From: Actinomycetota bacterium
GTDB taxonomy: Bacteria > Actinomycetota > UBA4738 > CALAEC01
Length of the DNA stretch: 64,000 nucleotides
Reading direction: 5' to 3'
Assembly: GCA_050692985.1 (NCBI GenBank)
Contig: JBOGVZ010000047.1
Location: forward strand, 76,533 to 140,532
Shown here: piece after piece, positions 1 through 64,000 of the stretch
Layout: each line of letters opens with the position of its first letter
How positions within the stretch are numbered: position 1 is the stretch's first letter
Position numbers and translations under genes: made by a program
Notes under the pieces: generated by a model
Seen by the model: only the letters and a program-made list of their open reading frames with translations
Told to the model about the DNA's origin: nothing
Database searches by the model: none

Positions 1-809
1 CCCCCCAGCCCCTTCCCCAACGTGACCACATCGGGGGCGATGCCCTCCGCCTCGAAGGCGTGGAGCCAACCGGTGCGCCCCAGTCCCACCTTGACCTCGT
101 CGCACAGGAGCAGGATCCCGTGGCGGCGGCACCGCTCCTCCAGGCCGCGAAGGAAGCCCGGTGGCGGCACGATCATCCCCCCGTCCGACTGGATTGGCTC
201 CAGGAGGACCGCCGCTACCTCCTCCGGCGGGCAGATGGTGGCGAACAGGTAGTCGACGTAGTCCAGGACCGCCGCGCCCACGTCGCCCTCGAACACCGGC
301 CGGTAGGGGTCCGGGTACGGCACCAGCACCAGGCCGGGGTGGGTCGGGCTGTGTGCCTGGGCGGTGTGTCCCGAGACGGCCATCGACCCCGCCGTCCCCC
401 CGTGGTAGGCGCCGACGAACGACAGGAGCCGGCTCCGTCCCGTGGCGGCCTGGATGGACCGCACCGCGGTCTCGTTGGCGTCGGAGCCGGAATGGCCAAG
501 CCACACCAGCCGCTCCCCCTCGCCGGGGACCAGCGCCAAGAGCTCCTCGGCCAGGGCCACGGCCGGCTCGTTCACCGACGACAGGATGCTGGCGGCGGCC
601 ATGGTCCGGGTCGCCCCGGTCACCGCGTCGACTACCGCAGGATGCCCGTACCCGAGGCTCGCCGCTCCCCACGACGCCGACAGGTCGAGCAGCCGCCGGC
701 CGTCCTCCCCGATCAGGTAGGAGCCCTCCCCGCCGGTCACCGCGAGCGGGAAGAACCGCAGCTTCTCCACCCCGGCGATGGCCGCTCCGTCCCGCTCGTA
801 CAGGCCCAT
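1..809 (-). CDS. Class III PLP-dependent aminotransferase (GABA/ornithine-AT family), N-terminal part; gene runs off the window start
   Basis: Reverse-complement translation from ATG at 807-809 reads [63 protein letters not shown]...[34 protein letters not shown], which is a class III aminotransferase with the PLP-lysine motif. The start overlaps the stop of the upstream amidohydrolase (TGATG). It is absent from the ORF track because no stop lies inside the window. Confidence 0.75.
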
Positions 810-1963
810 CAGTCCTCAATCCCTCCGGCCAGCGCCGCCACCGCCCCCGAGTACGCCGCCGCCTGGGCACGGGCCACGGCCGCCACGGCCTCGTCCGGGG
901 GGAGGAACTCCGGGTGGTGCAGGGGATGGGTCCGCTCGCCCCGCCGGTCCCCCACCCCGACGAACAGCATCAGCGTCGTGGCCACCCGGCCGTAGTACCC
1001 GAAGTCGTCGGAGCCGCAGGACCGCATCGTGGGGCCCACGTCGAAGCCCACCTCGGCCAGCATCCTCCGAGCTGACCGCGCCAGCGCCGCGTCATTGACC
1101 ACCGACGGCTCGCCCTCCGTGATCTCCACCCGCGCCGTGCACCCGTGGGCCCGGGCGGTGTGGTCCACCACCTCCTCCACCGCGGCCACCAGGCGCTTGC
1201 GGTCTTCCGGGTCGAGCACCCGGAAGGTCCCCTCGCCCTCGGCCGATCCCGGGATCACGTTCGGGGCCGCCCCCGCCCGCACCGAGGTCACGCTGAACAC
1301 CGTGTGCCCCATGGGGTCCGACCGGCGGCTGACCACCTGCTGGAGGGCGACGACCGTCTGGGCCAGGGCCAGCACCGGGTCGCGGATCCGGTGGGGATAG
1401 GCCGCGTGCCCCCCAGTCCCCTCCACCACGATCCGGAAGTTGTCGGCCGAGGCGTTCACCGCCCCGGCGTCGGCCGTGACCGCGCCCAAACGGACATCTG
1501 GATGGACGTGGGCGGCCACCACCGCCGCCGCGCCCGCCTCCTCCAGGGCTCCCTCCTCCACCACCCCGGCGGCCCCGGACGGATAGTTCTCCTCACTCGG
1601 CTGGAACAGGCCCATCAGGGGAACGGGTAGGTCGGCCCGCCGGGCCGCTCGGACCACGGCCACCAGCGCGGCCATGTGGACGTCGTGGCCGCAGGCGTGC
1701 ATCCGCCCACCGGTGGCGGCGAACGGCGCTCCGCTCTCCTCCTCGATGGGCAGCCCGTCCAGCTCCGCCCGAACGACCACCCCGCCCGGGCCCCGGTCGG
1801 CCGGCACCAGCAGGCCCGTGCCCGCCACCCGGCGCCCCTCCCGGGAACCCAGGGCCTCGGCCACCGTCTCCAAGGTCCGGTGTTCCTGGCCCAGGTGCCA
1901 GAGATGGAACGTGACGTCACCGGCCTCCAGATGATCGAGCGGGTGGCCGACCGGCTGTTCGAG
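809..1963 (-). CDS. M20D-family amidohydrolase (hippurate hydrolase / N-acyl-amino-acid amidohydrolase-like)
   Basis: ORF 809..2119(-) contains ...[19 protein letters not shown]...[38 protein letters not shown]...[10 protein letters not shown]..., the M20 metal-binding and catalytic motifs. The N-terminal ~50 aa of the ORF are Arg/Pro junk. There is no in-frame ATG or GTG near the conserved N-terminus, so the start is uncertain (TTG, CTG or an unusual codon). Confidence 0.8.
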
Positions 1964-1974
1964 GGAGGGTAGGG

Positions 1975-2706
1975 ATGGCCACGGCCGAGACGGACCTGGT
2001 GACCACGTCCATGCGGGGGTTCTTCGACGGCCACCCCCACATCCGCTACCTGTTCTTCGGGGGCAAGGGCGGGGTGGGCAAGACCGCCATGGCCGGGACC
2101 ACCGCGGTGTCCCTGGCACGCCAGGGGACGCGAACGCTGCTGGCCTCCACGAACCCGGTGCACAGCCTGTCCGGCCTCCTGGACCAGGACGTGTTCGGCA
2201 AGGTCACCGACGTCGGCGGGGTGGAGAACCTGTCGGCCCTGGAGATCGACACCAAGGACGCCATCGAGCGCTCGAAGCGGGAGATCAAAGAGAAGGTCCA
2301 GTGGTTCCTGAAGTTCGCCGAGATCTCCACCAAGGAGGCCACCGAGTTCGTGGACGCGGCCACCATGAACCCGGCCTTCGAGGAGTCGGCCATGTTCGAG
2401 AACATGGTCGACCTGATCTTCAAGGACGAGTACGAGGCGTACGTGTTCGACACCGCCCCCACCGCGAACGCCCGGCGCCTGCTGGGGATGTCGAAGGTCT
2501 ACGGGCTGTGGGTCAACAAGATGGTGAAGTCGCGGGAGGAGGCCCAGGGCCTCCGTGAGCTGCTGTCGTTCACCAAGAAGAAGGAGGACGACCCGTTGAT
2601 GGAGTACCTGCTGGAGTTCCGGGAGCGCATCGCCCACGCCAAGGAGCTGCTCACCGACCCCGGCAAGACCGCGTTCTTCTTCGTCACGCTGCCCGAGGCC
2701 CTGCCG
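1975..2706 (+). pseudogene. ArsA/Get3-family P-loop ATPase, C-terminally truncated at about residue 244
   Basis: MATAETDL...YLFFGGKGGVGKTAMAGTTA (P-loop) ... YVFDTAPTANARRLL ... FFFVTLPEALP, after which homology stops abruptly at nt ~2706. The remaining 33 codons to the stop at 2808 are an off-frame reading of the opposite gene. About 80+ aa of the ArsA domain are missing. Confidence 0.65.
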
Positions 2707-3779
2707 ATGGCTCCCCGGAGGTGCTCGCCGCTCCCGGGGAAGCAGGTGAACTCGGGGAGGCCGTCCAGGGCCAGGTTCACCTTCCCCGACGACCCCCGGA
2801 ACTTGTAGCGACGCACGGCCGCCGTCACCGAGGGGTCGAGCACGCCGGGCTCCAGGAGGTCGAGGAAGGTCCGGCGGGCATCGACGCTGGAGAGCACCGC
2901 GTCGGCGTGGATCTCCTCCCCCGAGGCCAGGGCCACCCCCACGGCACGTTCGCCCCTGGTGAGGATGCGAGCCACCGGGGCCTCCAGGCGGATCTCGGCC
3001 CCGAACGAGCGGGCCGCCGAGGCGATGGCCTCGCTGGCGCCTCCGGTCCCCCCCCGGGGGATGCCCCATGCTCTATACACGCCGTCGATCTCCCCCATGT
3101 AGTGGTGGAGCAGGACGTACGCGGTGCCGGGCGAGCGGATGCCCTGGTAGGTCCCGATGATCCCCGACGCCGCCACGGTGGAGATGAGCGGGTCCGTCTC
3201 GAACCACTGCGACAGGAAGTCCACGGCGCTCATCGTCATGAGCTGGACGAACGTCCGCTGCTGCTCCCGGGACAGGTCCTCGAAGGAGCGGAGCAGGCCG
3301 GCGAGGGGAAGCCACTCACGGATGTCGATGCGGCCCACGTCCGGGGGCACCACCGACAGGATCGGCTTGATGAACCGGGCCATCTCCGCCATGAGCTGGC
3401 CGTACTCCTCGTAGGCCTCGGCATCGTGGCGTGACCACCGGCGGATCTCCCGCATCGTCCGGGCGTGGTCGTTCGTCCGCCACAGGTAGTCACCCTCCAG
3501 TGGCGTGAACGTGCCATCGAGGGGGAGGGAGGCGAATCCGTGGCGGGGGAGGCCGAGCTCCCGGATGATCTCCGGCCGGAGCAGGGAGATCACGTAGGAG
3601 GCCTCGCTGAACCGGAAGCCCGGGAACACCTCCTCCGTGACGGCCGCCCCGCCCACCACGTGGCGCCGCTCCAGCACGACCACCCGCCGGCCGGCCCGGG
3701 CCAGGTACGCGGCGGCCACCAGCCCGTTGTGCCCGCCCCCGATGACAACGGCCTCGAACCGCCGAGAGGTCGTGCCCAC
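2706..3779 (-). pseudogene. Phytoene-desaturase-family FAD/NAD(P)-dependent oxidoreductase (CrtI-like), C-terminally truncated at about residue 358
   Basis: MGTTSRRFEAVVIGGGHNGLVAAAYLARAGRRVVVLERRHVVGGAA (Rossmann GxGxxG) ... YKFRGSSGKVNLALDGLPEFTCFPGSGEHLRGAI, then homology is lost at nt ~2706. The remaining Ser-rich tail is antisense of the arsA-like gene. About 150 aa of the family's C-terminal domain are missing. Confidence 0.65.
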
Positions 3780-3810
3780 GGGCCGGAAGTCTACCGCGCG
3801 GTGCTACCGA

Positions 3811-4239
3811 TCAGCCCGAACCGGAGTTGCCGCCGCCGCCGGGACCCGAGTTGTCGTCCGTGCCGTCGCCGTCATCGTCGTCGTCGTCATCTTCGTCGTC
3901 GTCGACGGTCGCCTCCGGCTGGGGCGTCGGCGTGGGCGACGGCTGCTCGACGGGCGGCTCGGGGAGGAGGGCCAGCGCGGCCTCCACGTCCGCCGCGGCC
4001 GCCAGGATCTCGTCGGCCCGGCCGGGGTCGAGCTCGCCGGCTCCCAGCCACTCGTCCACTGCCCGGCGGAGCTCGTCCAACCGGGCCGCGGCGGCCTGCC
4101 CATCGAGCTCCTCGACGGATCCCCGGACGGCAGCGACGCGGTCCTGAAGATCGCGGGAGGCCCCAGGGGCGAGCCCGCCGGCGCCGGCACACCCGGCCAG
4201 GGCCACGGCGGCGGCCAGGAGGAGGACCCGGGCCCTCAT
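3811..4239 (-). CDS. Small secreted lipoprotein with a poly-Asp/Glu C-terminal tail
   Basis: Internal ATG of ORF 3811..5235(-): MRARVLLLAAAVALAGCAGAGG (lipobox LAGC) ... coiled segment ... EATVDDDEDDDDDDDGDGTDDNSGPGGGGNSGSG. The ATG overlaps the kinase stop (ATGA), so it is co-transcribed with the kinase. Confidence 0.6.
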   Translation of the reverse strand: MRARVLLLAAAVALAGCAGAGGLAPGASRDLQDRVAAVRGSVEELDGQAAAARLDELRRAVDEWLGAGELDPGRADEILAAAADVEAALALLPEPPVEQPSPTPTPQPEATVDDDEDDDDDDDGDGTDDNSGPGGGGNSGSG

Positions 4240-5315
4240 GGTCGGACCGCCCCCTCCAGCCGGTCCAGGGCGTCCTCGAGCGGCGGCGGGACGCCGGTCT
4301 CGGTCCGGGGCTCCTCGGCGGGGCCGCCCGGCGAGGGTCCCCGCAGGGCGACGAAGGCCAGGGCCACCGCCAGCGCCACCACCGCCACGGCGGCGACCGC
4401 CAGGAGGACCGGGCGAGGCAGCCGCCTTCCTCCGGCCACCGGCGCCGCCGGCGGGAGGGGCTCGGTAGGGGTCACCGGGGGCTCGGCGTGGCGCGCCGGC
4501 TCGGCCTCGCCGGAGAGGGCCGCCGCCATGTCCTCCGCCGACGCGAACCGAGCGGCCGGGTCCGGAGACAGCGCCCGCTCGACCGCGGCGGCCAGGGCGG
4601 GGTCCGCGTCCGGACGGAGCTCCGACACGGCTGCCCGGCCGCCGTTGCGGATGGCATCGAGGAAGGCCGCCGGCGTGGCGGCCCGGAACGGCGGCCGGCC
4701 GGTCAGGGCCTCGTACAGGACGGCGCCCGCCGAGTACAGGTCGCTCTGCGGGGTGGCCGGCCTCCCCTCCAGGCGCTCCGGGGCCATGTACACCACGGTC
4801 CCCATCACCTCGGCCGTCTGGGTCGCCGCGGCGTCGGCCATCTTGGCGATGCCGAAGTCCGCGACCTTGGCGTCCCCATCCTCGGTGAGCAGGACGTTCC
4901 CCGGCTTGACGTCGCGGTGGACGATCCCCGCGGCGTGGGCCGCGCCCAGGGCCGCCAGGATGTCGCCGGCCAGGGCCCGGACGCGCTCGCGGTCCGAGGG
5001 CCCGTCCGCCAGCTCGTCGGCCAGCGTCCTGCCCGGCAACAGCTCCATGACGAGGTACGGGAGCCCGTCGTGGGTGCCGCTGTCGTAGACGGACACCACG
5101 TTCGGGTGCACGAGCCGGGCCGCGGCCCGAGCCTCGCCCTCCACCCGCCTCCGCACCGACGGCTGGGTTCCCAGGTCGCGGCGCAGGAGCTTCACCGCCA
5201 CCGGGCGGGACAGGCGAACGTCGCGCCCGGACCACACGTGGCCCATGCCGCCACCCGCGATCCGGCGCTCCAGCCGGTAGCGCCCCCCGACCACGGGAAC
5301 CGTCTCGCTGCTCAC
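4236..5315 (-). CDS. Hanks-type Ser/Thr protein kinase with a C-terminal transmembrane segment
   Basis: RYRLERRIAGGGMGHVWSGRDVRLSRPVAVKLL ... HRDVKPGNVLL ... DFGIA ... VYMAPE, a full kinase subdomain set. A hydrophobic stretch LLAVAAVAVVALAVALAFVAL is followed by an extracytoplasmic tail. Confidence 0.9.
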   Translation of the reverse strand: MSSETVPVVGGRYRLERRIAGGGMGHVWSGRDVRLSRPVAVKLLRRDLGTQPSVRRRVEGEARAAARLVHPNVVSVYDSGTHDGLPYLVMELLPGRTLADELADGPSDRERVRALAGDILAALGAAHAAGIVHRDVKPGNVLLTEDGDAKVADFGIAKMADAAATQTAEVMGTVVYMAPERLEGRPATPQSDLYSAGAVLYEALTGRPPFRAATPAAFLDAIRNGGRAAVSELRPDADPALAAAVERALSPDPAARFASAEDMAAALSGEAEPARHAEPPVTPTEPLPPAAPVAGGRRLPRPVLLAVAAVAVVALAVALAFVALRGPSPGGPAEEPRTETGVPPPLEDALDRLEGAVRP

Positions 5316-5428
5316 ACCCTAGGCATTCCCCGCAGGGCCGGGGATGAACGTTAGGAAACGCTCAGCCGAACAACGGCCAAGCGAGGCGAGCCGGTTGGAT
5401 CGCCCGCGGGCCCGTATGCTGGGCGGCC

Positions 5429-6829
5429 ATGTCCCGTCCGAGCGGTCCCTCGCGGTGGAGGCGCGGGGGGGCGGCGGCGGTGGCCGCCGTGGCCCTGGCG
5501 TCGGCGTGCACGGCGTCCCCCGAGGCCGGACCGAGCGCGGCGCCCACCTCTCCCTCCCCCAGCCCCGAGGCTCCCGTCCCTGCGCTCGAGGTGAACCTGG
5601 CCCGCACCGCCGGCTTCCCGGTGAAGGGCAAGGCCCGTCCCCGCCACCTGCGGCGGCCAGCTCGCGCGGTCCGGGAGGCCATGGATCGGCTGTACACGGC
5701 CGCGTTCGTGGACCCCGGCGCGTGGACCGGCGGCTTCCCAGGCGCGCTCCGCGAGTTCCGGGGCGAGGCCCGGCGACATGCCCGCAAGGACATCAACCGG
5801 CTCACCGTGGGGCGGGCAGCACGGGTCCTGTCCGAGGTTCGGCCGGTGAAGGCCCGGCTCCGGGTCGACCTGCTGCTGGGGACCGGGCGCAACGCGCTGG
5901 CCGCCCTGGCCCGGATGGAGTTCGCCGCCACCGGCCTCAGCACGGACGGCGTGGAGACGCCGATCCGCCATCGCGCCGAGTACCTGCTCCGCCGCTTCGG
6001 GGGCCGGTGGCAGATCGTGGCCTACCGGGTGAAGCATCGCCTGGTGCCCCAGCGGGTCCCCGGCGTGCCCACCGGGGGCACGCTGTTCGTGCTGGCGATC
6101 GGCAGCGACGCCCGCCCCCGGCAGTCGGTGCCCAGGGCCCGGGCCGACTCGATCCACATCATCGGGGTGAACCTGCGCAAGGGGAAAGCCTCGATCCTGG
6201 GGATCCCCCGGGACTCCCACGTCCCGATCCCCGGGCGGGGCACCCAGAAGATCAACGCGGCCCTGTTCCTGGGTGGCCCGGAGCTCCTGGTGCGAACGGT
6301 GGAGCAGCTCACCGGCATCCGCATGGACGGCTACCTGCTCACCGGGTTCGAGGGCTTCCGAAGGATGGTGACCCGCATCGGCGGCCTGACCGTCCGGGTC
6401 CCCTACCGGATGAGCGACGCGGCCTCCGGGGCGTACTTCCAGCCCGGCTCCAAGCGGATGAAGGGCCGGGCCGCCCTGGCGTTCTCCCGCAACCGCCACG
6501 ACGCGCCCGGCGGCGACTTCGGCAGGTCGGTCAACCAGGGGGCGGTGATCCTGGCCGCCCTCCGGGAGCTCCGCCGGGACGTGGGCAAGAACCCCGCCAC
6601 CCTGTTCAGGTGGGTGGGGGTCGCCGCCCAGCACCTCCAGACCGACCTCAGCCCCCTGGAGCGGCTGGAGCTGCTGATCGCCGCCCTGTCCATCGACCCC
6701 GGGAAGGTGCGGAACCGGGTGGTGTCCGGCGGCGGAGGCTTCGCCGGCAGCGCCAGCGTGGTGTTCCTGGGCGGCGGCGCCCGGGCGATGTTCCAGGACC
6801 TCCGCCGCGACGGCACGCTGGGCGGCTGA
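5429..6829 (+). CDS. LytR-CpsA-Psr (LCP) family cell-envelope phosphotransferase with lipoprotein-type signal peptide
   Basis: N-terminus AAAVAAVALASAC, then the LCP core RADSIHIIGVNLRKGKASILGIPRDSHVPIPGRGTQKINAA ... ALAFSRNRHDAPGGDFGRSVNQ. Confidence 0.85.
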   Translation: MSRPSGPSRWRRGGAAAVAAVALASACTASPEAGPSAAPTSPSPSPEAPVPALEVNLARTAGFPVKGKARPRHLRRPARAVREAMDRLYTAAFVDPGAWTGGFPGALREFRGEARRHARKDINRLTVGRAARVLSEVRPVKARLRVDLLLGTGRNALAALARMEFAATGLSTDGVETPIRHRAEYLLRRFGGRWQIVAYRVKHRLVPQRVPGVPTGGTLFVLAIGSDARPRQSVPRARADSIHIIGVNLRKGKASILGIPRDSHVPIPGRGTQKINAALFLGGPELLVRTVEQLTGIRMDGYLLTGFEGFRRMVTRIGGLTVRVPYRMSDAASGAYFQPGSKRMKGRAALAFSRNRHDAPGGDFGRSVNQGAVILAALRELRRDVGKNPATLFRWVGVAAQHLQTDLSPLERLELLIAALSIDPGKVRNRVVSGGGGFAGSASVVFLGGGARAMFQDLRRDGTLGG

Positions 6830-6841
6830 CCCCGCGGGGGT

Positions 6842-9800
6842 TCACCGAGACGTCGCCAGCATCTCCTCGGCGAACTCGGCGTGGCGGGGCATGCCCAGGC
6901 CCCGGTAGCCCGCCGCGGCCTCCTCGAGCATGGCCCGGGCCCGGTCCCCGTCCGCCGGGTTCCCCCACCGAAGCAGGGCGTGGGCGTGGAGCCTGCGCAC
7001 CTCAGGCACGTGGACCCGCTGGGGGAGGTCCTGGGCCTGGCGGAGCGCGGCGGCGAACCGCTCCTCGGCCTCGGCCCACCGGCCTCCGGCCGCCGCGGCC
7101 AGGCCCGCCACGGCGGGCAGGGGCCGCCCGTCCATCCCCCGCATGCGGACGCCCTTGGCCAGGGCCCGCTCCGCGTACCGGCCCAGCCCGGCCGCGTCCT
7201 CCCCCCGGCCCATCAGCGACAGGGACTCGATCGCGTACAGGACCATGGTCCACGCTCCGAACGTGATGGCCTCCTCCGGAGCGGGCAGCCGTCCCTCCCA
7301 CGCCCCGTAGAGCGCGAGGGCCTCGTCCTCGCGTCCGGCCTGGGCCAGATGGAGGAGGAGGGCCCCGGCGGACCAGCCCTCGAACGCCCCGGGGATCTCC
7401 AGCGAGACCGCCCGGCGGTGATGCTCCAGGGCCTCGTCCCACCGGCCCAACCACTCCGCCGAGATGGCCAGGAAGCTGTGCGACTGGGCCACCCACAGCT
7501 GCTCCAGCCGCTCACACAGCTCCAGGTCCCGGCGCGCGAAGGCCTCCACGGCCCGGAAGTCGCCCGTCCGTCCCACGTCCCGGAAGGCCCCGGCCCGCCC
7601 ATGCAGGATGATGGCCAGGCCCGATCCCACCCGCTCGGCGATCGGCGCCAGCTCCTCCCCCACCGCCTCGGAGGCCTCCAGGTCACCCAGGAAGAAGTGG
7701 CTGAACTCCACCAGGCCCAGCAGGACGGCCCGCTCCCACGGGCGATCGTGAAGGGCACCGGTGGCGTCGGCGCGGCGACCGGCCTCGACCGCGCCGGCGA
7801 ACTCCATGAACAGGTAGTCGGCGGTGGCCCGTCCCCCGTGCACGAACGCTTCCAGCCACGGATCCCCCAGCTCCCGGGCCAAGGCCAGGGCCTCCTCCTC
7901 CGTATCCAGGGCCGCGCGACGGTCGCCCGCCCACGCCAGGTAGGCCAGGTGGCCGGCCAGCAGCCGGACCCGGGCACCGTTCCGCATGCCGCCCGAGACG
8001 GTCAGCCCCCGCTGCACGAACTCCAGCCCCTCCACGGCCCGGCCGCTGTAGCCGAGCTCGTAGCCCAGGCGGGCGCAGAGCTCGGTCACGGCCTCGGGAT
8101 CGCCCAGCTCCGTGTACAGGTCGAGGGCCTGGCGCCACGCCGAGGCGGCGTCCCCGATCCGGCCCAGGCTCCGCAGGGCCAGCCCCAGTCGCACCAGGGC
8201 CTGGGCACGGGCCGGCGGGTCGCCCTCGATCAGCGACAGGGCGTTCTCGAAGTGGCCCAGGGCCTCCTCCCACGCGGCGCCGGCCATGGCTCGCTCCCCG
8301 GCCACGGTGAGGTATCGCCGGAGCTTGCCCGGGTCGACCCCCCCGCCGGCATTCAGCAGGTGGTGGATGAGCTCCTCGGCTCGCTCGTCCGCCCGTTCCC
8401 CCAGGCCGGCCTCGATGGCCTCGGCCACCTTCCGGTGCAGGCGCTGGCGACGGAGCGTGGACAGGCCCGCCAGCAGCGTCTGGCGGATCAGCTCGTGGGA
8501 GAACTCGAACCGCTGGCCGCCGTCGGCGGCGGCGATGAGCCGGGCGGCCTCGGCCGACTCCAGGGCGTCGAGCACCTGGTCCTCCCCGGTCCCGGCCACG
8601 GCCTCCAGGAGGTCCGTGTCGAAGCCCCGGCCGATCGTGGCCGCGGCGGCCAGGGTCTTGCGGCCCTCCTCGGTGAGCCGCTGGAGCCTCCGGCCGATCA
8701 CCAGCCGGAGGCTCTCCGGGACGTCGACCTCGTCCACCAGGACGTCGGTGCGCCACCGGCCGGCCTCGTCGATCAGGCGGCCCTCCTCCATCAGGTGCCG
8801 GACCACCTCCTCCACGAAGAACGCGTTCCCCTCGGTCTCCGCGTAGACGACCCGGACCACCTCCGGGGGCGGATCCTGGCCGGCCAGGCCGGCCATCATG
8901 GCCGCCACGGCCGGCTCGTCCAGCCGCTTCAGGGAGATCCGCTCGGCCAGGCGGCGACGCAGGAGGTCCTCGAGCGTCCGGGCCAGCGGGCGGTCCACCT
9001 CGAGCTCCACGTCGCGGTACGTGCCCAGGACCAGCAGGGGGACGTCGTCCAGGGACTCGGCCACGTGCTCCAACAGGAGCAGGGTGGGCTCGTCCGCCCA
9101 GTGGAGGTCGTCCAGGACCAGCAGCATCGGGCGGAGCTCGGCCGCTCGGCCGATGAAGTCCCGGATCGAGTTGAACAGGTAGCGGCGCTCCTGCTCGGGA
9201 GGAAGGTCCAGGGCCGGGGGGATGTCGCCGAACAGGCGCCGGATCTCGGGGACGATCCGGGCGATCTCCCCCGCGGACTCTCCGAGGAGCGCGCGCAGGG
9301 CCTCGGGGCTCCTGGCCCGGGCCACGGCCTGCTCCAGGATCGCCACCCAGGGCATGTACGGGAGGCCGCCCTCCGCCTGGGTGCAGTACCCCACCAGCAC
9401 ACGGGCCCCCCGCTGGTCGGCCTCCCAGGAGACCTCTTCGGCCAGGCGGGTCTTGCCCACCCCCGGCTCGCCACCGATCAGGACCAGCGATCCCCGGCCT
9501 TCCAGGGCCTCGTCCAGGTGCCGGCGAAGGTCGGCGCGTTCCTCGTCCCGGCCGATGAACGGCGTACGGGCCTGGTCCGGGGGAGCGACCGCCTTGCCCC
9601 CCCACCCCAGCTCGTGGAGCCGCCACCGCTGCGGGAACCCCTTGAGCCAGTACAGGCCTCGGTCCACCAGGGTGGGCCCATCGAGGCCCTCGGCGTGGGG
9701 GAGGAGGTCCTCGGACACCAGGATCTGGCCGCCCCGGGCGTGGGCGGAGATGCGGGCCGCCGCGTTGACGGTGGCACCGAACAGGTCGTCGCCCCGCTCG

Positions 9801-10102
9801 ATCACCTCCCCGGCGTGGAGCCCCATCCGCACCGACACCCCGGGCGCTTCCTCCGGCAGGCGGCGTTGGATGGCCACAGCGGCGTCGAGGGCGGTCCGGG
9901 GCTCGGGGAAGGAGAGCATGAACCCGTCGCCCATCGTCTTGACCTCCCGGCCGCGGCGGCGGGCGATCTCCTCGCGGACGATCCCCTCGTGGAGCTCCAG
10001 GAGGAACCGGCACTCCTGGTCGCCCACCCGGTTGGCCAGGTCCGTGGAGCCCACCACGTCGGTGAACAGCAGGGTGGCGGTACGGGCGGCTTCGTCGGTC
10101 AG
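6842..10102 (-). CDS. Multidomain class III adenylate/guanylate cyclase - AAA/NB-ARC ATPase - TPR protein (Rv0386/Rv1358-like architecture, no LuxR HTH)
   Basis: ...TATLLFTDVVGSTDLANRVGD...GDGFMLSFPEP...GLHAGEV (cyclase), then LIGGEPGVGKTRLA (Walker A) ... LVLDDLHWADEP, then a long TPR-like C-terminus. The conserved FTD metal-binding strand lies upstream of the first GTG (10057). An in-frame CTG at 10100-10102 sits 6 nt after GGGAGAGGA and is taken as the start. Confidence 0.85.
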   Translation of the reverse strand: MTDEAARTATLLFTDVVGSTDLANRVGDQECRFLLELHEGIVREEIARRRGREVKTMGDGFMLSFPEPRTALDAAVAIQRRLPEEAPGVSVRMGLHAGEVIERGDDLFGATVNAAARISAHARGGQILVSEDLLPHAEGLDGPTLVDRGLYWLKGFPQRWRLHELGWGGKAVAPPDQARTPFIGRDEERADLRRHLDEALEGRGSLVLIGGEPGVGKTRLAEEVSWEADQRGARVLVGYCTQAEGGLPYMPWVAILEQAVARARSPEALRALLGESAGEIARIVPEIRRLFGDIPPALDLPPEQERRYLFNSIRDFIGRAAELRPMLLVLDDLHWADEPTLLLLEHVAESLDDVPLLVLGTYRDVELEVDRPLARTLEDLLRRRLAERISLKRLDEPAVAAMMAGLAGQDPPPEVVRVVYAETEGNAFFVEEVVRHLMEEGRLIDEAGRWRTDVLVDEVDVPESLRLVIGRRLQRLTEEGRKTLAAAATIGRGFDTDLLEAVAGTGEDQVLDALESAEAARLIAAADGGQRFEFSHELIRQTLLAGLSTLRRQRLHRKVAEAIEAGLGERADERAEELIHHLLNAGGGVDPGKLRRYLTVAGERAMAGAAWEEALGHFENALSLIEGDPPARAQALVRLGLALRSLGRIGDAASAWRQALDLYTELGDPEAVTELCARLGYELGYSGRAVEGLEFVQRGLTVSGGMRNGARVRLLAGHLAYLAWAGDRRAALDTEEEALALARELGDPWLEAFVHGGRATADYLFMEFAGAVEAGRRADATGALHDRPWERAVLLGLVEFSHFFLGDLEASEAVGEELAPIAERVGSGLAIILHGRAGAFRDVGRTGDFRAVEAFARRDLELCERLEQLWVAQSHSFLAISAEWLGRWDEALEHHRRAVSLEIPGAFEGWSAGALLLHLAQAGREDEALALYGAWEGRLPAPEEAITFGAWTMVLYAIESLSLMGRGEDAAGLGRYAERALAKGVRMRGMDGRPLPAVAGLAAAAGGRWAEAEERFAAALRQAQDLPQRVHVPEVRRLHAHALLRWGNPADGDRARAMLEEAAAGYRGLGMPRHAEFAEEMLATSR

Positions 10103-10170
10103 GGCGGATCCTCTCCCGGGCGTTCGATCCCAGATTGTCCCGCAGCTGCCGGTCCGGCGCCTACCCGTTT

Positions 10171-10244
10171 CACTGGGGGGTTCGCTCGCTGTTCACTCTG
10201 ACGCTTCCATCGCCCCCGGCGAGCTACACCCCCCGGACCCCCCC
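10171..10244 (+). repeat. Copy A of a ~73-nt GC-rich hairpin repeat (CACTGGGGGGTTCGCTCGC...GGCGAGCTACACCCCCCGGACCCCCCC)
   Basis: Shares its 5' 20 nt and 3' ~26 nt with the copies at 26232, 56804, 56878 and, inverted, 34454. The central ~27 nt are unique. Its 3' end supplies the last codons and the TAG stop of the P450 gene (...LRVRGGVRGV*). Confidence 0.8.
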
Positions 10245-11525
10245 GCGGACCCGGAGCTCCTTCAGGCCGCGGATGATGTAGTTGGGCTTCCACTCGGGCT
10301 CCTCCACCAGCTCCAGGCCCGGGAGGCGCCGCAGCAGCGTGCCGAACGAGGTCTCCAGCTCCACCCGGGCCAGCGGCGCCCCCAGGCAGAAGTGGATCCC
10401 GGCGCCGAACGACATGTGGGGGTTCTTCGGCCGGCCCACGTCGAGCTCGTCGGGACGCTCGAACACCTCGGGGTCGCGGTTGGCGCTGCCGAACAGCAGG
10501 GCCAGCTCCTGTCCCTTCGGGATCTCCACGCCGTGGACCTCCACGTCCTCCAGCACCCACCGCTCGAACATCTGGAGGGGGGTGTCGTAGCGCATCAGCT
10601 CCTCGATGGCCGTGCGCACCAGGGAGTGGTCGTCGTGGAGGCGTTGCAGCTCGCCCGGGTTGCGGAACAGCGACCACCACCCGTTGCCGGTGACGTTGAC
10701 CGTGGCCTCGTGGCCGGCGTTGAGCAGCAGGACGCAGGTGCCGATCAGCTCGTCCTTGGTGAGCCGGTGTCCCTCCTCCAGCACCTGGGTCAGGGCCGAG
10801 ATCAGGTCCTCCCGCGGGTCCCGGCGGCGCTCCCTCGATAGCCCGCGGAGGTAGGCGGAGAACTCCTCGCTGGCGGTGACCGCGGCCCGGGCGTCCTCGT
10901 CGGTGGGGTTGAGCTCGTACATCCGGCAGATCTCCGCCGACCACGGACGGAGGAGGTGGCGGTCGGACTCGGGCACGCCCAGCATCTCGGCGATCACCGC
11001 CACCGGCAGCGGCTCGGCCAGCTCCCTGATGAGGTCGAACTCGCCGGCGCCGGCCACCCCGTCTACCAGCTCCTCCATCAGGCCCTGGACGAACGGGCGC
11101 AGGCCCTCGACCATCCGCGGGGTGAACGCCTTCGACACCAGCTTCCTCACCCGGGAGTGGTCGGGAGGCTCCATGTCCAGGATCCCGGATCGGATCAGAT
11201 GCCAGAAGGGCGCGTGCCACTCGGGCTCCTCGGGCCGGCCCATCTCCGCGTGGGTGGCCATGTGGTGGTACGTCCGGCCGAACCGCCGGTCGCGGAGCAA
11301 GCCGTTCACGTCGTCGTGGCGGGGCACGATCCACTGGTTCGTGCCCTCGAAGTAGTGGATGGGCCCGGCCCGGCGCAGCGACGCGTAGACCGGATAGGGA
11401 TCGGCCACGAACTCCACTGCCCACGGGTCGAACCCCAGGGCCGCGGGATCGGCCATTCCGTGTGGCGCGGGGACCTGCGGCGCGTGCGCCATCAGCGGGA
11501 GTGTAGCGCGGGCGCTCGGCGTCAC
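10224..11525 (-). CDS. Cytochrome P450
   Basis: ...AGHEATVNVTGNGWW... EELMRYDTPLQ ... FGAGIHFCLGAPLARVE (heme-binding Cys loop) ... The start may be the internal Met (MADPAALGFDPW). Confidence 0.9.
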   Translation of the reverse strand: MTPSARATLPLMAHAPQVPAPHGMADPAALGFDPWAVEFVADPYPVYASLRRAGPIHYFEGTNQWIVPRHDDVNGLLRDRRFGRTYHHMATHAEMGRPEEPEWHAPFWHLIRSGILDMEPPDHSRVRKLVSKAFTPRMVEGLRPFVQGLMEELVDGVAGAGEFDLIRELAEPLPVAVIAEMLGVPESDRHLLRPWSAEICRMYELNPTDEDARAAVTASEEFSAYLRGLSRERRRDPREDLISALTQVLEEGHRLTKDELIGTCVLLLNAGHEATVNVTGNGWWSLFRNPGELQRLHDDHSLVRTAIEELMRYDTPLQMFERWVLEDVEVHGVEIPKGQELALLFGSANRDPEVFERPDELDVGRPKNPHMSFGAGIHFCLGAPLARVELETSFGTLLRRLPGLELVEEPEWKPNYIIRGLKELRVRGGVRGV

Positions 11526-11575
11526 CCACCGGTGCTAGGCTGCACGCATCCTCCCCCGGAGAGGAGCATCGGGGA

Positions 11576-11902
11576 GTGGACGTCCTGAACACGGCCATCA
11601 ACGCTGCGGTCATCGCTGCGGTGGGGATCCTGCTGGGGCGCTTCGTCAAGGGCAGGTTCGATGAGAACGACCGGCGGTGGGCGGAGAACGACCGGCGGTG
11701 GGCGGAGAACGACCGGCGCCTCGCGGCCATCGAGGCCAAGCTGGACGCCCACGACGCCCGGTTCGACGCCCTGGAGGCCAGGATGGCTTCCTTCGAAGCG
11801 CGGATGGATTCGTTCGAACGATCCCTGGACGGCATGCGCTCGGACCTGACCCGGGTGGCCCTGGCCGTGGGCGCGGGGCCGGCGGCCGGGACCGGAGGCT
11901 AG
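11576..11902 (+). CDS. Small N-terminally membrane-anchored coiled-coil protein with ENDRRWA heptapeptide tandem repeats
   Basis: GTG start 8-10 nt after GGAGAGGAG. MDVLNTAINAAVIAAVGILLGRF (TM), then ENDRRWAENDRRWAENDRRLAAIEAKLDAHDARFDALEARMASFEARMDSFERSLDGMRSDLTRV. Confidence 0.6.
   Translation: MDVLNTAINAAVIAAVGILLGRFVKGRFDENDRRWAENDRRWAENDRRLAAIEAKLDAHDARFDALEARMASFEARMDSFERSLDGMRSDLTRVALAVGAGPAAGTGG
11663..11725 (+). repeat. Perfect 21-bp direct repeat x2 plus a diverged third unit (GAGAACGACCGGCGGTGGGCG) inside the small coiled-coil gene
   Basis: Seen directly in the sequence at 11663-11704 (two identical units) plus a third unit with 3' divergence. It encodes the ENDRRWA repeats. Confidence 0.85.
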
Positions 11903-11990
11903 CGGGGGCACCGGCTCGCGCCGGCGCCGGGGCGGACACGCACGTCCGTCCCGGGCCGGCATCCCTCACCGGGCTAGGATTCGCCCTGAC

Positions 11991-14612
11991 ATGGCCGAGC
12001 TGCCCACCGGGACCGTCACGTTCCTGTTCACCGACATCGAGGGATCGACCCGGCTGCTGGCCGAGCTGGCGGAGGGATACCGGGACGTCCAGGCGGACCA
12101 CTTCCGCCTGATGCGTAAGGCCATGGCCGAGGGGGGCGGGGTGGAGATCCGCACCGAGGGCGACGCGTTCTTCGTGGTGTTCCCCAGCCCCGCCGGGGCG
12201 GTGAAGGCGGCAGCGGCCGCTCAGCGGAAGCTGGCCGCCCACCACTGGCCCGGTGGCCGCCCGGTGCGGGTGCGGATGGGCATGCACACCGGCGAGGGCG
12301 TGCTGGGAGGCGACGACTACCTGGGCATCGACGTGAACCGGGCGGCGCGCATCGCCGCAGCCGGTTACGGCGGCCAGGTCCTGCTGTCCTCGACCACGAA
12401 GCCGCTCGTCGAACGGAACCTCCCCCAGGGCGTGGCCCTCCGCGACCTGGGCGCGCATCGGCTCAAGGACTTCGACCAGCCCGAGCACCTCCACCAGCTG
12501 GTGATCGAAGGGCTGCCCGTCGGACTTCCCCGCCCTCAAGACCCTCGACGCTCGCCCCACAAACCTGCCCACCCCCCGGACCTCGTTCATCGGGCGGGAT
12601 CGGGAGGTGGCCGCGGTGGCCGAGGCGGTGGGAGCCTCCCGCCTGGTGACGCTGACCGGCCCCGGGGGCACCGGGAAGACCCGCCTGGCCATCCAGGCCG
12701 GGGACGGCCTGCGGGACGATTTCCCCGACGGGGTGTTCTTCGTGGACCTGTCCCCGATCGCCGATCCGGACCTGGTCGGCCCCGCCGTGGCCGAGGCCCT
12801 GAAGGTCATGGAGGAGCCCGGGCGGGCGCTGCTCGACGCCGTGGCCGACCACCTCCGCGACCGGGACACCCTCCTGGTGGTGGACAACTTCGAGCAGGTG
12901 ATCCAGGCGGCCGGCGTGGTGGAGCGGCTCCTCGACACTGCCCCCGGGGTACGGGTCCTGGCGACCAGCAGGGAGCCACTGCACCTGTCCGGGGAGCGCG
13001 AGGTCCCCGTGCCTCCGCTCGAGCTCCCCGATCCCTCGGACCTCCCGGCGGTCGACGTCCTGACTCACTACGAGGCCGTGGCCCTGTTCATCGACCGGGC
13101 CACCGCGGTGCGGCCGGGGTTCCGGGTGACGAACGAGAACGCCCCCGCCGTGGCGGAGCTGGTGGCCCGGCTGGACGGGCTGCCGCTGGCGGTCGAGCTG
13201 GCCGCCAGCCGCGTCAAGATCCTCACACCCCAGGCCATGCTGGCCCGGCTGGGCCAGCGGCTGCCGCTGCTCACCGGCGGGGCCCGCCACCTGCCCGAGC
13301 GCCAGCGCACCCTCCGAGGGGCCATCGAGTGGAGCCACGACCTCCTCGACGACGAGGAACGGCGGGTCTTCGCCCGTCTGGCGGTCTTCGCCGGGGGCTG
13401 GACCCTGGAGGCGGCCGAGGCGGCCTGCGGCGACGGCGTCGACGTGCTCGACAGGCTGGACTCGCTGGTGGACCGAAGCCTGGTCCGGCGCATCGATGAG
13501 GACGAGGGCGAGCCGCGGTTCACGATGCTGGAGACGATCCGTGAGTTCGCCGGCGAGCGGCTCGGGGAATCGGGCGAGGAGGAAGAGGTCCGGCGGCGCC
13601 ACGCCGGGTTCTTCCGGAGCTTGGCCGAGGAGGCCGGGCCGCACCTCGAGGCCGAGGAGCAGGTCGCGTGGCTGGACCGCCTGGACCGCGAGCGCGACAA
13701 CCTGCGGACGGCCATGTCCTGGGCGATCGACAGCGGCGAGGCGGAGGGCGGACTGGGGCTGGCCGCGCCCATCTGGCGGTTCTGGCAGCACCGGGGTCCG
13801 CTCTCCGAGGGACGCGGGTGGCTGGAGCGTCTCCTGGCGCTGCCACCCGCTCAGGAACGGTCGCCGGCCCGGGCCCGGGCGCTCGAAGCCCTGGGGAACG
13901 TGGCCTACTGGCAGAACGACTACGCGGCCACCCGGAAGGCCTACGCCGAGGCCGAGAGCCTCGCTCGCCGGCTCGGGGACAAGAGGTTCCTGGCCCGGGT
14001 GCTGTGGGACCAGTCCTACATGGCCGGGATCGACGGTGACCTCGACAGGGGAGAGGCGGCCCTCCTCGAGGCTCGGCAGGCGGCCCAGGAAGCCGGCGAC
14101 CGGGCCGCCACCGCGCTGGTGATGGTGGACCTGGGTTCCTCCGGCACAGGCGAGGGGACAGCCTCGGTGGCCGCGAACAGATGCGGCAGGGGATCGCCAT
14201 CATGGAGGAGCTCGGCATGACCGGGCTGCTGGCCGACAACATCGGAGTGCTCGGCATGCTCGACCTCGTCCTTGGCGACGTCAACGATGCCCGCCTCCAC
14301 CTCCGGCGGGCCATGGATCTGACCGTGGAAGCGGGAAGCGAGATGGGGATCGCCCAGATGCTCCTGGGGGTGGCCCTGCTCGCTCAGGCCGAGGGCCGCC
14401 ACGAACGTGCCGCGCGCCTCCTGGGCGCGCAGGCCCGGATCCAGGAGACCCTTGGTGGCGCCCCCCCGCCGGAGCTCCTGGCCCCGTTCGGCGACCCGGA
14501 GGCGGATGCCCGCACCGCCCTGGACGACGAGACCTTCGAGCGCGCCTGGGCCAAGGGCCGAGCCATGACCACGGAAGAGGCGGTTGCCTACGCCCTGGAG
14601 GAGGAGGGATAG
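11991..14612 (+). pseudogene. Second cyclase - NB-ARC/AAA - TPR gene, disrupted by two compensating frameshifts (+1 near 12519, -1 near 14136)
   Basis: Frame 0: MAELPTGTVTFLFTDIEGST...GDAFFVVF... cyclase through ...QLVIEGLP. The protein continues in frame +1 (SDFPALKTLDARPTNLPTPRTSFIGRDREVAAV...LTGPGGTGKTRLA...TPR...ATALVMVDLG). It then returns to frame 0 (FLRHRRGDSLGGREQMRQGIAIMEELG...TTEEAVAYALEEEG, the typical C-terminus of this family). Frame 0 between the two shifts is Arg/Gly/Pro junk. Confidence 0.7.
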
Positions 14613-14629
14613 GCAACCGGGCCGGCGCT

Positions 14630-14646
14630 CCCGGGCAGGACCCGGG
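14630..14646 (+). terminator. Short GC hairpin (CCCGGG-CAGGA-CCCGGG) just after the cyclase pseudogene stop
   Basis: Perfect 6-bp stem about 18 nt downstream of the stop at 14612. There is no U-tract (common in high-GC genomes). Weak call. Confidence 0.25.
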
Positions 14647-14702
14647 CCAGCTGGCGGCGAAGTAGGTCCACGAAGCCTGTGGGAAGGAGCCGCATGCGTC
14701 CG

Positions 14703-16424
14703 CGCCGAGCCCTGATCGTCGCCCTGGCCGCGGCCCTCCTGGTGCCCGCCGCCGCCGGCGCGACCCCGGACGAGCTGCCCCCGCTCCACCCGGTCACCGA
14801 GGACCGCTTCCAGGCCCTCCCGATGGAGACCGAGATGATCGACACCCGGGGCGGCCGGGTGTACGTGGAGGTCATCCGCCCCGACGTACCGGAGGGAACC
14901 CGGGTCCCGGTCATCCTCACGTTCACGCCCTACCAGGTGTTCCTGTCCTCGGCCGACGACGCGGTGGCGTCCTTCTTCGTGCCCAAGGGCTACGCCCGGG
15001 CCATGGCCCACGTGCCGGGGACCGGGAACTCCGGCGGGTGCTGGGACCACGGCGGTCCCCGGGAGCGAGCGGCCGGGTACGACCTGGTCGAGTGGCTGGG
15101 CACCATGGAGTGGGCGAGCGGCCGGGTGGGGATGATCGGCGGCTCCTACGAGGGGACCACGGCGAACATGGCCGCCGTTGACCGGCCCCCCCACCTGGCC
15201 ACCATCGTCCCCGAGGTGGCCATCGCCCAGTGGTACGGCTACTCATACGCGGACGGGGTCCGGTACCTGATCGTCGACCCGGGGCAGAACCAGAGCGTGG
15301 TCATCAACGAGCAGGGCTTCGACACCCCGCTGGCGTTCGACTTCGCCATCGGGCTGGCCCCCCCGCTCAATCCCACCGACCCCGACCACCTCGGAAGGGC
15401 CGTGGAGCGACTGTGCCCCGGCGGAGACAAGCTGGTCCACACCGAGCACGGCTACGACATGGAGCCCGACTTCGACGAGTTCTGGCAGGAGCGGAGCTAC
15501 CTGCGGGACGCGTCCCGGGTCCGGGTGCCGGTGCTGGTCCAGGGTGGATGGCGCGACTACAACGTGAAGAGCCACGAGTCCACCCGGTGGTTCGAGGCCC
15601 TGCCCCAGAGGGTGCCGAAGATGCTGGTGATGGACGCCGTGGCCCACGGCACCCCGCAGGACCCGCGGATCCGGTGGCAGACGCTCCTGCACGCATGGTT
15701 CGACCGGTGGCTGTACGGCTTCGACACCGGCATCTCGGACCAGCCCCCGGTCCTGTCGAAGGCGAACGACGGCGAGCTCCGCGCGGACACCCGGTGGCCC
15801 CCGGCGGGGACGCAGCCGGCCAGGCTGTTCCTCCACGGCGACGGCCGGCTGGCCACCGCCCCGGTGGAGGGCCCGCAGGCCCTGGGGTCGTTCCGGGACT
15901 CGGCGAAGACGACCGAGTCCGAGGCCCTGGCCCGCCGGGCCTCGGACGGAGGGGACTTCCTGTGGTTCGAGAGCGCCCCGCTCACCGAGGACATGCGGAT
16001 CGCCGGAACCCCCAGGCTGTCCCTGCACGCCACGTCGTCGGCGACCTCGACCCACTTCACCCCGGTGCTGTTCGACCTGGGGCCGCCGCTGACCGACCGG
16101 CCCCAGTGCCGGTTCGTGCCGCCGCAGCAGGCCTGCACGGTGGACCGTGGGTTCCTCAACGCCAGGTACCGCGACGGGCTGGAGGAGGGGAAGGACCTGG
16201 TGCCGGGAGAGCCGTACCACGCCACGGTGCGGTTCATCGGCAACGACTGGATGGTCCCGGCCGGGCACCGGATCGGCCTGGCGGTGATGTCGGCGAACCT
16301 GTGGTGGGCGGTCCCCGACGACCAGCGCGCCGAGAACACCCTGCACGCCGGACCGGGCGCCCGCACGGCGCTGATCCTCCCGGTCGTCGGCGGCACGGCC
16401 ACCGCCCGGGCCGCCGGGCTGTAG
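14703..16424 (+). CDS. Secreted CocE/NonD-family hydrolase (S15 Xaa-Pro dipeptidyl-peptidase-like)
   Basis: ATG 4 nt after GGAAGGAG. Signal peptide MRPRRALIVALAAALLVPAAAGA, then ...VILTFTPY ... GMIGGSYEGTTANMAA (nucleophile elbow GxSYxG) ... a long C-terminal beta-sandwich. Confidence 0.8.
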   Translation, partial: RRALIVALAAALLVPAAAGATPDELPPLHPVTEDRFQALPMETEMIDTRGGRVYVEVIRPDVPEGTRVPVILTFTPYQVFLSSADDAVASFFVPKGYARAMAHVPGTGNSGGCWDHGGPRERAAGYDLVEWLGTMEWASGRVGMIGGSYEGTTANMAAVDRPPHLATIVPEVAIAQWYGYSYADGVRYLIVDPGQNQSVVINEQGFDTPLAFDFAIGLAPPLNPTDPDHLGRAVERLCPGGDKLVHTEHGYDMEPDFDEFWQERSYLRDASRVRVPVLVQGGWRDYNVKSHESTRWFEALPQRVPKMLVMDAVAHGTPQDPRIRWQTLLHAWFDRWLYGFDTGISDQPPVLSKANDGELRADTRWPPAGTQPARLFLHGDGRLATAPVEGPQALGSFRDSAKTTESEALARRASDGGDFLWFESAPLTEDMRIAGTPRLSLHATSSATSTHFTPVLFDLGPPLTDRPQCRFVPPQQACTVDRGFLNARYRDGLEEGKDLVPGEPYHATVRFIGNDWMVPAGHRIGLAVMSANLWWAVPDDQRAENTLHAGPGARTALILPVVGGTATARAAGL

Positions 16425-16432
16425 GGCGGGGT

Positions 16433-17410
16433 TCAGGTACCCTTCGCCGGGGGGTGGGTGTCGCGGATCTTGAACAGCCGGACGCGGCCCACGCCCTTGA
16501 GGCTCCGGCTCCCGATCCGCCTCGCGTCCACCGCGTCGCGGCCGACCGCGTCGACGAATTCCTCGGAGGCCACCACGGAGCTGGGCCGGGCGAAGGCGGT
16601 GATCCTGGCGGCCACGTTGACGGGCCGCCCGAAGTAGTCGCCGCCCAGGGCCACCACCTCGCCGTAGTCGAGCCCGGCCCGGGCCGCAGGGAGGACCTCC
16701 GATCCCTCGGCCCGGCGGACCACGGTGGCGGCGGCCTCCAGGGCCCGAGGGGCCTCCGTGGAGACGAACATCACCGCGTCGCCGATCACCTTCACCAGGC
16801 GGGCTCCGGCCTCGGCGCAGGCCTCCACGGCCAGGTCCTCGAAGGCGTCGATCATCCCGCCCAGCTCCTCGCCGGGCAGGTCCTCGGAGATGCGGGAGAA
16901 GTCCACCAGGTCCACGAACCCGGTGGCCAGCGCGGAGCCCTCGCCGGTCCCGGCGGCCCGCAGCCCGTTCAGGGCCAGGAACAGGTGGCGGCGGTGGGCC
17001 TGGTCGAGGAGGTGGGCAGTGCTCTCCAGCAGCGAGTCCATCACGGGGCGGAGCCGCTCCTCCATCCCCTCACCGGGCTCGACGGCCATGGCCCCCAGGA
17101 TGCGGTCGCGGAACAACCTCGTCTCCGCGTCGGCGATCCGGGCCAGCGTGGTTCCGTACAGCCTGGTCACGGTGAGCATCTCGTCGGGCGGAACCCCGAG
17201 CTCCATGATGCCCCGGAGCAACGCCAGCGCCTCGACGTCACGGTCGTCGAACACGACCTCCCGGTCGTCCGGCTCGGGCATCCCCAGGGCCCGCCACACC
17301 CGCTTGGCCAGCGTCAGGTCGAGCCCGGCCTTGGCCGCGGCCTCCGGGGCGGTCAGGTGCGGCGGAGGGGCGAAGCTCTCCGCGGGGGGTGGCAGCGGTC
17401 GCTCGGACAG
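16433..17410 (-). CDS. Class III adenylate cyclase with N-terminal regulatory domain (Rv1264-like)
   Basis: C-terminal cyclase ATGFVDLVDFSRISEDL...KVIGDAVMFV...GEVVALGGDYFGRPVNVAARI. The N-terminal ...GLDLTLAKRVWRALGM resembles the Rv1264 regulatory domain. Conserved residues extend upstream of the first GTG (17299) to a TAG. The only plausible start is CTG at 17408-17410, 6 nt after AGGAGG. Confidence 0.8.
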   Translation of the reverse strand: MSERPLPPPAESFAPPPHLTAPEAAAKAGLDLTLAKRVWRALGMPEPDDREVVFDDRDVEALALLRGIMELGVPPDEMLTVTRLYGTTLARIADAETRLFRDRILGAMAVEPGEGMEERLRPVMDSLLESTAHLLDQAHRRHLFLALNGLRAAGTGEGSALATGFVDLVDFSRISEDLPGEELGGMIDAFEDLAVEACAEAGARLVKVIGDAVMFVSTEAPRALEAAATVVRRAEGSEVLPAARAGLDYGEVVALGGDYFGRPVNVAARITAFARPSSVVASEEFVDAVGRDAVDARRIGSRSLKGVGRVRLFKIRDTHPPAKGT

Positions 17411-17530
17411 GTCGGGCCTCCTGGGTTCTGCAAGAGCCTACCCGCTGGACCGCTGGGCCATGCGGGGCCCGAAGACCGCACCGGGGGCCGCTTGCTACTG
17501 TCTTCGCTGACCGAGCGGTGGGGATGGCGG

Positions 17531-18286
17531 ATGGAGACGGAAGCGGGACACCCGAGCGAGGACGAGGGAGCCCTGGTCGTCCGGGCGTCCGACCCCGAGG
17601 AGGTGGCCGGGCGGCTGGAAGCGCTGGACTCCGTGGGCGGGTACCGGCTCGAGCCCGGACCCACCCTGCGGATCCGCGACCGGTACGTCGACACGGCCGA
17701 CGGCGACCTGGGGGCTCGGAGGATCGCCCTGCGGGTCCGGGAGGTGGACGGGGCCACGCTCCTGACACTCAAGGGCTCCTCGCGGACGACCGGGCACGGG
17801 ACCCACCAGCGCCTGGAGATCGAGGAGCCGTGGTCGGAGCCGGCGCTGGCGCGAGCTATGGAGGAGCTCCGGACCATGGGTGTCCCCCTGGAGGTTCGGG
17901 CCGGGGGGGCCACGCCCGTCGAGGCCCTGGAGAGCGTGGGGCTTCGGGTGGTGCAGGACCGAGAGACCGAGCGGACCGTCCGGCACGTCCTGGCGGACGG
18001 CCCGGCGGCCGAGCTGGCCATCGACCGCGTGACCTACCACCTCGGGGAGGCGGCTCCCCGGTTGCTCGAGGTCGAGGTCGAGGCCAAGCGGCCCGGCGCC
18101 TCGGGTGTGCTCCACGACGTGATCGACGCCCTGGACCATGAGTGGCCCGAGCTCCGCCGATGGCCCCACAGCAAGCTGGCCATCGGAAAGGCCCTGGAGC
18201 GGCTGCTGCGGGAAGGGCGATTCCGTGGCGAGCTGGTCACCGGCAAGGACCTGGACCGGATCGCCGTGGAGCTCGGCGACGCCTGA
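17531..18286 (+). CDS. CYTH-domain protein (triphosphate tunnel metalloenzyme / class IV adenylate cyclase-like)
   Basis: METEAGHPSEDEGALVVRASDPEEVAGRLE ... RIALRVREVDGATLLTLKG ... QRLEIEEPW ... RLLEVEVEAKRP, the alternating acidic/basic beta-strand pattern of CYTH. It is divergent from the Rv1264-like cyclase. Confidence 0.7.
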   Translation: METEAGHPSEDEGALVVRASDPEEVAGRLEALDSVGGYRLEPGPTLRIRDRYVDTADGDLGARRIALRVREVDGATLLTLKGSSRTTGHGTHQRLEIEEPWSEPALARAMEELRTMGVPLEVRAGGATPVEALESVGLRVVQDRETERTVRHVLADGPAAELAIDRVTYHLGEAAPRLLEVEVEAKRPGASGVLHDVIDALDHEWPELRRWPHSKLAIGKALERLLREGRFRGELVTGKDLDRIAVELGDA

Positions 18287-18289
18287 AGC

Positions 18290-19297
18290 TCACTCCTCCT
18301 TGGAGCCGGTCCGCTCGGCCAGGCCCATGGCCCGGACGATCAGGGCCTCGCTGAAGCCGGCGGCGAACGCGATGGCCAGCAGGCCCACGTTCGTGGTGAC
18401 CTCGATGCCGAACGACCCCGCCCGCACCAGGACGTAGGCGGCAAGCGCGCCCGCCACGCCGAACAGCGGCCGGATGCCGGTGATCACCCCTTCCCGGAGC
18501 TGCTCGGGAACCCGGGCCTGCAGGGACCCGCCGATCACGGACAGGATCGCGGTGAAGCTGCCGCCCAGCACGCCCCAGGCGATCACGTGCAGCCACACCC
18601 GCACTCCTCCCTGCCCCGGCTCGAGGTCCAACGGGATCGGCCACCAGGCCTGGAGGGCCAGCACGGCCGCCACGGCCCCGAGGAGGTAGGCCATCAGGAT
18701 GGCCAGCCGCCGCCGCAGCAACGCGATGCGCCGGTACCCGTTGCGAAGGTCCTCGTCGCGGACCTCCAACGCCTTGGCCAGTGCCCGGCGAGCATCCTCA
18801 AGGTCCCGGGCCGAAGGCCGGCCGCGGCCACGCCTCCGTGCCGGCCCGGGGACCAGCACGCGGATCTCGTCCATGAGGTCCTCGATCGTCTGGCCGCGCC
18901 AGCCGGTGGACTTGTCGGCGGCCTCACGGGCCAGGGCGGTGGCCTCGTGCCGGAGCTCGTCCGTCTCGTACCCCAGGGCCGACGCGCGGCGGGCCGCGTT
19001 GAGCTGCGCCCAGGCCTCCTCCAGGCGGAAGAGCCCGAAGGCCGCCCGGGCCCGCTCCAGGTGCTCGCAGGCCTCGCGGGCCCACGGCTCGCTGTGGTCC
19101 GAGCAGGCCCGCCACGGCCCCGCCCGACGCACCAGCTCGCGCTCGAAGACGTCGAGGTCGGCGCCCAGCCGGCTCCGCCTGATCGGCGTCAGGACGGACA
19201 CGATCCACGCTCTGATCGAGCCGATGCTCATCGGCACCCCCCGGCCCTGTCGACTCCCGAAGAGCATGCGCCCGCCCGCCCCGCCGGGCAAGGCCAC
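18290..19297 (-). CDS. Hypothetical membrane protein (cytoplasmic N-domain, four C-terminal TM helices)
   Basis: ...LAILMAYLLGAVAAVLALQAWW ... WLHVIAWGVLGGSFTAILSVIGG ... LFGVAGALAAYVLV ... LLAIAFAAGFSEALIV. The start may be the internal Met near 19231 (MSIGSIRAW). Confidence 0.5.
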   Translation of the reverse strand: MALPGGAGGRMLFGSRQGRGVPMSIGSIRAWIVSVLTPIRRSRLGADLDVFERELVRRAGPWRACSDHSEPWAREACEHLERARAAFGLFRLEEAWAQLNAARRASALGYETDELRHEATALAREAADKSTGWRGQTIEDLMDEIRVLVPGPARRRGRGRPSARDLEDARRALAKALEVRDEDLRNGYRRIALLRRRLAILMAYLLGAVAAVLALQAWWPIPLDLEPGQGGVRVWLHVIAWGVLGGSFTAILSVIGGSLQARVPEQLREGVITGIRPLFGVAGALAAYVLVRAGSFGIEVTTNVGLLAIAFAAGFSEALIVRAMGLAERTGSKEE

Positions 19298-19355
19298 CCG
19301 TCCGCCGTGGCCCCCGCGCTAGGATGCGGCAGACCGACGCAGGGAGGAGGCCCGC

Positions 19356-19799
19356 ATGGCGGACGAGCAGAGGCCGGTCGAGCAGCTCACTCCGGAGCAG
19401 TTCGCGGAGATGGTGAGCGGAGCCAGCGACGAGGAGATCCTCCAGGGGATCCACGGGGCGGGGACCGAGGCGGCCCTAGACCGCATCTTCCAGGGGTTCG
19501 AGGAGCGCTTCGTCCCCGAGCGGGCGCAGGGAGTCACCGCCGACGTGCAGTGGGTGGTGGTCGACGAGGGCCAGGAGCACCCCTACCGGCTGCGCATCGC
19601 CGACGGGCGGTGCACGGCCGAGCGAGGACGGGTGGAGGGCGAGCCGAAGGTCACGCTGACCACGGACATCGTGTCGTTCGCCAAGCTGGTGACCGGCAAC
19701 GCCCAGGGCCCGGCCCTGTTCATGGGCGGCAAGCTGAAGATGCAGGGCGACATGATGTTCAGCATGCAGCTCAACAACTACTTCGAGCGCCCCGGCTAG
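19356..19799 (+). CDS. SCP2 sterol-carrier-like domain protein
   Basis: ATG after GGGAGGAGG. ...VQWVVVDEGQEHPYRLRIADGRCTAERGRVEGEPKVTLTTDIVSFAKLVTGNAQGPALFMGGKLKMQGDMMFSMQL. Confidence 0.7.
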   Translation: MADEQRPVEQLTPEQFAEMVSGASDEEILQGIHGAGTEAALDRIFQGFEERFVPERAQGVTADVQWVVVDEGQEHPYRLRIADGRCTAERGRVEGEPKVTLTTDIVSFAKLVTGNAQGPALFMGGKLKMQGDMMFSMQLNNYFERPG

Positions 19800-21157
19800 G
19801 GCCGGGGCTCACCTCCCAGGACCTCGCCGGCGGCCCGGCGGCCGGACTCGACCGCACCCTCCATGTACCCGGTCCACACCCGGGCGGTCTCGGTGCCGGC
19901 CCAGTGGATCGGGCCCACCGGCTCGCGCAGGGCCGGGCCGTACCGGGTCAGGACCCCGGGGGGCATGTGCCCCCCGTAGCACCCACGGGTCCACTCCTCC
20001 TCGGTCCAGTCGAGGTCCCCGTAGTCGCGAACCTCGGCCGCCCGGGGACCGAAGTACTCGACCAGGGAAGCGAGCACGGCCCTCCGCCGCTCCTCCCGCG
20101 CGGCCCCACCCAGCTCCCGGGCCCGGTCGCCCTCCACGAAGGCCACCAGCACCCCCGGCTTCCCGTCCGGCGGCGAGTTGTCGAAGGTGAACCCCACCGG
20201 GAGGTCGGGGCATCCGGCCTGGCCGCTCAACCCCTCGCCCCGCCAGAACGGCTCGTCGTACATCGCCATGGCCTTGATCGTGGCCCCGTGTGGCATGCGC
20301 TGGGTGAGCTGGTCGCGTCGGCCCGGAAGCGGAGGATCGAAGGCGATGCGCCCGGCCAGGGCGGGCGGGACGGCCACGATGACCCGGTGCGCCCGGACCG
20401 CGGCACCGTCGGCGTGGACGACCACCGCCCCGGTGGTGCTCTCGATGCGGCGGACCGGCGACCCCAGCCTCACCGCGTCCCCCAGGCGCTCGGCCAGCCG
20501 CACCGCCACCAGGTGCGAGCCGCCGACGAACCGGTCCTGCTGGGCCCCGCCGGAGGTGGTGATGAGATTCTCCAGGCTGATCCCGGAGCGCATGTAGTAC
20601 AGGGCGAACAGCAGCGACACCATGTCGGCCTCGGTGGTGAACACCGCCTCCACGAAGAGCCGCAGGGCCGCTCCGGCCCGCGCCGTCCGCACGTGACGCC
20701 GGATCCAGGTCTCCAGCGTCTGGGCATCCAACGCCAGCGCCCCGGGCGCGTCCCAGGGGCGGTCGGTGGGCACCCGCCGGGCCATCCGCTCCAGCCGCCG
20801 GAAGCCGAGGGCCAGGTCGGCCAGGCTGACCGGGTTCATCCGGGGAAGCGACCCGGAGAACCGGTACCTGCGATCCCCCAGGATCGCCACGCCATCCCCC
20901 TCGTCGTAGGTGGGGAAGGTGTCGACGCCCAGGTCGCGGGCCAGGGCGTACATGCGGGCCTGGCCGGGGCCGATCCACTGCCCGCCCAGCTCCACGGCCT
21001 TCCCCTGGCCCAGGTCGTGGGCCAGGAGCCGTCCCCCCACCCGGGAGCGGGCCTCCAGCACCGCCACGGACCTGCCGGCGGCGGCCACCTCGGCGGCGGC
21101 GGTGAGCCCGGCCAGCCCGGCCCCCACCACCACGACGTCCACATCGCGCTCCATCAC
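19796..21157 (-). CDS. Flavin-containing amine oxidase (monoamine/putrescine oxidase family)
   Basis: DVDVVVVGAGLAGLTAAAEVAAAGRSVAVLEARSRVGGR ... GGQWIGPGQ ... WAGTETA...GYMEGAVESG. Confidence 0.85.
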   Translation of the reverse strand: MMERDVDVVVVGAGLAGLTAAAEVAAAGRSVAVLEARSRVGGRLLAHDLGQGKAVELGGQWIGPGQARMYALARDLGVDTFPTYDEGDGVAILGDRRYRFSGSLPRMNPVSLADLALGFRRLERMARRVPTDRPWDAPGALALDAQTLETWIRRHVRTARAGAALRLFVEAVFTTEADMVSLLFALYYMRSGISLENLITTSGGAQQDRFVGGSHLVAVRLAERLGDAVRLGSPVRRIESTTGAVVVHADGAAVRAHRVIVAVPPALAGRIAFDPPLPGRRDQLTQRMPHGATIKAMAMYDEPFWRGEGLSGQAGCPDLPVGFTFDNSPPDGKPGVLVAFVEGDRARELGGAAREERRRAVLASLVEYFGPRAAEVRDYGDLDWTEEEWTRGCYGGHMPPGVLTRYGPALREPVGPIHWAGTETARVWTGYMEGAVESGRRAAGEVLGGEPRP

Positions 21158-21191
21158 GCCCAGACCCTACCGCCGGGGTCGCGGGAGCGGG

Positions 21192-22304
21192 CTACGGAGC
21201 GCAGGCCACCCGAACGGGGACCATGCCGTTGGCCGTGCACTCGCGGTACGGCCCGGGCTCCAGCCCGTCGACCAGCTCCCACAGCCGCTGGAGCGCCGTC
21301 TCCATGACGATGTGGGTGGTGCTCTTCTCGGAGGCGTGGCCGGCAAGCGGCGAGCGGTAGGCAGGGTCCACGTTGCCCGCCGCGTGGCCGGTCAGCGTGG
21401 TCTCCCGCTCGGAGTCCTCGTCCTTCAGCCCCACCGTGACCATGTCCGTGGGGATCCCCGACAGGGCCAGGAGCGAGGCCATCTGGCGGCCGTGGTCGTA
21501 GAAGACCAGGCCGTCGTCCACGCCGTGGATGATCACGGCCCCCTGGAGCCCGGCGGCCCGGACGTGGTCCATCCTGGCGGGCACGGTGCGACGGACGAAC
21601 TCGCCGGGGCAGGCCTCGATGGGGCAGCCCGTCTCCTCCTCGATGTCGAGGCGGGCGTTGGCCGCGGTCTCGTTCGCCGCGCTCCCGAGCCGCGCCGCCA
21701 GGTAGATCTCGGTGAGGTTCACCGCGCCCTCCACATCGACCCAGTAGTCCCACAGCGGCGAGCCGTCCCGACGGGTGATGCCCTCCTCCCCGGCCATGGC
21801 CACCGCCAGCCCTGACACGTTGCCTCCCATGCTGACGCCGAGAATGGTGACCATGGGGACCCGGCATCGGCGGTCGAAGAGGCGGGCGGCGGCGATGGAG
21901 TCCTCGGCCCCGGCGATGGCCGGCCACCCCCGGGACTCCGGCAGGCCGTCGTCGTTCGAGTCGGGGAAGATGTGCAGGCCCCGGTAGTCCATGGCCACGC
22001 CGATCAGCCCGTGTCGCGAGGCCTCCCGCATGTGATGGGCCCACGAGTACGGGGTGTGGCCGTAGCCGTGAGCGAACACCACCAGGCCACGGGGGCGGCC
22101 CTGCGGGACCGAGTACAGGCCGTGGGTCAGCTCGCCGTCCACCCGGACGAACAGGTCCCGGGCCTCGTCCACCCGGTCCCGGCACACCAGCCTGGTCGGC
22201 GCCGCGCCGGGAGCGGCCGCGGCCGGCGCGGCCCCCGCCACCAGGGCCAGCACGGCCAGGCCGAGCACGGCCGGGCGAACGATGGGGCGACCGGGGGGCT
22301 CCAT
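21192..22304 (-). CDS. Secreted alpha/beta-fold hydrolase
   Basis: Signal peptide with AAAAPGAAP, then ...GLVVFAHGYGHT ... ILGVSMGGNVSG (GxSxG) ... VIIHGVDDGLV. Confidence 0.65.
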   Translation of the reverse strand: MEPPGRPIVRPAVLGLAVLALVAGAAPAAAAPGAAPTRLVCRDRVDEARDLFVRVDGELTHGLYSVPQGRPRGLVVFAHGYGHTPYSWAHHMREASRHGLIGVAMDYRGLHIFPDSNDDGLPESRGWPAIAGAEDSIAAARLFDRRCRVPMVTILGVSMGGNVSGLAVAMAGEEGITRRDGSPLWDYWVDVEGAVNLTEIYLAARLGSAANETAANARLDIEEETGCPIEACPGEFVRRTVPARMDHVRAAGLQGAVIIHGVDDGLVFYDHGRQMASLLALSGIPTDMVTVGLKDEDSERETTLTGHAAGNVDPAYRSPLAGHASEKSTTHIVMETALQRLWELVDGLEPGPYRECTANGMVPVRVACAP

Positions 22305-22346
22305 GGATGGGTCAGTGTTCGACGACCGCCCGGCGACCTCCTGCTC

Positions 22347-22510
22347 TCAGCCGCCGTGGGGATGCGGCTGGGGCCGGGTCTCCTTCAGCTCGACCAGCGT
22401 GCACCGGTAGCAGATCTCCACCCCGCAGGCCTCACCGCAGAAGCCGCACACCTCGACCTCCCGGGCGCAGCCGGCGCACCGGGCGGGCTCGTCAACCCTC
22501 GGGGTAGCCA
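22347..22510 (-). CDS. Small Cys-rich zinc-ribbon-like protein (54 aa), not in the ORF track
   Basis: Reverse-complement translation from ATG 22508-22510: MATPRVDEPARCAGCAREVEVCGFCGEACGVEICYRCTLVELKETRPQPHPHGG*, with seven Cys in CxxC/CxxC/CxxxxC spacing. It overlaps the last 19 nt of the rhodanese-CBS gene in another frame. Confidence 0.4.
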
Positions 22511-23253
22511 TGGTCCCTCCGGTGGAGCGCCTCGTGGAACTCCTCGGCGACGCGGACGGCGTCCTGGCGACGAAGCAGCCCGACCAGGGTCCCTTCGCCG
22601 GTGGTCACCGGGGCGCTGTGGAGGTCGTGCTTCGTCATGTACTCGGCCATCTCCGTGACGTAGACGTGGGGGCGGAACGTGCTCGGCCCCGCCTGCATGG
22701 CCTCCTCCACCCGGAGGCCCGGGTCCTTCCCCAGGTGCTCCTCCCGCAGGAGGCCCAGCACCACCCGCTCGTCGTTCGTGACCACGCAGACGTCCCACCC
22801 GGCCCGGCGGACCCGCTCGGCGACGTCACCGAGGCGCTCGTCGAGGGCGCAGGTGGGCACGTCGTCCCGGGCCACGCCCCCGGCCCTGGGGACCACGGAC
22901 AGCCTGCCTTCCGTGGGCAGGCCGGTGGCCAGCCAGTCCTGCTTGCCACCCACGTAGTCGTAGACTCGGGTGAACCCCATCGTCTCGAGCCGCCACGCGG
23001 CTCGGGGGCTCATGTCTCAGGGGTCGTCCCAGCAGTACACGATGATCGGACGCTCGGGGTCGAGCCGCTCCCGGGCGTCGGCGTCGATCTTCCGCAGCGG
23101 GATGTTGATGGCGCCCGGGAGGTGCTCCTCCTCGTACTCCTCGGGCGGGAGGACCTCCACGAGCTGGGCGCCCTCCTTCACCAGGCGGCGAACCTCGTCG
23201 CGGTCGATGGCTTCGGGCACGTTCGATCCAACCTCGCCTCCAGGCCTACCCAT
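22492..23253 (-). CDS. Rhodanese-CBS-pair fusion protein interrupted by one in-frame TGA (23017-23019) inside the rhodanese active-site loop; possible pseudogene or readthrough
   Basis: Upstream ORF tail: ...NVPEAIDRDEVRRLVKEGAQLVEVLPPEEYEEEHLPGAINIPL...RPIIVYCWDDP-TGA-D-MSPRAAWRLETMGFTRVYDYVGGKQDWLATGLPTEG, then a CBS pair. Homology is continuous and in the same frame across the stop. Confidence 0.6.
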
Positions 23254-23273
23254 TCCCCGCATGGGGAACGCGT

Positions 23274-24920
23274 CTACGGGCCGCCGGGTGCCCGGAGCTC
23301 TCGCTTCAGCACCTTGCCGGTCGAGGTGCGGGGCAGCTCGTCCACGATGTCGACGTGCCTGGGGACCTTGAACGAGGCCAGCTCGGCGCGGCAGGCCTTC
23401 AGGACGTCCTCCTCCGAGGCCGACCCCGCCACGAACGCCGCCAGCACCCGGCCGTACTCGGGGTCCGGCACGCCCACCACGGCGACCTCGTCCACGCCGG
23501 CCACGCGCTCGATGACCTGCTCGACCTCCACCGGGTACACGTTCTCGCCGCCGACCACCACCATGTCGTCGGCCCGGCCCTCCACGAACAGGTAGCCCCG
23601 TTCGTCCAGGTGGCCCAGGTCGCCGACGGCCAGGTAGCCCTGCCGGCCTTCCCGGCCTTCTCCCGAGGTGTAGCCCTCGAACGTGGCGTCGCTGCGGACG
23701 TGGATCTCCCCGGTCTCCCCGGCGCCGAGCGGCCGGCCCTCCGGCGAGAAGACGGCCACCTCCACGCCGGGGACGGGCCGGCCCACCGTGGCCGGGCGCC
23801 GGGCCATGTCCCGGGGCGTGGCCACCGTGACCCACCCCGCTTCCGTGGACCCGTACAGGTCGTGGAGGACGTCGCCCAGGACCTCCCGGGCCCTGGCCCG
23901 CAGCTCCTGGCCCAGCGATGCCCCGCTGGTGAACACGATCCGCAGGGACGAGAGATCGAAGCCGGATCGGGCCTCCTCGGGGAGGGACACGATCCGGCTG
24001 ATCATCACCGGGACCAGGGCCACGGCCGTGGCCCCGGTGTCCTCGACCATCCGGAGCGTCCCCCGGGCGTCGAAGCGCTCGGGCAGGACCATGGTGCACC
24101 CCAGCAGCATCGCCAGCGAGAACGTGAGCATGCCGAACGAGTGGAACATCGGCGCGGGGATGCACACCACGTCGTCGCGGCGCAGCGGCACCGCCGTGAG
24201 CAGGCCCAGGATCGAGGTGATCTCGCCGCCGCCGGTGCCCCTGGCCGCGCCCCTGGGCTTCCCCGTGGTGCCCGAGGTGTGGATCACGATGCGGTGCGAG
24301 CCGCGGTTCAGGGTCAGCGGGCCGGGTGGGGTGGGCGGATGCTCGGCCAGGAGGTCCTCGTAGGGACGGGAGCCCGGGACCGCGTTCTCCCCGTCGCCCG
24401 CGGCAACCAGGGCCATGCCGCCGGCGAGCTCGCCGACCCGGTCGGCGTGGAGCTCGTCGTACAGCAGGACCCTCGGCTCGGTCTGCTCGAGCGCCGGCCG
24501 CAGCTCCGACGGCCTGGCCCAGGTGTTCAGGGGGCAGGCCACCACACCCACCTTCTGTGCCGCCAGCACACCCTCCACCAGCTCCCGGCCGTTGCGCAGC
24601 AGCAGGGCCACCCGGTCCCCGGGCGACGCCCCCAGGGACGCCAGCGCTCCGGCAAGCCGGTTCACCCGCCCGTCGAGCTCGGACCAGGTCAGCGTCCCCC
24701 ACCGGTCGACCACCGCCTCCTTGTCCGGGAACGCCCGGGCGTTCAGGTGGCTGAGGATGCCCAGGGACGGGCCCCGCCCCGCCAGCCACGGGATCGACCG
24801 GAGCGCCGCCGCGGCCGCGGCCCGATCCACCAGCCGGGCGTCCCACAGCCGGGCCAGGGTCCTGGGCCCGGCCACAGCGGCGATCCGGCGCAGGCTCCGG
24901 CGCGCGCCCTCGAGCCTCAT
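23274..24920 (-). CDS. AMP-dependent synthetase/ligase (acyl-CoA synthetase family)
   Basis: IVIHTSGTTGKPRGA (AMP-binding box) ... LYGSTEAGWV ... GEIHVRSDATFEGY ... PRTSTGKVLKREL. The ATG at 24918-24920 overlaps the upstream hydrolase stop (ATGA). Confidence 0.9.
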   Translation of the reverse strand: MRLEGARRSLRRIAAVAGPRTLARLWDARLVDRAAAAAALRSIPWLAGRGPSLGILSHLNARAFPDKEAVVDRWGTLTWSELDGRVNRLAGALASLGASPGDRVALLLRNGRELVEGVLAAQKVGVVACPLNTWARPSELRPALEQTEPRVLLYDELHADRVGELAGGMALVAAGDGENAVPGSRPYEDLLAEHPPTPPGPLTLNRGSHRIVIHTSGTTGKPRGAARGTGGGEITSILGLLTAVPLRRDDVVCIPAPMFHSFGMLTFSLAMLLGCTMVLPERFDARGTLRMVEDTGATAVALVPVMISRIVSLPEEARSGFDLSSLRIVFTSGASLGQELRARAREVLGDVLHDLYGSTEAGWVTVATPRDMARRPATVGRPVPGVEVAVFSPEGRPLGAGETGEIHVRSDATFEGYTSGEGREGRQGYLAVGDLGHLDERGYLFVEGRADDMVVVGGENVYPVEVEQVIERVAGVDEVAVVGVPDPEYGRVLAAFVAGSASEEDVLKACRAELASFKVPRHVDIVDELPRTSTGKVLKRELRAPGGP

Positions 24921-26158
24921 CCCGCCTCCAGGAACCCCCGGACCAGCCGGTGCGTCTCTTCCGGCAGCTCGTACTGGGGCACGTGCCCGCAATCGCGCAG
25001 CACCACCGAGGCCGCCCCCGGGAGGGCCCGCTCCACGTGCCGGGCGAACGCCGCAGGGACCAGCCGGTCGTGCTGCCCCCACACGAACAGGGCCGGTCGC
25101 CGGAGCCCGGGCAGCCGGTCCCAGAACCCGCCGTCGCCGTAAGGCTCCTCCAGGTAGATCTGGCGAGCGGCCGAGAAGAACGCGATCCGGCCGCGGGGCG
25201 TCCCGAACACCCGCAGGAACTCGTCGGCGGCGGCCTCGTACCACGGGCCGGGCAGCCGGGCGGGGCGGGAGAACATCCGCTTGATCGACCACACCACCTG
25301 CCGGTGGGAGAGCGGGACCGGCAGGAGCGCCAGCTCCGGCCGCAGCACCCGCACCACCCGCACGAACTCTCGATGGCGGATGAACGCCGGCGAGGGCGTG
25401 AGCAGCACCATCCGGTCCACGCGCTCGGGAGCCCGCAGCCCCGTCTCGATGGCCACCCGGCCGCCCATCGAGTTGCCCACCAGGTGGGTCCGGTCGATCC
25501 CCACCACGTCCAGGAACCCCCGCAGCCACCGGGCGAAGAACGCGGCGTGGTAGCTCCGCAGCGGCTTGCCCGATTCCCCGAAGCCGGGCAGGTCGGGCGC
25601 CAGCACGCGGTGGTCCCGGGCCAGCTCCACCAGGATCGGAAGGACCGAGGCGTTCGTGGCCCCCAGGCCGTGGAGCAGCACCACGGGTGGCCCCCGGCCG
25701 GCCTCCAGGTAGAACGTGGGGACGCCCCACACCAGGGCGGAGCCGGCCCGGGGGAAGTGGTCGGGGCGGCGGCGGCCGTCGAACAGGCTGTCGAGCCGGA
25801 GCGACAGGGCCAGGTTCCCCCGGACCCGCAGACGGCCCCCCAGGAACGCGTCCACCCCCGAGCGGGTCCCCTCCATCACCTCGGTGATCGTGGCCACGTC
25901 CGTGTCGATCGTGGTGTCCGGGGCCTCGGCCAGCTCGGTGGCCAGGCTCACCGTTCCCCGGTCGAATCGCAGCGACAGCCCCCCGTGATCGCCGAGGTTC
26001 AGCGCCACCGTGGCTCGCAGGCTCCGGACGCCGCCGGTGGGGTGCCGCACCCGCTCGCGGACCAACCGCTCCAGCGCCCGAAGCTCGGTGGAGGCCGGGG
26101 GTGGGGCCGAAGGGAGCGATGGTCGGCCTGCCGTCACCTGCGATCCTGGCCGGGCCAT
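24917..26158 (-). CDS. SCP2-domain / alpha-beta hydrolase fusion protein
   Basis: N-terminal SCP2-like ...ATVALNLGDHGGLSLRFDRGTVSL...DAFLGGRLRVRGNLALSLRL, then VVLLHGLGATNASV...LVGNSMGGRVA (GxSxG)...CGHVPQYE. Confidence 0.8.
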   Translation of the reverse strand: MARPGSQVTAGRPSLPSAPPPASTELRALERLVRERVRHPTGGVRSLRATVALNLGDHGGLSLRFDRGTVSLATELAEAPDTTIDTDVATITEVMEGTRSGVDAFLGGRLRVRGNLALSLRLDSLFDGRRRPDHFPRAGSALVWGVPTFYLEAGRGPPVVLLHGLGATNASVLPILVELARDHRVLAPDLPGFGESGKPLRSYHAAFFARWLRGFLDVVGIDRTHLVGNSMGGRVAIETGLRAPERVDRMVLLTPSPAFIRHREFVRVVRVLRPELALLPVPLSHRQVVWSIKRMFSRPARLPGPWYEAAADEFLRVFGTPRGRIAFFSAARQIYLEEPYGDGGFWDRLPGLRRPALFVWGQHDRLVPAAFARHVERALPGAASVVLRDCGHVPQYELPEETHRLVRGFLEAG

Positions 26159-26231
26159 ATGGGACCATTGTTACCCACGCCCGGGCCCCAGGAACGGAAC
26201 CGGTGCCCCCCCCGGACCCCGGGGCCCCCCT

Positions 26232-26305
26232 CACTGGGGGGTCCGCTCGCCTTCCGAGTCCTCGGCCCGGCGGTGGTCGGGGCGAGCTACCCCCCCGGGC
26301 CCCCC
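26232..26305 (+). repeat. Copy B of the ~73-nt hairpin repeat (CACTGGGGGGTCCGCTCGCC...GGGGCGAGCTACCCCCCCGGGCCCCCCGG), preceded by a partial 3'-arm remnant (26203-26227)
   Basis: Sits in the divergent intergenic region between the SCP2-hydrolase start (26158, minus) and the nitroreductase start (26324, plus). Confidence 0.8.
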
Positions 26306-26323
26306 GGTCCGCCTCCCGGTAGG

Positions 26324-26977
26324 GTGAGCGCCGTGGACCTGACCGAGGCGATGGAGACGCAGCGGGCCATCCGCCGGCTCAGGCCGGACCCCGTTGACGA
26401 CGGGGTGTTGCTGCGCTGCCTGGCCCTGGCGACCAAGGCCCCCACCGGCGGGAACCGCCAGGGCGTGGAGTTCGTGGTGGTCAGGGACCGAGGGAGGAAG
26501 GCTGCTCTGGGTCGGCAGTACCGCCGGGCATGGGCCCTGTACGGCGGCGCCGGCAGGCTGCTGTACCGGCGGAACGAGAAGACCCGAAGGATCATCGAGG
26601 CGGTGCAGTGGCAGGTCGACCACTGGGAGGAGGTCCCCGTGCTGGTCGTGGTGTGCTACCGGGGCGTCCCGCTCCCGCTCCCGGCGGTGGCCCGCGTGTC
26701 CCGGTACGGCTCGGTCTTCCCGGCCGTGCAGAACCTGCTGCTGGCGGCCAGGGCGGAGGGGCTGGGCGCCGCGCTGACCACCCTCCCCCTGTGGAGCCGC
26801 GTGGCCGTGCACCGCATCCTGGGCCTCCCGTGGAACGTGGAGCCGGTAGCGGCGGTTCCCATGGGATGGCCGAGGGGACGGTACGGGCCGACGTCGCGGA
26901 GGCCCGTGGAGGACTCCGTGCACCTGGACCGCTACGGGAACCGCCCGTTCCGGAAGCGTCGCCGGGGAGAGGAATGA
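26324..26977 (+). CDS. Nitroreductase-family protein
   Basis: GTG start. VSAVDLTEAMETQRAIRRLRPDPVDDGVLLRCLALATKAPTGGNRQGVEFVVV ... LLLAARAEGLGAALTT. Confidence 0.8.
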   Translation: MSAVDLTEAMETQRAIRRLRPDPVDDGVLLRCLALATKAPTGGNRQGVEFVVVRDRGRKAALGRQYRRAWALYGGAGRLLYRRNEKTRRIIEAVQWQVDHWEEVPVLVVVCYRGVPLPLPAVARVSRYGSVFPAVQNLLLAARAEGLGAALTTLPLWSRVAVHRILGLPWNVEPVAAVPMGWPRGRYGPTSRRPVEDSVHLDRYGNRPFRKRRRGEE

Positions 26978-27612
26978 CCGGGCCGGGGTCCGGGGTGGTC
27001 ACGATCTCCCGGCTGTACGGTGCGGGGGGTGTCCGCGTGGCCGACGCCGTTGCCACCGCCCTGGGGTTCCGCAAGGTCGATCGCGAGCTGGTCGAGCAGG
27101 CCGGCCGCCGCCTGGGCATGGACGCGGAACTGGCGGCGTCGCTCGACGAGCGGGTCCCGGCGCTGATCGAGGAGGTCGGACTGGCCCTGGCCGGGGGCGA
27201 GCTCCCCGTGGCGGTGCCCCAGCCCACCGTGGGCGACCGGGCCCTGGCCGAGGCCGTCCGCCGGGTCATCGAGTCGCTGGCGGCCGCGGGCGGGTACGTG
27301 ATCCTGGGGCGCGGCGGGCAGGCCATGCTTCGAGACCGGCCGGACGCCGTGCACCTCCAGCTGGTGGGGACCCTCGAGGATCGCGCCCGGCGCATCATGG
27401 AGTGGCGGGGGGTCTCCGAGGACGAGGGCCGGGCCCAGTGCCGGCGGGTGGACGCTGACCGCGCCGCCTACGTGCGGCGGTTCGCCGACGCCGACATCAA
27501 CGACCCGCTGCTCTACGACGCGATCCTCAACACCTCCCGGATGGGGGTCGACGGCGCCACCGACGCGGCGGTGGCCATCGCCCGGCACCGGCTGGGCCCG
27601 GGGCGCACCTAG
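26973..27612 (+). CDS. Cytidylate-kinase-like P-loop family protein
   Basis: ATG after GGAGAGGA, overlapping the upstream stop (ATGA). MTGPGSGVVTISRLYGAGG... Confidence 0.65.
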
Positions 27613-27615
27613 CGC

Positions 27616-28860
27616 GTGGCGGCGTTCCGCTCGCTCCGCTACCGCGACTACCGGCTGTTCTGGTTCGGGGCGTTCGCCTCGAACACGGGCACGTGGATGC
27701 AGAACATCGCGCTGTCGTGGTACGTGCTCCAGCTCACCGGCTCGGCGTTCTGGGTGGGGGCCATCAACTTCGCGAACTTCATCCCGATGTGGTTCTCGCC
27801 GCTGGGGGGCGTGCTGGCCGACCGCATGGACCGCAAGAAGATCCTGCTGGCCACGCAGTCCGCCATGCTGGTGGCGGCCGTGGGGCTGGCGATCGTCACC
27901 CAGCTCGGCACGAGGTCCGTCGTCCCGGCGTTCCTGCTGACCCTGTTCACGGGGATGGCCTTCGCCGTGGACGCGCCGACCCGCAACTCGTTCTTCCCCA
28001 AGCTCGTGCCGGCCGAGTCGATGGTCAACGCCATCGCCCTCAACTCGGCCCAGTTCAGCCTGGCCCGCGTGGTGGGGCCGACCGTGGCCGGCGCCATGGT
28101 GGCCACCGTGGGGGTGGTGCCGGTCTTCTGGATCAACGCCGCGTCGTTCCTGGCGGTCCTGGCGGCCCTGGCCGCGATCCGGAGCCCCTTCGACCGGGCC
28201 GCCACCGCCGCGGCCCCGCCGGCCCGGCTCCGAGACGGACTGGCCTACGCGTGGAGGCATCCGCTGATCCGCACGATGCTGGTGTCGATCGCCATCCTCT
28301 CGCTGTTCGGCGGCCCCGTCGCCGCGCTGCTGCCGGTGTTCGCCCGGGAGGTGTACGGCCGGGGGCCCCGGGCGTTCGGCCACCTGACCGCGGCGCTGGG
28401 GATCGGATCGGTGATCGGGGCCATGGCCTTGTCGAGGGTCGGCCGGGTCCGGCCCGGGATGGTCGGGGGCGGGTTGGTGCTGTCCGGGGTGGCCCTGATC
28501 GCGCTGGGATCCACCACGAGCTTCGCGGCCGGCCTGGCCATGATGCTGGTGTTCGGCGGGAGCTACCTGTTCTCGATCTCCGCCACGAACAGCCAGATCC
28601 AGACCTCGGTGGACGACCTGATCCGCGGCCGGGTGGTGGGGCTGTTCCTGCTGGCGTTCGGAGGGCTGTTCCCGGTGGGGAGCCTGGTGGCGGGCACGGT
28701 GGCCGACCACGTGGGGGTGGGGATCACCACGATCGGAGGGGCGTCGCTGTGCCTGGCCTGGGGCATCCTCCTGCTCGTCAGGACCCGTCGGCGCGACGAG
28801 GGTGCGGCGACCGCAGCCGAAGCCACGGGCCGGCACGGCGGTGAGGGGATGCCCACCTAG
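27616..28860 (+). CDS. MFS transporter (EntS/enterobactin-exporter-like, 12 TM)
   Basis: MAAFRSLRYRDYRLFWFGAFASNTGTWMQNIALSWYVLQLTGSAFWVGAI... and alternating hydrophobic helices throughout. Confidence 0.85.
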   Translation: MAAFRSLRYRDYRLFWFGAFASNTGTWMQNIALSWYVLQLTGSAFWVGAINFANFIPMWFSPLGGVLADRMDRKKILLATQSAMLVAAVGLAIVTQLGTRSVVPAFLLTLFTGMAFAVDAPTRNSFFPKLVPAESMVNAIALNSAQFSLARVVGPTVAGAMVATVGVVPVFWINAASFLAVLAALAAIRSPFDRAATAAAPPARLRDGLAYAWRHPLIRTMLVSIAILSLFGGPVAALLPVFAREVYGRGPRAFGHLTAALGIGSVIGAMALSRVGRVRPGMVGGGLVLSGVALIALGSTTSFAAGLAMMLVFGGSYLFSISATNSQIQTSVDDLIRGRVVGLFLLAFGGLFPVGSLVAGTVADHVGVGITTIGGASLCLAWGILLLVRTRRRDEGAATAAEATGRHGGEGMPT

Positions 28861-28904
28861 GTACGCGGGGTTCACCCGGCCCACCGGCGGGTAGCAATCC
28901 AGCC

Positions 28905-29513
28905 GTGGCACCGCGGCGGAAGGGAACGCTCGAGGAATACCGGCGCAAGCGGGACCTGCGCCGCACCCCCGAGCCGTCCGGGGGGCGGCGGAGGCGCGGC
29001 AAGGAGCCTCGCTTCGTGATCCAGAAGCACGACGCCACCGCTCTGCACTACGACTTCCGGCTGGAGGCCGCCGGGGTGCTGAAGTCGTGGGCCGTGCCCA
29101 AGGGACCCTCCACGGATCCGAGGGACAAGCGCCTGGCCATGCCCACCGAGGACCATCCGCTCGACTACGCGGACTTCGAGGGTGTGATCCCCGAGAAGAA
29201 CTACGGGGCCGGCCCGGTGATCGTGTGGGACGCGGGGACCTACCGGAACCTCACCGAGAGGGACGGACGTACGGTCCCGGTCGAGGACGCGGTGAACGCC
29301 GGGCACGTCAAGGTGTGGCTGGACGGACACAAGCTCACCGGCGGCTTCTCGCTCCGCCGCACCCGGATCGGCACCGACGGGCGGGAGAAGTGGCTGCTGG
29401 TCAAGCTCCGGGACGAGGCCGCCGACGCGCGCCGCAACCCGGTCAGCACGCAACCCCGGTCGGTGACGAGCGGGCGAACGATCGAGGAGGTCTCCGCCGA
29501 GGAGGCCCCGTGA
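28905..29513 (+). CDS. Stand-alone LigD 3'-phosphoesterase (PE) domain protein
   Basis: ...RFVIQKHDATALHYDFRLEAAGVLKSWAVPKGPSTDPRDKRLAMPTEDHPLDYADFEGVIP...GHVKVWLDGHKLTGGFSL, the LigD-PE signature. Confidence 0.8.
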   Translation: MAPRRKGTLEEYRRKRDLRRTPEPSGGRRRRGKEPRFVIQKHDATALHYDFRLEAAGVLKSWAVPKGPSTDPRDKRLAMPTEDHPLDYADFEGVIPEKNYGAGPVIVWDAGTYRNLTERDGRTVPVEDAVNAGHVKVWLDGHKLTGGFSLRRTRIGTDGREKWLLVKLRDEAADARRNPVSTQPRSVTSGRTIEEVSAEEAP

Positions 29514-30418
29514 CCGCCCGACGGGCCGGCCGGAGGACGATCGAGATCTCCAGGCCCGACAAGGTCCTGTTCCCCGGCGACGGCATCACCAAGGCCGACG
29601 TCGTCGACCACTACCTCCGGGTGGCCCCGGCCATGCTGCCGCATCTCCGTGACCGTCCGGTGAACATGCAGCGGTTCCCCGAGGGGATCGAGGCGGGCGG
29701 GTTCTACGAGAAGAAGGTCCCCCGCCACTTCCCGGACTGGGTGCCTCGCGTCCGGGTGTCACTGGGGGACGGCGGCTCCCAGGAGCAGGTGATGGCCCAG
29801 GACGCGGCCACCCTGGCGTACCTAGCCAACCAGGCCTGCCTGATCCCCCACGTATGGCTGTCGAGGAAGGACCGCCTCGACCACCCCGACCAGATGATCT
29901 TCGACCTCGATCCATCCACCGACGACTTCGAGCCGGTCCGGGACGGGGCCCTGGCCCTGCGAGAGATCCTGGAGGGCATCGGCCTGGTTCCCTTCGTCAA
30001 GACCAGCGGCTCGAAGGGCCTCCACGTGCACGTCCCCCTCGACCGACGGGTACCGTTCGACGAGGTCCGCGCTTTCGCCCGGCGGGTGGCCGCGGCGGCT
30101 GCCGCCCGAGACCCCGACCGCCTGACCACCGAGCAGCGGAAGGCCAAGCGCCGGGGCCGGGTGTTCATCGACATCCTGCGCAACGGGTACGGGCAGACGG
30201 CCGTGCCTCCGTTCGCCGTGCGGGCCCTGCCGGGAGCGCCGGTGGCGGTCCCGGTGGGGTGGGAAGAGGCGGCCCGCAGGGGGCTGGGTCCCAGGTCCTT
30301 CCGGCTGGCCAACGTGGCCCGGCGGCTCGAACGCGGCCACGACCCATGGGAGGGGTTCCGCCGCCGGGCCCGGTCGCTGCGGGCCCCGGGCCGCCGCCTG
30401 GATGCCCTGGGGCCGTGA
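29510..30418 (+). CDS. Stand-alone LigD polymerase/primase (PolDom) domain protein
   Basis: GTG overlapping the PE stop. ...ISRPDKVLFPGDGITKADVVDHYLRVAPAMLPHLRDRPVNMQRFPEGI...IFDLDP...TSGSKGLHVHVPL...RVFIDILRNGYGQTAV. Confidence 0.8.
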   Translation: MTARRAGRRTIEISRPDKVLFPGDGITKADVVDHYLRVAPAMLPHLRDRPVNMQRFPEGIEAGGFYEKKVPRHFPDWVPRVRVSLGDGGSQEQVMAQDAATLAYLANQACLIPHVWLSRKDRLDHPDQMIFDLDPSTDDFEPVRDGALALREILEGIGLVPFVKTSGSKGLHVHVPLDRRVPFDEVRAFARRVAAAAAARDPDRLTTEQRKAKRRGRVFIDILRNGYGQTAVPPFAVRALPGAPVAVPVGWEEAARRGLGPRSFRLANVARRLERGHDPWEGFRRRARSLRAPGRRLDALGP

Positions 30419-30489
30419 GACAGCCTCTCCCTAGACGTCTCGCCGCTCGTGGGTAGATAGTGGGAGGGAACGGAGAGGAGTGAGCGTCC

Positions 30490-30822
30490 ATGCTGGAGAT
30501 CACCGAATCGGCAGTCGACGTCATCAAGACGGTCCGGGAGGAGAACCAGCTGCCCGACTCGGCGGCCCTGCGGATCGAGCTGGTGCAGGAGCAGGAGCAG
30601 GAAGGGATCGGCTTCTCGTTCACCGGCGGACCCCAGGAGGGCGACCAGACCGTCGCCGAGGGCGACGACCTGACCGTGTACCTGGCCCAGGAGCTGTCCG
30701 ACCCCCTGTCGGGAGCGATCCTGGATGCCCGGGAGATCGAGGGCTCGGTCCAGCTCGAGCTCCGGGATCGTGAAGGCAAGGGGCACGACCACGACCACGA
30801 CCACGAGGGGCACGAGCACTAG
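30490..30822 (+). CDS. HesB/IscA-fold protein lacking the conserved cysteines, with His/Asp-rich C-terminal tail
   Basis: ATG after GGAGAGGAG. MLEITESAVDVIKTVREEN...GFSFTGGPQEGD...HDHDHDHEGHEH. Confidence 0.55.
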   Translation: MLEITESAVDVIKTVREENQLPDSAALRIELVQEQEQEGIGFSFTGGPQEGDQTVAEGDDLTVYLAQELSDPLSGAILDAREIEGSVQLELRDREGKGHDHDHDHEGHEH

Positions 30823-30844
30823 CCCCGGCTCCCCGGAGCCAACC

Positions 30845-31492
30845 GTGGCGAACCGAGAGGTCCTGGTCCCGGCGGGGCCGGTGGAGGTCGAGGGATCCCT
30901 TCATGTCCCCGACGACGCGGTGGGGGTCGTGGCGTTCGCCCACGGCACCGGCAGCGGCCGTCACAGCCCCCGGAACCGGGCCGTGGCCGCCACCCTGGGG
31001 GCGGCCGCCCTGGCCACCCTGCTCATCGACCTGCTGACCGAGGCCGAGGAGCGGGAGGACCTGCGGAGCGGACATCTGCGGTTCGACATCGGCCTGCTGG
31101 CGGAGCGGCTGGGTGGGGCCGGGGCGTGGCTGCAGAGGCAGCCGGACACCGCCGCCCTGGGCCTGGGCTTCTTCGGGGCCAGCACCGGAGCCGCCGCCGC
31201 GCTGGTGGCGGCGGCACGGTCGCCCCAGGCCGTGCGGGCGGTGGTGTCCCGGGGCGGCCGTCCGGACCTGGCCGGCGACGCCCTCCCGGAGGTGCGGGCG
31301 CCGACCTTGCTGATCGTGGGCAGCCTAGACGAGCCGGTCATCGGGATGAACCGCGAGGCCATGAGCCGCATGAGCGCCCCCGTCGAGCTGCGGATCGTGG
31401 ACGGGGCCTCACACCTGTTCGAGGAGCCCGGCACCATGGACCAGGTGGCCGCGCTGGCCAGGGACTGGTTCGCCAAGCACCTCCCGGGCTGA
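30845..31492 (+). CDS. Dienelactone-hydrolase-like alpha/beta hydrolase
   Basis: GTG start. ...GVVAFAHGTGSGRHSPRN ... GFFGASTGAAAAL (nucleophile elbow variant) ... RIVDGASHLFEEPG. Confidence 0.7.
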   Translation: MANREVLVPAGPVEVEGSLHVPDDAVGVVAFAHGTGSGRHSPRNRAVAATLGAAALATLLIDLLTEAEEREDLRSGHLRFDIGLLAERLGGAGAWLQRQPDTAALGLGFFGASTGAAAALVAAARSPQAVRAVVSRGGRPDLAGDALPEVRAPTLLIVGSLDEPVIGMNREAMSRMSAPVELRIVDGASHLFEEPGTMDQVAALARDWFAKHLPG

Positions 31493-31655
31493 GCGGCTAC
31501 TCGGGCCGGGGCCCTCGGAGTCTCCGGGCCCGGGCGCGGAGTGCTGTTCCCGACGAACGGCTAGACAGTCCGGAGCGCGAAGGGCCTCCCCTCGGGGAGG
31601 CCCTTCCGCTTCCCTCCCTTGCGCAACGGCGGCCGGGCGGCCAATCTTGGACCCA

Positions 31656-31858
31656 TGATGGCGAAGCCGGGAGACCGCATCGTGGTCGAGTCGGAGCAAG
31701 TGGGGAGCCCCACCCGTGAGGGCGAGATCCTCGACGTGATCGAGCGCCCGGGAGGCGCGCGCTACCGGGTTCGGTGGGCCGACGGGCATGAGAGCGTGTT
31801 CACGCCCAGCGTGGGCAGCGCCACGGTCGTTCCCAGGAGGGGTCGGCGGAAGGCGTAG
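31656..31858 (+). CDS. DUF1918-like small protein
   Basis: MMAKPGDRIVVESEQVGSPTREGEILDVIERPGGARYRVRWADGHESVFTPSVGSATVV. Confidence 0.55.
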
Positions 31859-31884
31859 CTCGGCCGCTGTCTGCGGCGAAGCGG

Positions 31885-32487
31885 CTAGGAGAAGTACTCG
31901 ACGATCAGCCGCTCGTCGACCTCGACGGGCAGGGGGATCTCGTGGCGCTCGGGGCTGCGGGTGAACGTGGCCCGGTGGCCGCTCGGGTCGCGGTCCAGGT
32001 AAGGGGGCGGATCCGAGCTGAGCTCAAGGGCCTCGCGGACCGAGACGAAGCTCCGGGCCTTCTCGGACAGCTCGATGGCCTGGCCGGGGCGGACCTCGGC
32101 GCTGGGGATGTCCACCCGCCGGTCGTCCACCCGGACGTGGCCGTGCGAGACGAGCTGGCGGGCCTGCCGCTGCGTGAGCGCCCAGCCGAGCCGAAGGACC
32201 AGGGAGTCGAGGCGTGACTCGAGCTGGCGCAGGAGGTCCTCACCGGTGACCCCCTTCTTGCGAGAGGCCCGCTCGAAGTACCGACGGAACTGCCGCTCGC
32301 CGACCCCGTAGATGGCCCGCAGCTTCTGCTTCTCCAGGAGGCGGAGGCGATACTCGGTGACCCGCTGGCGGGCACGGCCGTGCATGCCCGGGGGGTAGGG
32401 TCGCTTGTTCAGCGCGCAGTTGGGGCGCCCGCACACGGACACGCCCAACCGGCGGCAGATCTTGTGCCTGGATCCAAGCTTGTGCAC
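31885..32487 (-). CDS. rpsD: 30S ribosomal protein S4, zinc-ribbon (Cys4) type, stand-alone copy
   Basis: GTG start. ...HKICRRLGVSVCGRPNCA... RPYPPGMHGRAR...YRLRLLEKQKLRAIYGV...GLARTRRQARQLVSHGH-like core...LIVEYFS. Confidence 0.85.
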   Translation of the reverse strand: MHKLGSRHKICRRLGVSVCGRPNCALNKRPYPPGMHGRARQRVTEYRLRLLEKQKLRAIYGVGERQFRRYFERASRKKGVTGEDLLRQLESRLDSLVLRLGWALTQRQARQLVSHGHVRVDDRRVDIPSAEVRPGQAIELSEKARSFVSVREALELSSDPPPYLDRDPSGHRATFTRSPERHEIPLPVEVDERLIVEYFS

Positions 32488-32586
32488 GGCGAATCAGTGT
32501 AGACGAGGCCGGTCCCCGTGACCGCGGATGACCGCCCGCGGCCCGGAGCGGTGGCGCCGGCCTCGCCGTTCGGGTAGGAGTGGCCC

Positions 32587-33246
32587 ATGCGACTCCCCTC
32601 CCGCCTGGGCGTGTACGTGGTGACCTCCGCGGACCTGGTGCCCGGCCGCGGTCACCTCGAGGTGGCCCGGGCGGCCCTCCGGGGCGGGGCCGGGGCGATC
32701 CAGCTGCGGGCCCCCGAGCTGGCCGACGGCGACCTCCTTCCGCTGGCCCGGGAGCTGGCCGCGACCTGTGGGAACGCCGGGGCCCTGTTCGTGGTGAACG
32801 ACCGGGTGGACGTGGCGTTGGCGGCCGGCGCCGACGGCGCCCACCTGGGCCAGGGCGACGAGCTCGAGCGGGCCCGCGACCGGCTGGGGCCGGAGCGAGT
32901 GCTGGGGGTCAGCGTGGCCGACCCCGCCCAGGCGGCGGCCGCCCAGGCCGCCGGGGCCGACTACCTGGGGGTCACGGTGTGGCCCACCGGAACCAAGCCG
33001 GAGGCGATCCCGGTGGGGCTGGACGGGCTCCGGGCTGTCGTGGCGGCGGCCGGCGTCCCGGTGGTGGCCATCGGTGGGATCGACGAGCGCACCGCCCCCC
33101 CGGCCCTGGCCGCCGGGGCGTCGGGCGTAGCGGTGGTCTCGGCCGTGGGTGCCGCCCCCGACCCGGAGGCCGCCACCCGTAGGCTGGTCGACGTGGTGAA
33201 GAGGACCCGGACCGAGGCGGCCGCCTCGGAGGAGGACGTGGGATGA
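32587..33246 (+). CDS. thiE: Thiamine-phosphate synthase
   Basis: ...GAIQLRAPELADGDLLPLARELAATCGNAGALFVVNDRVDVALAAGADGAHLGQ...ADYLGVTVWPTGTKPEAIPVGLDGL...VVAIGGI. Confidence 0.85.
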   Translation: MRLPSRLGVYVVTSADLVPGRGHLEVARAALRGGAGAIQLRAPELADGDLLPLARELAATCGNAGALFVVNDRVDVALAAGADGAHLGQGDELERARDRLGPERVLGVSVADPAQAAAAQAAGADYLGVTVWPTGTKPEAIPVGLDGLRAVVAAAGVPVVAIGGIDERTAPPALAAGASGVAVVSAVGAAPDPEAATRRLVDVVKRTRTEAAASEEDVG

Positions 33247-34304
33247 GCGAAGAGCAGCGCCCCGGAAAGGTCACCCCCGAGCTGTTCGAGCGATACATCT
33301 TCCGGTACCTCGGTGCCCCGGACCCCGAGGTGCTCCAGGGCCCCCGCCACGGCGTGGACGTGGGCGTGGTCCGGGTGGCTCCGGGGGTGGCCATGGCCCT
33401 GACCGCCGACCCGGTGTTCATCGTGCCAGCGTACGGGTGGGACCGGGCGGCGTGGTTCGCGGTGCACATCCTGGCTTCCGACGCCGCCGTCAGCGGGCTG
33501 CCGCTGCGGTGGATGGCCGTGGACCTCAACCTGCCGGTGGCCACCACCGACGACGACCTGGCCGCGATCTGGACGGCGTTCTCCGGGACGTGCCGCGATC
33601 TCGGGATCGCCGTGGTCACCGGCCACACCGCCCGATACGACGGCTGTGACTGGCCGATGGTGGGCGGCGCGGTGTGCGCGGCCCTGGGGCCCGAGGATGC
33701 CTACGTGACCCCGGCGATGGCCCGGCCGGGCGACGCCGTGGTGGTCACCAAGGGCCCGGCCATCGAGGCCACCGCGCTGTTCGCCGCCACGTTCCCCGAC
33801 CGGCTGGCCGCGGGCGTCGGGGCCGACGTGGCCAAGGCCGCCGACGCGCTGTTCGAGCAGATGACCGTGGTCCCCGAGGCCGCGGTGGCCGCGGCGTACG
33901 GACTGCGAGACGCTGGCGTCACGGCCATGCACGATGCCACCGAAGGGGGTCTGGTAGGCGGGCTGGCGGAGGTGGCCACCGCGTCCGAGGTGGGCCTGCG
34001 GATCGACCTGGCCGCGGTTCCCGTTCCCCCCGAGGTCCGGGCGGTGTGCGACCACGTGGGCATCGACCCGTTCACCTCGATCTCCGAGGGCACGCTGATC
34101 GCCACCGTACGGCCCGGCCACGCCGACGGCTACGTTGGGGCGTTGGGAGAGGCGGGGATCGAGGGGGCCGTGATCGGCGAGGTCACCGAGCCGCAGGCGG
34201 GCACGGTCCTGGTCGACGGCGGCGCCAAGCGGCCGCTGGAGCACCCGGGCCTGGACCCGTTCTGGGATGCGTTCGGCCGGTGGGCCAGGGAGGCGGCCGG
34301 CTGA
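33243..34304 (+). CDS. AIR-synthase-related (PurM-superfamily) protein, ThiL/HypE-like
   Basis: Overlaps the thiE stop (ATGA). PurM N- and C-domain motifs (..HGVDVGVV.., ..AMHDATEGGLVGGLAEVA..). Confidence 0.65.
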   Translation: MSEEQRPGKVTPELFERYIFRYLGAPDPEVLQGPRHGVDVGVVRVAPGVAMALTADPVFIVPAYGWDRAAWFAVHILASDAAVSGLPLRWMAVDLNLPVATTDDDLAAIWTAFSGTCRDLGIAVVTGHTARYDGCDWPMVGGAVCAALGPEDAYVTPAMARPGDAVVVTKGPAIEATALFAATFPDRLAAGVGADVAKAADALFEQMTVVPEAAVAAAYGLRDAGVTAMHDATEGGLVGGLAEVATASEVGLRIDLAAVPVPPEVRAVCDHVGIDPFTSISEGTLIATVRPGHADGYVGALGEAGIEGAVIGEVTEPQAGTVLVDGGAKRPLEHPGLDPFWDAFGRWAREAAG

Positions 34305-34453
34305 GGGCGGAGCTCCCCGGCCGGCCCGCCCACCGAAACACCTACCCGTCGAGGTCGACCTCGGACGGCGCCGATGACCCGGCGAGGTCGTGAACCGGAG
34401 CCCACTCGGGGCCGTCCCAACGAGGGAACCAGACGGAAGGAGCGGCGATGAAC

Positions 34454-34526
34454 GGGGGGTCCGGGGGGGTAGCTCGCCCGGGGGCGGGATGGCGGCGATC
34501 CGGACGGCGAGCGAACCCCCCAGCGA
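34454..34526 (-). repeat. Copy E of the ~73-nt hairpin repeat, inverted orientation (GGGGGGTCCGGGGGGGTAGCTCGCC...GGCGAGCGAACCCCCCAGCG)
   Basis: Lies immediately upstream of the cupredoxin start. The 5'-terminal CACTG is changed to CGCTG. Confidence 0.75.
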
Positions 34527-34550
34527 GAGGGGGGTCCGGGAAGGTAGCGG

Positions 34551-35083
34551 TGCTGGTGATGGCCGCGGGGATGGCCGCGGCGGGGATGGCCGGACCGACC
34601 CCTGCCGGCGCCAGCGGTGGCGGTGGGTGCGGGGCACCGCTCACCGAGGCCACCGGGACCACGGTGGCGATCCGGGGGTTCTGCTTCACCCCGACCGTGC
34701 TCCACGTCTCGCCGGGGACCGACGTCTCGTTCGTGAACCGGGACGGGGTGCCCCACAACGTGCTCGGGGCGGGCGGCGAATGGGGCAGCTTCGAACGACT
34801 GCGACGCGGCGTCCCCACGACCTACCGGTTCGAGGCCTCGGGGACGTTCGCCTTCAGCTGCGTGTACCACCCGGGCATGGTCGGCACGGTCGTGGTGGGT
34901 GACGGCGTGGGGGCCGGGTCGGCGGTGGACATCCGGCCGGTGGCCGCGACGCGCCCAGCCCGAGAGCCGGCCCAGCAGGCCACCACCGGATGGAGGATGG
35001 CCACCGCGATCAGCGTGGGGATGCTGCTGCTCACGGTGGCGGCCGCGGCCGGCCAGCGTCGCCACCTGCTCGGGCGGCGCTAA
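34551..35083 (+). CDS. Cupredoxin-fold blue-copper protein (amicyanin/plastocyanin-like) with signal peptide
   Basis: Likely GTG after GGAAGG. ...FCFTPTVLHVSPGTDVSFVNRDGVPHNV...TFAFSCVYHPGMVGTVVV (His...Cys-x2-His-x2-Met copper ligands). The N-terminal 35 codons of ORF 34448.. are the repeat read through. Confidence 0.7.
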
Positions 35084-35132
35084 TCGCACAGCGGGGATAT
35101 CCTCGCCGTGCGTGTCATCTCTGCGGCGGAGC

Positions 35133-36287
35133 ATGGCCCTGGCGGCCGCGGTCCTCACGGTGTCCGCGTCGTGCCAGGCACGCGAGGAGCCGCCCCCGCC
35201 CTCGCCCCCGCCTCCCACGGCGGCCCCGGATGGATCTCCCACCCCCACGCCCACCCGGGAGCCCCTCCGGCTCCGCCTGGTCAGGGTGGCCACCCTGGAC
35301 CAGCCGCTGGCCCTGTCCGTGCGGTCCGGCGACCCGGCCACGTACGTGGCCCAGAAGACCGGCCAGCTCGTGGCGCTGCGGGCCGGCCGGAGCGAGGTGG
35401 TGCTCGACCTCTCCGCCGAGGTCTCCCAGGGCGGCGAGCAGGGTCTGTTGGGCCTGGCATTCTCGCCGGACGGCCGGTTCCTGTACGTCAACTACACGGA
35501 CCGCGGCGGTGACACCCATGTCCTGGAGTTCGAGATGCGGGGGGAAGGCGTGGCCACCGGCACCCGCAGGGAGGTCTTGTCGGTGGGCCAGCCGTACGGG
35601 AACCACAACGGCGGGCACCTGGCCTTCGGCCCCGACGGCTACCTGTACGTCGGGCTGGGCGACGGGGGCAGCGCCGGCGACCCGCAGGGCAACGCCCAGG
35701 ACCCGGGCACGCTGCTGGGGAAGATGCTGCGGATCGACCCCAGGCCGAGGGGCGGGCAACCCTACACGGTCCCGGCGGACAACCCGTTCACGGGTCGCCG
35801 GGGCGCCCGGCCGGAGATCTGGGCGCTGGGGCTGCGGAACCCGTGGCGCTACTCGTTCGACCGGAAGACCGGCGACCTGTGGATCGCCGACGTGGGCCAG
35901 AGCGCCCGGGAGGAGGTCAACCGCCAGCCCGCGGACTCCACCGGCGGGGAGAACTATGGATGGGACCGGCTCGAAGGCACCCGTCCGTTCGAGGGAGAGG
36001 CGCCCTCGGACGCCGTCGCCCCGGTGTTCGACTACGGCCGCGACGTGGGCGGCACCGTCATCGGCGGGTTCGTCTACCGGGGCAGCGCCATCCCCGCCCT
36101 CCGGGGCGGCTACGTGTTCGGGGACTTCTTCTCCGACCGCCTGATGGTCCTCCGGGTCCGGGATGGCGACGTCCGGTTCCGCCGGCTGCGCGTGGGCGTG
36201 CCCAACCTCAGCTCGTTCGGCGAGGACGAGGACGGCGAGCTCTACGTGTTCTCGCTGTCCGGCGGGGTCTTCCGCCTGGAGGGCTGA
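35133..36287 (+). CDS. PQQ-dependent soluble sugar (glucose/sorbosone) dehydrogenase-family beta-propeller lipoprotein
   Basis: MALAAAVLTVSASC..., then ...QGGEQGLLGLAFSPDGRFLYVNYTD...YGNHNGGHLAFGPDGYLYVGLGDGGSAGDPQGNAQ...GLRNPWRYSFD...GDLWIADVGQ. Confidence 0.8.
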   Translation: MALAAAVLTVSASCQAREEPPPPSPPPPTAAPDGSPTPTPTREPLRLRLVRVATLDQPLALSVRSGDPATYVAQKTGQLVALRAGRSEVVLDLSAEVSQGGEQGLLGLAFSPDGRFLYVNYTDRGGDTHVLEFEMRGEGVATGTRREVLSVGQPYGNHNGGHLAFGPDGYLYVGLGDGGSAGDPQGNAQDPGTLLGKMLRIDPRPRGGQPYTVPADNPFTGRRGARPEIWALGLRNPWRYSFDRKTGDLWIADVGQSAREEVNRQPADSTGGENYGWDRLEGTRPFEGEAPSDAVAPVFDYGRDVGGTVIGGFVYRGSAIPALRGGYVFGDFFSDRLMVLRVRDGDVRFRRLRVGVPNLSSFGEDEDGELYVFSLSGGVFRLEG

Positions 36288-37095
36288 CCCGCAGGGCTTC
36301 CTCCGTGGACGCCTGGGGGCCCAGGGCCCGGCGCCGCTCGGAGGTCCACAGGAACAGGTCCCCGTCCGGCGCACCCGAAAGGTCCGCGTGGAGCCGGGCC
36401 CGGTGGATGGCCTCCACCGTGGGCAGGTACACACGGTCGTACCAGTCACCCGCCGCCTCTTCCGGCGAGACCACCTCGCCGCGCTCCTGCACCAGCCGGT
36501 AGCCGTGGGAACGGACCTGCTCGATAAGCTCCACGTACCCCTGGGGGCGGCTGCACTCGATGCGGCCCTCCGGCCGGGCCCGTTCCAGGGCGCTCTCGTC
36601 CATGAACCGGGCCTCCTGCTCCAGCAGGATCAGCCGCCCCACGTCGGCGTCCGCCGGCAACGGCACCCTGCTCCGCAGCTCCGTGATCTCGGCGTCGATG
36701 AACTCCACCCCTCGGTGCCGGGCCACCGCCACCCGGTGGTGGCCGTCCACCAGGAAGTACGAGCCCCCGATCCGGTACACCACGATCGGGGGGAAGTCGC
36801 CCCGGGGGAAGGCCTGCTCGATGCGCCGCCACCGCTCCCGGACGTCCTCGTCCCGGGGGAGGAAGTCTCGATCGAAGTCGCGGGACCGCGACGTGGTGCC
36901 CACCACCCGGTCCACGGGGATCGGTTCGATGCCCACGTAGCTCTGGTCGAACAGGCGGAGGCGGCCTCGGAGCTCGTCCATCTCCAGCAGGGGCTCCTCG
37001 CCTCTCGCCCCCACGGCCCTGGCCAGGCGCCGGTAGGCCTGCCGCCGCCTGGCCTGGTCGAACGCGGTGAGGTCCGGCAGGTGATCCCACCTCAC
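36208..37095 (-). CDS. ParB/Srx-like nuclease-domain protein (conserved actinobacterial type)
   Basis: GTG overlapping the YceI stop. ...FPPIVVYRIGGSYFLVDGHHRVAVARHRGVEFIDAEITEL... The N-terminal 170 codons of the listed ORF are junk. Confidence 0.65.
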   Translation of the reverse strand: MRWDHLPDLTAFDQARRRQAYRRLARAVGARGEEPLLEMDELRGRLRLFDQSYVGIEPIPVDRVVGTTSRSRDFDRDFLPRDEDVRERWRRIEQAFPRGDFPPIVVYRIGGSYFLVDGHHRVAVARHRGVEFIDAEITELRSRVPLPADADVGRLILLEQEARFMDESALERARPEGRIECSRPQGYVELIEQVRSHGYRLVQERGEVVSPEEAAGDWYDRVYLPTVEAIHRARLHADLSGAPDGDLFLWTSERRRALGPQASTEEALRVSPPGGRPRRTARTRRARRPRPRRTS

Positions 37096-37673
37096 GACGG
37101 GCCCTCCCCGGGCCAGGCCTCGACCTCCAGCTCGACCCTGACCCCCCGCCCGGACAAGGGCACCCCCAGGATGTGCGACCACCCGAAGCCAAAGGCCACT
37201 CGGTCCACCTCGGCCCGGGCGGCGAACCGGGCGCGGGCGGCGCCGGCCCCGGGGGCCAGGCCCCGATAGTCCACGTCGAGGGTCACCGGCCGGGTGACCG
37301 TACGGACCGTCAGGTCGCCGGTCACCCGAAGGTTGGTCTGCCCGGTCCGGGCCACCTCGCGGCTGCGGAACCGGAGCCAGGGATGGCGGCGGACGTTCAG
37401 GAACGGCCCGGTCCGCAGGACACGGTCGAGCAGCCGGATCCCCGTGTCGATGCTGGCCGCGGCGATGGCCACCTCCAGCCGGGAGTCCTCGGGCCGCTCC
37501 GCCACCACCATGTGCCCGGTCACACCCCGGAACCGGCCGCGCAGGCGGCCGACCTCCAGGTACCGGGCCACGAACTCCACCCTGGCGCCTTCCGGGTGGA
37601 TGTCCCACGGGCCGGGCGCGGGGGCCACGGTCCCCTCCAGGTCCCGGGCATGCTGACGCATGGCCCGGCTCAT
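37092..37673 (-). CDS. YceI-like polyisoprenoid-binding beta-barrel protein
   Basis: MSRAMRQHARDLEGTVAPAPGPWDIHPEGARVEFVARYLEVGRLRGRFRGVTGHMVV...RVTGDLTVRTVTRPVTLDVDY... Confidence 0.7.
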   Translation of the reverse strand: MSRAMRQHARDLEGTVAPAPGPWDIHPEGARVEFVARYLEVGRLRGRFRGVTGHMVVAERPEDSRLEVAIAAASIDTGIRLLDRVLRTGPFLNVRRHPWLRFRSREVARTGQTNLRVTGDLTVRTVTRPVTLDVDYRGLAPGAGAARARFAARAEVDRVAFGFGWSHILGVPLSGRGVRVELEVEAWPGEGPS

Positions 37674-37727
37674 GCCGGACCGCCGCCCGGGTAGGGTGAG
37701 ATCGACCACATCTTCGAGGGGAGGACC

Positions 37728-38591
37728 ATGGCCACGCTCGCGTTCCTCGGTTTGGGGCAGATGGGCGCTCCGATGGCCGCCCGCCTGCTCGGTGCCGGGC
37801 ACCGGCTCTCCGTGTGGAACCGTACCTCGGAGAAGGCCGAGCCGCTCGTGTCCCGCGGCGCCCGGGGGGCGTCCTCGCCGGGCGATGCGGCGTCGGGAGC
37901 GGAAGCGGCGATCACCATGCTGGCCACGCCCGAGGCGATGGAGGAGGTCGTGTTCGGGCCCGGCGGGCTGGCGGAGGCCCTGGCGGACGGAGGCACGCTC
38001 ATCGAGATGTCCACCATGGGACCCGGGGCCATCCGCCGGACCGCCCGGCGCCTCGGCGAGGGGGTCACGGTGATCGATGCCCCGGTGCTCGGCACGGTCC
38101 CCCACGCCGAGGAGGGCACCCTGAAGATCTTCGTGGGTGGCTCCCAGGGGGCCCTGGCCCGGTGGCGGGACGTCCTGTCGGCGATGGGCACGCCGATCCA
38201 CGTGGGGCCGCAGGGGGCCGGGGCCTCGATGAAGCTCGTGGTCAACTCGACGCTGGGGGCGATGATGGCCGGTCTCGGCGAGGCCCTGGTCCTGGCGGAC
38301 GCGTTCGGGCTCGACGAGAAGACCGTGCTCGACGTGCTGTCGGAGTCCGCCATCGGCGCCACCACGAAGAGCAAGCGGGACAAGATCGAGACCGGCGTCT
38401 ACGAGCCCAACTTCAAGCTCTCGCTGGCCCGCAAGGACGTGCGACTGGTGACCGAGGAAGCCGAGCGGGCCGGTGCCGAGCTTCGGGTGGCCCCGGCGGC
38501 CCGGGCCTGGCTGGAAGCGGCCGACGACGGGGGCCTCGGCGACCTCGACTACTCGGCGGTGGTGGCTCACATCCGCGGCCGACCGGGGTAG
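37728..38591 (+). CDS. NAD(P)-dependent 3-hydroxyisobutyrate/6-phosphogluconate-dehydrogenase-family oxidoreductase
   Basis: MATLAFLGLGQMGAPMAARLLGAGHRLSVWNRT (Rossmann) ... KLVVNSTLGAMMAGLGEAL. Confidence 0.85.
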   Translation: MATLAFLGLGQMGAPMAARLLGAGHRLSVWNRTSEKAEPLVSRGARGASSPGDAASGAEAAITMLATPEAMEEVVFGPGGLAEALADGGTLIEMSTMGPGAIRRTARRLGEGVTVIDAPVLGTVPHAEEGTLKIFVGGSQGALARWRDVLSAMGTPIHVGPQGAGASMKLVVNSTLGAMMAGLGEALVLADAFGLDEKTVLDVLSESAIGATTKSKRDKIETGVYEPNFKLSLARKDVRLVTEEAERAGAELRVAPAARAWLEAADDGGLGDLDYSAVVAHIRGRPG

Positions 38592-38642
38592 TCAGATCCG
38601 GCGCGGAGCGGGCGATGGCCGTGGTCACCCATGGCGTCAGCT

Positions 38643-39557
38643 TCACTGGGGGGTTCGGACGGCGAAGGCCAGGGGCCGCCCCGGCTCCCGCGACTTGCAG
38701 GTGAGGATGCGGGGGTCGCGCCGTCCGACGGCGACCTCCACCCGGTGGCGGGGACCGTCCACCTGGTCGAACTCGACGACGTGGCGGCCCCGAGCCAGCC
38801 GCCGGACCGCCCGGAACGCCAGGTCCTCGACCCCGACGATCCCGTGCCGCTCCCGGACGAAGTGCTCGGCGGCCTGGACGGCCGGCGGATAGGCCGAGCG
38901 CCCCCTGTAGAACGGCAGGGCGATCCGTCCCCGGGCGTAGGCCTCGGCCACCCCTACCGCATCGCCCGGTCCCACCCGTCCGAAGTACAGCCCGTGGGGG
39001 AAGCACACCACGTTGCCGGCGAAGCGGTCGCCGCCCACGTGGGTGGCCTCCCACACCGCTCCGTCCCCGAACCCGGCCAGGGCCCGGTACAGGGGCCCGC
39101 CCAGGCGGGCGCAGCAGGGGTCGTGCTTGCCATGGGTGCACACCAGGTAGAGCGGCCCGGGCACGGGCTCACCGAACCCCTCGAACCGCCGCCCCACCAG
39201 GGCGTCGAGGTCCAGCTCCATCAGCCAGGCCGGGTCGTCGACCTCGAAGCTGGCCACCCGGTGACGGTCCCGCCCGGTGTGCGCCACGAAGCACCTCCGT
39301 GGCACCGCCACCGGCCGCTGCCGCTGCTTGACGAGCAGCACGCGCATGCCCAGCCGCGTTCCGGCCTCGGCCAGCCTGGCCCCGACGTCGGGAGGGAACG
39401 CGCTGTCGACCAGGGCGTCGTGCCCCCACCGGCCGGGCTGCTCGATCAGCAGCCAGGAGCGGAACCGCGACGCCGTGCCGGCCAGGGGCTCGTCGGCCGC
39501 CAGGGAGACCGCGGAGCACACCGCCCCCTCAGCGGCCACCTGTGACCTCGAGGGCAC
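38643..39557 (-). CDS. Sucrase/ferredoxin-like (thioredoxin-like [2Fe-2S]) family protein
   Basis: ...LYLVCTHGKHDPCCARLGGPLY..., the characteristic Cys cluster. Its last codons and TGA stop (CCC CAG TGA) are formed by the 5' terminus of repeat fragment C. Confidence 0.65.
   Translation of the reverse strand: MPSRSQVAAEGAVCSAVSLAADEPLAGTASRFRSWLLIEQPGRWGHDALVDSAFPPDVGARLAEAGTRLGMRVLLVKQRQRPVAVPRRCFVAHTGRDRHRVASFEVDDPAWLMELDLDALVGRRFEGFGEPVPGPLYLVCTHGKHDPCCARLGGPLYRALAGFGDGAVWEATHVGGDRFAGNVVCFPHGLYFGRVGPGDAVGVAEAYARGRIALPFYRGRSAYPPAVQAAEHFVRERHGIVGVEDLAFRAVRRLARGRHVVEFDQVDGPRHRVEVAVGRRDPRILTCKSREPGRPLAFAVRTPQ
38644..38658 (+). repeat. Fragment C: only the 15-nt 5' terminus (CACTGGGGGGTTCGG) of the hairpin repeat
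   Basis: Identical to the first 14-15 nt of copies A and D. The rest of the element is absent. Confidence 0.5.
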
Positions 39558-40737
39558 CCTCCCGCACCAGGCGGCGCAGGAGCACCAGGCGCGACTCGTC
39601 GTCGAGCGTCCCCGGCAGGTCCCCGGGCCGGAAGGGTCCCTCCACCGCTGCCACGAACCGAAGGTCGGGCTCCACGTGCGCCGGCAGCCGGAGCTCGGTC
39701 GGCCCGAGCAGCACCACGGCCTCGTCTACCTCCACCGAGACCCCGAACAGGGACCCCCGCCGCCGGGCGAAGCGGGTGTCGGGGCCGGCCGTGCGGAGCC
39801 GCTCCATCTGCTCGAGCTGGCCGGAGAGCAACGGTCGCCGGCCCGCGTAGAAGGCCCGGGCGAAAGAGGCCACGGTCTCCTCGGTCTGGGCCTCGTCGAG
39901 CCACGCTCGGAACGCCTCGGACCGCTGGGGAAGCTCCTCCAGCAGCCGGTGCGGGTCGCGAGCGAAGCCGATCGGGAGGCTCTCCCGGAACGGGAAGTGC
40001 TCCGAGGCCGACCCAATCACGTGACGCCAGAAGTCGAGCCAGGTCGAGGCCAGGATCCCCACGGTCACGTGGATCGAGACCTCCTCCCGGGCCTCGGCGT
40101 CATGGAGGAACCCCCGCGGGATGTACAGGCAGTCGCCGGGGGCCAGCTCGGCCTCCAGGACCCGGGGGCCAGGGGGCGTCGTGCCCTTCTTCCACGGCTG
40201 GTCCGGTCCGGCCAGCTCGACCACCGGGCGGTACACCCGCCAGGCCTTATGGCCGTGGGTCTGGAGCACGAACACGTCGTGGGTGTCGTGATGCACGTCG
40301 AATCCCCTGGAGGTGGCCGGGGTGACGTAGGCGTTGGCCTGGGCCGCGTGGGTCATCGACAGCTCGAGGTCCCGGCAGAACCGGGCCACCGGCGGCCACA
40401 TCCGGTGGAGGGCCTGGAGCACGATCGTGGCTCCGCCTGCGAAGGCCTGGGCCACCCGGTCGGGGCGGACCGTGCGATCCACCCGGGACGAGCCGATCCT
40501 GATCGTGGTCGTGTACGTGGCGGGCGGGAGCGGCGTCCCGTCCTTGACCAGCCGGAACGACGGCATGCGCAGCAGGGTCTCGGTGACCAGGTGGTCGACG
40601 TCGGGCAGGTCCAGGAGGTCCGCGAAGCCGGGCTGTCCGGGCTCGGCCCGGCGCAGCAGGGGCTCCCGCCCCCAGTGGTCCTCCGCGAACCTGCGGACGT
40701 CACCAACGCACCGCTGGAGAGCGGCGTCGGAGCTCAC
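39529..40737 (-). CDS. JmjC/cupin-domain oxygenase (ribosomal-protein hydroxylase YcfD/RoxA-like)
   Basis: ...VHHDTHDVFVLQTHGHKAWRVY (HxD...H facial triad) ... GDCLYIPRGFLHDAEA. Confidence 0.7.
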   Translation of the reverse strand: MSSDAALQRCVGDVRRFAEDHWGREPLLRRAEPGQPGFADLLDLPDVDHLVTETLLRMPSFRLVKDGTPLPPATYTTTIRIGSSRVDRTVRPDRVAQAFAGGATIVLQALHRMWPPVARFCRDLELSMTHAAQANAYVTPATSRGFDVHHDTHDVFVLQTHGHKAWRVYRPVVELAGPDQPWKKGTTPPGPRVLEAELAPGDCLYIPRGFLHDAEAREEVSIHVTVGILASTWLDFWRHVIGSASEHFPFRESLPIGFARDPHRLLEELPQRSEAFRAWLDEAQTEETVASFARAFYAGRRPLLSGQLEQMERLRTAGPDTRFARRRGSLFGVSVEVDEAVVLLGPTELRLPAHVEPDLRFVAAVEGPFRPGDLPGTLDDESRLVLLRRLVREGALEVTGGR

Positions 40738-40752
40738 GGCCGGGTCGCGCGC

Positions 40753-41040
40753 CTACCTGGCGTCGGTGGTGTCGCTGTCCCCCGACTCGTCGGTGGTGTC
40801 GTCGTCGGCGTCGGTCGTATCGGTGTCGTCGACGGCGTCGGTGGTATCGGTGTCGCCACCACCGCCCTCGTCCGCGGCGTCGGTGGTATCCGAGTCGGTC
40901 CCGTCCTGGTCGGCGGCATCGGTCGTGTCGGTGCTGTCCGCGTCCCGGGTGTCCGGGTCCTCAACCGAGGCCGATGCGTTGCCGCCGGCAAGCGAGACGG
41001 TCCGGATGTCCTCGTCGGTGAGCTTCGTGGGGTCGGCCAT
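40753..41040 (-). CDS. Small highly acidic Asp/Thr-rich repeat protein (TDTTDA-type repeats), intrinsically disordered
   Basis: Strong SD (AGAGGAGATGGC-ATG). MADPTKLTDEDIRTVSLAGGNASASVEDPDTRDADSTDTTDAADQDGTDSDTTDAADEGGGGDTDTTDAVDDTDTTDADDDTTDESGDSDTTDAR. Confidence 0.55.
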   Translation of the reverse strand: MADPTKLTDEDIRTVSLAGGNASASVEDPDTRDADSTDTTDAADQDGTDSDTTDAADEGGGGDTDTTDAVDDTDTTDADDDTTDESGDSDTTDAR

Positions 41041-41197
41041 GCCATCTCCTCTCTGCTCGGGTCGTGGCCAGGCTACGTCCGGGCCTTCCCTGGGGCAAAT
41101 GGCCCCGTCGCCGTGAGCGAGGGGCTCCGGCCACGCGCGGCACCAGCGCCGCCACGTCGAGCCCCGACCCGCCGGGGCTCCCGGCCGGGGGCCTGCC

Positions 41198-41416
41198 CTA
41201 CCGTCGGTGCTGTCCGCGTATCGAAGCGGCGATCGCCCCGATGGCCGGGGCCATGACCAGCCACAGCCCGATCGTGGCCACCATGGCCGTCCCGTAGCCG
41301 AAGGGCCGGATCCCGATGTCCTCGGCCAGGATGCCGGCGAAGATCATCAGCAGCCAAGCGCTGAGGAAGAAGAACGCGCCCGCGGCCGGGAGCGCGAAGT
41401 ACGTGCTGGGTCCCAT
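41198..41416 (-). CDS. Small two-TM membrane protein
   Basis: MGPSTYFALPAAGAFFFLSAWLLMIFAGILAEDIGIRPFGYGTAMVATIGLWLVMAPAIGAIAASIRGQHRR. Confidence 0.45.
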   Translation of the reverse strand: MGPSTYFALPAAGAFFFLSAWLLMIFAGILAEDIGIRPFGYGTAMVATIGLWLVMAPAIGAIAASIRGQHRR

Positions 41417-41520
41417 CTCCCCTCCCGTTCCTGAGGTGTTTCAACCGACGCTACCACGGTCCATCCACCCGCCTCGGTGGCCCTGGCGCGGGCCTGGAGG
41501 ATGTTCGCTACGGTGGGGCC

Positions 41521-42180
41521 ATGGATGCCACCGGGTCCGATTCGAAGGTCGAGCGGGTGTTCGTGCTGGGCCCTCCCGCCAGCGGAAAGACCACGCAGGC
41601 GCAGCGGGTGGCCACCTCGCTCGGTCTTCGGCACCTCTCGATGGGCGACGCGCTGCGGGACGCCGTGGCGCAGGGGACGCCGATGGGCGCCCGGGCCCGC
41701 TCCTCCATGGAGCGAGGGGAGCTCGTCCCCGACGAGGTCGTCGTGGCGGTGCTGGGCGAGCACGTCGACCGAGCCGACGAGCGCGGCTTCGTCCTCGACG
41801 GCTTCCCCCGGGATGTGGAGCAGGCAGAGGTGACCGGGGCTGTGGTGGGACGACCGGATCTGGTGGTCCATCTGGCGATCCCGGACGACGAGGTCGTGCG
41901 GCGGATCGCCGGCCGGCGGTCGTGCCCTTCCTGCGCACGCATCTATCACCTGGAGGACCGACCGCCCGGCGTGCCCGACCGGTGCGACGACGACGGCGAG
42001 CCCTTGGTCCGGCGGCCCGACGACCGGCGCGACGTGGTCCTGTCCCGCCTGGCGGTCTACCGTGAGCGCACGGAGCCGGTGATCCGCCACTACGGCGCCG
42101 CGGGCGTGCTGGTCGAGGTCGATGGGACGGGAGAGATCTCGCAGGTCACCGCCCGCATCCTCGGCGCTCTCGGTGCCTGA
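41521..42180 (+). CDS. adk: Adenylate kinase (Zn-binding LID type)
   Basis: VFVLGPPASGKTTQA (P-loop) ... GFVLDGFPRDVEQAE ... CPSCARIYH...PDRCDDDGEPLVRRPDD (Cys4 LID). Confidence 0.85.
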   Translation: MDATGSDSKVERVFVLGPPASGKTTQAQRVATSLGLRHLSMGDALRDAVAQGTPMGARARSSMERGELVPDEVVVAVLGEHVDRADERGFVLDGFPRDVEQAEVTGAVVGRPDLVVHLAIPDDEVVRRIAGRRSCPSCARIYHLEDRPPGVPDRCDDDGEPLVRRPDDRRDVVLSRLAVYRERTEPVIRHYGAAGVLVEVDGTGEISQVTARILGALGA

Positions 42181-42259
42181 GCACCGATGCGGCCGGAACG
42201 TCCAAGGAGGGCCGGAGTGAGCGGAGCCATCGGCCAGCCGCGAGGTACAGTGAGCCTCG

Positions 42260-42880
42260 ATGCCGGCTTCCCCGAACCTGTCCTGGCAGCCGTCCCTCTT
42301 CGCGCTGGATGACGTCGGCATCGACCCCTCGTTCGCCCGGCTCGGCCGGATCGAGCTCGACGACGACTCGTGGGTCGATCACGCACCCGAGTGGGTCTCC
42401 GGCGCCGACGCGCTGTTCGAGGAGATCCTGGCGGCCCGCCGGTGGGAGCAGCGCTCCCGCCGGATGTACGACCAGACCGTGGAGGAGCCCAGGCTGACCG
42501 CGCCGTGGACCCTGGGCTCGGGCGAGCCGCTGGAGCCACCGGTCCTGGAGGAGATGCGGCTGCTGCTCTCAACGCGCTACGACCGGGAGTTCGACTCGGT
42601 GGGCTTCAACCTCTACCGGGACGGCTCCGACAGCGTGGCCTGGCACGGGGACAGGATCCCCTCGGAGATCGAGGCGCCCGTGGTGGCGCTGGTCTCGCTG
42701 GGCGAACCGCGGAAGTTCCTCCTCCGCCCCAAGGGCGGGGGCACGTCCCGTTCGTTCATGCTCGGCCGAGGCGACCTGCTGGTCACCGGAGACCAGACCC
42801 AGCGGAGCTGGGAGCACAGCGTCCCCAAGGTGGCCCAGGCCGGGCCCCGGATCAGCGTGGCCTACCGCCACAGCCGCTGA
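42260..42880 (+). CDS. alkB: AlkB-family Fe(II)/2-oxoglutarate-dependent DNA/RNA demethylase
   Basis: ...SVAWHGDRIPSEIEAPVVALVSLGEPRKFLLRPKGGGTSRSFMLGRGDLLVTGDQTQRSWEHSVPK... (HxD...H and the RxxxxxR motif). Confidence 0.75.
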   Translation: MPASPNLSWQPSLFALDDVGIDPSFARLGRIELDDDSWVDHAPEWVSGADALFEEILAARRWEQRSRRMYDQTVEEPRLTAPWTLGSGEPLEPPVLEEMRLLLSTRYDREFDSVGFNLYRDGSDSVAWHGDRIPSEIEAPVVALVSLGEPRKFLLRPKGGGTSRSFMLGRGDLLVTGDQTQRSWEHSVPKVAQAGPRISVAYRHSR

Positions 42881-42979
42881 CCCGGCTGGCGTGAGAGAAA
42901 GCGGTCGCGGCCACGTTCACCTCGGGCTGACCGGCCCTTACCCGGCAGGCCCGCGGCGAACGATCCCCAGGGAGGTGCC

Positions 42980-45286
42980 TCAGGGCGTGCCCGGGTCCCC
43001 GCTCCTGGCCTTCACGATGCGGCCGTTCGAGATCACCAGGGCGAAGTCCTGGTCGGTGTCGTCCCCGATGCCCGGCACTCCGTCGCCGGCCAGGTTCGCA
43101 CCAAGCACCTCGACCTCGATCGCGCCACCCGGCGAGGCCAGGAAGACGTTCTCCACGTTGTTCATGAAGTCGGCCGCCCCGCCGGGGACGCTCCAGCCGG
43201 TACTGGGCTCGCCGAACCAGTTGCCCAGGTACGTCTGTCCCCTGGACACGACGCGCAGGTCGAGATCATTGACCCACGCCGGGGTGGCGCCCCCCAGGCC
43301 GTGGCCGGGCGCGTCCGTCCACACCAGTGTCACCTTCACCGGCTCCGACCGGTCGATCGCCCGCACCCTGGCCTGCCACCGAGCCCCCGTGGTGGACAAC
43401 AGCACCGCCTGGTCGACGTAGGTCTTCGACGACCCACCCAGGACGTTCTCCAGGTTGAACCGGCCCCACCCCTGCTTGTTGTCGGGGACGTGACCGAGGA
43501 TGTTCCCGTCGGCGTCCCTGTTCCCGGCCAGGTCGACGGCGCCGTTCACGAAGGCGGCCTTGATGAGCACCGGGCTGGGGTCCTCGCCGAACAGGTCGCG
43601 GTAGTGCTCGGTGAACAGCGCGGCCCCGCCGCTCACGTGTGGTGACGCCATCGAGGTGCCGGTGCAGTGCGAGTACAGGATGATCCCGAGCCCGATCACG
43701 GGGTCGAGGCACAGGCCGATGGTCACCGGATCGGCCGTGGACACCACTCGCTCACCGGGGGCCACGATGTCCGGCAGGCGTCGGCCGTCGAGGGCCGGGC
43801 CGTGCGCGGTGACGAAGGAGAGGTCGTCGATCTGGCCGGCGCGGAAGTTCTCCGTGGCACCCACGCGGAGCAGGTTCTTGCCCTCGTCGGGGGTGCCCTG
43901 GGTGCTGGTCCCGCCCCGGCCGTTCATGATCGACAGAACCCACGTGAGCGGCTCGTGCTCGGGCGTGTCGAGGTTCGCGTCCCGCGGGGCATGGTCGAAC
44001 TCCCTGGTGTCGGCGTCGTATCCGCGGGGCCTCCCAGACGGCCCCCACGAGTTCGCCGAGATCGTGGCGTCGCCCAGGACGGAGTCCTTGTTGAGCTCGA
44101 TGTACTGGCCCGGGCCCGACGGAGCGAACGGCGTGAGCAGGCCGATGAAGTTCTGGGCGAATAGCTTCGCACCGGGGGCCATCCCCAGCCCGAACTCGAA
44201 GCCGTCACCGTCGGTCAGGCCGGTGGATCCCGTCCCCACGATGATCCCCGCGGTGTGGGTGCCGTGCCCGAACGTGTCCGTCATCTCCGCCAGGCACAGG
44301 ATCCCGAGCTGGCCCGTGGTGTAGTCGTGGCAGCCGTGCAGCTGTCCCTGGAGGTCCGGGTGGCGCGCGCTCACCCCCGTGTCCACGTGGGCCACCACGA
44401 CGCCGGTGCCGTCGACCTGGTGGCCGGCGAGCCACTCCTCGTATCCCGGAAGGGGAACCCCGTCGCCCGTGTAGTTGCCGGCCGAGATCTGGTTCGACAT
44501 CTCGTCGCGGGCGGCCGGAGCGAGCTGGGGAGAGATCGCGTAAACGGCCGAGAGGCTGGTGGCGGCCTCGATCGCCGCCGGCGTGGCGGCGACCTGGACC
44601 CCGATCAGCTCCACGTCCCCGATCGCCTGCCGGCCGGTCACCTCGAGCCGCCCCCCGGCCGCCGTGAGGCGCTCCAGCGCCTCGCCGGCGTGGCCGTCGT
44701 CGACCAGCAGGACGTTCAGGATGGTCGCGTTCCCCGCGCGAAGGTCACCGAAGCGGTACGCGGGCTCGAACGCCCCCACCCACCGGACGGCCGCCACGTC
44801 GGCCAGCGCCGCGGCGTCCTCGGGGGTGGCCAGGACCACGAACGTGAACGGGGCCAGGTACTGGACCAGCCGCGCTCCGCCGGCCCGAACGGCATCGAGC
44901 CAGGCGTCCTTGATCGGCCCGTGGAACTGCACCAGGTGAAGCGCGGGCCGGCCGGCGGCCACATCGGCGGCGATGTGTGGAAGCCTGGTCAGGGGGTCGA
45001 ACGAGGCGGACGGCAGGACCAGCCGTCCGGCCTCGGGATACGCCTGGAAGGCCACGTTCGCCCGGCGCAGGTCCTCGAGGGCCTCGGTGGGCACCACCGC
45101 CCAGTCGAACCAGCCGTACCCCGCCGAGAACGACGCCTCCACGCCCGCCGCGGCCAGGCCGCCGGGCTGGAGACGGACCGCGACCTGGGGGGAGTCGTCG
45201 GCGCGCGCGCCGGAGAGACCGGTCAGGAGCAGGGCCACCGCAGCGAGGACGGAGACGGGCAGGCGCTTCCTCATCACTACCTCCAC
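42980..45286 (-). CDS. Secreted subtilisin-like serine protease (S8 family) with C-terminal beta-sandwich domains
   Basis: Signal peptide, then VVVAHVDTGV (Asp), FGHGTHTAGII (His), GTSMASPHVSG (Ser). Confidence 0.9.
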   Translation of the reverse strand: MEVVMRKRLPVSVLAAVALLLTGLSGARADDSPQVAVRLQPGGLAAAGVEASFSAGYGWFDWAVVPTEALEDLRRANVAFQAYPEAGRLVLPSASFDPLTRLPHIAADVAAGRPALHLVQFHGPIKDAWLDAVRAGGARLVQYLAPFTFVVLATPEDAAALADVAAVRWVGAFEPAYRFGDLRAGNATILNVLLVDDGHAGEALERLTAAGGRLEVTGRQAIGDVELIGVQVAATPAAIEAATSLSAVYAISPQLAPAARDEMSNQISAGNYTGDGVPLPGYEEWLAGHQVDGTGVVVAHVDTGVSARHPDLQGQLHGCHDYTTGQLGILCLAEMTDTFGHGTHTAGIIVGTGSTGLTDGDGFEFGLGMAPGAKLFAQNFIGLLTPFAPSGPGQYIELNKDSVLGDATISANSWGPSGRPRGYDADTREFDHAPRDANLDTPEHEPLTWVLSIMNGRGGTSTQGTPDEGKNLLRVGATENFRAGQIDDLSFVTAHGPALDGRRLPDIVAPGERVVSTADPVTIGLCLDPVIGLGIILYSHCTGTSMASPHVSGGAALFTEHYRDLFGEDPSPVLIKAAFVNGAVDLAGNRDADGNILGHVPDNKQGWGRFNLENVLGGSSKTYVDQAVLLSTTGARWQARVRAIDRSEPVKVTLVWTDAPGHGLGGATPAWVNDLDLRVVSRGQTYLGNWFGEPSTGWSVPGGAADFMNNVENVFLASPGGAIEVEVLGANLAGDGVPGIGDDTDQDFALVISNGRIVKARSGDPGTP

Positions 45287-45525
45287 GGGCGAGGGTCACT
45301 AAGTCGTTCGCCGCCCGACCCCCGGCTTCCTGCCTCCGGGCCGGTCGGGCGGTTGGCGGCGGGAGGCTTCGCAGGCCGTCGTCGTCCCTGGCGTTGCCGG
45401 TTCCACCCAGGCACAAATGGGGAAATCATCGGCCGATGCTGGGGCGCTTCACTCTGGTCGACGGCCTGGCCGGTACGTATCGTCGCCTCTGCGATGGACC
45501 CGGGCGACGAACCGACTGATCACAG

Positions 45526-46371
45526 ATGTCGACGGACGGCAACGAGCTGATCTACGAGCGGCGGTGGGCCGCCTCGACCCGGGTGGTTCGCCTGCGGCCG
45601 CATGTGTGGCGAGGACTGGCGGGATCCCTGGAGGGCCAACCCCTCCTGGAGATCGGGCCCGGGCTCAGGCCGACGATCCCCGTGGAGGGCTCCTACTTCG
45701 CCGAAATCTCCAGCAGGGCGCTGGATGTGCTGGCCAGGCGGGGAGCTCACGTCAGACGCTACGCTGGGGGTTCCCTTCCGTTCCCCGACCGATTCTTCGG
45801 AGGGGTCTTCGCGTTCGAGGTCCTCGAGCACGTCCAGGAGGACAACGTGCTCGCGAGAGAGATCGCTCGGGTCCTCCACACCGGCGGAAGGTTCATGCTG
45901 TCCGTCCCCATCCGCATGTCGCGGTGGTCGAGGCTGGACGAGCTCTCGGCACACGTGCGGAGGTATGAGCCCGACGAGCTGTTCGACCTCCTTCGCCGAA
46001 ACGGCTTCCGGGTGGAATCCTGCGAGTTCAAGACCGAGAAGATCCGGCCGGGCCTCGTCACGATGAAGGCGTCCGTCCTCCAGTCGTTCCCCCGGCTGAC
46101 GAACACGTTCCTGCAGGGCGTCTTCTTCCCGTTGCTGGCGGGCTATCAGCGACGGTTCGCCGAGGTGCGGTGGCTGCCCCCGGAAGCCGCGATCCCGGCC
46201 GAGGCGACCGGGATCACGGTCCTCACGCGGCTGGTCGGCACGACGGCTCGGCTGGCTCCCGGGGGCGGTGACCTACCTCTTCCGGCCGTCAGTGGGGCCG
46301 CGTTCGGCGCCGAACCTGCCCCTCCACCCAGCCGAGGGAGGCGAGGCCGGCCAGGCCGACGAACGCGATGA
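45526..46371 (+). CDS. Class I SAM-dependent methyltransferase (type 11 domain); the last ~50 codons are low-complexity and may not be real
   Basis: ...LLEIGPGLRPTIP (motif I) ... GVFAFEVLEHVQED ... LHTGGRFMLSVP. Confidence 0.65.
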   Translation: MSTDGNELIYERRWAASTRVVRLRPHVWRGLAGSLEGQPLLEIGPGLRPTIPVEGSYFAEISSRALDVLARRGAHVRRYAGGSLPFPDRFFGGVFAFEVLEHVQEDNVLAREIARVLHTGGRFMLSVPIRMSRWSRLDELSAHVRRYEPDELFDLLRRNGFRVESCEFKTEKIRPGLVTMKASVLQSFPRLTNTFLQGVFFPLLAGYQRRFAEVRWLPPEAAIPAEATGITVLTRLVGTTARLAPGGGDLPLPAVSGAAFGAEPAPPPSRGRRGRPGRRTR

Positions 46372-46645
46372 ATCCGCCCTCCGTGAGCGCCTGGCGGATC
46401 GCCCGGGCCTGATCGGCGAACACGAAGGAGAACACCAGGACGATGGCCAGGAAGATGAGGTACCCGGCCGCCGCCATGGACCCCAGGTGCCTCAGGAGGA
46501 CGGGCCACCCGGGGGCCGGGCCGCTCGCCCGCCGCCGGGCCTTGGGAGAGCGCCGGTAGACGAAGAACATCACCAGGAAGCCCACGTACGCACAGCCCAG
46601 GGGAGCCACCACGCCTCCCCAGATCCCTCCGCCCAACGGCTCCAT
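46289..46645 (-). CDS. Hypothetical small membrane protein
   Basis: MEPLGGGIWGGVVAPLGCAYVGFLVMFFVYRR...AAGYLIFLAIVLVFSFVFADQ..., hydrophobic helices with positive-inside loops. Confidence 0.4.
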   Translation of the reverse strand: MEPLGGGIWGGVVAPLGCAYVGFLVMFFVYRRSPKARRRASGPAPGWPVLLRHLGSMAAAGYLIFLAIVLVFSFVFADQARAIRQALTEGGFIAFVGLAGLASLGWVEGQVRRRTRPH

Positions 46646-46654
46646 CCGCCTGCC

Positions 46655-46870
46655 TCAGTCCCGCAGGAAGAACTGCCACCCGCGAACGAACAGGTGCCAT
46701 CCGAGCCACAGCCACACCGCGAAGAGCACCCATCGCCCCACCACGCTCCGGGTGACCACGTCGAGCATGTCGCTGATCGTGGGGAAGCTCGGTCCGGACA
46801 CCATGGCCAGACCCTGCCAGATGAAGAAGAGGGCGACCAGGACGGCCCATCCAACGAGCGCCATCATCCG
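46655..46870 (-). CDS. Hypothetical small membrane protein (Trp-rich)
   Basis: Internal Met of ORF 46655..47338: MRMMALVGWAVLVALFFIWQGLAMVSGPSFPTISDMLDVVTRSVVGRWVLFAVWLWLGWHLFVRGWQFFLRD. Confidence 0.35.
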   Translation of the reverse strand, partial: RMMALVGWAVLVALFFIWQGLAMVSGPSFPTISDMLDVVTRSVVGRWVLFAVWLWLGWHLFVRGWQFFLRD

Positions 46871-46965
46871 CATCTTCCCTAAGTACGGAGCGAGCCGCCA
46901 CCGATGCTGGGATCGGCCGCGACCGGCGTCCGGGAGACGTGTGGTAAAAGCAGATCCGAGCGACA

Positions 46966-49322
46966 TGCCTGGGGGGGAACGCGTCGAAGGCGGCCGGGAT
47001 CCCCTCGACACGCCACCTCCGAGCCTCCCGGTCGACGAGGCCCGAACGATCGCCGAGCGCGTCTTCGGGGTGCGCGGATCGGTCTCCGCGCTGCGGAGTG
47101 AGCGGGACCAGAACTTCCGGGTCGATGCGGAGAGCGGACGCGGATACGTCCTCAAGGTCTCCAACCCCGCCGACGACCGGTCGGTCATCGAGATGCAGGC
47201 CGAGTCGCTGCTGCATGTCCGGCGCCAGGGTCCAGATCTGCCGGTGATGCGCCTCCTGCCGACGCCAGACGGAGCCCTGTGGGGGGAGATCCCGGGACCC
47301 CGGGACGATCCCCTTCTCGTGCGGATGTTCACCCTCATGCCGGGGCGGATGGTGAGGCCCGGGGAGCTGGATCACCGGGCCCTGGCCCGCTTCGGGCGGC
47401 TGGTGGCTCGGATGGGGCTGGCCCTCCGTGGGTTCTTCCACCCCGCCGCCGACTACGAGATCCTGTGGGATCTCAAGCACGCCCCCCGGCTACGGCCGCT
47501 CCTGGATGCCGTCGAGGAACCCGGCCGGCGCTCGCTGGCCGAGGGGGTGCTCGACCGGTTCGAGGAGCGCGTGGCGCCGGTCCTGGACGGCCTGCGGGCG
47601 CAGGTCATCCACAACGACCTGACGATCGACAACGTCCTCCTCGACGATGGGCGGAGGGTCAGCGGCATCGTCGACTTCGGCGATCTCACCCACACGGCCC
47701 TGGTCTGCGATCTGGCGATCGCGCTGGCCTCGCTGATGTGGGAGCGACCCGACCCCTTCGAGGCCGCCGCGGCGGCGATCCGCGGCTACGTCGAGGTGCT
47801 GCCCCTCGAGGAGCCGGAGGTTGATCTCCTCGGCGACCTGGTGGCCGCCCGGGTTGCCGCATGGGGCGTGATCGCGGCGTGGCGCGTCCGTCGGTTCCCC
47901 GACAACACCGACTACATCACCGCGGGCGACGATGCCGCGTGGCGCCTCCTCGAGGACCTCGACCGGATCGGGCCGCCTGAGGTCGGGCGGCGGCTCCGAG
48001 AGACCGGGCTCGATGCGCCTCTCCCGTACCGGAGGGTCCGCAGCGAGGAGCTCCTGGAGCGCCGCCGCCGGGTGCTCCGACGATCGCCGCTGACGTACGA
48101 GAGACCGGTGCACCTCGTCCGGGGGGAAGGGGTGTGGATGTTCGATCCGCACGGGCGACGGTACCTGGACGCGTACAACAACGTGCCCGTCGTGGGGCAC
48201 GGTCATCCACGGGTGACGGCGGCGGTCGCGGAACAGGCCCGCAGGCTGAACACGAACACCCGCTACCTGCACGAGGCCGCGGTGGAGCTTGCCGAGAGAC
48301 TGGTGGCCACGATGCCCGGCGACCTCGACACGGTCCTGTTCGTCAACTCGGGGAGCGAGGCCAATGACGTCGCGTGGCGCCTGGCCCGGGCAGCGACCGG
48401 CGGGGATGGGGCCATCGTCACCGAGCACGCCTACCACGGCATCACCGAAGCGACCGCGGCGCTGTCACCGGAGGAGTGGGCGAGGGGCGAGTGCCCCGGG
48501 CACGTCGAGCTCGTGCCGGCCCCGGACGGGTACCGGGGGCGGTACCGACGCGAGGACGGAGGGTGGGCCGAGCGGTACGCGGCGCACGTCGGAGAGGCCG
48601 TGGCCAGGCTGAGGGAGCGCCCGATGCGGCTCGCGGCGATGTTCGTCGATCCGGCCTCGACCAGTGACGGCGTCCTGGTCCCGCCGGATCCCTACCTCCG
48701 AGGGGTGGCCCCGCTGGTCCGGGAGGCGGGAGGCCTGCTGGTGGCTGACGAAGTGCAGGCGGGTCACGGCCGATACGGCTCGCATCTATGGAGCTTCCAG
48801 GCCTCCGGCGTGGAGCCGGACATCGTCACGTTGGGCAAGCCCATGGGCAACGGACATCCGGTGGCGGCGGTGGTGACCAGGGCCGAGATCCTCGATGCGC
48901 TCACCAGAGACACCGAGCTGTTCAGCACGTTCGGCGGCAACCCGGTGTCCTGTTCCGCGGCCCTGGCCGTGCTCGAGGTGATCGAGGAGGAAGCGCTCAT
49001 GCAGCGCGCGGCGACGGTCGGCGCCTACCTGCGGAGGGGCTTCGAACGGCTGAGCGAGGCCCACGTACAGATCGGCGACGTCCGGGGCGAGGGCCTCCTC
49101 ATCGGCGTCGAGCTCGTTCGCGACCGGCAGACGCGCGAGCCGGCACGGCAGGAGGCCGGGGCCGTGGTCAACACCATGCGGGAGCGCGGTGTCCTGCTCC
49201 GCTCGACGGGGCCGGAGGGGAACGTGCTGAAGATCCGGCCCCCGCTGGTCTTCACCGGTGAGCACGCGGACCTGCTCCTGGGAACGCTGGCCGCCGTGCT
49301 GGACGATGTGGACCATCGATGA
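46966..49322 (+). CDS. Fusion of an APH/choline-kinase-like phosphotransferase domain with a class III aminotransferase (kinase + PLP phospho-lyase-type architecture)
   Basis: N-terminal half ...YVLKVSNPADD...VIHNDLTIDNVLLDDGRRVSGIVDFGD (Brenner HxD and DFG-like). C-terminal half ...VNSGSEANDVAWRLAR...LLVADEVQAGHGRYGSHLWSFQASGVEPDIVTLGKPMGNG. Confidence 0.85.
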
Positions 49323-49463
49323 TCCGGTCGAACGCGCCGCTCTCAGGGAGGGAGTTGTAGCCTTCTCCTGCTCGGTCCCTCGACCCGGGGCCGAGTTCGG
49401 GAAAGTGGGCCGGCAACTGCGTAGGATGCACCGAGAGGACGTTTGCCCGGAAGCGCGGGGCCG

Positions 49464-50021
49464 ATGAAGGAAGTTCCCACGTCCGCTGAGGCGGACCCGA
49501 GGTCGAAGGCACCCACCGACGGGGGCGGTGAGGGGGAGCACCCGGCCGCCCCGGTCCCGGAGGTTGCCCCGGGCGGGGCGCCCACCGCTCCCTCTCCTGG
49601 CCCGGGCCCCGAGGCCGACACCTCCGGCTCGCTCCGACGGATCCTTCAGACGACCGCAACCATCATCGGCCCCGCCACCCTCGTGACGGCGCTGGCCTTC
49701 TACTTCGGGTGGGTCTCCACGAACGCCACGTTCTCCTACTTCGGCCTGGACGCCAGCGTGCTGGGGCTGACGGTCCAGGACATCGTCCTCAGCAGCACCG
49801 ATGCCCTGTTCGTTCCCCTGGGGTCCATCGTCATCGCCGCGCTCGCCGGGATCGCCGCCCACGCGGTGCTGATCCAGTGGGCGGACCGGGGGGGCCGCTC
49901 CGGTGAGCGCGTTCGACGCATCTCCGTCGCTCTGGCGGTCGCCGGGGCCGTGGCCTTCGTCCTGGGGATCTGGGCGGTGGTGGAGCCGCTTCCGCCACTC
50001 CGTTCCTGTTCCAACAGCTGA
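49464..50021 (+). CDS. Hypothetical polytopic membrane protein with Pro/Gly-rich N-terminus
   Basis: MKEVPTSAEAD...IIGPATLVTALAFYFGWV...IVIAALAGIAAHAVLI...VALAVAGAVAFVLGIWAVV. Confidence 0.45.
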   Translation: MKEVPTSAEADPRSKAPTDGGGEGEHPAAPVPEVAPGGAPTAPSPGPGPEADTSGSLRRILQTTATIIGPATLVTALAFYFGWVSTNATFSYFGLDASVLGLTVQDIVLSSTDALFVPLGSIVIAALAGIAAHAVLIQWADRGGRSGERVRRISVALAVAGAVAFVLGIWAVVEPLPPLRSCSNS

Positions 50022-50044
50022 GCGCGGGCATCGGGATCGCCTTC

Positions 50045-50491
50045 GTGGCCTACGCGGCGTACATCCGAAGGAGGGCCGGGTCCGCGGGGAAGCCGGCGGT
50101 CCGGCAGAACCCGGAGATCCGCCGGCTATGGTCCGCGGGGCTGGCGCTCGTGTGGCTGGTCATCGCCCTGTCCGTGTTCTGGTCCGTGTCCGAGTACGCC
50201 AAGGCCTTGGGTCGCGGCCGGGCCCAGCAGCTCGAGATCGGACTGGGGCGCCAGCCTTCCGTGGTGGTGTACGCCGAGCGCGACCTCCACCTGGACGAGG
50301 CCGGGGTCCGGAAGGAGCGGCTGAGGGGGCCGGACTCGGCCTATCGGTTCCGCTACTCGGGCCTGACGTTCCTGGTGCGAAGCGGCGGCAAGTACTTCCT
50401 GGTGCCCGAGTCGTGGACCAGGGGTGGGGGCGGGGTGATCGCATTGCCCGACGACGAGGCCCTGCGGGTGGAGTTCGAGGCGCGGGGATGA
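50045..50491 (+). CDS. Hypothetical membrane-anchored protein; possibly the frameshifted continuation of the preceding gene
   Basis: GTG start. ...RRLWSAGLALVWLVIALSVFWSVSEYAKAL, then a soluble domain. Upstream in the same frame reads TPFLFQQLSAGIGIAF (TM-like), continuous with the 49464 gene after a 1-nt shift. Confidence 0.45.
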   Translation: MAYAAYIRRRAGSAGKPAVRQNPEIRRLWSAGLALVWLVIALSVFWSVSEYAKALGRGRAQQLEIGLGRQPSVVVYAERDLHLDEAGVRKERLRGPDSAYRFRYSGLTFLVRSGGKYFLVPESWTRGGGGVIALPDDEALRVEFEARG

Positions 50492-51021
50492 GGCGATACA
50501 TCGTCCTGGCGCTCGTGGCCGCGTGGGTGCTTCCCGGGTGCCCGGTCGTGGGAGGTGACGGTGGCGTAGCCGGCGGAGGGGATGAGCCCCCCGCGGTGGC
50601 GCCGGCGGCCGAGCTCGGCTCGGTGGCGCTCACCGCGAACTGCGAGTCCTCCGGCGACGGAGAGGTGCAGGCCGTCAGCTTGGTGGGGACCTACGACTGC
50701 GACGCGAGGTTCGCCGTCACCATGTCGAACGCCGGGTCGGAGGAGCTCGGAGGGCTCGTGGCGCAGCTCGACCTGGCCGACGTGGAACTGGCCCCCGTGG
50801 CCGGCCCTACCACTCCGGGGGTCGAGGCCGGGGAGCCGGAGGGATTCGGCCTCGCGTCGGTCGATGCCAAGGGGGCTTCCTGCGAGGTGGGAGGGGTCAG
50901 GGCGGTCTGCGACCTGGAGTCCCTGTCGGCGGGCGAAAGCGCCGTGATCACGCTGGAGATCTCTCCATCCCCCGAGGTGGCCACGGTGACCACCGACGTC
51001 ACCCTGGCGGAGGCCGGCTAG
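50488..51021 (+). CDS. Secreted lipoprotein
   Basis: ATG overlapping the upstream stop (ATGA). MRRYIVLALVAAWVLPGC (lipobox), then a Gly/Ala-rich beta-rich domain. Confidence 0.55.
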   Translation: MRRYIVLALVAAWVLPGCPVVGGDGGVAGGGDEPPAVAPAAELGSVALTANCESSGDGEVQAVSLVGTYDCDARFAVTMSNAGSEELGGLVAQLDLADVELAPVAGPTTPGVEAGEPEGFGLASVDAKGASCEVGGVRAVCDLESLSAGESAVITLEISPSPEVATVTTDVTLAEAG

Positions 51022-51112
51022 GCCCGGCCGCCGATCTCCCGGGGAGACCGGAGCGGGGTCATACGCTCCAGCAGCGGTGTGCGCCGGCGCCGGGATGCGT
51101 TTCCGCAGGTCG

Positions 51113-51187
51113 TGCGCCCGGAGGGACTCGAACCCCCAACCTCCTGATCCGTAGTCAGACGCTCTGTCCAAATTGAGCTACGGGCGC
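51113..51187 (-). tRNA. tRNA-Arg (anticodon ACG)
   Basis: Reverse complement GCGCCCGTAGCTCAATTTGGACAGAGCGTCTGACTACGGATCAGGAGGTTGGGGGTTCGAGTCCCTCCGGGCGCA folds as a cloverleaf with 7-bp acceptor stem, anticodon loop CTACGGA and a GTTCGAGTC T-loop. CCA is not encoded. Confidence 0.85.
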
Positions 51188-51191
51188 TGCG

Positions 51192-51280
51192 CGGAGGCGG
51201 TGCGATTTGAACGCACGAGGGGCTTGCACCCCAACGGGATTAGCAATCCCGCGCCATAGACCAGACTAGGCGACGCCTCC
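51192..51280 (-). tRNA. tRNA-Ser (anticodon GCT), class II with long variable arm
   Basis: Reverse complement GGAGGCGTCGCCTAGTCTGGTCTATGGCGCGGGATTGCTAATCCCGTTGGGGTGCAAGCCCCTCGTGCGTTCAAATCGCACCGCCTCCG, with anticodon stem CGGGA/TCCCG and loop TTGCTAA. Confidence 0.85.
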
Positions 51281-51365
51281 TCCTCCGACCAAAGTGTACC
51301 GGACCGTGGCCGGCGGGGAACCGCCCGGAGGGAGGACGCTGGGGCGGCACGGCTACAATGGCCGC

Positions 51366-52229
51366 ATGGCCCAGGGCACCAGCGGCACCCCCTCACCCGT
51401 CCTGGGGATCGCGGGTCCCGTCATCCTCATCGGTGGCGCCGAGGACAAGCGGCGCGACAAGGTCATCCTGAGCCGGTTCGTGGAGCTTGCCGGAGGCCCG
51501 AACGCCAACATCGTGGTCATCAGCACCGCCTCGACGTTCGCGGAGCTGGCGGCGGAACGGTACGTCGAGCTGTTCTCCGAGCTGGGAGCCGGAGTCGTCA
51601 CCGGCGTCCGCCCCCTGTCACGTGAGGAGGCCAACGACCCCGCCACGGTCGCCCCCCTGGCCACGGCCACGGGGGCGTTCCTCACCGGCGGCAACCAGGT
51701 CCGGCTGATCTCCACGGTCGGGGGGACCCGGCTCGAGGACGCCCTGGCCTCGGCCCGTGACCGCGGGGCGGCCATCGCGGGGACCTCGGCCGGGGCGAGC
51801 GCCGCGGCCACCCACATGGTGGCCTTCGGCCGGTCGGGGGCCAGCCCCAAGCACCGCATGATCCACATCTCGGCCGGACTGGGCCTGGTGGACGGGATCA
51901 TCGTGGACCAGCACTTCGAGCAGCGCGGACGCATGGGCCGGCTCCTGGCCGCGGTGGCCCTGTCCCCCCGCTTGATCGGCATCGGGCTCGACGAGGACAC
52001 GGCCGCCATCATCTGGCCGGACCGCACGCTGGAGGTGATCGGGAAGGGGTCGGTGACGATCGTGGACGGCTCCCAGATCGCCACGGACTCGTTCCAGATG
52101 AAGGGCCACCGCCCCATGATGGTCTCCGGGGCCATCGTCCATGCCCTCCCCACGGGGTTCCGGTTCGACCTGCGGGGGCGGCGGCTGATCGAGGTGAGCG
52201 AGCCCGAGGTCCGGGAGGCCTCCGAGTGA
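51366..52229 (+). CDS. cphB: Cyanophycinase (S51 peptidase)
   Basis: ...PVILIGGAEDKRRDKVILSRFVELAGG...AIAGTSAGASAAATHM (Ser nucleophile)...GLGLVDGIIVDQHFEQRGR. An alternative upstream GTG start exists at 51294. Confidence 0.85.
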   Translation: MAQGTSGTPSPVLGIAGPVILIGGAEDKRRDKVILSRFVELAGGPNANIVVISTASTFAELAAERYVELFSELGAGVVTGVRPLSREEANDPATVAPLATATGAFLTGGNQVRLISTVGGTRLEDALASARDRGAAIAGTSAGASAAATHMVAFGRSGASPKHRMIHISAGLGLVDGIIVDQHFEQRGRMGRLLAAVALSPRLIGIGLDEDTAAIIWPDRTLEVIGKGSVTIVDGSQIATDSFQMKGHRPMMVSGAIVHALPTGFRFDLRGRRLIEVSEPEVREASE

Positions 52230-55081
52230 GCCGGCCCGCCCGATCCTCCCCGAAGGGGTCCCGCACGGCGTCCAGGGATGCCCGGGCCAGGGCCAAGCGC
52301 GAGCCGGCCTCCAAGAAGCCGCCGGCCCGGCCCGACCTGAAGATCCTCAAGACCCAGGTGTTCCGGGGACCAAACTACTACTCGTACGACCCCACCATCC
52401 GCCTGCTGGTCGACCTGGGCTCGCTGGAGCACTGGCCGTCGAACACGATCAAGGGCTTCAACACGGCGCTGCGGGAGCTGCTCCCGGGTATGGCGGACCA
52501 CTCCTGCTCGCTGGGACGGCAGGGCGGCTTCCTGGAGCGGCTCGACGACGGCACCTGGCTGGGCCACGTGGCCGAGCACGTGGCCCTGGAGCTCCAGCGC
52601 GAGGCGGGGACGCACATCTACCGGGGCAAGACCCGCAGCGCCGGAGCCCCCGGCCGCTACAACGTGATCTACGGGTACAGCGAGGAGCGGGTGGGGCTGG
52701 CCGCCGGCACCCTGGCCGTGCGGCTGGTCAACCACCTGGTCGAGGCCGAGGAGGCATTCGACTTCCTGGCCGAGCTGGAGAGGCTCATCCTCCTGGCGGA
52801 GCGGCGGGCCTTCGGCCCATCCACCCAGGCGCTCATCGACGAGGCCGCCAGCCGCGACATCCCCTACATCCGGCTCAACGAGGCGTCCCTGGTCCAGCTC
52901 GGTCAGGGCACCTACCAGCGGCGGATCCGGGCCACGATGACCTCGCTCACCCCGGCCCTGGCCGTGGACATAGCCGGAGACAAGAACCTCACGAACCGGT
53001 TGCTGGGTGCCGCCGGGTTGCCGGTCCCCCGCTCGGAGACCGTGCGCACCGAGGACGACGCGGTGGCCGCGGCCAAGCGGATCGGGTTCCCCGTGGTGAC
53101 CAAGCCCCTGGACGGGAACCACGGCCGCGGGGTGAGCCTGGAGCTCGCCACCGAGCGGGACGTGCGCCGGGGGTGCAGGCGGGCCCGGGACGAGTCCCGC
53201 CGGGGGGTCGTGGTCGTGGAGAGCTACGTGACCGGCAACGACTACCGGGTGCTGGTCATCGGTGGCCACATGGTGGCGGTGGCCCAGCGGGTCCCTGCCC
53301 ACGTGATCGGCGACGGCACCCACACGGTCCGCGAGCTGGCCGACATCGCCAACGAGGACCCCCGTCGGGGCATCGGGCACGAGAAGGTGCTCACCAGGAT
53401 CAAGGTGGACGAGGCCGCCGAGGCCCTGGTCAGGAAGCAGGGCTACGCGCTCGATGACGTCCTCCCCGAAGGCGAGATGGCCCTGCTGGTGGCCACCGGC
53501 AACATGTCCACCGGGGGCAGCTCGATCGACCGCACCTGGGAGGCCCACGAGGAGAACGTGGAGATCGCCGAGGAGGCCGCCCGGGTGGTCGGCCTGGACG
53601 TGGCCGGCATCGACTTCCTGACGCCCGACATCTCCCAGCCCGTCCGGGAGACCGGCGGAGCCATCGTGGAGGTCAACGCGGCCCCCGGCTTCCGGATGCA
53701 CACCCATCCCACCGAGGGCGAGCCGCAGTACGTGGCCAAGCCGGTGGTGGACCTGTTGTTCCCCCCCGGGTCACCGTCCCGGATCCCGATCGTGGCCGTC
53801 ACCGGCTCGAACGGGAAGACCACCACCGTTCGGATGATCGCCCACATCTTCGAGCGCATGGGGCGGAAGGTGGGCGTCACCACCACCGACGGCATCTACG
53901 TCGACGGCCGCCTGGTGCGGAAGGTAGACGCCAGCGGCCCCAAGTCGGCGCTGATGGTCCTCCAGAACCCCCGCGTGGACTTCGCCGTGTTCGAGGTGGC
54001 CCGGGGCGGGATCCTCCGTGAGGGTCTGGGCTACGGGCGAAACGACGTGGCCGTGGTGCTCAACGTCACCGGAGACCACCTGGGGCTGAAGGACGTCGAC
54101 TCCCTGGAGGACCTGGCCGAGGTCAAGCGGGTCGTCGTGGAGGCCGTCCCCCGGACCGGCATGGCCGTGCTCAACGCCGACGACCCCCTGGTGGCCGACA
54201 TGCGCAAGCACACCCGCGGCTCCGTGGTGCTGTTCTCGATGGAGGACCGCAGCGAGCTCGTTGAGCGGTGGGTCCGGCGGGGGAACAAGGCCGTCACGCT
54301 CGAGCGCGACGACCGGGGAGAGCGCATGGTGATCCGCGAGGGTCGCCGGTCGATGCCGATCGCCTACACCCACAACCTGCCGGCCACGTTCAACGGCCGG
54401 GCCCGGATGATGGTCCAGAACGCCCTGGCCGCCGCGGCGGCCGCCCATGCCGCCGGCGCCCACCTCCACGACATCCGCCAGGGGCTGCGGACGTTCACGA
54501 CCTCGATCTTCCAGGCACCGGGACGCCTGAACCTGGTCGACCTGGCCGGGATCAAGGTGCTGATCGATTACGCCCACAACCCCCACGGACTGGAGATGGT
54601 GGGCGACTTCGTGGAGCGCATCACCGCCGAGGCACCCGGTGGCGCCCCGCCCGGTGCGCCGTCGTGGTCGGCCAACCTGCGGGTTGCGGTGGTGGCCACC
54701 CCCGGCGACCGCCGCGAGGACGACATGCGGGAGCTGGGCCGGGTGGCCGCCCGATACTTCGACGACGTCATCATCCGGGAGGACGAGCATCCCCGCGGCC
54801 GCAAGCGCGGTGAGACCGCGGCGTTCATCCTGGAGGGCGTGCAGGAGGCCATGCGGGCCGGTGCCCGGGCGGGCAGCGTGGAGATCGTGCTCGAGGAGGA
54901 CGAGGCCGCCCGGCGGGCCCTGGACCGCAGCCGGCCGGGCGACCTGGTGGTGGTGTGCGTGGACCACGCCGACCGGGTGTGGCGAGAGCTCGAGACCCGC
55001 CGCAAGGCCGCCCTGGGCCTGCCGCCAACGGCCGGCGATGGCCAGGGCGCCGAGATCCCGGAGCTGGCCCCGGAGCTCTGA
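52226..55081 (+). CDS. cphA: Cyanophycin synthetase (N domain + ATP-grasp G domain + Mur-ligase M domain)
   Basis: GTG overlapping the cphB stop. ...VVTKPLDGNHGRGVSLEL (ATP-grasp) ... IVAVTGSNGKTTTVRM (Mur-ligase P-loop) ... IDYAHNPHG. Confidence 0.9.
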   Translation: MSRPARSSPKGSRTASRDARARAKREPASKKPPARPDLKILKTQVFRGPNYYSYDPTIRLLVDLGSLEHWPSNTIKGFNTALRELLPGMADHSCSLGRQGGFLERLDDGTWLGHVAEHVALELQREAGTHIYRGKTRSAGAPGRYNVIYGYSEERVGLAAGTLAVRLVNHLVEAEEAFDFLAELERLILLAERRAFGPSTQALIDEAASRDIPYIRLNEASLVQLGQGTYQRRIRATMTSLTPALAVDIAGDKNLTNRLLGAAGLPVPRSETVRTEDDAVAAAKRIGFPVVTKPLDGNHGRGVSLELATERDVRRGCRRARDESRRGVVVVESYVTGNDYRVLVIGGHMVAVAQRVPAHVIGDGTHTVRELADIANEDPRRGIGHEKVLTRIKVDEAAEALVRKQGYALDDVLPEGEMALLVATGNMSTGGSSIDRTWEAHEENVEIAEEAARVVGLDVAGIDFLTPDISQPVRETGGAIVEVNAAPGFRMHTHPTEGEPQYVAKPVVDLLFPPGSPSRIPIVAVTGSNGKTTTVRMIAHIFERMGRKVGVTTTDGIYVDGRLVRKVDASGPKSALMVLQNPRVDFAVFEVARGGILREGLGYGRNDVAVVLNVTGDHLGLKDVDSLEDLAEVKRVVVEAVPRTGMAVLNADDPLVADMRKHTRGSVVLFSMEDRSELVERWVRRGNKAVTLERDDRGERMVIREGRRSMPIAYTHNLPATFNGRARMMVQNALAAAAAAHAAGAHLHDIRQGLRTFTTSIFQAPGRLNLVDLAGIKVLIDYAHNPHGLEMVGDFVERITAEAPGGAPPGAPSWSANLRVAVVATPGDRREDDMRELGRVAARYFDDVIIREDEHPRGRKRGETAAFILEGVQEAMRAGARAGSVEIVLEEDEAARRALDRSRPGDLVVVCVDHADRVWRELETRRKAALGLPPTAGDGQGAEIPELAPEL

Positions 55082-55083
55082 GC

Positions 55084-56247
55084 GTGCCGAACCTCGGCGA
55101 CTTCCAGATCGAGGTCTACCTGGCCGGCATGGCGGGGACCCGGCCGGAGTTGCCGGTGGTCCTGGCCGAGCTGGAAGGGAGGGCCAGGGAGGTGCTGGCC
55201 CCGGAGGCCTACGACTACGTGGCCGGCGGAGCGGGGTCCGAGGATACCGTGCGGGAGAACCTGGAAGCGTTCCGCCGGTGGCGCATCGTGCCCCGGCACC
55301 TCCGGAACGTGGAGTCGCGGGACCTGTCGGTGGAGGTGTTCGGCCGCCGGCTGCCGGCCCCGGTGCTGCTGGCGCCGATCGGGGTCCAGGGGATCGTTCA
55401 CGACGATGCCGAGGTCGCGGTGGCCCGGGCGGCCTCGACCCTCGGGGTGCCGGTGGTCCTGTCGACGCTGTCCTCGAAGACGATGGAGGAGGTCGCCGAG
55501 GCCTGCGGCGACGGCCCCCGGTGGTACCAGCTCTACTGGCCGAACGACCCCGAGCTGACCAAGAGCTTCCTGTCCCGGGCCCGGTCGGCCGGGTTCGAGG
55601 CGGTTGCCGTCACCGTGGACACCAACCTGCTGGCCTGGCGGCCCCGGGACCTGCAGCACGCGTTCCTGCCGTTCCTGGCGGGCAAGGGCATCGCCAACTA
55701 CCTGTCCGACCCGGTGTTCCTGGCCGCCCTGGAGAAGGGCCCCGAGGACGACCCCCTGGCCGCCGTCATGCGGTGGGGTGCGGTGTATCCCCATCCCACG
55801 GCGGTGTGGGAGGAGCTGGCGTTCATCAAGGAGCACACCTCGCTGCCGGTGCTGCTGAAGGGGATCCTCCACCCGGACGACGCCCGCCGGGCGGTGGACC
55901 TGGGGATGGACGGGATCATCGTGTCGAACCACGGCGGGCGGCAGGTGGACGGGGCGGTGGCCACCCTGGACGCCCTCCCCGGCGTGGTGGAGGCGGTGGC
56001 CGGGCGGGTGCCGGTACTGCTCGACTCGGGCATCCGCACGGGGGCGGACGCGCTGAAGGCCCTGGCCCTGGGGGCCACGGCCGTCCTGCTGGGGCGGCCG
56101 TACATCTGGGGACTGGCCGCAGGCGGCGAGGCCGGGGTCCGCCACGTGGTGCGTTCGTTCCTGGCCGACCTCGACCTGACCATGGCTCTGGCCGGCCTGG
56201 AGACGGTGGATGCGGTGACGCCGGACGTCCTCATCCGGCGCCCCTAG
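55084..56247 (+). CDS. FMN-dependent alpha-hydroxy-acid dehydrogenase/oxidase (L-lactate oxidase / mandelate dehydrogenase family)
   Basis: GTG 3 nt after the cphA stop. ...YDYVAGGAGSEDTVRENLEAFRRWRIVPR...VSNHGGRQVDGAVATLDALP...DSGIRTGADALKALALGA. Confidence 0.85.
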   Translation: MPNLGDFQIEVYLAGMAGTRPELPVVLAELEGRAREVLAPEAYDYVAGGAGSEDTVRENLEAFRRWRIVPRHLRNVESRDLSVEVFGRRLPAPVLLAPIGVQGIVHDDAEVAVARAASTLGVPVVLSTLSSKTMEEVAEACGDGPRWYQLYWPNDPELTKSFLSRARSAGFEAVAVTVDTNLLAWRPRDLQHAFLPFLAGKGIANYLSDPVFLAALEKGPEDDPLAAVMRWGAVYPHPTAVWEELAFIKEHTSLPVLLKGILHPDDARRAVDLGMDGIIVSNHGGRQVDGAVATLDALPGVVEAVAGRVPVLLDSGIRTGADALKALALGATAVLLGRPYIWGLAAGGEAGVRHVVRSFLADLDLTMALAGLETVDAVTPDVLIRRP

Positions 56248-56397
56248 CGCCTGCTAGACCCGTCCGCACCGAGGGCTGCCTGCAGACCATGGCCACGATC
56301 ACGAACCTGTCCCAGACGGGGGGCCGACCCGGCGGCCTCGATGGACCGGGCCTACACGTTGAGCACCGCCGGCGGTAGGTAGGCCCCCCCGGCGCCC

Positions 56398-56793
56398 CTA
56401 CGCGGGGTCGAGGTCCAGGGCGACGGAGTTGATGCAGTACCGCTGGCCCGTGGGGGCGGGGCCGTCGTCGAAGACGTGGCCCAGGTGGGAGCCGCACCTC
56501 CGGCACAGGACCTCGGTGCGGGTCATGCCGTGGCTGTCGTCGGGGCGCAGCTCCACCGCCTGGGCCACGGCCGGCTCGGTGAAGCTGGGCCATCCGGTCC
56601 CCGAGTCGAACTTGGCATCGGAGCGGAACAGCTCCGCGCGGCAGGCCGCGCACCGGTACACCCCCTCGTCCTTGCTGTAGACGTACTGGCCGGTGAACGG
56701 CGGCTCGGTTCCCGCCTTCCGCAGGATCTCGTACTGGGCCGGGGTCAGCCGGGCCTTCCATTCCTCGTCGGTGAGGTTCCGTTCCGTGTCCAT
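56398..56793 (-). CDS. msrB: Peptide-methionine (R)-S-oxide reductase
   Basis: ...[26 protein letters not shown]...[21 protein letters not shown] (CxxC x2 zinc site and the catalytic Cys region). Confidence 0.9.
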
Positions 56794-56803
56794 GGCTCCT
56801 CTC

Positions 56804-56876
56804 CACTGGGGGGTTCGCTCGCCATCCGATCCCGACGCCGACCCACCCGGGGCGAGCTACCCCCCCGGACCCCCCT
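56804..56876 (+). repeat. Copy D1 of the ~73-nt hairpin repeat (CACTGGGGGGTTCGCTCGCC-ATCCGATCCCGACGCCGACCCACCCGG-GGCGAGCTACCCCCCCGGACCCCCC)
   Basis: First unit of a tandem pair between the hydrolase stop (56992) and the msrB start (56793), both on the minus strand. Confidence 0.85.
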
Positions 56877-56877
56877 C

Positions 56878-56950
56878 CACTGGGGGTTCGCTCGCCATCC
56901 GATCCCGACGCCGACCCACCCGGGGCGAGCTATCCCCCCCGGACCCCCCA
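56878..56950 (+). repeat. Copy D2, near-identical tandem duplicate of D1 (including the loop sequence)
   Basis: Differs from D1 by one G fewer in the 5' run and an extra T in the 3' arm. The repeat period is 74 nt. Confidence 0.85.
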
Positions 56951-56991
56951 GGCTACTCCTCGGCGCCGACAACGCTGCCCACGCCCGCTGG

Positions 56992-58293
56992 TCAAGGGGT
57001 GCCGTGGAGGAGCGCGTCCCCGAAGAACGCCAGGACCCGGCGGCCCCACTCCTCGGGGTGCGTCCAGATCGCCCGGGTGTGGCGGGTATCCGGGACCTCC
57101 CACAGGTCGGTGGAGTGGGGCGCCGCGGCCCGGTACCGGCGGTTGAGGAGCGATTCGGTGCGGTCCTCGCCCGAGATCAACAGGACCGGACGGGGCGCGA
57201 TCCGGGCCATGGCCTCCTCGGTCGGGATGGGCGGCTCGGCGGGGGTCATCAGGTCGACCGCGGTGAATCCCAGGAGGTAGAAGGGCAGGCTGAACGCCCC
57301 GCGGAGGCCCAGGGCCCGCGCGTCGGCGAACGAGAACGCCCTGGCGCCCTCGGCCACCACGGCTCCGATCCGGGGGTCCGCAGCCGCCGATGCGAGGGCC
57401 TCCCCGGCCCCCATCGAGAGTCCTAGGACACCGATGCGGCCGGGATCGACGTCGTGCCGGTGGGCCAGGTAGGAGACCGCGGGTTCGACGTCCAGCGCCC
57501 CGAACCAGCCCACGTCCATCGCCACCCCGTCGCTCTGGCCGTGGCCCCTGGCGTCGATCGCCAACACGCCGTAGCCCGCCCGACCGAGCACGGCGATGTG
57601 ATCGAGGACGTCGGACCGCGTCGAGCCCGACCCGTGCAGGACGATCACCGCCGCCGCGTTGTCCGAGGGAACGTACCAGCCCCCGAGGCGGACGCCGTCT
57701 TCCGTTCGCAAGGTGACGTTCCGATAGTCGAGACCGACCTCCGCGGGGGTGCGTCCCGACGGCAACGTGGTGGGCACGTGCGTCATGTACACCGCGACCG
57801 TCAGAGGCAGCATGACGTAGTAGACGAACAGCAGCCCGATCGGCACCGCCAGCACCAGCCGCCGGCGGACCTCGCTGAGGATCACCAACGACCCGAGCGC
57901 CAGGAGGGCGATGCCCGCCGCCAATGAGGAGACGCCCAGGAGATCGAACTCCGACAGGCCCAGCTTGACGACCCGGACCACGGTGATGGCGACGCCGGCC
58001 GCGGTCGCGGCGGCGCCGATGGCCAGGGCAAGGAGGGCCCGCACGAGGCGTCCGGACCGACGGAACCACACCACGGCGATCCCCGACAGCCCCACCGCCA
58101 GCGCCGAATCCCACAGTCGCGCCATCACCGAGCGGTCCGACGTCCTGACGGTGAGACCGGTCAGCAGGTGGAGACACACCAGCGCGATGGCCACCGAGAA
58201 GACGACCGATGGACGGCGCCAGGCGCTGGTGGACGAATCCTCCAACCGGGACGTCGCCACCGGCGACTCGAGGCGATCCTTGCCCGTATCCAC
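56992..58293 (-). CDS. Membrane-anchored alpha/beta hydrolase (about four N-terminal TM helices plus a dienelactone-hydrolase/S9-like domain)
   Basis: ...AAVIVLHGSGSTRSD...VLGLSMGAGEALASAA (GxSxG)... Confidence 0.7.
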   Translation of the reverse strand: MDTGKDRLESPVATSRLEDSSTSAWRRPSVVFSVAIALVCLHLLTGLTVRTSDRSVMARLWDSALAVGLSGIAVVWFRRSGRLVRALLALAIGAAATAAGVAITVVRVVKLGLSEFDLLGVSSLAAGIALLALGSLVILSEVRRRLVLAVPIGLLFVYYVMLPLTVAVYMTHVPTTLPSGRTPAEVGLDYRNVTLRTEDGVRLGGWYVPSDNAAAVIVLHGSGSTRSDVLDHIAVLGRAGYGVLAIDARGHGQSDGVAMDVGWFGALDVEPAVSYLAHRHDVDPGRIGVLGLSMGAGEALASAAADPRIGAVVAEGARAFSFADARALGLRGAFSLPFYLLGFTAVDLMTPAEPPIPTEEAMARIAPRPVLLISGEDRTESLLNRRYRAAAPHSTDLWEVPDTRHTRAIWTHPEEWGRRVLAFFGDALLHGTP

Positions 58294-58465
58294 CCTCTCC
58301 GCTCCGTCGGTCCCGTTTCCGTCGGGCGACGCTGGCCCAACGCCCAGGCCCGCATACTACGAGATGCAGGGGCCCGGCTCATCGGGTTCCGGCCCCGCGC
58401 CCGGAACGGGGCCGTCGAGGAGCGGTTCGATCCACCCTGCCCCATGGGGCGCCTATCCTCGGGAC

Positions 58466-59194
58466 GTGCTGGTGAAGGCATGCCTCAACGGTGGGCGAGC
58501 GAAGCACGAGCACCCGGCCGTGCCCATCTCCCACCCGGAGCTGGCCCTTGACGCCTACCAGGCCGTGGCTGCCGGGGCCGGGGGCGTGCACGTGCACCCC
58601 CGCCAGGCCGACGGGTCCGAGACCGTGGAGGCGGGAGCCTGCGCCCTGGCCCTGACGGCGATCCGCCGGGTGGTCCCCGGGACGCCGGTGGGGCTGACCA
58701 CCGCGGCCTGGATCGAGCCGGACCCCGACCGCCGGCGGTGGGCCGTGGCCCGGTGGGAGGTCCTCCCCGACTTCGCCTCGGTCAACGTGTCCGAGGAGGG
58801 CTGGGGGGACCTGGCCGCCACGCTGCTCGACCTGGGCGTGGGGGTGGAGGCCGGGCTGGCCTCGGTGGAGGACGCCGAGGCCCTGGCCCGGAGTGGGCTG
58901 GCCGGCCGCTGCCTGCGCGTGCTGGTCGAGGTTCCCCAAGAGGACCCGGCGGAGGCCGTGGCCGCGGCGGCACGGATCGAGGCCGCGCTCGACGACGCCG
59001 GGATCGAGGCGCCGCGGCTCCACCACGGAGAGGGCCCGGCCACCTGGGCGGTCGTGGAGGCGGCGGTCCTCCGGGGGCGGGACGTCCGGGTGGGGCTGGA
59101 GGACACCCTGGTCCTCCAGGACGGGAGGCCGGCCAGGGACAACGCCGAGCTCGTCCGCGCGGGCGTCCGCGTGGCGGGCCGGGGACGGGCCTAG
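58466..59194 (+). CDS. BKACE-family (3-keto-5-aminohexanoate cleavage enzyme-like, DUF849) protein
   Basis: VLVKACLNGGRAKHEHPAVPISHPELALDAYQAVAAGAGGVHVHPRQADGSE... aligns with the N-terminus of Kce-type enzymes. GTG start is uncertain. Confidence 0.6.
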   Translation: MLVKACLNGGRAKHEHPAVPISHPELALDAYQAVAAGAGGVHVHPRQADGSETVEAGACALALTAIRRVVPGTPVGLTTAAWIEPDPDRRRWAVARWEVLPDFASVNVSEEGWGDLAATLLDLGVGVEAGLASVEDAEALARSGLAGRCLRVLVEVPQEDPAEAVAAAARIEAALDDAGIEAPRLHHGEGPATWAVVEAAVLRGRDVRVGLEDTLVLQDGRPARDNAELVRAGVRVAGRGRA

Positions 59195-60924
59195 GGACGC
59201 GCTGGGGCCGGGGCCGGGCCCCGAGCCCGGCGGGCCAGCTGGCGGCACCGGGCCGGGCCGACCCGGCGGCCCCCCCGGCCGCGGATCTCCTCGAAGATCT
59301 CCGGCCGCTGCCCCAGGGCGGTCACCGTCACCACGTCTCCGGGTCGGGAGCGCTCCAGCATCCAGCGCAGGGCGTGGAGCTCGTCTGGGAACAGGGGCAC
59401 GTCGGTGGCGCCGCCCTCGAGCGCCCCGGCCCGAAGCCGCTCGACGACATCCTCGGGCCTGCGCCCGCGCAGGTATCTCGTGAGCTCCGAGATGGCCACG
59501 TGGTCCGCCCCGCGGGCGGCGATCAGGCCGAGACCGTGCATGATCCCGTCGGAGCGGTCCCCGGCGGAGCAGTACGAGAGCCACACCTCGGCCCCGGGCC
59601 GGCGCAAGCCGCGGGCGATCTCCACCAGGCCGGACATCCCGGCCTCGTTGTGCGCGTAGTCCACGACCACCACCCGCCCCTCGAGCTCGAACAGGTTTGC
59701 CCGGCCGGGGTTGGCCTCCGGGTCGAGCACGAAGGTGCGCAGTCCTTCGACCACGTCACCGCGAGAGACGCCCGCCCCCAGCGCCGCCGCGGCGGCGGCC
59801 ATGGCGTTCTGGGTGTACGGGCCGGAGATCCCGGCCAGCGTCACGGGGACCGCCTCCACCTCGACCAGCGGCTCGATGGCCGGGCCCGGCAGGAACAGGG
59901 TCAGGTGACGATCGAGGGGGGCCAGGGCCCGGCCGCCCTCCGCCAGGGCCGCCCGGATGGCCGGGTGGTCGGGGTCGAGCGAGAACAGGAACGGCCGGCC
60001 CCGGGCCAGCCGCCGCATGGCCAGGACGCGGGGGTCGTCGGCGTTCAGCACGTCCCAGCCGTGGGGACGGGTGATCCGAGTGATCGTCGACTTGACCTCG
60101 GCCAGCTGGTCGAGGGTGTGGATGCCGTGGAGGCCCAGGTGGTCGGCGGAGACGTTCGTCACCACGGCCACGTCGTTGTGGAGCGTCCCGATGCCCTTGA
60201 GCAGGATGCCGCCCCGGGCCACCTCCAGAACGGCCATCTCCACGCCCGGCTGGGACATTGCCATGGCCGCGCCGGCAGGCCCCGAGTAGTCCCCCTCTTC
60301 CACCATCTCTCCATCGACGTACACCCCGTCCGTGGACGTGTAGGCCACCCGCAGCCCGGCCGCGCGGACCAGGTGGGCCACGAGGCGGACCGTGGTCGTC
60401 TTCCCGTTCGTGCCGGTGACCATCACCACGGGGATGGCCGGTACCGGAACCGAAGGGACCGGTCCCTGGTCGATGGCGGCGATGCGTCCGGCCGCCCCGG
60501 CCACCAGGCGGTCCAGCCCCCGGCGGGAGGTGAGCAGCGTCCCCAGCACGCCGACGACCTCCCTCCCCAGCGCCTCCGCCAGCGCCTGGCGACGCCACGG
60601 GTAGGCCACCACGATCCGGTCGCGCCGCTCGCCCGGCCTGGCCCGGACCGCCAGGCGAACGCCCGAGGCCTCGGCCAGCGCCCTCACCACGTGGGCCGCG
60701 GTGCGGGCCGCGAAGCGGCGGCGCTGCTCGGACCGGGGTTCGCCCGGACGGATCCCCCGCCCGGGGAGCCCAGCCCGCCTGGCGGCGCCCGAGACCTTCG
60801 CCTCGCCGGCATCGAGCCACCCGGGGACCGCGAGCGTGAGCTTGATGGCCGGCCGCGTGAAGTACAGGTTCGGCCCGTGGAGGACCCGCAGCTCCGTCAG
60901 GCGAACCGCCGCCCCCTTCGCCAT
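59191..60924 (-). CDS. CphA-like protein with a cyanophycin-synthetase N domain fused directly to a Mur-ligase domain, no ATP-grasp domain
   Basis: MAKGAAVRLTELRVLHGPNLYFTRPAIKLTLAV (CphA N-domain signature) ... VVMVTGTNGKTTTVRL (Mur-ligase P-loop) ... VVDYAHNEAG. There is no ATP-grasp motif anywhere. It is convergent with and 4-nt overlapping the BKACE gene. Confidence 0.75.
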   Translation of the reverse strand: MAKGAAVRLTELRVLHGPNLYFTRPAIKLTLAVPGWLDAGEAKVSGAARRAGLPGRGIRPGEPRSEQRRRFAARTAAHVVRALAEASGVRLAVRARPGERRDRIVVAYPWRRQALAEALGREVVGVLGTLLTSRRGLDRLVAGAAGRIAAIDQGPVPSVPVPAIPVVMVTGTNGKTTTVRLVAHLVRAAGLRVAYTSTDGVYVDGEMVEEGDYSGPAGAAMAMSQPGVEMAVLEVARGGILLKGIGTLHNDVAVVTNVSADHLGLHGIHTLDQLAEVKSTITRITRPHGWDVLNADDPRVLAMRRLARGRPFLFSLDPDHPAIRAALAEGGRALAPLDRHLTLFLPGPAIEPLVEVEAVPVTLAGISGPYTQNAMAAAAAALGAGVSRGDVVEGLRTFVLDPEANPGRANLFELEGRVVVVDYAHNEAGMSGLVEIARGLRRPGAEVWLSYCSAGDRSDGIMHGLGLIAARGADHVAISELTRYLRGRRPEDVVERLRAGALEGGATDVPLFPDELHALRWMLERSRPGDVVTVTALGQRPEIFEEIRGRGGRRVGPARCRQLARRARGPAPAPARP

Positions 60925-60974
60925 GGCCGCAGTCTATGACCAGCGGCCGACCGTGGGCGGCGCCGCCCCCGTGC

Positions 60975-63263
60975 TCAGCCGGACGACCTGAACGCCCGGA
61001 GGGCGGGCAGGAGCTCCGGCGGGAGCCGGCCACCGAACAGCCCCCGGGCCATGGCGTCGAGCAACCCGCCGGTGGAGGCCGGGTCCAGGAGGGAGGGGCC
61101 CGGGGTGGCGGGGACGGAGGTCGCAGCGACCGAGGTGTCACCCGAGGAACCGGGCCCTCCGATCTTCTCGCCCTTGTCCTTCCCCGCCAGCACCAGGATC
61201 GCCGAGGACACCGCTCGCTCTGACCCGTCGGAGGGGACGTTGACGATCTTCCCCGCCACCACCATGGTGCTGGAGCCTCCCCCGTCGAGGTTCAGCGCCG
61301 ACTTCGCCCCCATGTCCCGGAACAGGCGAGCGAACCTGACCAGCTTCATGCCCTTCGAGCCCTTCCGCCGCCCGTCCACCACGACGAGGAGGAGGCGGTC
61401 GTTCCCGGTCACCCCGATCCCGGTCCGGGGATGCCGCCCGCAGATCGGGGCCCCGCACGGCTCGGCCACCACCGCCCCGTCGCGCACCAACCGGGGCATC
61501 CCCCCCATCGAGTCGGCAACCTTCTTCCACCGGAAGGACCAGGTGAGGGACACCGTCTCCCCGGGCCGGAGCGACTGGATCTGGATCCCCCCCTGGCTGC
61601 CGGGCTGGGCGGACAGCACCACCCCGCCCTTGCGCCCCATCCGCGACTTGCGGCACGCCACCGCGTCGACCTCGTAGTCGCGGCGGACGCCGTTCATGCC
61701 CGGGGCCCACCGCCGGGGGCCGTCGGGCATGAGGCGAGCCGAGCACGCGTGCTTGGGCGGGCGGCCGTGCTTGGCTCGCCCCGCCGGGCTGTAGGCGGCG
61801 ATCTCCCCCCAGGTCGGCACCCCGTCGTTCCACCGGTCGAACGTCCACACGTCGTTGCTGTCGGCCTCCAGGACCTTCAGCACCTCCACCGCGTTCCCGA
61901 TGCGGGGATTCCGCTCGTCCGCGCGGATCGCGAAGTTGTTGGAGCCGGCCAGCGAGCTGGTCTTGAGATCGCCGTCCTCGGCGAAGGGGTGCGAGGGCTT
62001 GCCCGAGGGCAGGGGGAAGTCGCCGTTGATCGCGGCCACGGCGCCGTGCCGCTTGGCCATGGAGGAGGTTCGCTCCCGGCCGGGCAACACGTTCCCCCCC
62101 AGGGCCACGTCCATCGTCGGTTGCTTGGAGGGGTCCACCTTCAGCACGTACACGTCGCTCCGGGCGTAGCGGCCCTTGATCAGCTGCACGCCCTTCATCA
62201 CCCCGCTGGTCTTCGACCTGTTCAGCGCGGACCCAACCTGCCCCCCGCCGCCGCCCGACGAGGCCTTGGGGCCCGATGATCGACCGGCCGAGGAGGGCGG
62301 GGGAGAGTCCTGGCCCCGCGGCAGCAGGGCCCCGCCGGACCAGCTCGGCGACAGCTCGGCTCGCTTCGTCTCCAGGACCTTGTGAGCCTCGGTGCCGTCG
62401 GCCCGCATGACCCACAGGTCCTTGTCGCCCCCGCCCGGCGGGTAGGCGGAGAACGCGACGTGCTGGCCGTCCGGGGACCAGGCGGCCTGGACCTCGTTCC
62501 GTCCCGTGGTCGTCAGCCGGGTTTGTCCGGAGCCGTCGGCGTTCATCGTGAACAGCTCCCAGCTCCCGCCCGGGCAGCACCGGTCGAACAGGATCCGGGA
62601 CCCGTCCGGAGACCATGCCGGGTTTCCCTCGATGCGCTTGCCGGTCCGGGTCAGGCGCTCCCGGCCCGTGCCGTCCGCGTTCGCCACCCATAGGTCGGGG
62701 AAGCCGGAGTCTCGGTCGCTGACGAACGCGATCCTCGAGCCATCGGGTGACCACGCGGGGCTGGAGTCGAACCGTCCGGAGACGGCATCGGTCACGGCCG
62801 TGGCGCCGCTCCCGTCGGCGTTCATCGTGAAGATCTGGGAGACGCCCTGGAAATGGATGCTGCGCGTCCAGGCGATCCGGGTCCCATCCGGGCTCCACGC
62901 GGGCTGACGATCGATCGGTCCACCGAAGTCCTGGGTGAGCCGGAGCTCGTTCCCCACCGCGTCACGGACGTAGATGTCCGGGGAGGGGTTGGTGGCCAGC
63001 TTCCGGGCGAAGGCGATCCGGGCCCCGTCCGGGGACCACGCCGGGTCCAGCTCCTGGGCGCCCGGTGTCTGGGTGAGGTTCGTCACAGAGCCGGTCGCCG
63101 GGTCCACGGTGAGGAGGTCGAAGCCACCCTTCCGGGCCCCCGCGAAGACCACCTCGCCGCCGAACAGCGGCAGCCCCACCTGGCCGGCCACGGGGGCTGG
63201 CGGCGGCGCCAGCAGCGCCGCCGACACCAGGAGGACGAGTGCTGCCCGTGCCCGCCGTGTCAA
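60975..63263 (-). CDS. Secreted fusion of TolB-like beta-propeller repeats with a C-terminal phosphodiester-glycosidase (NAGPA-like) domain
   Basis: Signal-like LTRRARAALVLLVSAALLA. Repeated PAWSPDG(S/A)RIAF blades. C-terminal ...ALNLDGGGSSTMVVAGKIVNVPSDGSERAVSSAILV. TTG/ATG start choice is uncertain; the listed ORF start at 63491 lies upstream of the terminator hairpin and is unlikely. Confidence 0.7.
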   Translation of the reverse strand: MTRRARAALVLLVSAALLAPPPAPVAGQVGLPLFGGEVVFAGARKGGFDLLTVDPATGSVTNLTQTPGAQELDPAWSPDGARIAFARKLATNPSPDIYVRDAVGNELRLTQDFGGPIDRQPAWSPDGTRIAWTRSIHFQGVSQIFTMNADGSGATAVTDAVSGRFDSSPAWSPDGSRIAFVSDRDSGFPDLWVANADGTGRERLTRTGKRIEGNPAWSPDGSRILFDRCCPGGSWELFTMNADGSGQTRLTTTGRNEVQAAWSPDGQHVAFSAYPPGGGDKDLWVMRADGTEAHKVLETKRAELSPSWSGGALLPRGQDSPPPSSAGRSSGPKASSGGGGGQVGSALNRSKTSGVMKGVQLIKGRYARSDVYVLKVDPSKQPTMDVALGGNVLPGRERTSSMAKRHGAVAAINGDFPLPSGKPSHPFAEDGDLKTSSLAGSNNFAIRADERNPRIGNAVEVLKVLEADSNDVWTFDRWNDGVPTWGEIAAYSPAGRAKHGRPPKHACSARLMPDGPRRWAPGMNGVRRDYEVDAVACRKSRMGRKGGVVLSAQPGSQGGIQIQSLRPGETVSLTWSFRWKKVADSMGGMPRLVRDGAVVAEPCGAPICGRHPRTGIGVTGNDRLLLVVVDGRRKGSKGMKLVRFARLFRDMGAKSALNLDGGGSSTMVVAGKIVNVPSDGSERAVSSAILVLAGKDKGEKIGGPGSSGDTSVAATSVPATPGPSLLDPASTGGLLDAMARGLFGGRLPPELLPALRAFRSSG

Positions 63264-63340
63264 GCGCCCAACCCTAGAGAGGTCCGCCGGGAAGGTCAAG
63301 AAGCCCCAGCCGACGAAGCCGCCAAACCCCATGAATGGAA

Positions 63341-63365
63341 CGGGGGCGCCCGAAGGCGCCCCCGT
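63341..63365 (-). terminator. Intrinsic-terminator-like hairpin (9-bp GC stem, UUCG tetraloop on the minus-strand transcript) after the gene ending at 63400
   Basis: On the minus strand: GGGGGCGCC-UUCG-GGCGCCCCC followed by GUUCCAUUCAU, about 35 nt downstream of the stop of ORF 63400..63951. Confidence 0.55.
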
Positions 63366-63399
63366 CTCGTCATCCGGGCTCGGCACCCGGATGCCCGCC

Positions 63400-63951
63400 C
63401 TACGGCTGGGGCAGCATCCCGAAGGACTCCGGCGTGAGCAGGAACACGTCCTCGGTCTGTGCACCCTCCGAGCTGCCGGTCCCGGGCTCATCGTTCTGGT
63501 TGAAGAACGTGATCTCCAGGTGAGCGTCCTGGGGACCGCCGAGCCAGTTGTGGACCAGGACCCGGTAGTGGCCCGGGGGCAGCCGCCCGGCCGTCAGCAG
63601 CTCGTGGTCCAGCGGCTCGTTCGTGGCCTGGGTGAGGGTCTCCCACCCACCACCCTCGGCCGCCCGCTGGAGGAACAGGTCCAGGTCGGCGGCGATCGTG
63701 GGGGTGGCCAGCACCTCCACCCGGGCGTTGTCGAAGCCCTCCTCCGAGTCGAACTCGAACCCGGCGGCGGTGATGGGCTCCACCCGCTGTCCCAGTCCGG
63801 GAGCGGGAACCAGGACGTTCCCCTCGATCGGGCCCTGAGCGGGCCCCAGCGGGAAGTCCACCCGGTTCTCGAACACCTGCACGTCCTGGCGGAGCAGGAA
63901 CCTCGAGAGGGACGGCAGATCGTACGTCGTGGCCTCCGGGCCGGTGAACAC
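63400..63951 (-). CDS. Hypothetical protein (may extend upstream beyond the listed Met toward the window end)
   Basis: ORF with a coding-like composition (…YRVLVHNWLGGPQDAHLEITFFNQNDEPG…). I recognise no family. Confidence 0.4.
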   Translation of the reverse strand: MFTGPEATTYDLPSLSRFLLRQDVQVFENRVDFPLGPAQGPIEGNVLVPAPGLGQRVEPITAAGFEFDSEEGFDNARVEVLATPTIAADLDLFLQRAAEGGGWETLTQATNEPLDHELLTAGRLPPGHYRVLVHNWLGGPQDAHLEITFFNQNDEPGTGSSEGAQTEDVFLLTPESFGMLPQP

Positions 63952-64000
63952 GGTGATTCTCGGCTGGGGACCGAATGGGGCGTGGTGGGAGGGCTCGGAC

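Follow-up and report, generated by a model that had tools for sequence, protein, structure and literature searches.

Bacterial scars of microhomology-mediated illegitimate recombination have joints that lie inside unrelated genes and share 3–6 nt, come without a repeat, an insertion sequence or a site-specific recombinase, and leave open reading frames (ORFs) that run on into the antisense of another gene. The locus described here has all of these features; it differs from a single two-ended deletion in having two joints, 0.82 kb apart, that enclose a fragment of a third locus. A second parallel is SPDIR (short-patch double illegitimate recombination), in which ectopic DNA with a microhomology at each end replaces resident sequence, an arrangement also seen here; SPDIR, however, yields microindels, and the patch in our locus is about 820 bp long (bioRxiv 10.1101/2023.11.22.568220). 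The process was demonstrated experimentally in a proteobacterium, and our locus gives no indication of a single-strand annealing origin. Templated insertions are described for rearrangements of the FoSTeS/MMBIR type, e.g., complex chromosomal insertions in humans (PMC5120786), where, as here, the rearrangement joint contains several hundred bp taken from another locus and each of the two join points shows microhomology; this class is defined by a donor locus that stays intact, and it is documented mainly in eukaryotes. The resemblance to SPDIR and to FoSTeS/MMBIR is one of layout, and by this analogy the locus may belong to either class. One also has to keep in mind the chimeric contigs of metagenome-assembled genomes (MAGs), in which, as here, loci that have nothing to do with each other are placed side by side, halves of genes are lacking and the pieces show no decay; typical assembler chimeras arise where the loci share a repeat or a conserved gene no shorter than the k-mer, whereas the joints here share 3–6 nt and occur in two deposited assemblies.

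The window analysed is the whole 64,000-nt stretch (about 73% G+C) of DNA from an Actinomycetota bacterium (GCA_050692985.1, JBOGVZ010000047.1:76533-140532), and positions are counted from its first letter. Near its left end, three segments that belong to three separate loci in relatives follow one another directly: segment A, a minus-strand M20/amidohydrolase gene devoid of its first 34 codons (809–1889); segment B, on the plus strand, made of the final 29 codons of arsA1 together with its stop codon (1883–1972), followed by codons 1 to 244 or 245, out of about 331, of arsA2 (1975–2708); and segment C, on the minus strand, codons 1–358, out of about 530–570, of an FAD oxidoreductase gene of CrtI type, CrtI-a (2706–3779), with about 180–200 C-terminal residues missing. 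The truncated copies are hereafter written M20', arsA2' and CrtI-a'. This anatomy, with its two breakpoints, its truncations and its lack of synteny, is a genuine anomaly of the sequence, with more parts to it than the original prediction had foreseen, but of a known kind and without functional implication beyond gene loss. The ArsA/GET3, CrtI-like and M20 fragments are ordinary members of their families that have been truncated.

The plus-strand ORF crossing the right joint (1975–2808, 277 aa) carries the P-loop GKGGVGKT (as FFGGKGGVGKT) and scores 174.5 bits against TIGR00345, for a cut-off of 135, yet it matches only positions 1–216 of the 299 of that profile; the PF02374 (ArsA_ATPase) match is likewise restricted to residues 24–245 (profile 2–220 of 305, E = 2.3e-49). 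Full-length ArsA2 proteins of the clade are about 331 aa long, with a domain of about 300 profile positions that arsA2' covers only in part, and these matches identify arsA2' as a fragment of a member of the TRC40/GET3/ArsA ATPase family (TIGR00345, PF02374), not as a functional member. Its closest full-length homologue, P0002 (331 aa), is 93% identical in amino acids over a 245-residue query and 92% in a 249-residue tblastn alignment; at the nucleotide level, arsA2' is 91% identical to the arsA locus L002.

The minus-strand ORF that crosses the same joint in the opposite direction (3779–2499, 426 aa) opens with the FAD/NAD Rossmann GxGxxG motif at its N-terminus, here VVIGGGHNGL (PF13450, E = 2.3e-12). 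Its residues 7–361 match positions 3–364 of the 563 of the CrtO model NF045689, and PF01593 (Amino_oxidase) is matched over positions 3–294 of 443. TIGR02734, the model of the phytoene desaturase (CrtI) family, is covered over positions 1–283 of 504 with 70.5 bits (cut-off 238.1), and the CrtO equivalog score is 159 for a cut-off of 1000; a complete C-terminal substrate and FAD domain and a sufficient whole-protein score are both wanting in CrtI-a'. Over the homologous part, it is 86% identical to P0121 (557 aa).

According to the original prediction, the ATPase is recognisable up to FFFVTLPEALP and the oxidoreductase up to GEHLRGAI, both ending at 2706, with noise beyond. The tblastn searches with full-length homologues agree on both counts, and so do the profile matches for the ATPase: the last residues of ArsA identity are ...FFFVTLPEALP (codon 244, ending at 2706), followed by an ambiguous M/I-A, plus-strand ArsA-type homology stopping at 2706–2711, and the last residues of CrtI-like identity are ...GEHLRGAI (codon 358, nt 2708–2706). 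What follows in each frame is the other gene read backwards. The 33-residue tail of the 277-aa ORF (2709–2808, plus strand) is not ArsA but antisense CrtI-a, and it matches the reverse strand of relatives' CrtI genes with 76–79% identity; past codon 358, the CrtI-a' ORF (2499–2705, minus strand) is, by tblastn, a Ser-rich antisense translation of arsA2. That the ArsA and CrtI homologies end together is no chance event.

The same comparison bears on another reading, in which the 277-aa and 426-aa ORFs would be genuine functional variants, either naturally short or newly fused. Both are open, and the product of the first is deposited as an ordinary protein, MGH2723700.1, “MAG: ArsA family ATPase [Actinomycetota bacterium]”, to which it is identical. 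Against this, the homologues run well past the truncation points, by a median of 87 residues (minimum 35) for 119 ArsA2 proteins and of 181.5 residues (minimum 66) for 120 CrtI-a proteins, at least one of the two shortest CrtI-a homologues being labelled partial; none of these 239 proteins stops at the truncation residues, each ORF tail is the antisense translation of the other gene, and for the CrtI-a ORF the protein collection holds no product of 100% identity, the best match being at 86%. We find this reading barely credible. Natural short forms had been named beforehand as the observation that would overturn the original prediction, and the survey of 119 ArsA2 and 120 CrtI-a homologues yielded none; the claim that both proteins lack parts that their families always have, amounting at the median to 87 C-terminal residues for the ATPase and about 181 for the oxidoreductase, holds, as does, almost certainly, the claim that both genes are dead. 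To judge from these truncations, arsA2', CrtI-a' and the arsA1 tail are almost certainly dead, and the locus is a collection of three or four pseudogene fragments from which no function is expected.

The original prediction assumed a single breakpoint. A junction with nucleotide-scale precision does exist at about 2706, but a second one, overlooked until now, lies 0.82 kb upstream, at 1884–1889. Homology to the arsA loci of relatives begins at 1884, 90 nt before the arsA start codon, and the nucleotides in between are where arsA1, the ArsA paralogue lying upstream, comes to its 3' end: 1883–1972 is about 90% identical in nucleotides to the arsA1 end of L002, and the ArsA1 of L003 matches this tail with residues 304–334 (tblastn, E = 1.7e-7). 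The antisense read-through of the M20 gene also matches L002, and arsA1 directly precedes arsA2 in all five arsA loci (L002, L003, L175, L176 and L177). To the left of 1889 lies the minus-strand M20 amidohydrolase gene that lacks its first 34 codons. DNA homology to its closest counterparts, L089 (85% nucleotide identity) and L090, stops exactly at 1889; residues 35–365 of the L089 protein correspond to 1888–890 of the window; TIGR01891 matches M20' from profile position 17 onwards with 227 bits (cut-off 153.75); and 119 M20 homologues have, at the median, 35 more N-terminal residues than M20'. The gene has thereby lost its native start, its ribosome-binding site and the operon upstream, and a downstream TTG is a candidate start codon. 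An independent bracket for the island comes from blastn against L177, with a matching block of 1884–2711. As the two breakpoints fall at 1884–1889 and 2706–2711, the interval 1884–2711 is therefore a 0.82-kb arsA1–arsA2 island between two unrelated truncated genes.

In relatives, segment B stems from a conserved module, cstA–(221 aa)–DUF7990–DUF7990–arsA1–arsA2, which ends with the arsA pair and which, in L175, sits in a tig–clpP–clpX...valS neighbourhood. The gene downstream of arsA2 in the five loci is TetR-like, GcvT-like, valS or a GATase (the first two labels being a reading of the sequences), and never a CrtI-like gene. Segment C comes from a cluster in which CrtI-a is followed by its paralogue CrtI-b, 41–43% identical to it, in 9/9 CrtI-a loci (L004–L008 and L091–L094), then by a GcvT-family gene where the contig reaches that far, and in most cases by EamA and Amidohydro_3 genes. 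Segment A, which also takes in an aminotransferase gene, represents an operon cut after codon 34 of M20; the two close M20 loci, L089 and L090, both have the order GlnS-like–Amidohydro_2–M20–class-III aminotransferase. In the window, the genes upstream of CrtI-a' on the minus strand encode an Ala-rich protein of 142 aa whose C-terminal tail is acidic, along with a Ser/Thr kinase and a LytR-family protein.

These contexts weigh on the explanation first proposed, namely that arsA2 and the CrtI-like gene had been convergent neighbours and that one deletion of about 0.7–0.9 kb removed both 3' ends. The right joint taken by itself would suit such an event, as it is clean, with a 3-nt microhomology, and as the minimum of missing coding sequence (87 plus about 181 codons, i.e., about 0.8 kb) fits the size of at least 0.7 kb that had been estimated. 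However, arsA2 never adjoins a CrtI-like gene in the relatives examined, the place downstream of CrtI-a is always taken by CrtI-b, and a single deletion leaves the breakpoint at 1884–1889, with arsA1 cut down to 29 codons and M20 beheaded, without explanation: the arsA piece is itself only a 0.82-kb island whose left end is an illegitimate joint to the 5'-truncated M20 gene. We consider this deletion very improbable. The absence of arsA2–CrtI adjacency and the second breakpoint therefore make the locus a three-segment mosaic and not the product of one deletion.

We looked for an ancestral adjacency of the three loci and found none in the contexts of the five arsA, nine CrtI-a and two close M20 loci. 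Two candidates were rejected in the process: in L089, a gene of the CrtI family lies at a distance of 8 kb from M20, but it is only 37% identical, is on the opposite strand and is not an orthologue, and in L177 the vicinity of arsA2 includes FGGY and adh_short genes, the former being only 27% identical to the flanking gene of the window and not an orthologue either. GTDB species representatives queried with M20 gave a best match of 63% without conserved synteny; a metagenome scan with the neighbouring Ser/Thr kinase, for a shared right-hand context, gave a best match of only 48% identity; and no close relative (>95% identity) with the ancestral arrangement turned up. Searches of the 64 kb by tblastn with full-length homologues found neither the missing body of ArsA1, the C-termini of ArsA2 and CrtI-a, nor CrtI-b; the missing GcvT-family, Amidohydro_2 and GlnS-like genes are not in the 64 kb either. 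An inversion with its reciprocal joint inside the window is discarded, since tblastn detects no C-terminal ArsA2 or CrtI-a pieces in the 64 kb; a reciprocal joint may lie beyond the window, on the 167,687-bp contig.

Several observations on these clusters may be added. The four-gene module DUF7990–DUF7990–arsA1–arsA2 lies just downstream of cstA at 6370–9002 in L003, 8159–11068 in L175 and 2022–4931 in L176; its two ArsA paralogues are 35–38% identical to each other, and its matches to the NCBIfam models of mycobacterial BagA and BagB are far below cut-off. In relatives, the cluster of CrtI-a, CrtI-b, GcvT-family, EamA, Amidohydro_3 and M20 genes includes a small gene with a reverse-transcriptase domain (RVT_1), 154–227 aa in length (9698–10315 in L005, 11536–12219 in L091 and 18778–19242 in L093), which is absent from the window.

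At the joints themselves, the shared nucleotides were inferred with relatives (81–91% nucleotide identity) as proxies for the parental sequences, and the microhomologies are to be read as such. At the left joint, the M20 and arsA1 sides would have in common the 6 nt TCCTGG (1884–1889), according to the columns aligned with the reverse complements of L089 and L090 and with L002: the M20 side reads ...GGTGCTCCTGG up to the joint and tggc after it, and the arsA1 side ...gaca up to the joint and TCCTGGCCC after it. At the right joint, where the blastn block with L177 ends at 2711, the proxies share the 3 nt GAT (2706–2708): the arsA2 side reads ...CTGCCGAT and then cgc (also written ...CTGCCGAT(C)GC), and the reverse complement of the CrtI side reads ...CTGATGGCNCC (also written ...ctGAT, then GGCNCC). 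By our own arithmetic, in which any one base matches with a probability of about 0.30 given the 73% GC, random joints would show a microhomology of at least 6 nt in about 0.4% of cases and of at least 3 nt in about 9%. With these proxy sequences, both joints have what defines a microhomology joint, that is, 2–10 nt shared exactly at the joint and no long repeat. The junction region has no repeat of more than 23 nt in common with other parts of the window, and neither joint coincides with a repeat, which makes it unlikely that a de Bruijn or overlap assembler misjoined the loci at shared repeats. Pfam scans of the ORFs across the window revealed no transposase or integrase family.

Whether the molecule existed in a cell is a separate matter. 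The identical junction is found on two separately deposited contigs, of 167,687 bp (GenBank MAG) and 74,118 bp (GCA_975305695.1), which are 100% identical across the 8,808 bp compared and may come from the same reads. The three segments are not distinguishable by GC, GC3 or skew, and GC3 is 0.93–0.98 in all of them, which is consistent with one genome. The gene fragments have kept intact frames, free of stops, and their dN/dS of 0.15–0.20 equals that of intact orthologue pairs, so that relaxed selection on the fragments is undetectable by this measure. There is thus no sign of a long existence as pseudogenes, a state of affairs that an artefact would also produce.

The artefact in question would be a chimeric DNA molecule, from library construction, amplification or long-read sequencing, or a contig-level misjoin of three loci of the same or related genomes, in which case the actual genome would have intact M20, arsA1–arsA2 and CrtI-a genes. 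Several features are in keeping with it: a stretch of 2 kb brings together three unrelated loci, the fragments are in pristine state and have dN/dS like that of functional genes, every missing half is absent from the 64 kb, a search of JGI metagenome contigs with the junction 24-mer returned no matches, and the two identical contigs may be non-independent. In-vitro template-switch chimeras, moreover, carry short microhomology too. On the other side, graph assemblers need shared k-mers, and a chimera formed by an assembler at a shared repeat calls for identity of k-mer length (at least about 21 nt), whereas the joints here share 6 nt and 3 nt only; most reads would have to carry not one but two chimeric joints, with 0.82 kb between them; and the same structure appears in two assemblies from two submissions, on contigs of unequal size. 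Taken together, we regard an artefact as rather unlikely, and the available sequences lean moderately towards a real and recent rearrangement.

On that basis, an uncultured actinobacterium of high GC content has probably undergone a recent illegitimate recombination mediated by microhomology, of which the locus would be the scar. Segments from three loci, i.e., the M20 operon, the 0.82-kb arsA1–arsA2 piece and the CrtI cluster, would have been joined head to tail, the joints being formed by microhomology-mediated end joining or by template switching. An in-vivo origin and these mechanisms are what we infer from the layout and from the proxy-based microhomologies, and two routes may be envisaged. 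In route (a), everything happened in one complex event: a collapsed fork, or a break that separated the CrtI cluster from the M20 operon, would have been repaired with a 0.82-kb templated copy, or with captured arsA filler DNA, in a deletion or rearrangement joint; an intact arsA1–arsA2 pair would then be expected elsewhere. In route (b), the arsA locus would have supplied one end of each of two separate deletions or inversions, and a 0.82-kb relic would have been left; one would then expect either that no intact arsA copy remains or that the 167-kb contig carries reciprocal joints at other places. The window taken alone appears to fit both routes alike. It contains no second arsA copy in its 64 kb, and the protein database holds no full-length ArsA2 of about 100% identity, the next match being at 93%.

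A stronger version of route (a) would make the locus a natural, population-fixed case of “large-patch” double illegitimate recombination or template switching, a single event having placed a 0.82-kb copy of arsA1–arsA2, a locus of a housekeeping neighbourhood, at a break between unrelated operons by way of the 6-nt and 3-nt microhomologies. Were it true, this would be a bacterial counterpart of the templated insertions of MMBIR/FoSTeS. SPDIR patches are reportedly tens of nucleotides long, and the present one would be about ten times longer. We see this version as quite doubtful.

As for end-joining functions, the window encodes a stand-alone LigD 3'-phosphoesterase, an end-joining accessory (28905–29513, plus strand; PF13298, E = 2.5e-42); its ORFs, as scanned, include no Ku, ligase or primase-polymerase domain. 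The LigD 3'-phosphoesterase gene comes directly after an MFS_3 transporter gene.

If reads confirm the junctions, the probable recombination scar described above would provide a clean, natural, two-joint microhomology-mediated mosaic in Actinomycetota, of modest interest for studies of illegitimate recombination, of end joining and of how uncultured bacteria lose genes. Its biological weight is small, as it consists of dead gene fragments in a MAG, without a new function or system. The practical consequence concerns the databases. MGH2723700.1 consists of ArsA residues 1–245 followed by about 32 residues of antisense CrtI, and M20' is deposited as a normal 351-aa NCBI protein (809–1873), with a 354-aa call on the second contig; both records can mislead homology-based annotation. 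Since the protein collection lists nothing 100% identical to the CrtI-a fragment, this gene was probably either left uncalled or marked as a pseudogene.

Elsewhere in the window, the ARAGORN predictions of tRNA-Pro(GGG) and tRNA-Thr(GGT) at 17229–17318 and 39154–39234 (minus strand; 90 and 81 nt) lie inside coding-like ORFs, fall short of the gathering score that Rfam sets for tRNAs, and are thus likely to be false positives. Two other tRNAs, tRNA-Arg(ACG) and tRNA-Ser(GCT), both confirmed by Rfam, lie within 51112–55081 and adjoin genes for a Peptidase_S51 (cyanophycinase-like) and a cyanophycin-synthetase-like protein. Two genes with an adenylate/guanylate-cyclase domain are found on the minus strand (6842–10192 and 16433–17437), one of them encoding a large cyclase–AAA_16–TPR signalling protein of about 1,100 aa, and a STAND-type NTPase gene lies at 12505–14220. 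Lastly, a single stop-to-stop frame on the plus strand (46560–49322) encodes an APH phosphotransferase (residues 177–410) and then a complete class-III aminotransferase (residues 517–914), which is either a kinase–aminotransferase fusion or two adjacent in-frame genes.

What the first reader, a model, noticed from the sequence alone, without database searches (positions are those of the whole stretch)
10171..56950. Family of ~73-nt GC-rich hairpin repeats with conserved arms and hypervariable loops at gene boundaries
The same element occurs at 10171-10244 (A), 26232-26305 (B), 56804-56876 and 56878-56950 (D1, D2, tandem), and inverted at 34454-34526 (E). A 15-nt fragment lies at 38644-38658 (C). 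The conserved parts are 5'-CACTGGGGGG-TTC-GCTCGCC, then a ~27-nt loop, then GGCGAGC-TA-CCCCCCC-GGACCCCCC-3'. GCTCGCC/GGCGAGC and G6/C6-7 can pair into a ~13-bp stem interrupted by one asymmetric bulge. The stems are nearly identical between copies; the loops are unrelated (A, B, E), or identical only within the tandem pair. This pattern (conserved self-complementary arms, free loop, intergenic or gene-end placement, occasional tandem duplication, terminal fragments) fits a REP/BIME- or MITE-like mobile or recombinogenic element, or a family of structured RNA modules. It does not match any riboswitch or sRNA that I recognise.
Basis: seen in the sequence. Interest (0 to 1): 0.8.

Follow-up and report, generated by a model that had tools for sequence, protein, structure and literature searches.

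The report
Dispersed GC-rich hairpin repeat family
The window holds five copies of a roughly 75-85-nt GC-rich hairpin repeat from an undescribed, apparently mobile family scattered between (occasionally inside) genes of uncultured soil Actinomycetota; it behaves like the REP and MIRU repeats of other bacteria, not like a gene-specific regulator.

Summary
Five full copies and one or more remnants lie at the stated coordinates, far above chance, and a covariance model finds no others in the window.

The family has at least 82 copies in 11 Actinomycetota MAG species. Sister families with different but complementary stems occur in 78 soil-metagenome contigs. None was found in viral contigs, plasmids, Rfam or the literature.

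Read on the strand of the flanking genes, the unit is G5-6-TYC-G6-7-(A)GTAGC, a 6-7-bp stem, a 24-30-nt loop, then GC-GRW-C5-6 and a short tail. The stem covaries strongly.

- **Orientation:** copies are co-oriented with transcription (43 against 8).
- **Position:** they sit tightly between a stop codon and the next start.
- **Overlap with genes:** some supply the stop codon, some are read through into a TGA that overlaps the next ATG, and one sits in frame inside a gene.
- **Arrays:** tandem arrays of 2-3 units differ in copy number between near-identical contigs.
- **Turnover:** orthologous sites are filled in one species and empty in relatives.

Best reading: a non-autonomous mobile palindromic repeat with REP-like anatomy and MIRU-like behaviour. 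The mobilising enzyme is unknown; no Y1 transposase was found in about 1 Mb. This is a new variant of a known kind, of moderate interest.

The parts
10171..10244 (-). Copy A. On the minus (sense) strand it reads G7-TCC-G6-TGTAG-CTCGCC, loop, AGCGAGC-GAA-C6-AGTG. It lies between a P450 gene and an adenylate-cyclase/AAA/TPR gene, both on the minus strand.
   Evidence: (63.7 bits)
10224..10226 (-). The TAG inside copy A serves as the stop codon of the P450 gene 10224..11525(-).
   Evidence: (upstream ORF of 436 codons stops at offset 0)
26232..26305 (-). Copy B, about 77 nt upstream of the start of the alpha/beta-hydrolase-SCP2 gene 24917..26158(-), in a divergent intergenic region.
   Evidence: (53.7 bits)
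26206..26230 (-). Remnant of the 5' G-run module (sense strand GGGGGGCCCCGGGGTCCGGGGGGGG), directly 3' of copy B, with no hairpin.
34454..34526 (+). Copy E, sense on the plus strand, between the AIR-synthase-related gene (33243..34304 +) and a cupredoxin gene.
   Evidence: (68.8 bits)
34529..34549 (+). Truncated second unit (GGGGGGTCCGGGAAGGTAGCG). Its decayed G-run (GGGAAGG) lies where a ribosome-binding site is expected, and its TAG lies 3 nt before the GTG at 34550 of the cupredoxin ORF.
   Evidence: start +28; Copper-bind domain
38643..38663 (-). Fragment C, a 3'-terminal remnant (GCCGTCCGAACCCCCCAGTGA). It forms the last seven codons and the TGA stop of the sucrase/ferredoxin-like gene 38643..39557(-).
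56804..56876 (-). Copy D1, proximal to msrB. Its tail AGTGGA is followed at once by GAGGAGCC-ATG, the ribosome-binding site and start of msrB (56398..56793 -).
   Evidence: (74.8 bits)
56878..56950 (-). Copy D2, in direct tandem with D1. It begins 41 nt after the stop (56992) of the alpha/beta-hydrolase gene. A 99.9%-identical assembly carries only one unit here.
   Evidence: (49.8 bits)

Best explanation
The repeat is a lineage-specific, non-autonomous mobile palindromic element of uncultured soil Actinomycetota. Its anatomy is REP-like and its genomic behaviour is MIRU-like. The unit, read on the gene strand, is G5-6-TYC-G6-7-(A)GTAGC, stem, 24-30-nt loop, stem, GC-GRW-C5-6 and a tail. It folds into a two-step GC hairpin whose conserved foot is the likely recognition site of a trans-acting enzyme that has not been identified. 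That foot consists of the G-run, GTAGC, GCGRW and the C-run. Inferred steps follow. New copies land in the short spacer between a stop codon and the next ribosome-binding site, or in the last codons of a gene. They also land next to existing copies, which gives direct tandem arrays that then gain or lose units by slippage or recombination. Selection keeps mainly insertions whose G-rich strand is the mRNA strand and that leave the neighbouring genes translatable. Resident copies are co-transcribed, so they probably act incidentally like REP or SMAG hairpins on mRNA stability and intercistronic translation. Copies decay by internal deletion of the hairpin, leaving solo G-run or C-run remnants.
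For: **Shown: family size and spread.** There are 82 exact-pattern copies in 11 Actinomycetota MAG species plus 5 in the window. A further 13 divergent copies were found by covariance model. Sister families occur in 78 soil-metagenome contigs, and one such host is also Actinomycetota by transketolase identity. None occurs in viral contigs or plasmids.

**Shown: covariation.**
- Stem positions 3-5 switch between T-A/A-T, C-G/G-C and G-C/C-G, with 96-99% Watson-Crick pairing over 141 distinct cores.
- The covariation score is 0.218 against 0.059±0.007 in shuffles (0/500 as high), and at most 0.039 with slid partners.
- An inserted A always accompanies a T next to the C-run.

**Shown: turnover.**
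- L042 is filled and L056 empty, differing by exactly 75 nt in frame.
- The pntAA-pntAB junction is filled in L081/L078 and empty in three relatives whose neighbouring protein is 87-90% identical.
- About 10 unbiased cross-species comparisons are all empty at the orthologous site.

**Shown: intragenic copy.** L055 has an in-frame insertion of about 26 residues just N-terminal of a VWA domain, absent from the L035 orthologue.

**Shown: arrays.** There are 20 arrays with periods of 74-80 nt. Copy number differs between contigs at least 98% identical: window 2 against L074 1, L080 3 against three contigs with 2, and L144 2 against L077 1.

**Shown: context.**
- Orientation follows the genes, 43 against 8, p = 7e-7.
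- In 11-12 copies the upstream ORF stops at the element's TAG.
- In 7 copies the ORF reads through to a TGA 9-27 nt beyond the C-run, mostly overlapping the next start (ATGA or TGATG), for example lutA-lutB-lutC in L069.
- The flanking genes are unrelated housekeeping genes.

**From the literature.** The same traits are described for REP/SMAG (GTAG plus palindrome, effects on transcript stability), for MIRU (intercistronic, co-oriented, coupled ORFs) and for repeats fused in frame to genes (PMC3184786, PMC12548453).
Against: No transposase or other mobilising gene was found. phmmer with IS608 TnpA, E. coli TnpA-REP and a Sulfolobus TnpA gave nothing at E<=10 in 998 kb of loci plus the window. 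None of the 40 window proteins has a transposase or recombinase domain. No target-site duplication or exact insertion boundary could be defined, because the filled and empty pairs are too diverged. The copy-number differences could be short-read assembly collapse; one Logan contig breaks inside the repeat. Some copies persist at orthologous sites in 2-3 species with intact arms and diverged loops. One orthologous pair shows a compensatory C-G to T-A change. That hints at selection on resident copies rather than pure selfish turnover. Single-sequence folding energies are not unusual for the base composition (z from -2.5 to +0.6).
Confidence: 0.65

Rival explanations
1. The repeat is a host-maintained structural module of polycistronic mRNAs. 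It may be an old domesticated repeat. Under this reading the G-rich sense-strand hairpin is kept because it stabilises the upstream message, marks a processing site, or holds ribosomes between cistrons. The G-runs and the loop GGAG would then act as Shine-Dalgarno-like standby sites. Mobility would be secondary or extinct.
For: Copies are strongly co-oriented with transcription, 43 against 8. That exceeds what replication-strand targeting plus actinobacterial gene-strand bias would give (inference). In the window, copy E is inverted exactly where the genes are inverted. Arms, G/C runs and loop length stay conserved while loop sequence drifts at orthologous copies in 2-3 species, and one orthologous pair shows a compensatory change. 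Non-stem motifs are conserved across families with different stems. The truncated unit at 34529-34549 sits where the ribosome-binding site of the next gene is expected.
Against: Orthologous sites are usually empty in related species. Distance to the next start varies from 3 to about 120 nt. Eight copies lie antisense to both neighbours. One copy sits inside a coding region. There is no link to any gene function. The wobble evidence for which strand folds is contradictory. No expression data are available.
Confidence: 0.22
2. The copies are intrinsic (factor-independent) transcription terminators or attenuators that happen to share sequence.
For: They are GC-rich hairpins placed just after stop codons. 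It is general knowledge, not tested here, that actinobacterial terminators can lack a clear U-tract.
Against: No T-run follows any copy. The tails are AGTGGAG, AGTGAAAC, CGATCAAAC or YGAAGA, and the terminator scan finds none. Most copies lie inside operons a few nucleotides before the next ribosome-binding site, for example lutABC and pntAA-pntAB, where termination would be harmful. Some are translated through. Termination does not explain the loop of 24-30 nt or the second G-run.
Confidence: 0.06
3. The copies are integron attC-like recombination sites that mark gene cassettes.
For: They are imperfect palindromes with conserved arms, a variable centre and an internal asymmetric loop, placed at gene 3' ends and co-oriented with the genes.
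Against: Copies lie 8-22 kb apart among housekeeping genes and inside conserved operons. No integrase or other recombinase is present in the window. The GTTRRRY/RYYYAAC core sites are absent. Direct tandem arrays occur with no ORF between units.
Confidence: 0.01
4. The similarity is chance or low-complexity resemblance of G/C runs, or an assembly artefact.
For: The genome is 73% G+C. The short G/C-run motif alone is not enriched: 10 hits against 8.1 expected.
Against: The full arms are far above chance. The same unit recurs in independent assemblies from many studies. The stem covaries.
Confidence: 0.01

Closest known systems
REP / SMAG elements and REPIN-RAYT systems (Enterobacteria, Pseudomonas, Stenotrophomonas)
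   Same: Both are short GC-rich imperfect palindromes, dispersed in tens to hundreds of copies and mostly extragenic and close to gene 3' ends. A conserved GTAG lies immediately 5' of the stem. Palindromes are family-specific while the foot is conserved. Copies persist vertically in a lineage. REP and SMAG are reported to affect the stability of upstream transcripts (PMC3184786; PMC3116915 and PMC3337134 abstracts).
   Different: The unit here is larger. It has two helices, a long loop of 24-30 nt and an extra G6-TYC module. Units form direct tandem arrays rather than inverted doublets (REPINs or BIMEs). Copies show a strong sense-strand bias. No RAYT was found in about 1 Mb. The three REPIN/RAYT papers ranked highest contain no occurrence of the word 'Actinobacteria'.
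MIRU (mycobacterial interspersed repetitive units)
   Same: The host phylum is the same. Units of 40-100 bp lie in intercistronic spacers of operons, are transcribed with the operon and are oriented with the genes. They form direct tandem arrays with variable copy number. ORFs run through the unit and overlap the neighbouring genes' stop and start codons. Filled and empty sites are seen between species (PMC3184786, PMC12548453). Here the matching results are.
   Different: This family is defined by a covarying GTAG-footed hairpin and G/C-run clamps. Only 7 of 87 copies show the read-through arrangement overlapping the next start. No tetranucleotide direct repeats were seen. Sequence relatedness to MIRU was not tested.
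RPE (Rickettsia palindromic elements) and other repeats fused in frame to genes
   Same: A palindromic repeat is tolerated inside coding sequence in frame, or extends protein C-termini (PMC3184786). Here the examples are the L055 VWA protein and the lutA, lutB and pntAA tails.
   Different: Most copies here are intergenic. The sequence, size and host are unrelated.
MITEs with terminal inverted repeats (e.g. Correia/NEMIS, ERIC, RUP)
   Same: Both are small non-autonomous repeats. The ends form a 10-nt imperfect inverted repeat (GGGGGGTYCG ... CGRACCCCCC). Copies insert near genes and are co-transcribed.
   Different: No target-site duplication was found, and no parent insertion sequence with the same ends was found in the loci. 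The orientation bias and direct arrays are not typical of cut-and-paste MITEs.

Membership tests
REP / REPIN-RAYT | Short GC-rich imperfect palindrome, many dispersed copies, predominantly extragenic | tested here: met
   87 copies in 11 MAG species plus the window, and 89 copies in metagenome contigs. Most are intergenic. The stem covaries.
REP / REPIN-RAYT | Conserved GTAG tetranucleotide at the 5' foot of the hairpin | tested here: met
   GTAGC precedes the stem in all families. The G before TAG was not required by the first search pattern, yet it is at least 90% conserved. Rare variants are ATAG, CTAG and TTAG.
REP / REPIN-RAYT | Cognate RAYT (Y1/HUH tyrosine transposase) gene in the genome, typically flanked by inverted REPs | tested here: inconclusive
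   No Y1 transposase homologue was found at E<=10 in 998 kb around the copies. The genes between inverted pairs are a PAP2-like phosphatase (judged from sequence motifs only, no Pfam scan) and lutA. Whole genomes could not be scanned.
REP / REPIN-RAYT | REPs organised as inverted doublets (REPIN/BIME) | tested here: not met
   All 20 clusters are direct head-to-tail arrays with periods of 74-80 nt.
MIRU | 40-100-bp unit in intercistronic regions of actinobacterial operons, oriented like the flanking genes | tested here: met
   Co-directional neighbours count 43 sense against 8 antisense. Examples are the lutABC and pntAA-pntAB junctions.
MIRU | Direct tandem arrays with variable unit number between strains | tested here: inconclusive
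   Counts of 2 against 1, 3 against 2 and 2 against 1 units were seen between contigs at least 98% identical. Assembly collapse cannot be excluded.
MIRU | ORF through the unit that overlaps the stop of the upstream gene and the start of the downstream gene (translational coupling) | tested here: inconclusive
   Seven copies are read through to a TGA, mostly overlapping ATG or GTG. In 11-12 copies the ORF ends at the internal TAG. The remaining copies lie after the stop codon.
MIRU | Sequence similarity to the mycobacterial MIRU consensus | not tested
RPE-type in-frame palindromic insertions | Repeat inserted in frame within ORFs | tested here: met
   In L055 the insertion adds about 26 residues before the VWA domain relative to L035. 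L042 has an in-frame insertion of 75 nt relative to L056.
MITE | Terminal inverted repeats plus target-site duplication, with a related autonomous insertion sequence | tested here: inconclusive
   A 10-nt imperfect inverted repeat is present at the ends. No target-site duplication is visible at the filled/empty pairs. No longer element carries the same ends.
Integron attC | Array of cassettes next to intI, with R''/L''-L'/R' boxes and a GTTRRRY core | tested here: not met
   No integrase is present and the genes are housekeeping operons. The core motif is absent from the consensus.
Intrinsic terminator | GC hairpin followed by a U-tract | tested here: not met
   No T-run follows any copy, and the scan finds 0 sites.
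Any Rfam family (riboswitch, sRNA, tRNA-like) | Match to a curated covariance model | tested here: not met
   At the gathering threshold only two tRNAs match in the window. In E-value mode on three copy-rich loci nothing matches at the copies. ARAGORN does not call the copies.

The most novel reading that the evidence does not exclude
The family may be the visible half of a vertically inherited repeat-plus-enzyme partnership, analogous to REPIN-RAYT but using a different, still unrecognised enzyme. The conserved foot (G6-TYC-G7-GTAGC ... GCGRW-C6) would be the recognition site and the stem would be free to covary. Alternatively, resident copies may have been taken over by the host as intercistronic modules whose G-rich sense strand tunes translation or mRNA survival in operons of a deep, uncultured actinobacterial lineage.
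Probability: 0.15. Interest if true: 0.7.

Novelty: new variant of a known kind. Interest (0 to 1): 0.4.

Why it matters
**Practical consequences**
- The repeat breaks or collapses short-read assemblies of these MAGs.
- It creates spurious or real C-terminal extensions and altered stop codons in gene calls.
- It offers VNTR-like markers for strain tracking in soil Actinomycetota.

**Biological consequences**
- It extends REP/MIRU-type repeats to a deep uncultured actinobacterial lineage.
- Its architecture is clean: a conserved foot and a covarying stem.
- Its turnover is clear and it shows a strong transcription-linked orientation bias.
- This makes it a tractable case for two questions: how such repeats are mobilised where no RAYT is evident, and whether hosts exploit them in operon expression.

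Tried and rejected
- **Known RNA family:** Rfam at gathering and permissive thresholds, and ARAGORN, give no match at the copies.
- **Literature:** a full-text search for the arm sequences returned 71 papers; the 15 listed are on unrelated subjects.
- **tRNA-like reading:** G7-UA-GCUC resembles an acceptor stem plus D stem, but this has no support.
- **Promoter or terminator:** none was found.
- **Single-sequence folding:** z-scores are unremarkable on both strands, so energy alone says nothing in 73% GC.
- **RNAalifold on exact-pattern copies:** uninformative because the search pattern fixed the arms. This was solved with divergent covariance-model hits and a free-stem metagenome pattern.
- **Which strand folds:** C×A pairs at inner stem positions 6 and 7 would be T·G on the C-rich strand. 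C-to-T changes at the outer end would be G·U on the G-rich strand. The two are contradictory and probably reflect transition bias.
- **Alternative helix between the extra G6-TYC-G and CGRA-C6:** the mismatching TCC+GAA combination is not depleted, 7 seen against 6.3 expected.
- **Autonomous parent element or solo ends at kilobase distance:** none was found.
- **Y1 transposases:** none was found.
- **Viral contigs and plasmids:** no copies.
- **Replication-strand explanation of the orientation:** GC skew in the window only tracks local gene direction.
- **Close relatives of the window organism for site comparison:** the best non-identical homologue of the flanking hydrolase is only 65% identical, and its locus was not retrievable or not syntenic.
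Full report
**Observation**

The 20-nt left arm, allowing up to 3 mismatches, occurs 5 times against 0.04 expected. The 25-nt right arm occurs 3 times against 0.00 expected. TRF reports D1/D2 as two 73-nt units with 97% matches.

I built a covariance model (R1) from 86 family members and ran it over the window with filters off. It scores the five copies at 50-75 bits and nothing else above 17 bits. The window therefore holds exactly five full copies. It also holds remnants at 38643-38663, 26206-26230 and 34529-34549. The window is 73% G+C.

**Anatomy**

Copy B lies between divergent genes and is co-directional only with the gene downstream of it. I therefore describe the unit on that sense strand:

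- G5-6, TYC, G6-7, an optional A, then GTA.
- A 6-7-bp stem, GCTCGCC paired with GGCGAGC in the window's family.
- A loop of 24-30 nt, median 27.
- GRW, C5-6, and a tail of about 6-9 nt that differs between genomes (AGTGGA, CGATCAAAC, GGCACCGGA, YGAAGA).

The second G-run pairs with the C-run, and GCTCGCC pairs with GGCGAGC. A small internal loop (GUA opposite GRA) lies between the two helices. Arrays have periods of 74-80 nt, so the outer G-run and the tail belong to the repeated unit.

**Spread**

One exact-pattern scan of GTDB species genomes returned 73 loci. Seventy of them, with 82 copies, come from 11 uncultured Actinomycetota MAGs. Three hits, in a Gammaproteobacteria MAG and a Thermoanaerobaculia MAG, lack the G/C-run modules and are off-target.

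R1 found 13 more divergent copies in the same loci. A second pattern fixed only the non-stem motifs. It returned 78 soil-metagenome contigs with 89 copies. Most of these belong to sister families with other stems:

- GCAGCC/GGCTGC
- GCCGCC/GGCGGC
- GCTGGCC/GGCCAGC
- GCTCGTC/GACGAGC
- a 10-bp stem TCCCGCGGCC/GGCCGCGGGA

A transketolase next to one GCAGCC-type copy is 76-91% identical to proteins of Actinomycetota MAGs, so that host is in the same phylum. No copy was found in IMG/VR viral contigs or PLSDB plasmids. Rfam gives no match at gathering or permissive thresholds. The papers returned by a full-text search for the arm sequences were on unrelated subjects, judging from the 15 of 71 listed.

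**Structure is under constraint**

I anchored on the conserved flanks, so no structure-guided alignment was involved. Across 141 distinct cores:

- Stem positions 1-5 are 96-99% Watson-Crick.
- Position 3 is T-A in 96 cores and A-T in 42.
- Position 4 is C-G in 90 and G-C in 47.
- Position 5 is G-C in 94 and C-G in 42.

On 98 distinct loop-less constructs the covariation score is 0.218, against 0.059±0.007 in 500 shuffles (none as high). With the 3' partners slid by 1-3 columns it is at most 0.039. An inserted A after the G-run always goes with a T before the C-run, which extends the outer helix.

These switches reflect a limited number of family-level events. Smaller independent ones also exist, including a C-G to T-A change between orthologous copies L061 and L147. 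Single-sequence folding energies are not exceptional for the composition. Evidence on which strand folds is contradictory.

**Genomic behaviour**

- **Orientation.** Among sites with confidently called co-directional neighbours, 43 have the G-rich strand as the sense strand and 8 the opposite (p = 7e-7). The bias holds separately in the genome set (25 against 4) and the metagenome set (18 against 4). In the window, copy E is inverted exactly where the genes are inverted.
- **Position.** Of 31 copies with an identifiable upstream stop, 12 use the element's own TAG. Eight more have the stop within 14 nt of the first G-run. The next start codon is typically 6-60 nt beyond the C-run, often right after a Shine-Dalgarno-like stretch.
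- **Read-through.** In seven copies the upstream ORF passes through the whole element and stops at a TGA 9-27 nt later. That TGA mostly overlaps the next start (ATGA, TGATG), for example at lutA-lutB and lutB-lutC in L069.
- **Neighbours.** They are functionally unrelated: P450, cyclase-AAA-TPR, hydrolases, MsrB, a ThiL-like protein, cupredoxin, LutABC, PntA/B and a VWA protein. None of the 40 window proteins scanned has a transposase or recombinase domain.

**Turnover**

- **L042 against L056.** L042 carries a copy where L056 has none. The difference is exactly 75 nt in frame, and the empty site retains a G6-CTCC-G7 stretch as coding sequence.
- **L055 against L035.** L055 carries a copy inside a gene. 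It adds about 26 Gly/Ser/Pro-rich residues just N-terminal of a VWA domain, compared with the uninterrupted L035 orthologue.
- **The pntAA-pntAB junction.** It is filled in L081/L078 and empty in three relatives whose neighbouring transketolase is 87-90% identical.
- **Unbiased comparisons.** In about ten cross-species comparisons the second locus had been fetched for a different copy. The orthologous site was always empty.
- **Shared sites.** Four sites are shared by two or three species. Their arms are intact and their loops diverged. In one array the units have non-homologous loops in the two species, which suggests re-insertion next to an existing copy.
- **Copy number.** Near-identical contigs differ in unit number: window 2 against L074 1 at 99.9% identity, L080 3 against three contigs with 2, and L144 2 against L077 1. 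This could be real VNTR behaviour or assembly collapse. One Logan contig ends inside the repeat.
- **Remnants.** Solo remnants of the 5' or 3' module exist.

**Interpretation**

Several features fit a non-autonomous mobile palindromic repeat:

- dispersed copies with a conserved, sequence-specific hairpin foot and a freely covarying stem
- family-specific variants in related hosts
- filled and empty sites
- direct arrays
- in-frame intragenic copies
- decay to fragments
- no link to gene function

The GTAG-footed GC palindrome is the hallmark of REP/SMAG elements. The intercistronic, co-oriented, tandem and partly translated arrangement in an actinobacterium is what is described for MIRUs. In-frame fusion to genes is known for RPE and other repeats (PMC3184786, PMC12548453).

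It is not a REPIN, because the units are direct rather than inverted doublets. No RAYT or IS200/IS605-type transposase was found in 998 kb around the copies, and whole genomes could not be searched. The mechanism of spread is therefore inferred, not shown.

The orientation bias is best explained by selection on the transcript. One possibility is that the C-rich antisense version is harmful within operons. Another is that the G-rich version is useful. The data do not separate the two. The host-function rival keeps about 0.2 probability and is not exclusive of mobility.

**Unexplained**

- the role of the extra G6-TYC module
- the fixed loop length
- the identity of the mobilising activity
- which strand, as DNA or as RNA, is the one recognised

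**Verdict**

The finding is real and correctly interpreted in outline. It is a previously undescribed family, in fact a small superfamily, of REP/MIRU-like repeats. I rate it a new variant of a known kind, of moderate interest.

Noticed in passing
window 51294-55081 (+) and 59191-60924 (-): An S51 peptidase (the Pfam family that includes cyanophycinase) and a cyanophycin synthetase are followed, 4 kb away on the other strand, by a second Mur-ligase-domain protein. The paralogous Mur-ligase parts account for the longest inverted similarities in the window (53783-54127 against 60091-60435, 76-79% complementary).
   Followed up: partly
window 17229-17318 (-) and 39154-39234 (-): ARAGORN calls a tRNA-Pro and a tRNA-Thr here. 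The Rfam tRNA model does not report them at gathering, and they lie within GC3-supported ORFs, so they are probably false positives. The tRNA-Arg and tRNA-Ser at 51112-51280 (-) are supported by both tools.
   Followed up: partly
window 56804-56950 against L074 2274-2363 (GCA_975305695.1, CDIABC010000002.1) and L075: A 99.9%-identical assembly of the same population carries one unit where the window has two. A Logan contig of the same region ends inside the repeat. This is either VNTR-like variation or short-read collapse.
   Followed up: partly
window 34529-34552 (+): A truncated unit seems to have been recycled. Its decayed G-run (GGGAAGG) lies where the ribosome-binding site is expected, and its TAG lies 3 nt before the GTG start of a cupredoxin gene.
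   Followed up: partly
window 40759-40881: A GTC/GGT-rich imperfect 48-nt direct repeat (3 local copies). It lies just beyond the called start (40737) of the JmjC-domain ORF on the minus strand; whether it is coding was not checked.
   Followed up: no
L134 12661-12754 and L135 53-146: A variant of the repeat with CATAG in place of GTAG and a 10-bp stem TCCCGCGGCC/GGCCGCGGGA. It shows how far the stem can change while the G/C-run clamps stay.
   Followed up: no
L118, L129, L154 (sample Ga0183260): GCAGCC-type copies sit in contigs whose genes have GC3 of only about 0.65-0.7. There the repeat is a local GC island, and my GC3-based gene calls are unreliable.
   Followed up: no
L010 4413-4467 and L019 5264-5318 (JBOIDF010000012.1, Gammaproteobacteria MAG); L041 3299-3352: These are off-target matches of the first search pattern. 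They share GCTCGCC...GGCGAGCTA but lack the G/C-run modules. The two Gammaproteobacteria hits have identical flanks and may be one site seen in two overlapping loci.
   Followed up: no
L155-L157 (loci around transketolase homologues): The GCAGCC-type host carries a Calvin-cycle gene cluster upstream of pntAA/AB/B. It comprises RuBisCO large subunit, a LysR regulator, phosphoribulokinase, transaldolase, ribulose-phosphate epimerase and transketolase. This suggests an autotrophic soil actinobacterium.
   Followed up: no

Follow-up and report, generated by a model that had tools for sequence, protein, structure and literature searches.

The window, as the whole 64,000-nucleotide stretch analysed here is termed, derives from an Actinomycetota bacterium and has a G+C content of 73%. 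Among its minus-strand genes is one for a cytochrome P450, a protein with at least 8000 homologues at E <= 1e-30, and downstream of it in the same direction lies a gene for an adenylate/guanylate cyclase carrying AAA_16 and TPR domains (Table 1). The P450 reading frame terminates ...KELRVR GGVRGV TAG, and the bases that specify GGVRGV and the stop codon (10224-10244) are the reverse complement of a conserved arm (...GGCGAGCTACACCCCCCGGACCCCCCC) of a short repeat, copy A, exactly as the original prediction had stated. Positions 10170-10244 comprise TCACTGGGGGGTTCGCTCGCT, 27 nt and GGCGAGCTACACCCCCCGGACCCCCCC; on the minus strand, which is the direction of the flanking genes, copy A reads GGGGGGGTCC-GGGGGG-TG-TAG-CTCGCC...GGCGAGCGAACCCCCC-AGTGAAAC. 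Further copies lie elsewhere in the window, one of them within a gene for a cupredoxin of the plastocyanin/azurin family that has a lipoprotein-like signal peptide.

The cyclase/AAA/TPR gene has an unusual start (10057-10102 region, minus strand). No ATG, GTG or TTG precedes its conserved TLLFTDVVGST, and a CTG occupies the position of the GTG start of the orthologue at L002 (loci collected from other genomes are numbered L001, L002 and so on). The first canonical start is the GTG at 10057, use of which would cost the protein the FTD motif of its cyclase domain; the gene may use a rare CTG start or be decaying, or the sequence may contain an error. A cyclase neighbour of the P450 is common to the window and L002 only, and at L002 a gene for a PA-domain/LVIVD protein of 621 aa (4933-7079) stands between the two, where the window (10100-10223) has the repeat and about 70 nt, with no PA-domain gene. 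Loss and gain are indistinguishable for this gene, as they are for an amidase gene that is present at L003 and missing in the window (see below).

Table 1. Positions of the genes and repeat units discussed, numbered within the 64,000-nucleotide window
Feature	Position	Strand	Match or remark
Cyclase gene (adenylate/guanylate cyclase, AAA_16, TPR), co-directional, downstream of copy A	6842..10102	-	
GGG-TAG, probable displaced native last codon and stop of the P450	10161..10166	-	In-frame N-G-stop
Repeat copy A, 78 nt	10167..10244	-	nhmmer E = 2.9e-11
Repeat-derived codons GGVRGV (10227-10244) and TAG stop (10224-10226) of the P450	10224..10244	-	
Cytochrome P450 gene, 433 aa from first GTG	10224..11525	-	Pfam PF00067, E = 4.8e-27
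Repeat copy B	26231..26305	-	nhmmer E = 1.2e-10
Cupredoxin (plastocyanin/azurin-family) gene, lipoprotein-like signal peptide	34448..35083	+	PF00127
Repeat copy D, 75 nt	34454..34528	+	nhmmer E = 6.6e-12
Truncated second unit GGGGGGTCCGGGAAGGTAGCGG, immediately following copy D	34529..34550	+	
Fragment C, 15-nt match to repeat terminus (CGAACCCCCCAGTGA, gene strand)	38643..38657	-	
Sucrase/ferredoxin-like gene, 298 aa, identical to P0121	38643..39539	-	PF06999
Repeat copy E	56803..56875	-	nhmmer E = 2.1e-14
Repeat copy F	56876..56949	-	nhmmer E = 4.5e-12

The repeat and its copies in the window

The repeat unit measures 75-78 nt. Read in the direction of the genes, its 5' part is G6-TYC-G7-TAG-CTCGC(C), its middle a variable loop of about 29 nt and its 3' part (G)GCGAGC-GRA-C6 followed by a tail of some 8-13 nt, rich in purines; on the 5' side copies begin abruptly at the G-run, and on the 3' side they fade out along this tail. 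Folding pairs the G7..CTCGC arm with the GCGAGC..C6 arm to give a long hairpin, and some diverged copies show a compensatory arm change (GCTCGCC/GGCGAGC to GCTGGCC/GGCCAGC). The inverted arms, G7-TA-GCTCGC and GCGAGC-GRA-C6, are subterminal, with G6-TYC lying outside one and the purine-rich tail outside the other. The repeat matches no known RNA family in Rfam, which reports none at gathering score and only meaningless matches at E > 2 on copies A and E/F. The element is very probably an interspersed repeat of the REP/MITE kind, short, non-coding and able to form a hairpin, and specific to an uncultured clade of soil Actinomycetota. The kind is already known; the family itself, which we do not place in any named family, is apparently undescribed.

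The 15-mer TCACTGGGGGGTTCG that forms the terminus of the repeat occurs five times in the window at <=2 mismatches, against 0.36 expected, and an HMM built from the family finds five full copies with nhmmer (E = 1e-10 to 2e-14), which align as A, B, D, E and F. Copy B occupies a divergent intergenic region with its sense end facing an alpha/beta-hydrolase gene (24917-26170, minus), and a partial unit (~26205-26230) lies ahead of it. Copies E and F form a tandem at 56803-56949 with a period of 73 nt and 94% identity; copy F begins 43 nt past the stop of a hydrolase gene (56992-58356, minus) and the 3' end of copy E adjoins the Shine-Dalgarno sequence GGAGAGGAG of msrB (56398-56793, minus).

Several other structures were noticed in the window. 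Inverted repeats at 53783-54127 and 60091-60435 (52-87 nt, 76-79% identity, about 6 kb apart) fall in two long opposite-strand ORFs and look like paralogous genes, not a mobile element. Short degenerate tandem repeats at 40757-40954 and 3856-3917, of the types GTCGGTGGT and GTCGTCGTC, are probably low-complexity Asp/Thr/Pro-rich protein segments encoded on the minus strand. ARAGORN calls a 90-nt tRNA-Pro (17229-17318) and an 81-nt tRNA-Thr (39154-39234) inside coding-looking regions; both are probably false positives, the only tRNAs with support from Rfam being a pair at 51112-51280 (tRNA-Arg and tRNA-Ser).

The end of the P450 gene

The P450 protein was compared with the 120 best of its at least 8000 homologues (72-89% identity). 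Nearly all of the 120 end "...IIRGL.EL.VRx", which is one residue past RVR and five before the end of the window's protein; a few have one to three further residues, and the GGVRGV tail is in none of them. The same holds at the level of DNA, where 80 of the 81 loci with a readable end stop one residue past RVR or its equivalent, the odd locus having a longer, unrelated tail, while one further locus ends at the end of its contig. None of these loci has a match to the repeat (nhmmer, E <= 0.01). At the closest of these, L001 (89% identity), the gene ends CGC GTC CGC GCG TAG and unrelated sequence follows; the end at L002 (84% identity) is similar, and in both the site is empty. A scan of metagenomes for closer relatives of the P450 found the best to be 76% identical and the repeat in none.

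Reading on in the P450 frame of the window gives RVR, GGVRGV and a stop, then LAGGDGSVRVNSERTPQ and a stop, then N, and then G and a stop. If the 78 nt of copy A are excised, RVRG-TAG is restored in frame, which is the architecture of the orthologues; this would place the old stop 78 nt further downstream. The flanking sequence GTAGGCGCCGGACCGGCAGC is, by eye, like GTAGGGGCCGGTGCGGCCGC after the P450 stop of L001 at 16 of 20 positions. The best reading of this arrangement is that copy A represents a clean 78-nt insertion one codon ahead of the native stop, which probably survives unused at 10161-10163. GGG is found on either side of copy A and is inseparable from the G-run of the repeat itself, and, as the closest orthologue is only 89% identical, we infer the exact pre-insertion sequence. 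The comparison supports a C-terminus that was extended by five residues (GVRGV), not replaced.

The prediction that the element had inserted at the 3' end of the P450 gene thus holds, whereas its further claim, that the native C-terminus and stop had been replaced, does not, because the new tail appears to have been added before a surviving stop. The comparison with orthologues proposed at that stage did not refute the prediction: nearly all of the proteins and loci end five residues sooner, and not at the same residue.

Other gene termini in the window

Copy D affects the opposite end of a gene. It follows the second codon of the cupredoxin gene in frame, with no stop along the repeat, and lengthens the N-terminus of the protein by 25 residues, ahead of the hydrophobic core. 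The orthologous site at L003 has no repeat; the gene order (AIR-synthase-like, cupredoxin, glucose/sorbosone dehydrogenase) is the same as in the window, and the Shine-Dalgarno sequence and ATG (GACGGAAGGAG..ATG) are common to both. A 12-nt repeat following copy D resembles a truncated second unit, and the truncated unit (34529-34550) could provide the cupredoxin with an alternative ribosome-binding site and GTG start.

At the sucrase/ferredoxin-like gene the trace is shorter. The gene terminates ...CGA ACC CCC CAG TGA, an exact 15-nt match to the repeat terminus (fragment C) that encodes T-P-Q and the TGA stop. The prediction that CCC-CAG-TGA is the reverse complement of the repeat terminus is accordingly exact over these 15 nt, but the match is statistically much weaker than that at the P450. 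The closest orthologue, P0122 (78% identity; L003), ends ...TTCGCCGTCCGAA-GCCTGGGGGACCGGTGA, against ...TTCGCCGTCCGAA-CCCCCCAGTGA in the window. As the first four bases of fragment C (CGAA) are present in L003 too and are ancestral, only the 11-mer TCACTGGGGGG is new, and 0.12 occurrences of it are expected per window by chance. The DNA similarity to L003 ends at 38651 and returns at 38580 in a convergent NAD-binding dehydrogenase gene, so that the divergence begins exactly at the first repeat-like bases. Between the two genes L003 has a segment of about 1.4 kb (3995-5391) with a 1.35-kb amidase gene, in place of which the window has 70 nt (38581-38650). These 70 nt gave no significant tblastn or blastn signal for an amidase remnant, and an 'xLxPW' resemblance seen by eye is unsupported. 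What lies downstream of the sucrase/ferredoxin-like gene is different in each of the lineages examined; in more distant orthologues the junction is occupied by an aldo-keto reductase, and for this reason loss of the amidase and its gain are indistinguishable.

Fragment C is, on its sequence, likely to be a relic of the repeat at a rearrangement junction, unproven as this is, and may have been joined through the CGAA microhomology. The alternative is coincidence in a 73% G+C genome, with the TPQ-stop reflecting natural C-terminal variation. This would agree with the ancestral origin of four of the 15 bases and the chance expectation of the rest, with the varied sequence and length (about 2 to 20 residues) of orthologue tails past the conserved LTCK..PR.F motif, and with the failure of the family HMM to report fragment C in the window. 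However, coincidence would also have to explain why an exact match begins at the very point at which the closest orthologue ceases to be similar, why it does so at a breakpoint in gene content, and why it carries CAGTGA, a terminus variant specific to the window and common to copies A and B; we consider it improbable. The predicted action of the element on the 3' end of this gene agrees with the break at the repeat-like bases, but the natural variation of the tails and of the downstream gene content leaves it plausible only.

Distribution and persistence of the family

The family was sought in one genome from each of 185,579 species with a strict pattern spanning both arms; the pattern fixes the arms, so the loci are ascertained by arm sequence. 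Every one of the 66 copies it retrieved, which occupy 56 loci, comes from one of about nine MAGs of uncultured organisms recorded as "Actinomycetota bacterium", and nhmmer with the family HMM gives 89 matches in the 459 kb of collected sequence. Several of the copies found in the scan are tandem pairs at contig ends. Tandem arrays occur at the very ends of MAG contigs at L004, L005, L020, L025, L039, L050 and L054, and identical arrays are present on two different contig ends in the pairs L005/L050 and L004/L054. Short-read assemblies are probably interrupted by such arrays, whose true length may exceed what is seen.

A filled orthologous site is common to two species-level MAGs (L041 and L051), with flanks 87-90% identical and diverged loops, which means that copies can persist vertically through speciation. 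Dispersed copies differ strongly in the loop. As far as sequence can tell, such divergence points to copies that are old and persistent more than to a recent burst; spread by recombination would be a further possibility.

Gene ends, orientation and operon junctions

To describe the setting of the family, 71 copies were read in the direction GGGGGGG-TAG-CTCGC, with genes called by GC3 and not taken from curated annotation. A co-directional upstream gene stops in or at the repeat in 18 of the 71. Nine copies, that at the window's P450 included, donate the same conserved in-frame TAG; the resulting tails are of the form GGSGG, GGPGG or GGLGG, and GGVRGV in the P450. Six more are read into or through by the upstream gene in other frames, and at the remaining three the upstream stop abuts the 5' G-run. 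The TAG frame is thus used by 9 of 15 copies, against one third expected (p = 0.03), an excess that fits selection for short tails. The genes that stop in the repeat are genuine and typically the first cistron of a pair, and encode E1 alpha (twice), a CoA-transferase, LutA, LutB, phosphoglucomutase, PolX and CobW. Coding insertions are seen only in the extreme 5' or 3' codons of genes.

The orientation of the repeat is strongly polar. Between co-directional genes 20 copies are in sense and 2 in antisense orientation (p = 1e-4), and the downstream gene is on the strand of the repeat in 38 cases versus 11 (38/49, p = 1.4e-4). In 21 of the 71 copies a start codon follows within about 30 nt of the core, as for msrB after copy E, and copies are found at the classical operon junctions E1alpha-E1beta, LutA-LutB-LutC and CoA-transferase A-B. 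At L056 (4005-6286) two copies occupy the lutA-lutB-lutC operon, one per junction, and both upstream lut ORFs read through the repeat, acquiring repeat-encoded tails of about 25 residues; the LutA ORF (4005-4799) in doing so overlaps the start of LutB (4796). The strength of the orientation bias bears out the prediction that the repeats are not neutral spacers.

The most plausible source of this polarity is selection at the level of the mRNA. Replication-strand bias is an unlikely cause: copy D follows its own neighbours and lies in the opposite orientation to A, B, E and F of the same window, which indicates that the bias tracks transcription, not replication. A weaker RNA hairpin in the sense orientation was also rejected, the mean folding energy being -33.4 kcal/mol on both strands. 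There is an excess of G-U pairs beside the arms on the antisense strand; it is mostly contributed by a single sub-lineage and cannot count as independent evidence.

Comparison with known repeats

In behaviour there is a parallel with the mycobacterial interspersed repetitive units (MIRUs), reportedly described by Supply and colleagues in 1997 as units of 40-100 bp that often form short direct tandem arrays. MIRUs are intergenic in operons and oriented with transcription, have reading frames that overlap the upstream stop and the downstream start, and are not palindromic. The present repeat likewise lies between the genes of operons (the E1, Lut and CoA-transferase junctions) in the direction of transcription, and shares frames with flanking stops and starts (18 of 71 copies; LutA/LutB of L056). 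In contrast to MIRUs it is strongly palindromic, forming a long G+C hairpin, it carries a fixed internal TAG, and its arrays have a period of 73-78 nt that is not always divisible by three. The comparison is an analogy in behaviour and not one of membership. Rickettsia palindromic elements (RPEs) are also palindromic; they insert into the interior of the ORFs of many genes, where they are tolerated and translated in frame. The actinobacterial repeat is similarly translated in frame at copy D (cupredoxin) and in the tails of LutA and LutB, but its insertions into coding sequence were seen only at terminal codons.

The alteration of protein ends by small repeats has precedents. The behaviour of the present repeat closely matches that of two elements of Coxiella burnetii, QMITE1 and QMITE2, which extend over functional genes at their 3' ends and supply C-terminal residues; one QMITE gives EnhC its 33 C-terminal residues, with the stop codon immediately downstream of the element, and the insertions into functional genes are all at the 3' end (PMC5896051). 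Enterobacterial small mobile sequences of the RU/ERIC type are a further case (see also PMC2759123), and elements of this class can shift the point at which a protein ends. At 75-78 nt, non-coding and with five copies in 64 kb, the present repeat has the small size (< ~500 bp), lack of coding capacity and multiple copies of a MITE, and, like the QMITEs, it has inverted arms that form a stable stem and it alters protein ends. It differs from them in having no sequence similarity to them, arms that are not strictly terminal, and no clear target-site duplication or known parent insertion sequence, and also in its strong polarity with transcription and frequent short direct tandem arrays.

Possible origin and role

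The copies would arise by some copy-and-insert or recombinational process, for which transposition by a trans-acting factor and recombination or slippage are candidate routes, and would survive only where a gene-dense genome tolerates them, that is in short operon spacers and in the first or last codons of genes. At the P450, as the comparison with orthologues shows, copy A follows the Arg codon of RVR and precedes the native GGG-TAG, with the TAG of the repeat in frame, so that translation ends there. Eight further genes, unrelated to one another, end at this TAG in related genomes; where the frame is different, translation passes through the repeat, examples being LutA, LutB and the signal peptide of the cupredoxin. 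No transposase, autonomous partner, transposition intermediate or unambiguous target-site duplication was seen in the window and the collected loci, and neither GTAG nor another target motif is generally conserved in the flanks of copies. The mobility that had been predicted for these repeats is inferred from their presence and absence at orthologous sites.

One account of why copies are retained is that the repeat is first of all a selected intercistronic RNA module, and not a selfish insertion; it would be a portable cassette that combines a stop codon with a stable hairpin and with a Shine-Dalgarno-like tail rich in purines. Such a module might act in mRNA processing or stability, or in translational coupling or uncoupling at operon junctions, with the coding overlaps being part of its working; a mobile origin would be compatible with this. 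The strong polarity with transcription, the placing of copies between stop and next start in classical operons, the short distance from the core to many start codons and the purine-rich tail after the hairpin are all as this account would have it, as are the conserved arms, the orthologous copy kept across species and the one compensatory arm change. Against it, the downstream genes are functionally unrelated and orthologous loci manage without the repeat; tandem arrays and truncated units occur, and copies are found in divergent and convergent spacers as well. Nor is there an Rfam match, and the hairpin is equally stable on both strands, with no strand-specific RNA signal detected. We regard such a role as doubtful on balance.

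A related and similarly speculative proposal is that the repeat acts as a polar, portable 'intercistronic cassette' kept by selection at operon junctions across species, which, through a stop codon capable of falling in frame, its hairpin and its Shine-Dalgarno-like tail, would reset the end of the upstream protein and the expression of the downstream cistron. It would then be a hairpin-bearing analogue of the MIRUs in an uncultured lineage of actinobacteria and a systematic source of new protein termini.

It is less likely still that the repeat is an element of the REPIN/REP type, mobilised by a single-copy RAYT (Y1/HUH) transposase that acts on hairpins of single-stranded DNA. We know of no REPIN-RAYT system in Actinomycetota, and a brief literature search found no paper combining REPIN with Actinobacteria. 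Copies of the repeat do persist vertically across species, as REP sequences do. In the REP/REPIN-RAYT systems of Pseudomonas, Enterobacteria and Stenotrophomonas (SMAG), as here, conserved inverted arms surround a variable spacer and form a long hairpin of about 70-110 nt, like the REP doublets, and the elements are extragenic; a conserved GTAG lies directly 5' of the palindrome (GTAG-CTCGCC...GGCGAG), which recalls the GT[AG]G head of REPs (PMC3116915, PMC2817692). However, the single arms of the actinobacterial repeat are not REP palindromes, or palindromes at all, its loop is about 29 nt long and not a few nucleotides, and its GTAG is buried in the outer G7/C6 stem. Inverted doublets, the replicative unit of REPINs, are not what is found: clustered units are direct tandem repeats on the same strand with periods of 73-78 nt, and no inverted pair flanks an ORF in the 56 loci. 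Moreover, the orientation of copies follows local transcription, copy D pointing the other way from A, B, E and F in a single 64-kb stretch, and 18 of 71 copies touch coding sequence, against 14 of 1,067 16-mers in SBW25 (PMC3116915). The phylum, too, is different.

Implications

For annotation, automatic pipelines will attach repeat-encoded tails or N-termini to proteins of these MAGs, the P450, E1 and Lut proteins among them, and may pick wrong starts. For assembly, it is of consequence that tandem arrays coincide with contig ends in several MAGs. That small repeats can alter gene ends is a general phenomenon already documented for other bacterial MITEs and REPs; the present case is unusually clean and recurrent. 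It offers an orthologue-controlled example of a small repeat shifting the starts and ends of proteins, in which the same TAG has been captured independently by nine unrelated genes. At the level of function, the orientation bias suggests a testable effect on the mRNA. Should the repeat indeed act as a cassette at operon junctions, the GG[SPL]GG tails, the 25-residue tails of LutA and LutB and the extended signal peptide of the cupredoxin would all be new protein termini of its making.

Follow-up and report, generated by a model that had tools for sequence, protein, structure and literature searches.

Within a window of 64,000 nt (the whole stretch of DNA analysed) from the metagenome-assembled genome (MAG) of an uncultured, soil-type Actinomycetota bacterium, a single locus on the forward strand at 11991–14612 was found to be read in two frames. 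Three-frame translation and tblastn searches of the window with intact homologues both yielded three collinear pieces, lying in frame 0 as far as 12518, in frame +1 at 12520–14136 and, from 14136 up to the stop codon at 14610–14612, once more in frame 0. The corresponding HSPs covered 11991–12530 (tblastn frame +3), 12508–14136 (frame +1) and 14124/14133–14603 (frame +3). Protein homology was continuous across all three frame segments, which, as the sequence-only reading of this DNA had held, are one gene by descent. When joined, the pieces gave a repaired protein of 873 aa, with which intact homologues of 869–877 aa aligned across 100 % of the length; both junctions were free of gaps. The frames were also segmented independently of homology by a seven-state Viterbi procedure on codon-position GC, used in place of a sliding-window plot of GC3 that was too noisy. 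This placed the frame switches at 12521/12522 and 14134/14135; these compositional switches fell within 2–3 nt of both indel sites, and codon-position GC tracked the homology frames.

Segment A (11991–12518, forward strand, frame 0) starts with ATG, comprises 176 codons ending in ...VIEGLP and encodes a class III nucleotidyl cyclase domain. Its GC3 was 0.93 and its product was 82 % identical to the homologue P0001. Guanylate_cyc (PF00211) was detected at aa 5–145 with 54.8 bits (cut-off 21.9), and the best PDB matches of the domain were class III cyclases, the top solved-structure match being Ma1120 of Mycobacterium avium (PDB 4wp3 and 4wp9; E = 5e-19, aa 4–162). The metal-binding pair of aspartates was present as D15 (FLFTDIEGST) and D58 (TEGDAFF), aligned to the Ma1120 motifs and invariant in the family, the FTDIE and GD motifs being common to Ma1120 and the window protein. 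The pattern V-N-x-A-x-R, which from general knowledge of class III cyclases we take to be the transition-state Asn/Arg motif, could be read as DVNRAARI, with N116 and R120; Ma1120, which as crystallized is a stand-alone catalytic domain, has VAMAAR where the window protein has the canonical VNRAAR. The position of the substrate-specifying Lys for adenine (K-x-x-G-D) was occupied by Arg53 (IRTEGD), where Ma1120 has the Lys of VKSQGD, a difference that by itself predicts neither nucleotide specificity nor activity.

Segment B (12520–14136, forward strand, frame +1, 539 codons) encodes a linker, a P-loop STAND-type NTPase, a winged-helix HTH_77 domain and the first TPR-like repeats, with 74 % identity to P0001 and a GC3 of 0.935. 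The Walker A (GPGGTGKT, aa 223–230) and Walker B (LLVVDNFE, aa 294–301) motifs were invariant or nearly so in the family alignment. AAA_22 passed its threshold (32.4 bits, cut-off 27), whilst nSTAND1 (26.2 against 27.1) and NB-ARC (19.4 against 23.5) both fell slightly below theirs; HTH_77 (PF25872) was a precomputed assignment on the 534-aa product annotated here. Segment C (14136–14612, forward strand, frame 0) consists of 158 codons and a stop, and encodes C-terminal TPR-like repeats (TPR_12, 31.1 against a cut-off of 30.1; TPR_MalT, aa 671–813, 31.9 and thus below its cut-off of 45). Its terminal residues, TTEEAVAYALEEEG, fit the family consensus AMxxEEAVAYALE, so that the claim of a family-typical C-terminus after the second shift was upheld. 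The repaired protein ends in these repeats, and no LuxR/GerE-type HTH was found in it by the Pfam scan (E ≤ 0.01). It retained 161 of the 163 sites whose conservation across the family is 95 % or more, the same rate as in intact members. There were no in-frame stops in the homology frames, over which GC3 stayed at 0.88–0.94.

The first indel site (12516–12519, forward strand) reads CTG CCC-G-TCG GAC, with CCC at 12516–12518 and G at 12519. One surplus base moves the frame here from 0 to +1, and tblastn, translation and the Viterbi segmentation all agreed with the switch that had been proposed at about 12519. Judging from the sequence, the surplus base may be the G that follows CCC or, if the original was CCG, a C added to its CC run. 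The protein alignment across this site was gap-free (GLP/SDFPALKTLD against GLPHEFPALKALD and GLPRDFPALKTLD). The second site (14133–14137, forward strand, GGGTT) reads CTG GG-TTC, with GGG at 14133–14135 and TT at 14136–14137, and is one base short, which returns the frame from +1 to 0. That return, placed earlier at about 14136, was confirmed by the gap-free junction (DLG/FLRH against DIGFLI, DMGFML and DRGFYI) and by codon comparison; since all three of the closest homologues have GGG TTC (Gly-Phe) at this point, one G was most likely lost from CTG GGG TTC. Both sites lie in short G/C runs, CCC(G) and (CCT)GGG, only 3–4 nt long.

The middle frame is closed on its 5' side by a frame +1 TGA at 12502–12504 (forward strand), 16 nt 5' of the first site, and on its 3' side by a frame +1 TGA at 14218–14220 (forward strand), 82 nt 3' of the second site. 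The description of frame 0 between the shifts as Arg/Gly/Pro noise was borne out by translation, which also showed three stops there, at 13497 (TGA, 13497–13499, forward strand, the first in frame 0 beyond the first site), 13542 and 14040. The Viterbi segmentation and a frame scan, which took in approximately 57 kb of coding sequence, revealed no further same-strand frame switch without a stop codon anywhere in the 64 kb window. The frame scan also flagged convergent-gene overlaps at 36208–37099 and 45523–46371, for which there was no frameshift evidence, and an overlap at about 2705 that represents a different kind of disruption.

In public annotation the locus is broken up. Exact look-up identified the middle ORF as MGH2723707.1, a 534-aa ‘ATP-binding protein’ that ends at the TGA at 14218–14220 and has its annotated start at a GTG at 12616, preceded by GGGAGG at 12602–12607 (together 12602–12618, forward strand). 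This GTG sits within the codons of the conserved ...GRDREVAAV..., and for 32 codons upstream of it the sequence was still homologous to the linker found in intact proteins (SDFPALKTLDARPTNLPTPRTSFIGRDREVAA). Because homology runs upstream of GTG 12616 to the frame switch, the middle ORF is a fragment by origin, which contradicts the idea of an independent gene with its own start. Segment C was annotated separately as a hypothetical protein of 136 aa (ATG 14202; MGH2723708.1) or 143 aa (ATG 14181), and the cyclase domain was left uncalled in at least one assembly.

The nearest protein relatives were P0001, P0002 and P0003 (869–877 aa, 68–71 % identity, collinear), uncharacterized ‘predicted ATPase / class 3 adenylate cyclase’ proteins from soil Actinomycetota and Chloroflexota metagenomes. 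They have the same length and the same architecture as the repaired protein (Guanylate_cyc, AAA_22/nSTAND-like P-loop, HTH_77 and TPR, with a C-terminal EEAVAYALE) and each of them is encoded by one uninterrupted ORF, in contrast to the window copy with its two 1-nt indels. The best match was 71 % identical in the protein database, 66 % in genome contigs (L064) and 55–61 % in metagenome contigs. Among 162 family loci, 118 gave one HSP exceeding 800 aa, whilst collinear frame switches were seen in four (approximately 2.5 %), of which two have two switches. The shifts described here were not found in relatives: the four frame-switched family loci shift at other positions, and the close homologues are continuous. 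Nine loci (L067 and L074–L081) are cyclase-less relatives, which match only from about residue 165–190 onward. Several family copies occur per MAG (for example L003 with L063, L011 with L070, and L022 with L025, each pair from the same bin). None of the relatives among the loci examined had the same neighbours (a P450, a DUF7310 coiled-coil gene and a CocE/NonD hydrolase); because the neighbourhoods differ from that of the window, there is no demonstrable positional orthologue among them.

The repaired protein was also compared with the adenylyl cyclases of the Rv0386, Rv1358 and Rv2488c type of M. tuberculosis, which we take to combine cyclase, ATPase and TPR regions with a LuxR HTH. The two share an N-terminal class III cyclase followed by a P-loop ATPase and helical repeats, and the general logic of a STAND-like switch that controls a cyclase. 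The repaired protein differs in being without the C-terminal LuxR/GerE HTH and in having an AAA_22/NB-ARC-like NTPase with HTH_77, compared with AAA_16 in the Rv0386 type, and in the strict sense it is not of the Rv0386 type. The ORF at 6842–10102, which had been offered as the intact template, lies on the minus strand, is only approximately 27 % identical, is of the AAA_16 type and belongs to a different subfamily.

Both indels were also present in two other public assemblies of the same organism. In GCA_975305695.1, a second MAG assembly, both sites were identical, with 0 mismatches over 21.7 kb, and in the Logan assembly of run SRR27067772 a contig of 3202 nt that spans both sites corresponded exactly to window positions 12017–15218. 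Logan is a k-mer assembly that drops singleton k-mers. With 0 mismatches in 21.7 kb, the three assemblies were probably built from the same reads and hence would not be independent at the read level. A literature search on the accession of the run found no mention of it. Exact look-ups against approximately 15 billion proteins returned neither the intact allele nor alleles repaired at the first or the second site only.

Taken together, the locus is probably one copy of a gene for a cyclase–STAND NTPase–TPR signalling protein, genuinely disrupted not long ago and now a pseudogene or gene remnant. Going by its domain families, the ancestral 873-aa protein would have sensed a ligand or partner through the C-terminal TPR array, the P-loop STAND NTPase would have oligomerized in response, and oligomerization would have let the N-terminal class III cyclase domains pair as active dimers that make cAMP. 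The 1-nt insertion at 12516–12519 and the 1-nt deletion at 14133–14135 break this ORF into three pieces. Translation from the native ATG at 11991 is predicted to yield the cyclase domain as 176 native residues followed by a 326-residue Arg/Gly/Pro-rich out-of-frame tail, up to the stop at 13497; the NTPase–HTH–TPR part would be makeable only from the fortuitous internal GTG at 12616, and the last 158 codons would again be separate. Either indel alone would be inactivating. The second was most plausibly acquired neutrally once the first was in place; this agrees with the gene being a redundant copy in a family that has several paralogues in each genome. Two lesions clustered in one 2.6 kb gene are expected of a dead gene. 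That they have opposite signs would be a coincidence. The sequence-only reading had considered a frame-restoring pair improbable, but opposite signs are to be expected in roughly every second pair of 1-nt indels, and the ‘restoration’ rescues nothing, since the 539 codons between the two indels remain out of frame and frame 0 already meets a stop at 13497. Ordinary bacterial frameshift pseudogenes of expanded families likewise carry several 1-nt indels in short homopolymers, remain homologous to intact relatives through the changes of frame and have redundant paralogues; in contrast to them, the window copy was without detectable further decay in the form of conserved-site substitutions, stops or deletions. 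The retained conserved residues fit a very recent inactivation, but they are no less compatible with an artefact or with a split gene that is still in use.

The main competing explanation, a sequencing or consensus artefact in an intact gene, with both indels arising as errors at short G/C homopolymers and passing from the shared reads into each assembly built on them, was considered unlikely. Short G/C runs are typical of sequencing indels and of real slippage mutations alike; the homopolymer context speaks for errors, the run length of just 3–4 nt against them. An artefact would agree with a repaired protein that is indistinguishable from intact members at conserved sites, with the probable sharing of reads among the three assemblies, with a further suspicious junction in the window near 2705–2760 and with L065, a family locus that has two frame switches and comes from a long-read MAG project, judging by its name. 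Against this, the Logan contig carries both sites exactly over 3.2 kb, the error rate must be low, given the lack of any other stop-less switch in the coding sequence of the window, and the chance that two uniformly placed errors share one 2.6 kb gene is approximately 4–5 %. The agreement of three assemblies and the lack of other switches in 64 kb make a systematic sequencing error less likely. The third possibility raised by the sequence-only reading, a recombination or gene-conversion tract in which a paralogue supplied the middle 1.6 kb and the joints were inexact by +1 and −1 base, would account for both boundaries by a single event, and the genome does have several cyclase–ATPase–TPR genes. 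It is scarcely credible, as the P0001–P0003 clade was nearest for segments A, B and, approximately, C, and the identities of the three segments to P0001 (0.82, 0.74 and 0.47) follow the family-wide conservation gradient (0.66, 0.57 and 0.39). Moreover, the only paralogue in the window is the distant one at 6842–10102, and 1-nt offsets are not normally created by homologous recombination.

It is also conceivable that the pieces form a functional split gene, with the cyclase domain, the 534-aa NTPase–HTH–TPR protein from GTG 12616 and the TPR tail of 136–143 aa possibly re-associating, but we regard this as very unlikely. The good Shine–Dalgarno-like GGGAGG 8 nt upstream of GTG 12616, the calling of the middle and C-terminal ORFs as proteins by gene callers, the existence of cyclase-less NTPase–TPR relatives and the undecayed conserved sites would all be in keeping with it. 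However, the GGGAGG–GTG arrangement is encoded by the conserved R-E-V-A-A-V and is therefore expected by chance, a protein started at this GTG lacks the conserved first stretch of the NTPase module (FIGRDRE...), the cyclase piece is burdened with its 326-aa nonsense tail, the second site cuts inside a TPR repeat (LG/FL..GD) and not at a domain boundary, and the same split was seen in no relative examined. The probability is vanishingly small that a full-length protein is produced by programmed recoding, by a +1 shift at CCC-G (12516–12519) and a −1 shift at G-GGU (14133–14136). CCC-N proline codons are prone to +1 shifts, and one occurs at the first site with a weak purine-rich GAAGGG 3 nt upstream of the CCC; at the second site a tRNA-Gly in the P site could slip from GGU and pair with GGG. 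Nevertheless, the A site at the first site holds neither a stop nor a rare codon but the ordinary GUC that comes after CCC, and the second site (G GGU UCC) has no slippery X XXY YYZ heptamer and offers the A-site tRNA no way to re-pair. In all close homologues these residues are encoded without a change of frame, the four other frame-switched loci shift at different positions, and the combined yield of two inefficient events would be negligible. Even taken more broadly, the notion that the indels are real and the locus still used, either as a split STAND system or through low-level double slippage yielding a trickle of full-length protein, appears highly improbable. If it were true, the retained conserved residues would reflect ongoing selection and not recency.

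As a probable recently disrupted paralogue, the locus deserves annotation as one frameshifted cyclase–STAND–TPR gene and is of little importance beyond annotation; should the indels prove to be artefacts at the read level, they would be a small caution on the consensus quality of MAGs. For the family, the locus illustrates turnover in a hugely expanded group of cyclase-coupled STAND sensors of soil Actinomycetota and Chloroflexota.

Two frame switches were observed in the cyclase-STAND NTPase-TPR gene at 11991–14612 (plus strand), and both could be placed precisely. Since the window has a G+C content of 73 % and contains long spurious ORFs in every frame, ORF length alone was uninformative. 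Three-frame translation placed a class III cyclase domain in frame 0 up to 12518 (...VIEGLP; segment A), a P-loop NTPase with helical repeats in frame +1 from SDFPALKTLDARPTNLPTPRTSFIGRDRE to ...ALVMVDLG at 14136 (segment B), and a final stretch in frame 0 from FLRHRRGDSL to TTEEAVAYALEEEG, with its stop at 14610–14612 (segment C). Frame 0 between the two sites was the Arg/Gly/Pro-rich noise described in the sequence-only reading and also contained stops at 13497, 13542 and 14040; frame +1 was closed upstream by a TGA at 12502–12504 and ended downstream at a TGA at 14218–14220. A homology-free 7-state Viterbi segmentation, which used codon-position G+C alone, changed coding phase at 12521/12522 and 14134/14135, and GC3 of the homology-frame segments A, B and C was 0.93, 0.935 and 0.88. 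Five intact homologues queried against the whole window by tblastn each gave three collinear plus-strand HSPs (frame +3, 11991–12530; frame +1, 12508–14136; frame +3, 14124 or 14133 to 14603). All three approaches thus confirmed the frame path 0 to +1 to 0.

Joining 11991–12518, 12520–14136 and 14136–14609 gave a repaired protein of 873 aa, in which Pfam identified Guanylate_cyc (aa 5–145), AAA_22, TPR_12 and TPR_MalT, with nSTAND1 and NB-ARC near threshold. The cyclase domain was canonical class III: the metal-binding motifs FTDIE and GD are present, as is VNRAAR, with Arg at the usual substrate-Lys position; its best solved relative was Ma1120 of M. avium (4wp3, E = 5e-19). Beyond it lay a STAND-like P-loop NTPase (GPGGTGKT, LLVVDNFE), HTH_77 (found on the 534-aa middle ORF in precomputed annotation) and TPR repeats. 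In logic the protein resembles the mycobacterial Rv0386-type cyclases, but these possess a LuxR HTH, which a Pfam scan did not find in the repaired protein, and assignment to that type was therefore not adopted. Thousands of relatives were recovered when 5.8 billion protein clusters were searched; most came from Actinomycetota MAGs and soil-type metagenomes and carried the label ‘predicted ATPase/class 3 adenylate cyclase’. The best were 869–877 aa long with query coverage of 99–100 %, the closest three (P0001–P0003) being 71, 70 and 68 % identical. The true family is this large uncharacterized group of soil Actinomycetota and Chloroflexota, with several paralogues per genome.

The gene lies at 11991–14612 (+) in a dense cAMP-related cluster (6842–18286), together with an AAA_16-type cyclase-ATPase-TPR gene (6842–10102, −), a 282-aa Ad_Cy_reg and cyclase protein (16433–17281, −) and a CYTH-domain protein (~17531–18286, +). 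The AAA_16-type gene had been offered as the template architecture; it is on the minus strand and of another ATPase type, and with ~27 % identity it is a poor template and was also rejected as a recombination donor.

Alignment with homologues was gap-free at both junctions, GLP/SDFPALKTLD aligning to the stretches GLPHEFPALKALD and GLPRDFPALKTLD, and VMVDLG/FLRHRRGD to SGDIGFLI-GRVD and SFDMGFMLFRRGE. As all three closest homologues have GGG TTC at the second site, the window (CTG GG-TTC) most likely lost one G. The first site (CTG CCC G TCG) has one surplus base: CCG has gained a C, or CCC is followed by an extra G.

Exact look-up identified two annotated proteins: MGH2723707.1 (‘MAG: ATP-binding protein [Actinomycetota bacterium]’; the 534-aa ORF, 12616–14217, +) and MGH2723708.1 (locus tag ACRDI0_05490, on a 167,687-bp contig; 14202–14609, +). 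The 534-aa ORF was also encoded on two further records. CDIABC010000050.1 (a 74-kb contig of GCA_975305695.1) showed 0 mismatches to the window across 21.7 kb, the sole difference being one 21-nt tandem copy at 11698, and a 3202-nt Logan contig from run SRR27067772, for which a literature search found nothing, was identical to 12017–15218 and covered both sites. Both indels thus recurred in three assemblies, the products of at least two assemblers, although the assemblies most probably share reads. The tandem unit (GTGGGCGGAGAACGACCGGCG, 11656–11718), of which the window has one copy more than the otherwise identical contig, adds 7 aa in frame to a DUF7310 coiled-coil protein (11576–11902, +) just upstream of the frameshifted gene, reflecting either assembly collapse or true copy-number polymorphism. 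The stored gene calls of GCA_975305695.1 left the cyclase part uncalled (5287–6001 of its record, window ~11903–12615), the next call after the small coiled-coil ORF being the 534-aa ORF, so that the cyclase domain is lost from public annotation. The 90 %-identity cluster of the 534-aa protein (12616–14217) has many members of 57 aa, and its representative, P0122, is a protein of this length that looks unrelated; such clustering hides the fragment in homology-search listings.

When the repaired protein was aligned with 118 full-length relatives, it kept 54 of 54 (A), 105 of 107 (B) and 2 of 2 (C) of the sites that were ≥95 % conserved, inside the leave-one-out distribution of intact members (means 0.985, 0.982 and 0.996). 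Apart from the two indels no damage was seen, indicating a very recent event, an artefact or pieces still under selection. No closer relative was found among assembled genome contigs (best 66 % identity) or metagenome contigs (55–61 %), and the window's neighbours were absent beside all these loci and on the contigs of P0001–P0003. Neither the intact 873-aa sequence nor either single-repair allele was found by exact look-up among 15 billion proteins. A single HSP of >800 aa was present in 118 of the 162 fetched family loci; four loci from public MAGs and metagenomes (L064, L065, L100 and L161) carried collinear frame switches, all at positions unlike the window's. L065 and L100 had two switches each; among relatives in the genome collection L064 was the closest, with 66 % identity over the N-terminal part.

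Each Viterbi segment in the window was tested for a stop codon at its end, a scan blind to shifts less than ~100 nt from gene ends. Stop-less transitions ended only the segments 11988–12521 (next stop +978 nt) and 12522–14134 (+86 nt); every other same-strand transition fell on a stop and had a start close by, which indicates a low background frame-error rate. The scan also flagged three convergent-gene overlaps, two apparently harmless and one, near 2705, a different type of lesion. There, within 2499–2808, the homology of an ArsA-like ATPase (1975–2808, +; PF02374 positions 2–220 of 305) and an FAD amine-oxidase-like gene (2499–3803, −; PF01593 positions 3–293 of 443) ended at one place, and the tail of each was antisense to its partner. 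The pattern, at ~2705–2760, has the look of a breakpoint left by deletion or rearrangement, or of a misjoined assembly; the other assemblies fetched do not extend over it.

The best explanation of the two switches, and a probable one, is that a redundant paralogue has recently become a frameshift pseudogene or gene remnant; real pseudogenization had been among the alternatives first proposed. The clustering of both lesions in one gene matches what a dead gene predicts. The undamaged conserved sites would also suit the main rival, a read-level artefact, which is nevertheless unlikely given the low background rate, the chance of two uniformly placed errors sharing one 2.6-kb gene being ~4–5 %. 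The argument that two frame-restoring indels are improbable fails, since reasoning from the sequence gives opposite signs in about half of cases when two 1-nt indels strike one gene. With 539 codons out of frame between the sites and a frame-0 stop at 13497, nothing is rescued, so the second indel was not selectable as a suppressor.

A functional split gene, its pieces still under selection, would fit the lack of further damage and has a GGGAGG (12602–12607) 8 nt upstream of the annotated GTG start (12616), but is a minor possibility: these bases code for conserved R-E-V-A-A-V, the linker homology with intact proteins extends 32 codons upstream of the GTG to the frame switch, and the second site cuts inside a TPR-like repeat. 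The middle ORF is thus a fragment by origin and not an independent gene with its own start. A recombination tract from a paralogue, which might have carried segment B in, is essentially excluded, as identity to P0001 (A 0.82, B 0.74, C 0.47) tracks the family-wide gradient (P0001 versus others, means 0.66, 0.57 and 0.39) and P0001–P0003 ranked with the nearest relatives of A, B and C alike, B showing no foreign affinity. Programmed frameshifting was rejected: the second site reads G GGU UCC, which does not match the X XXY YYZ heptamer; at the first, the codon after CCC is an ordinary GUC, and the purine-rich GAAGGG lying three bases before CCC simply codes for conserved Glu-Gly; and homologues are continuous ORFs, the four frame-switched loci shifting elsewhere. 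The case is one of ordinary biology or annotation hygiene.
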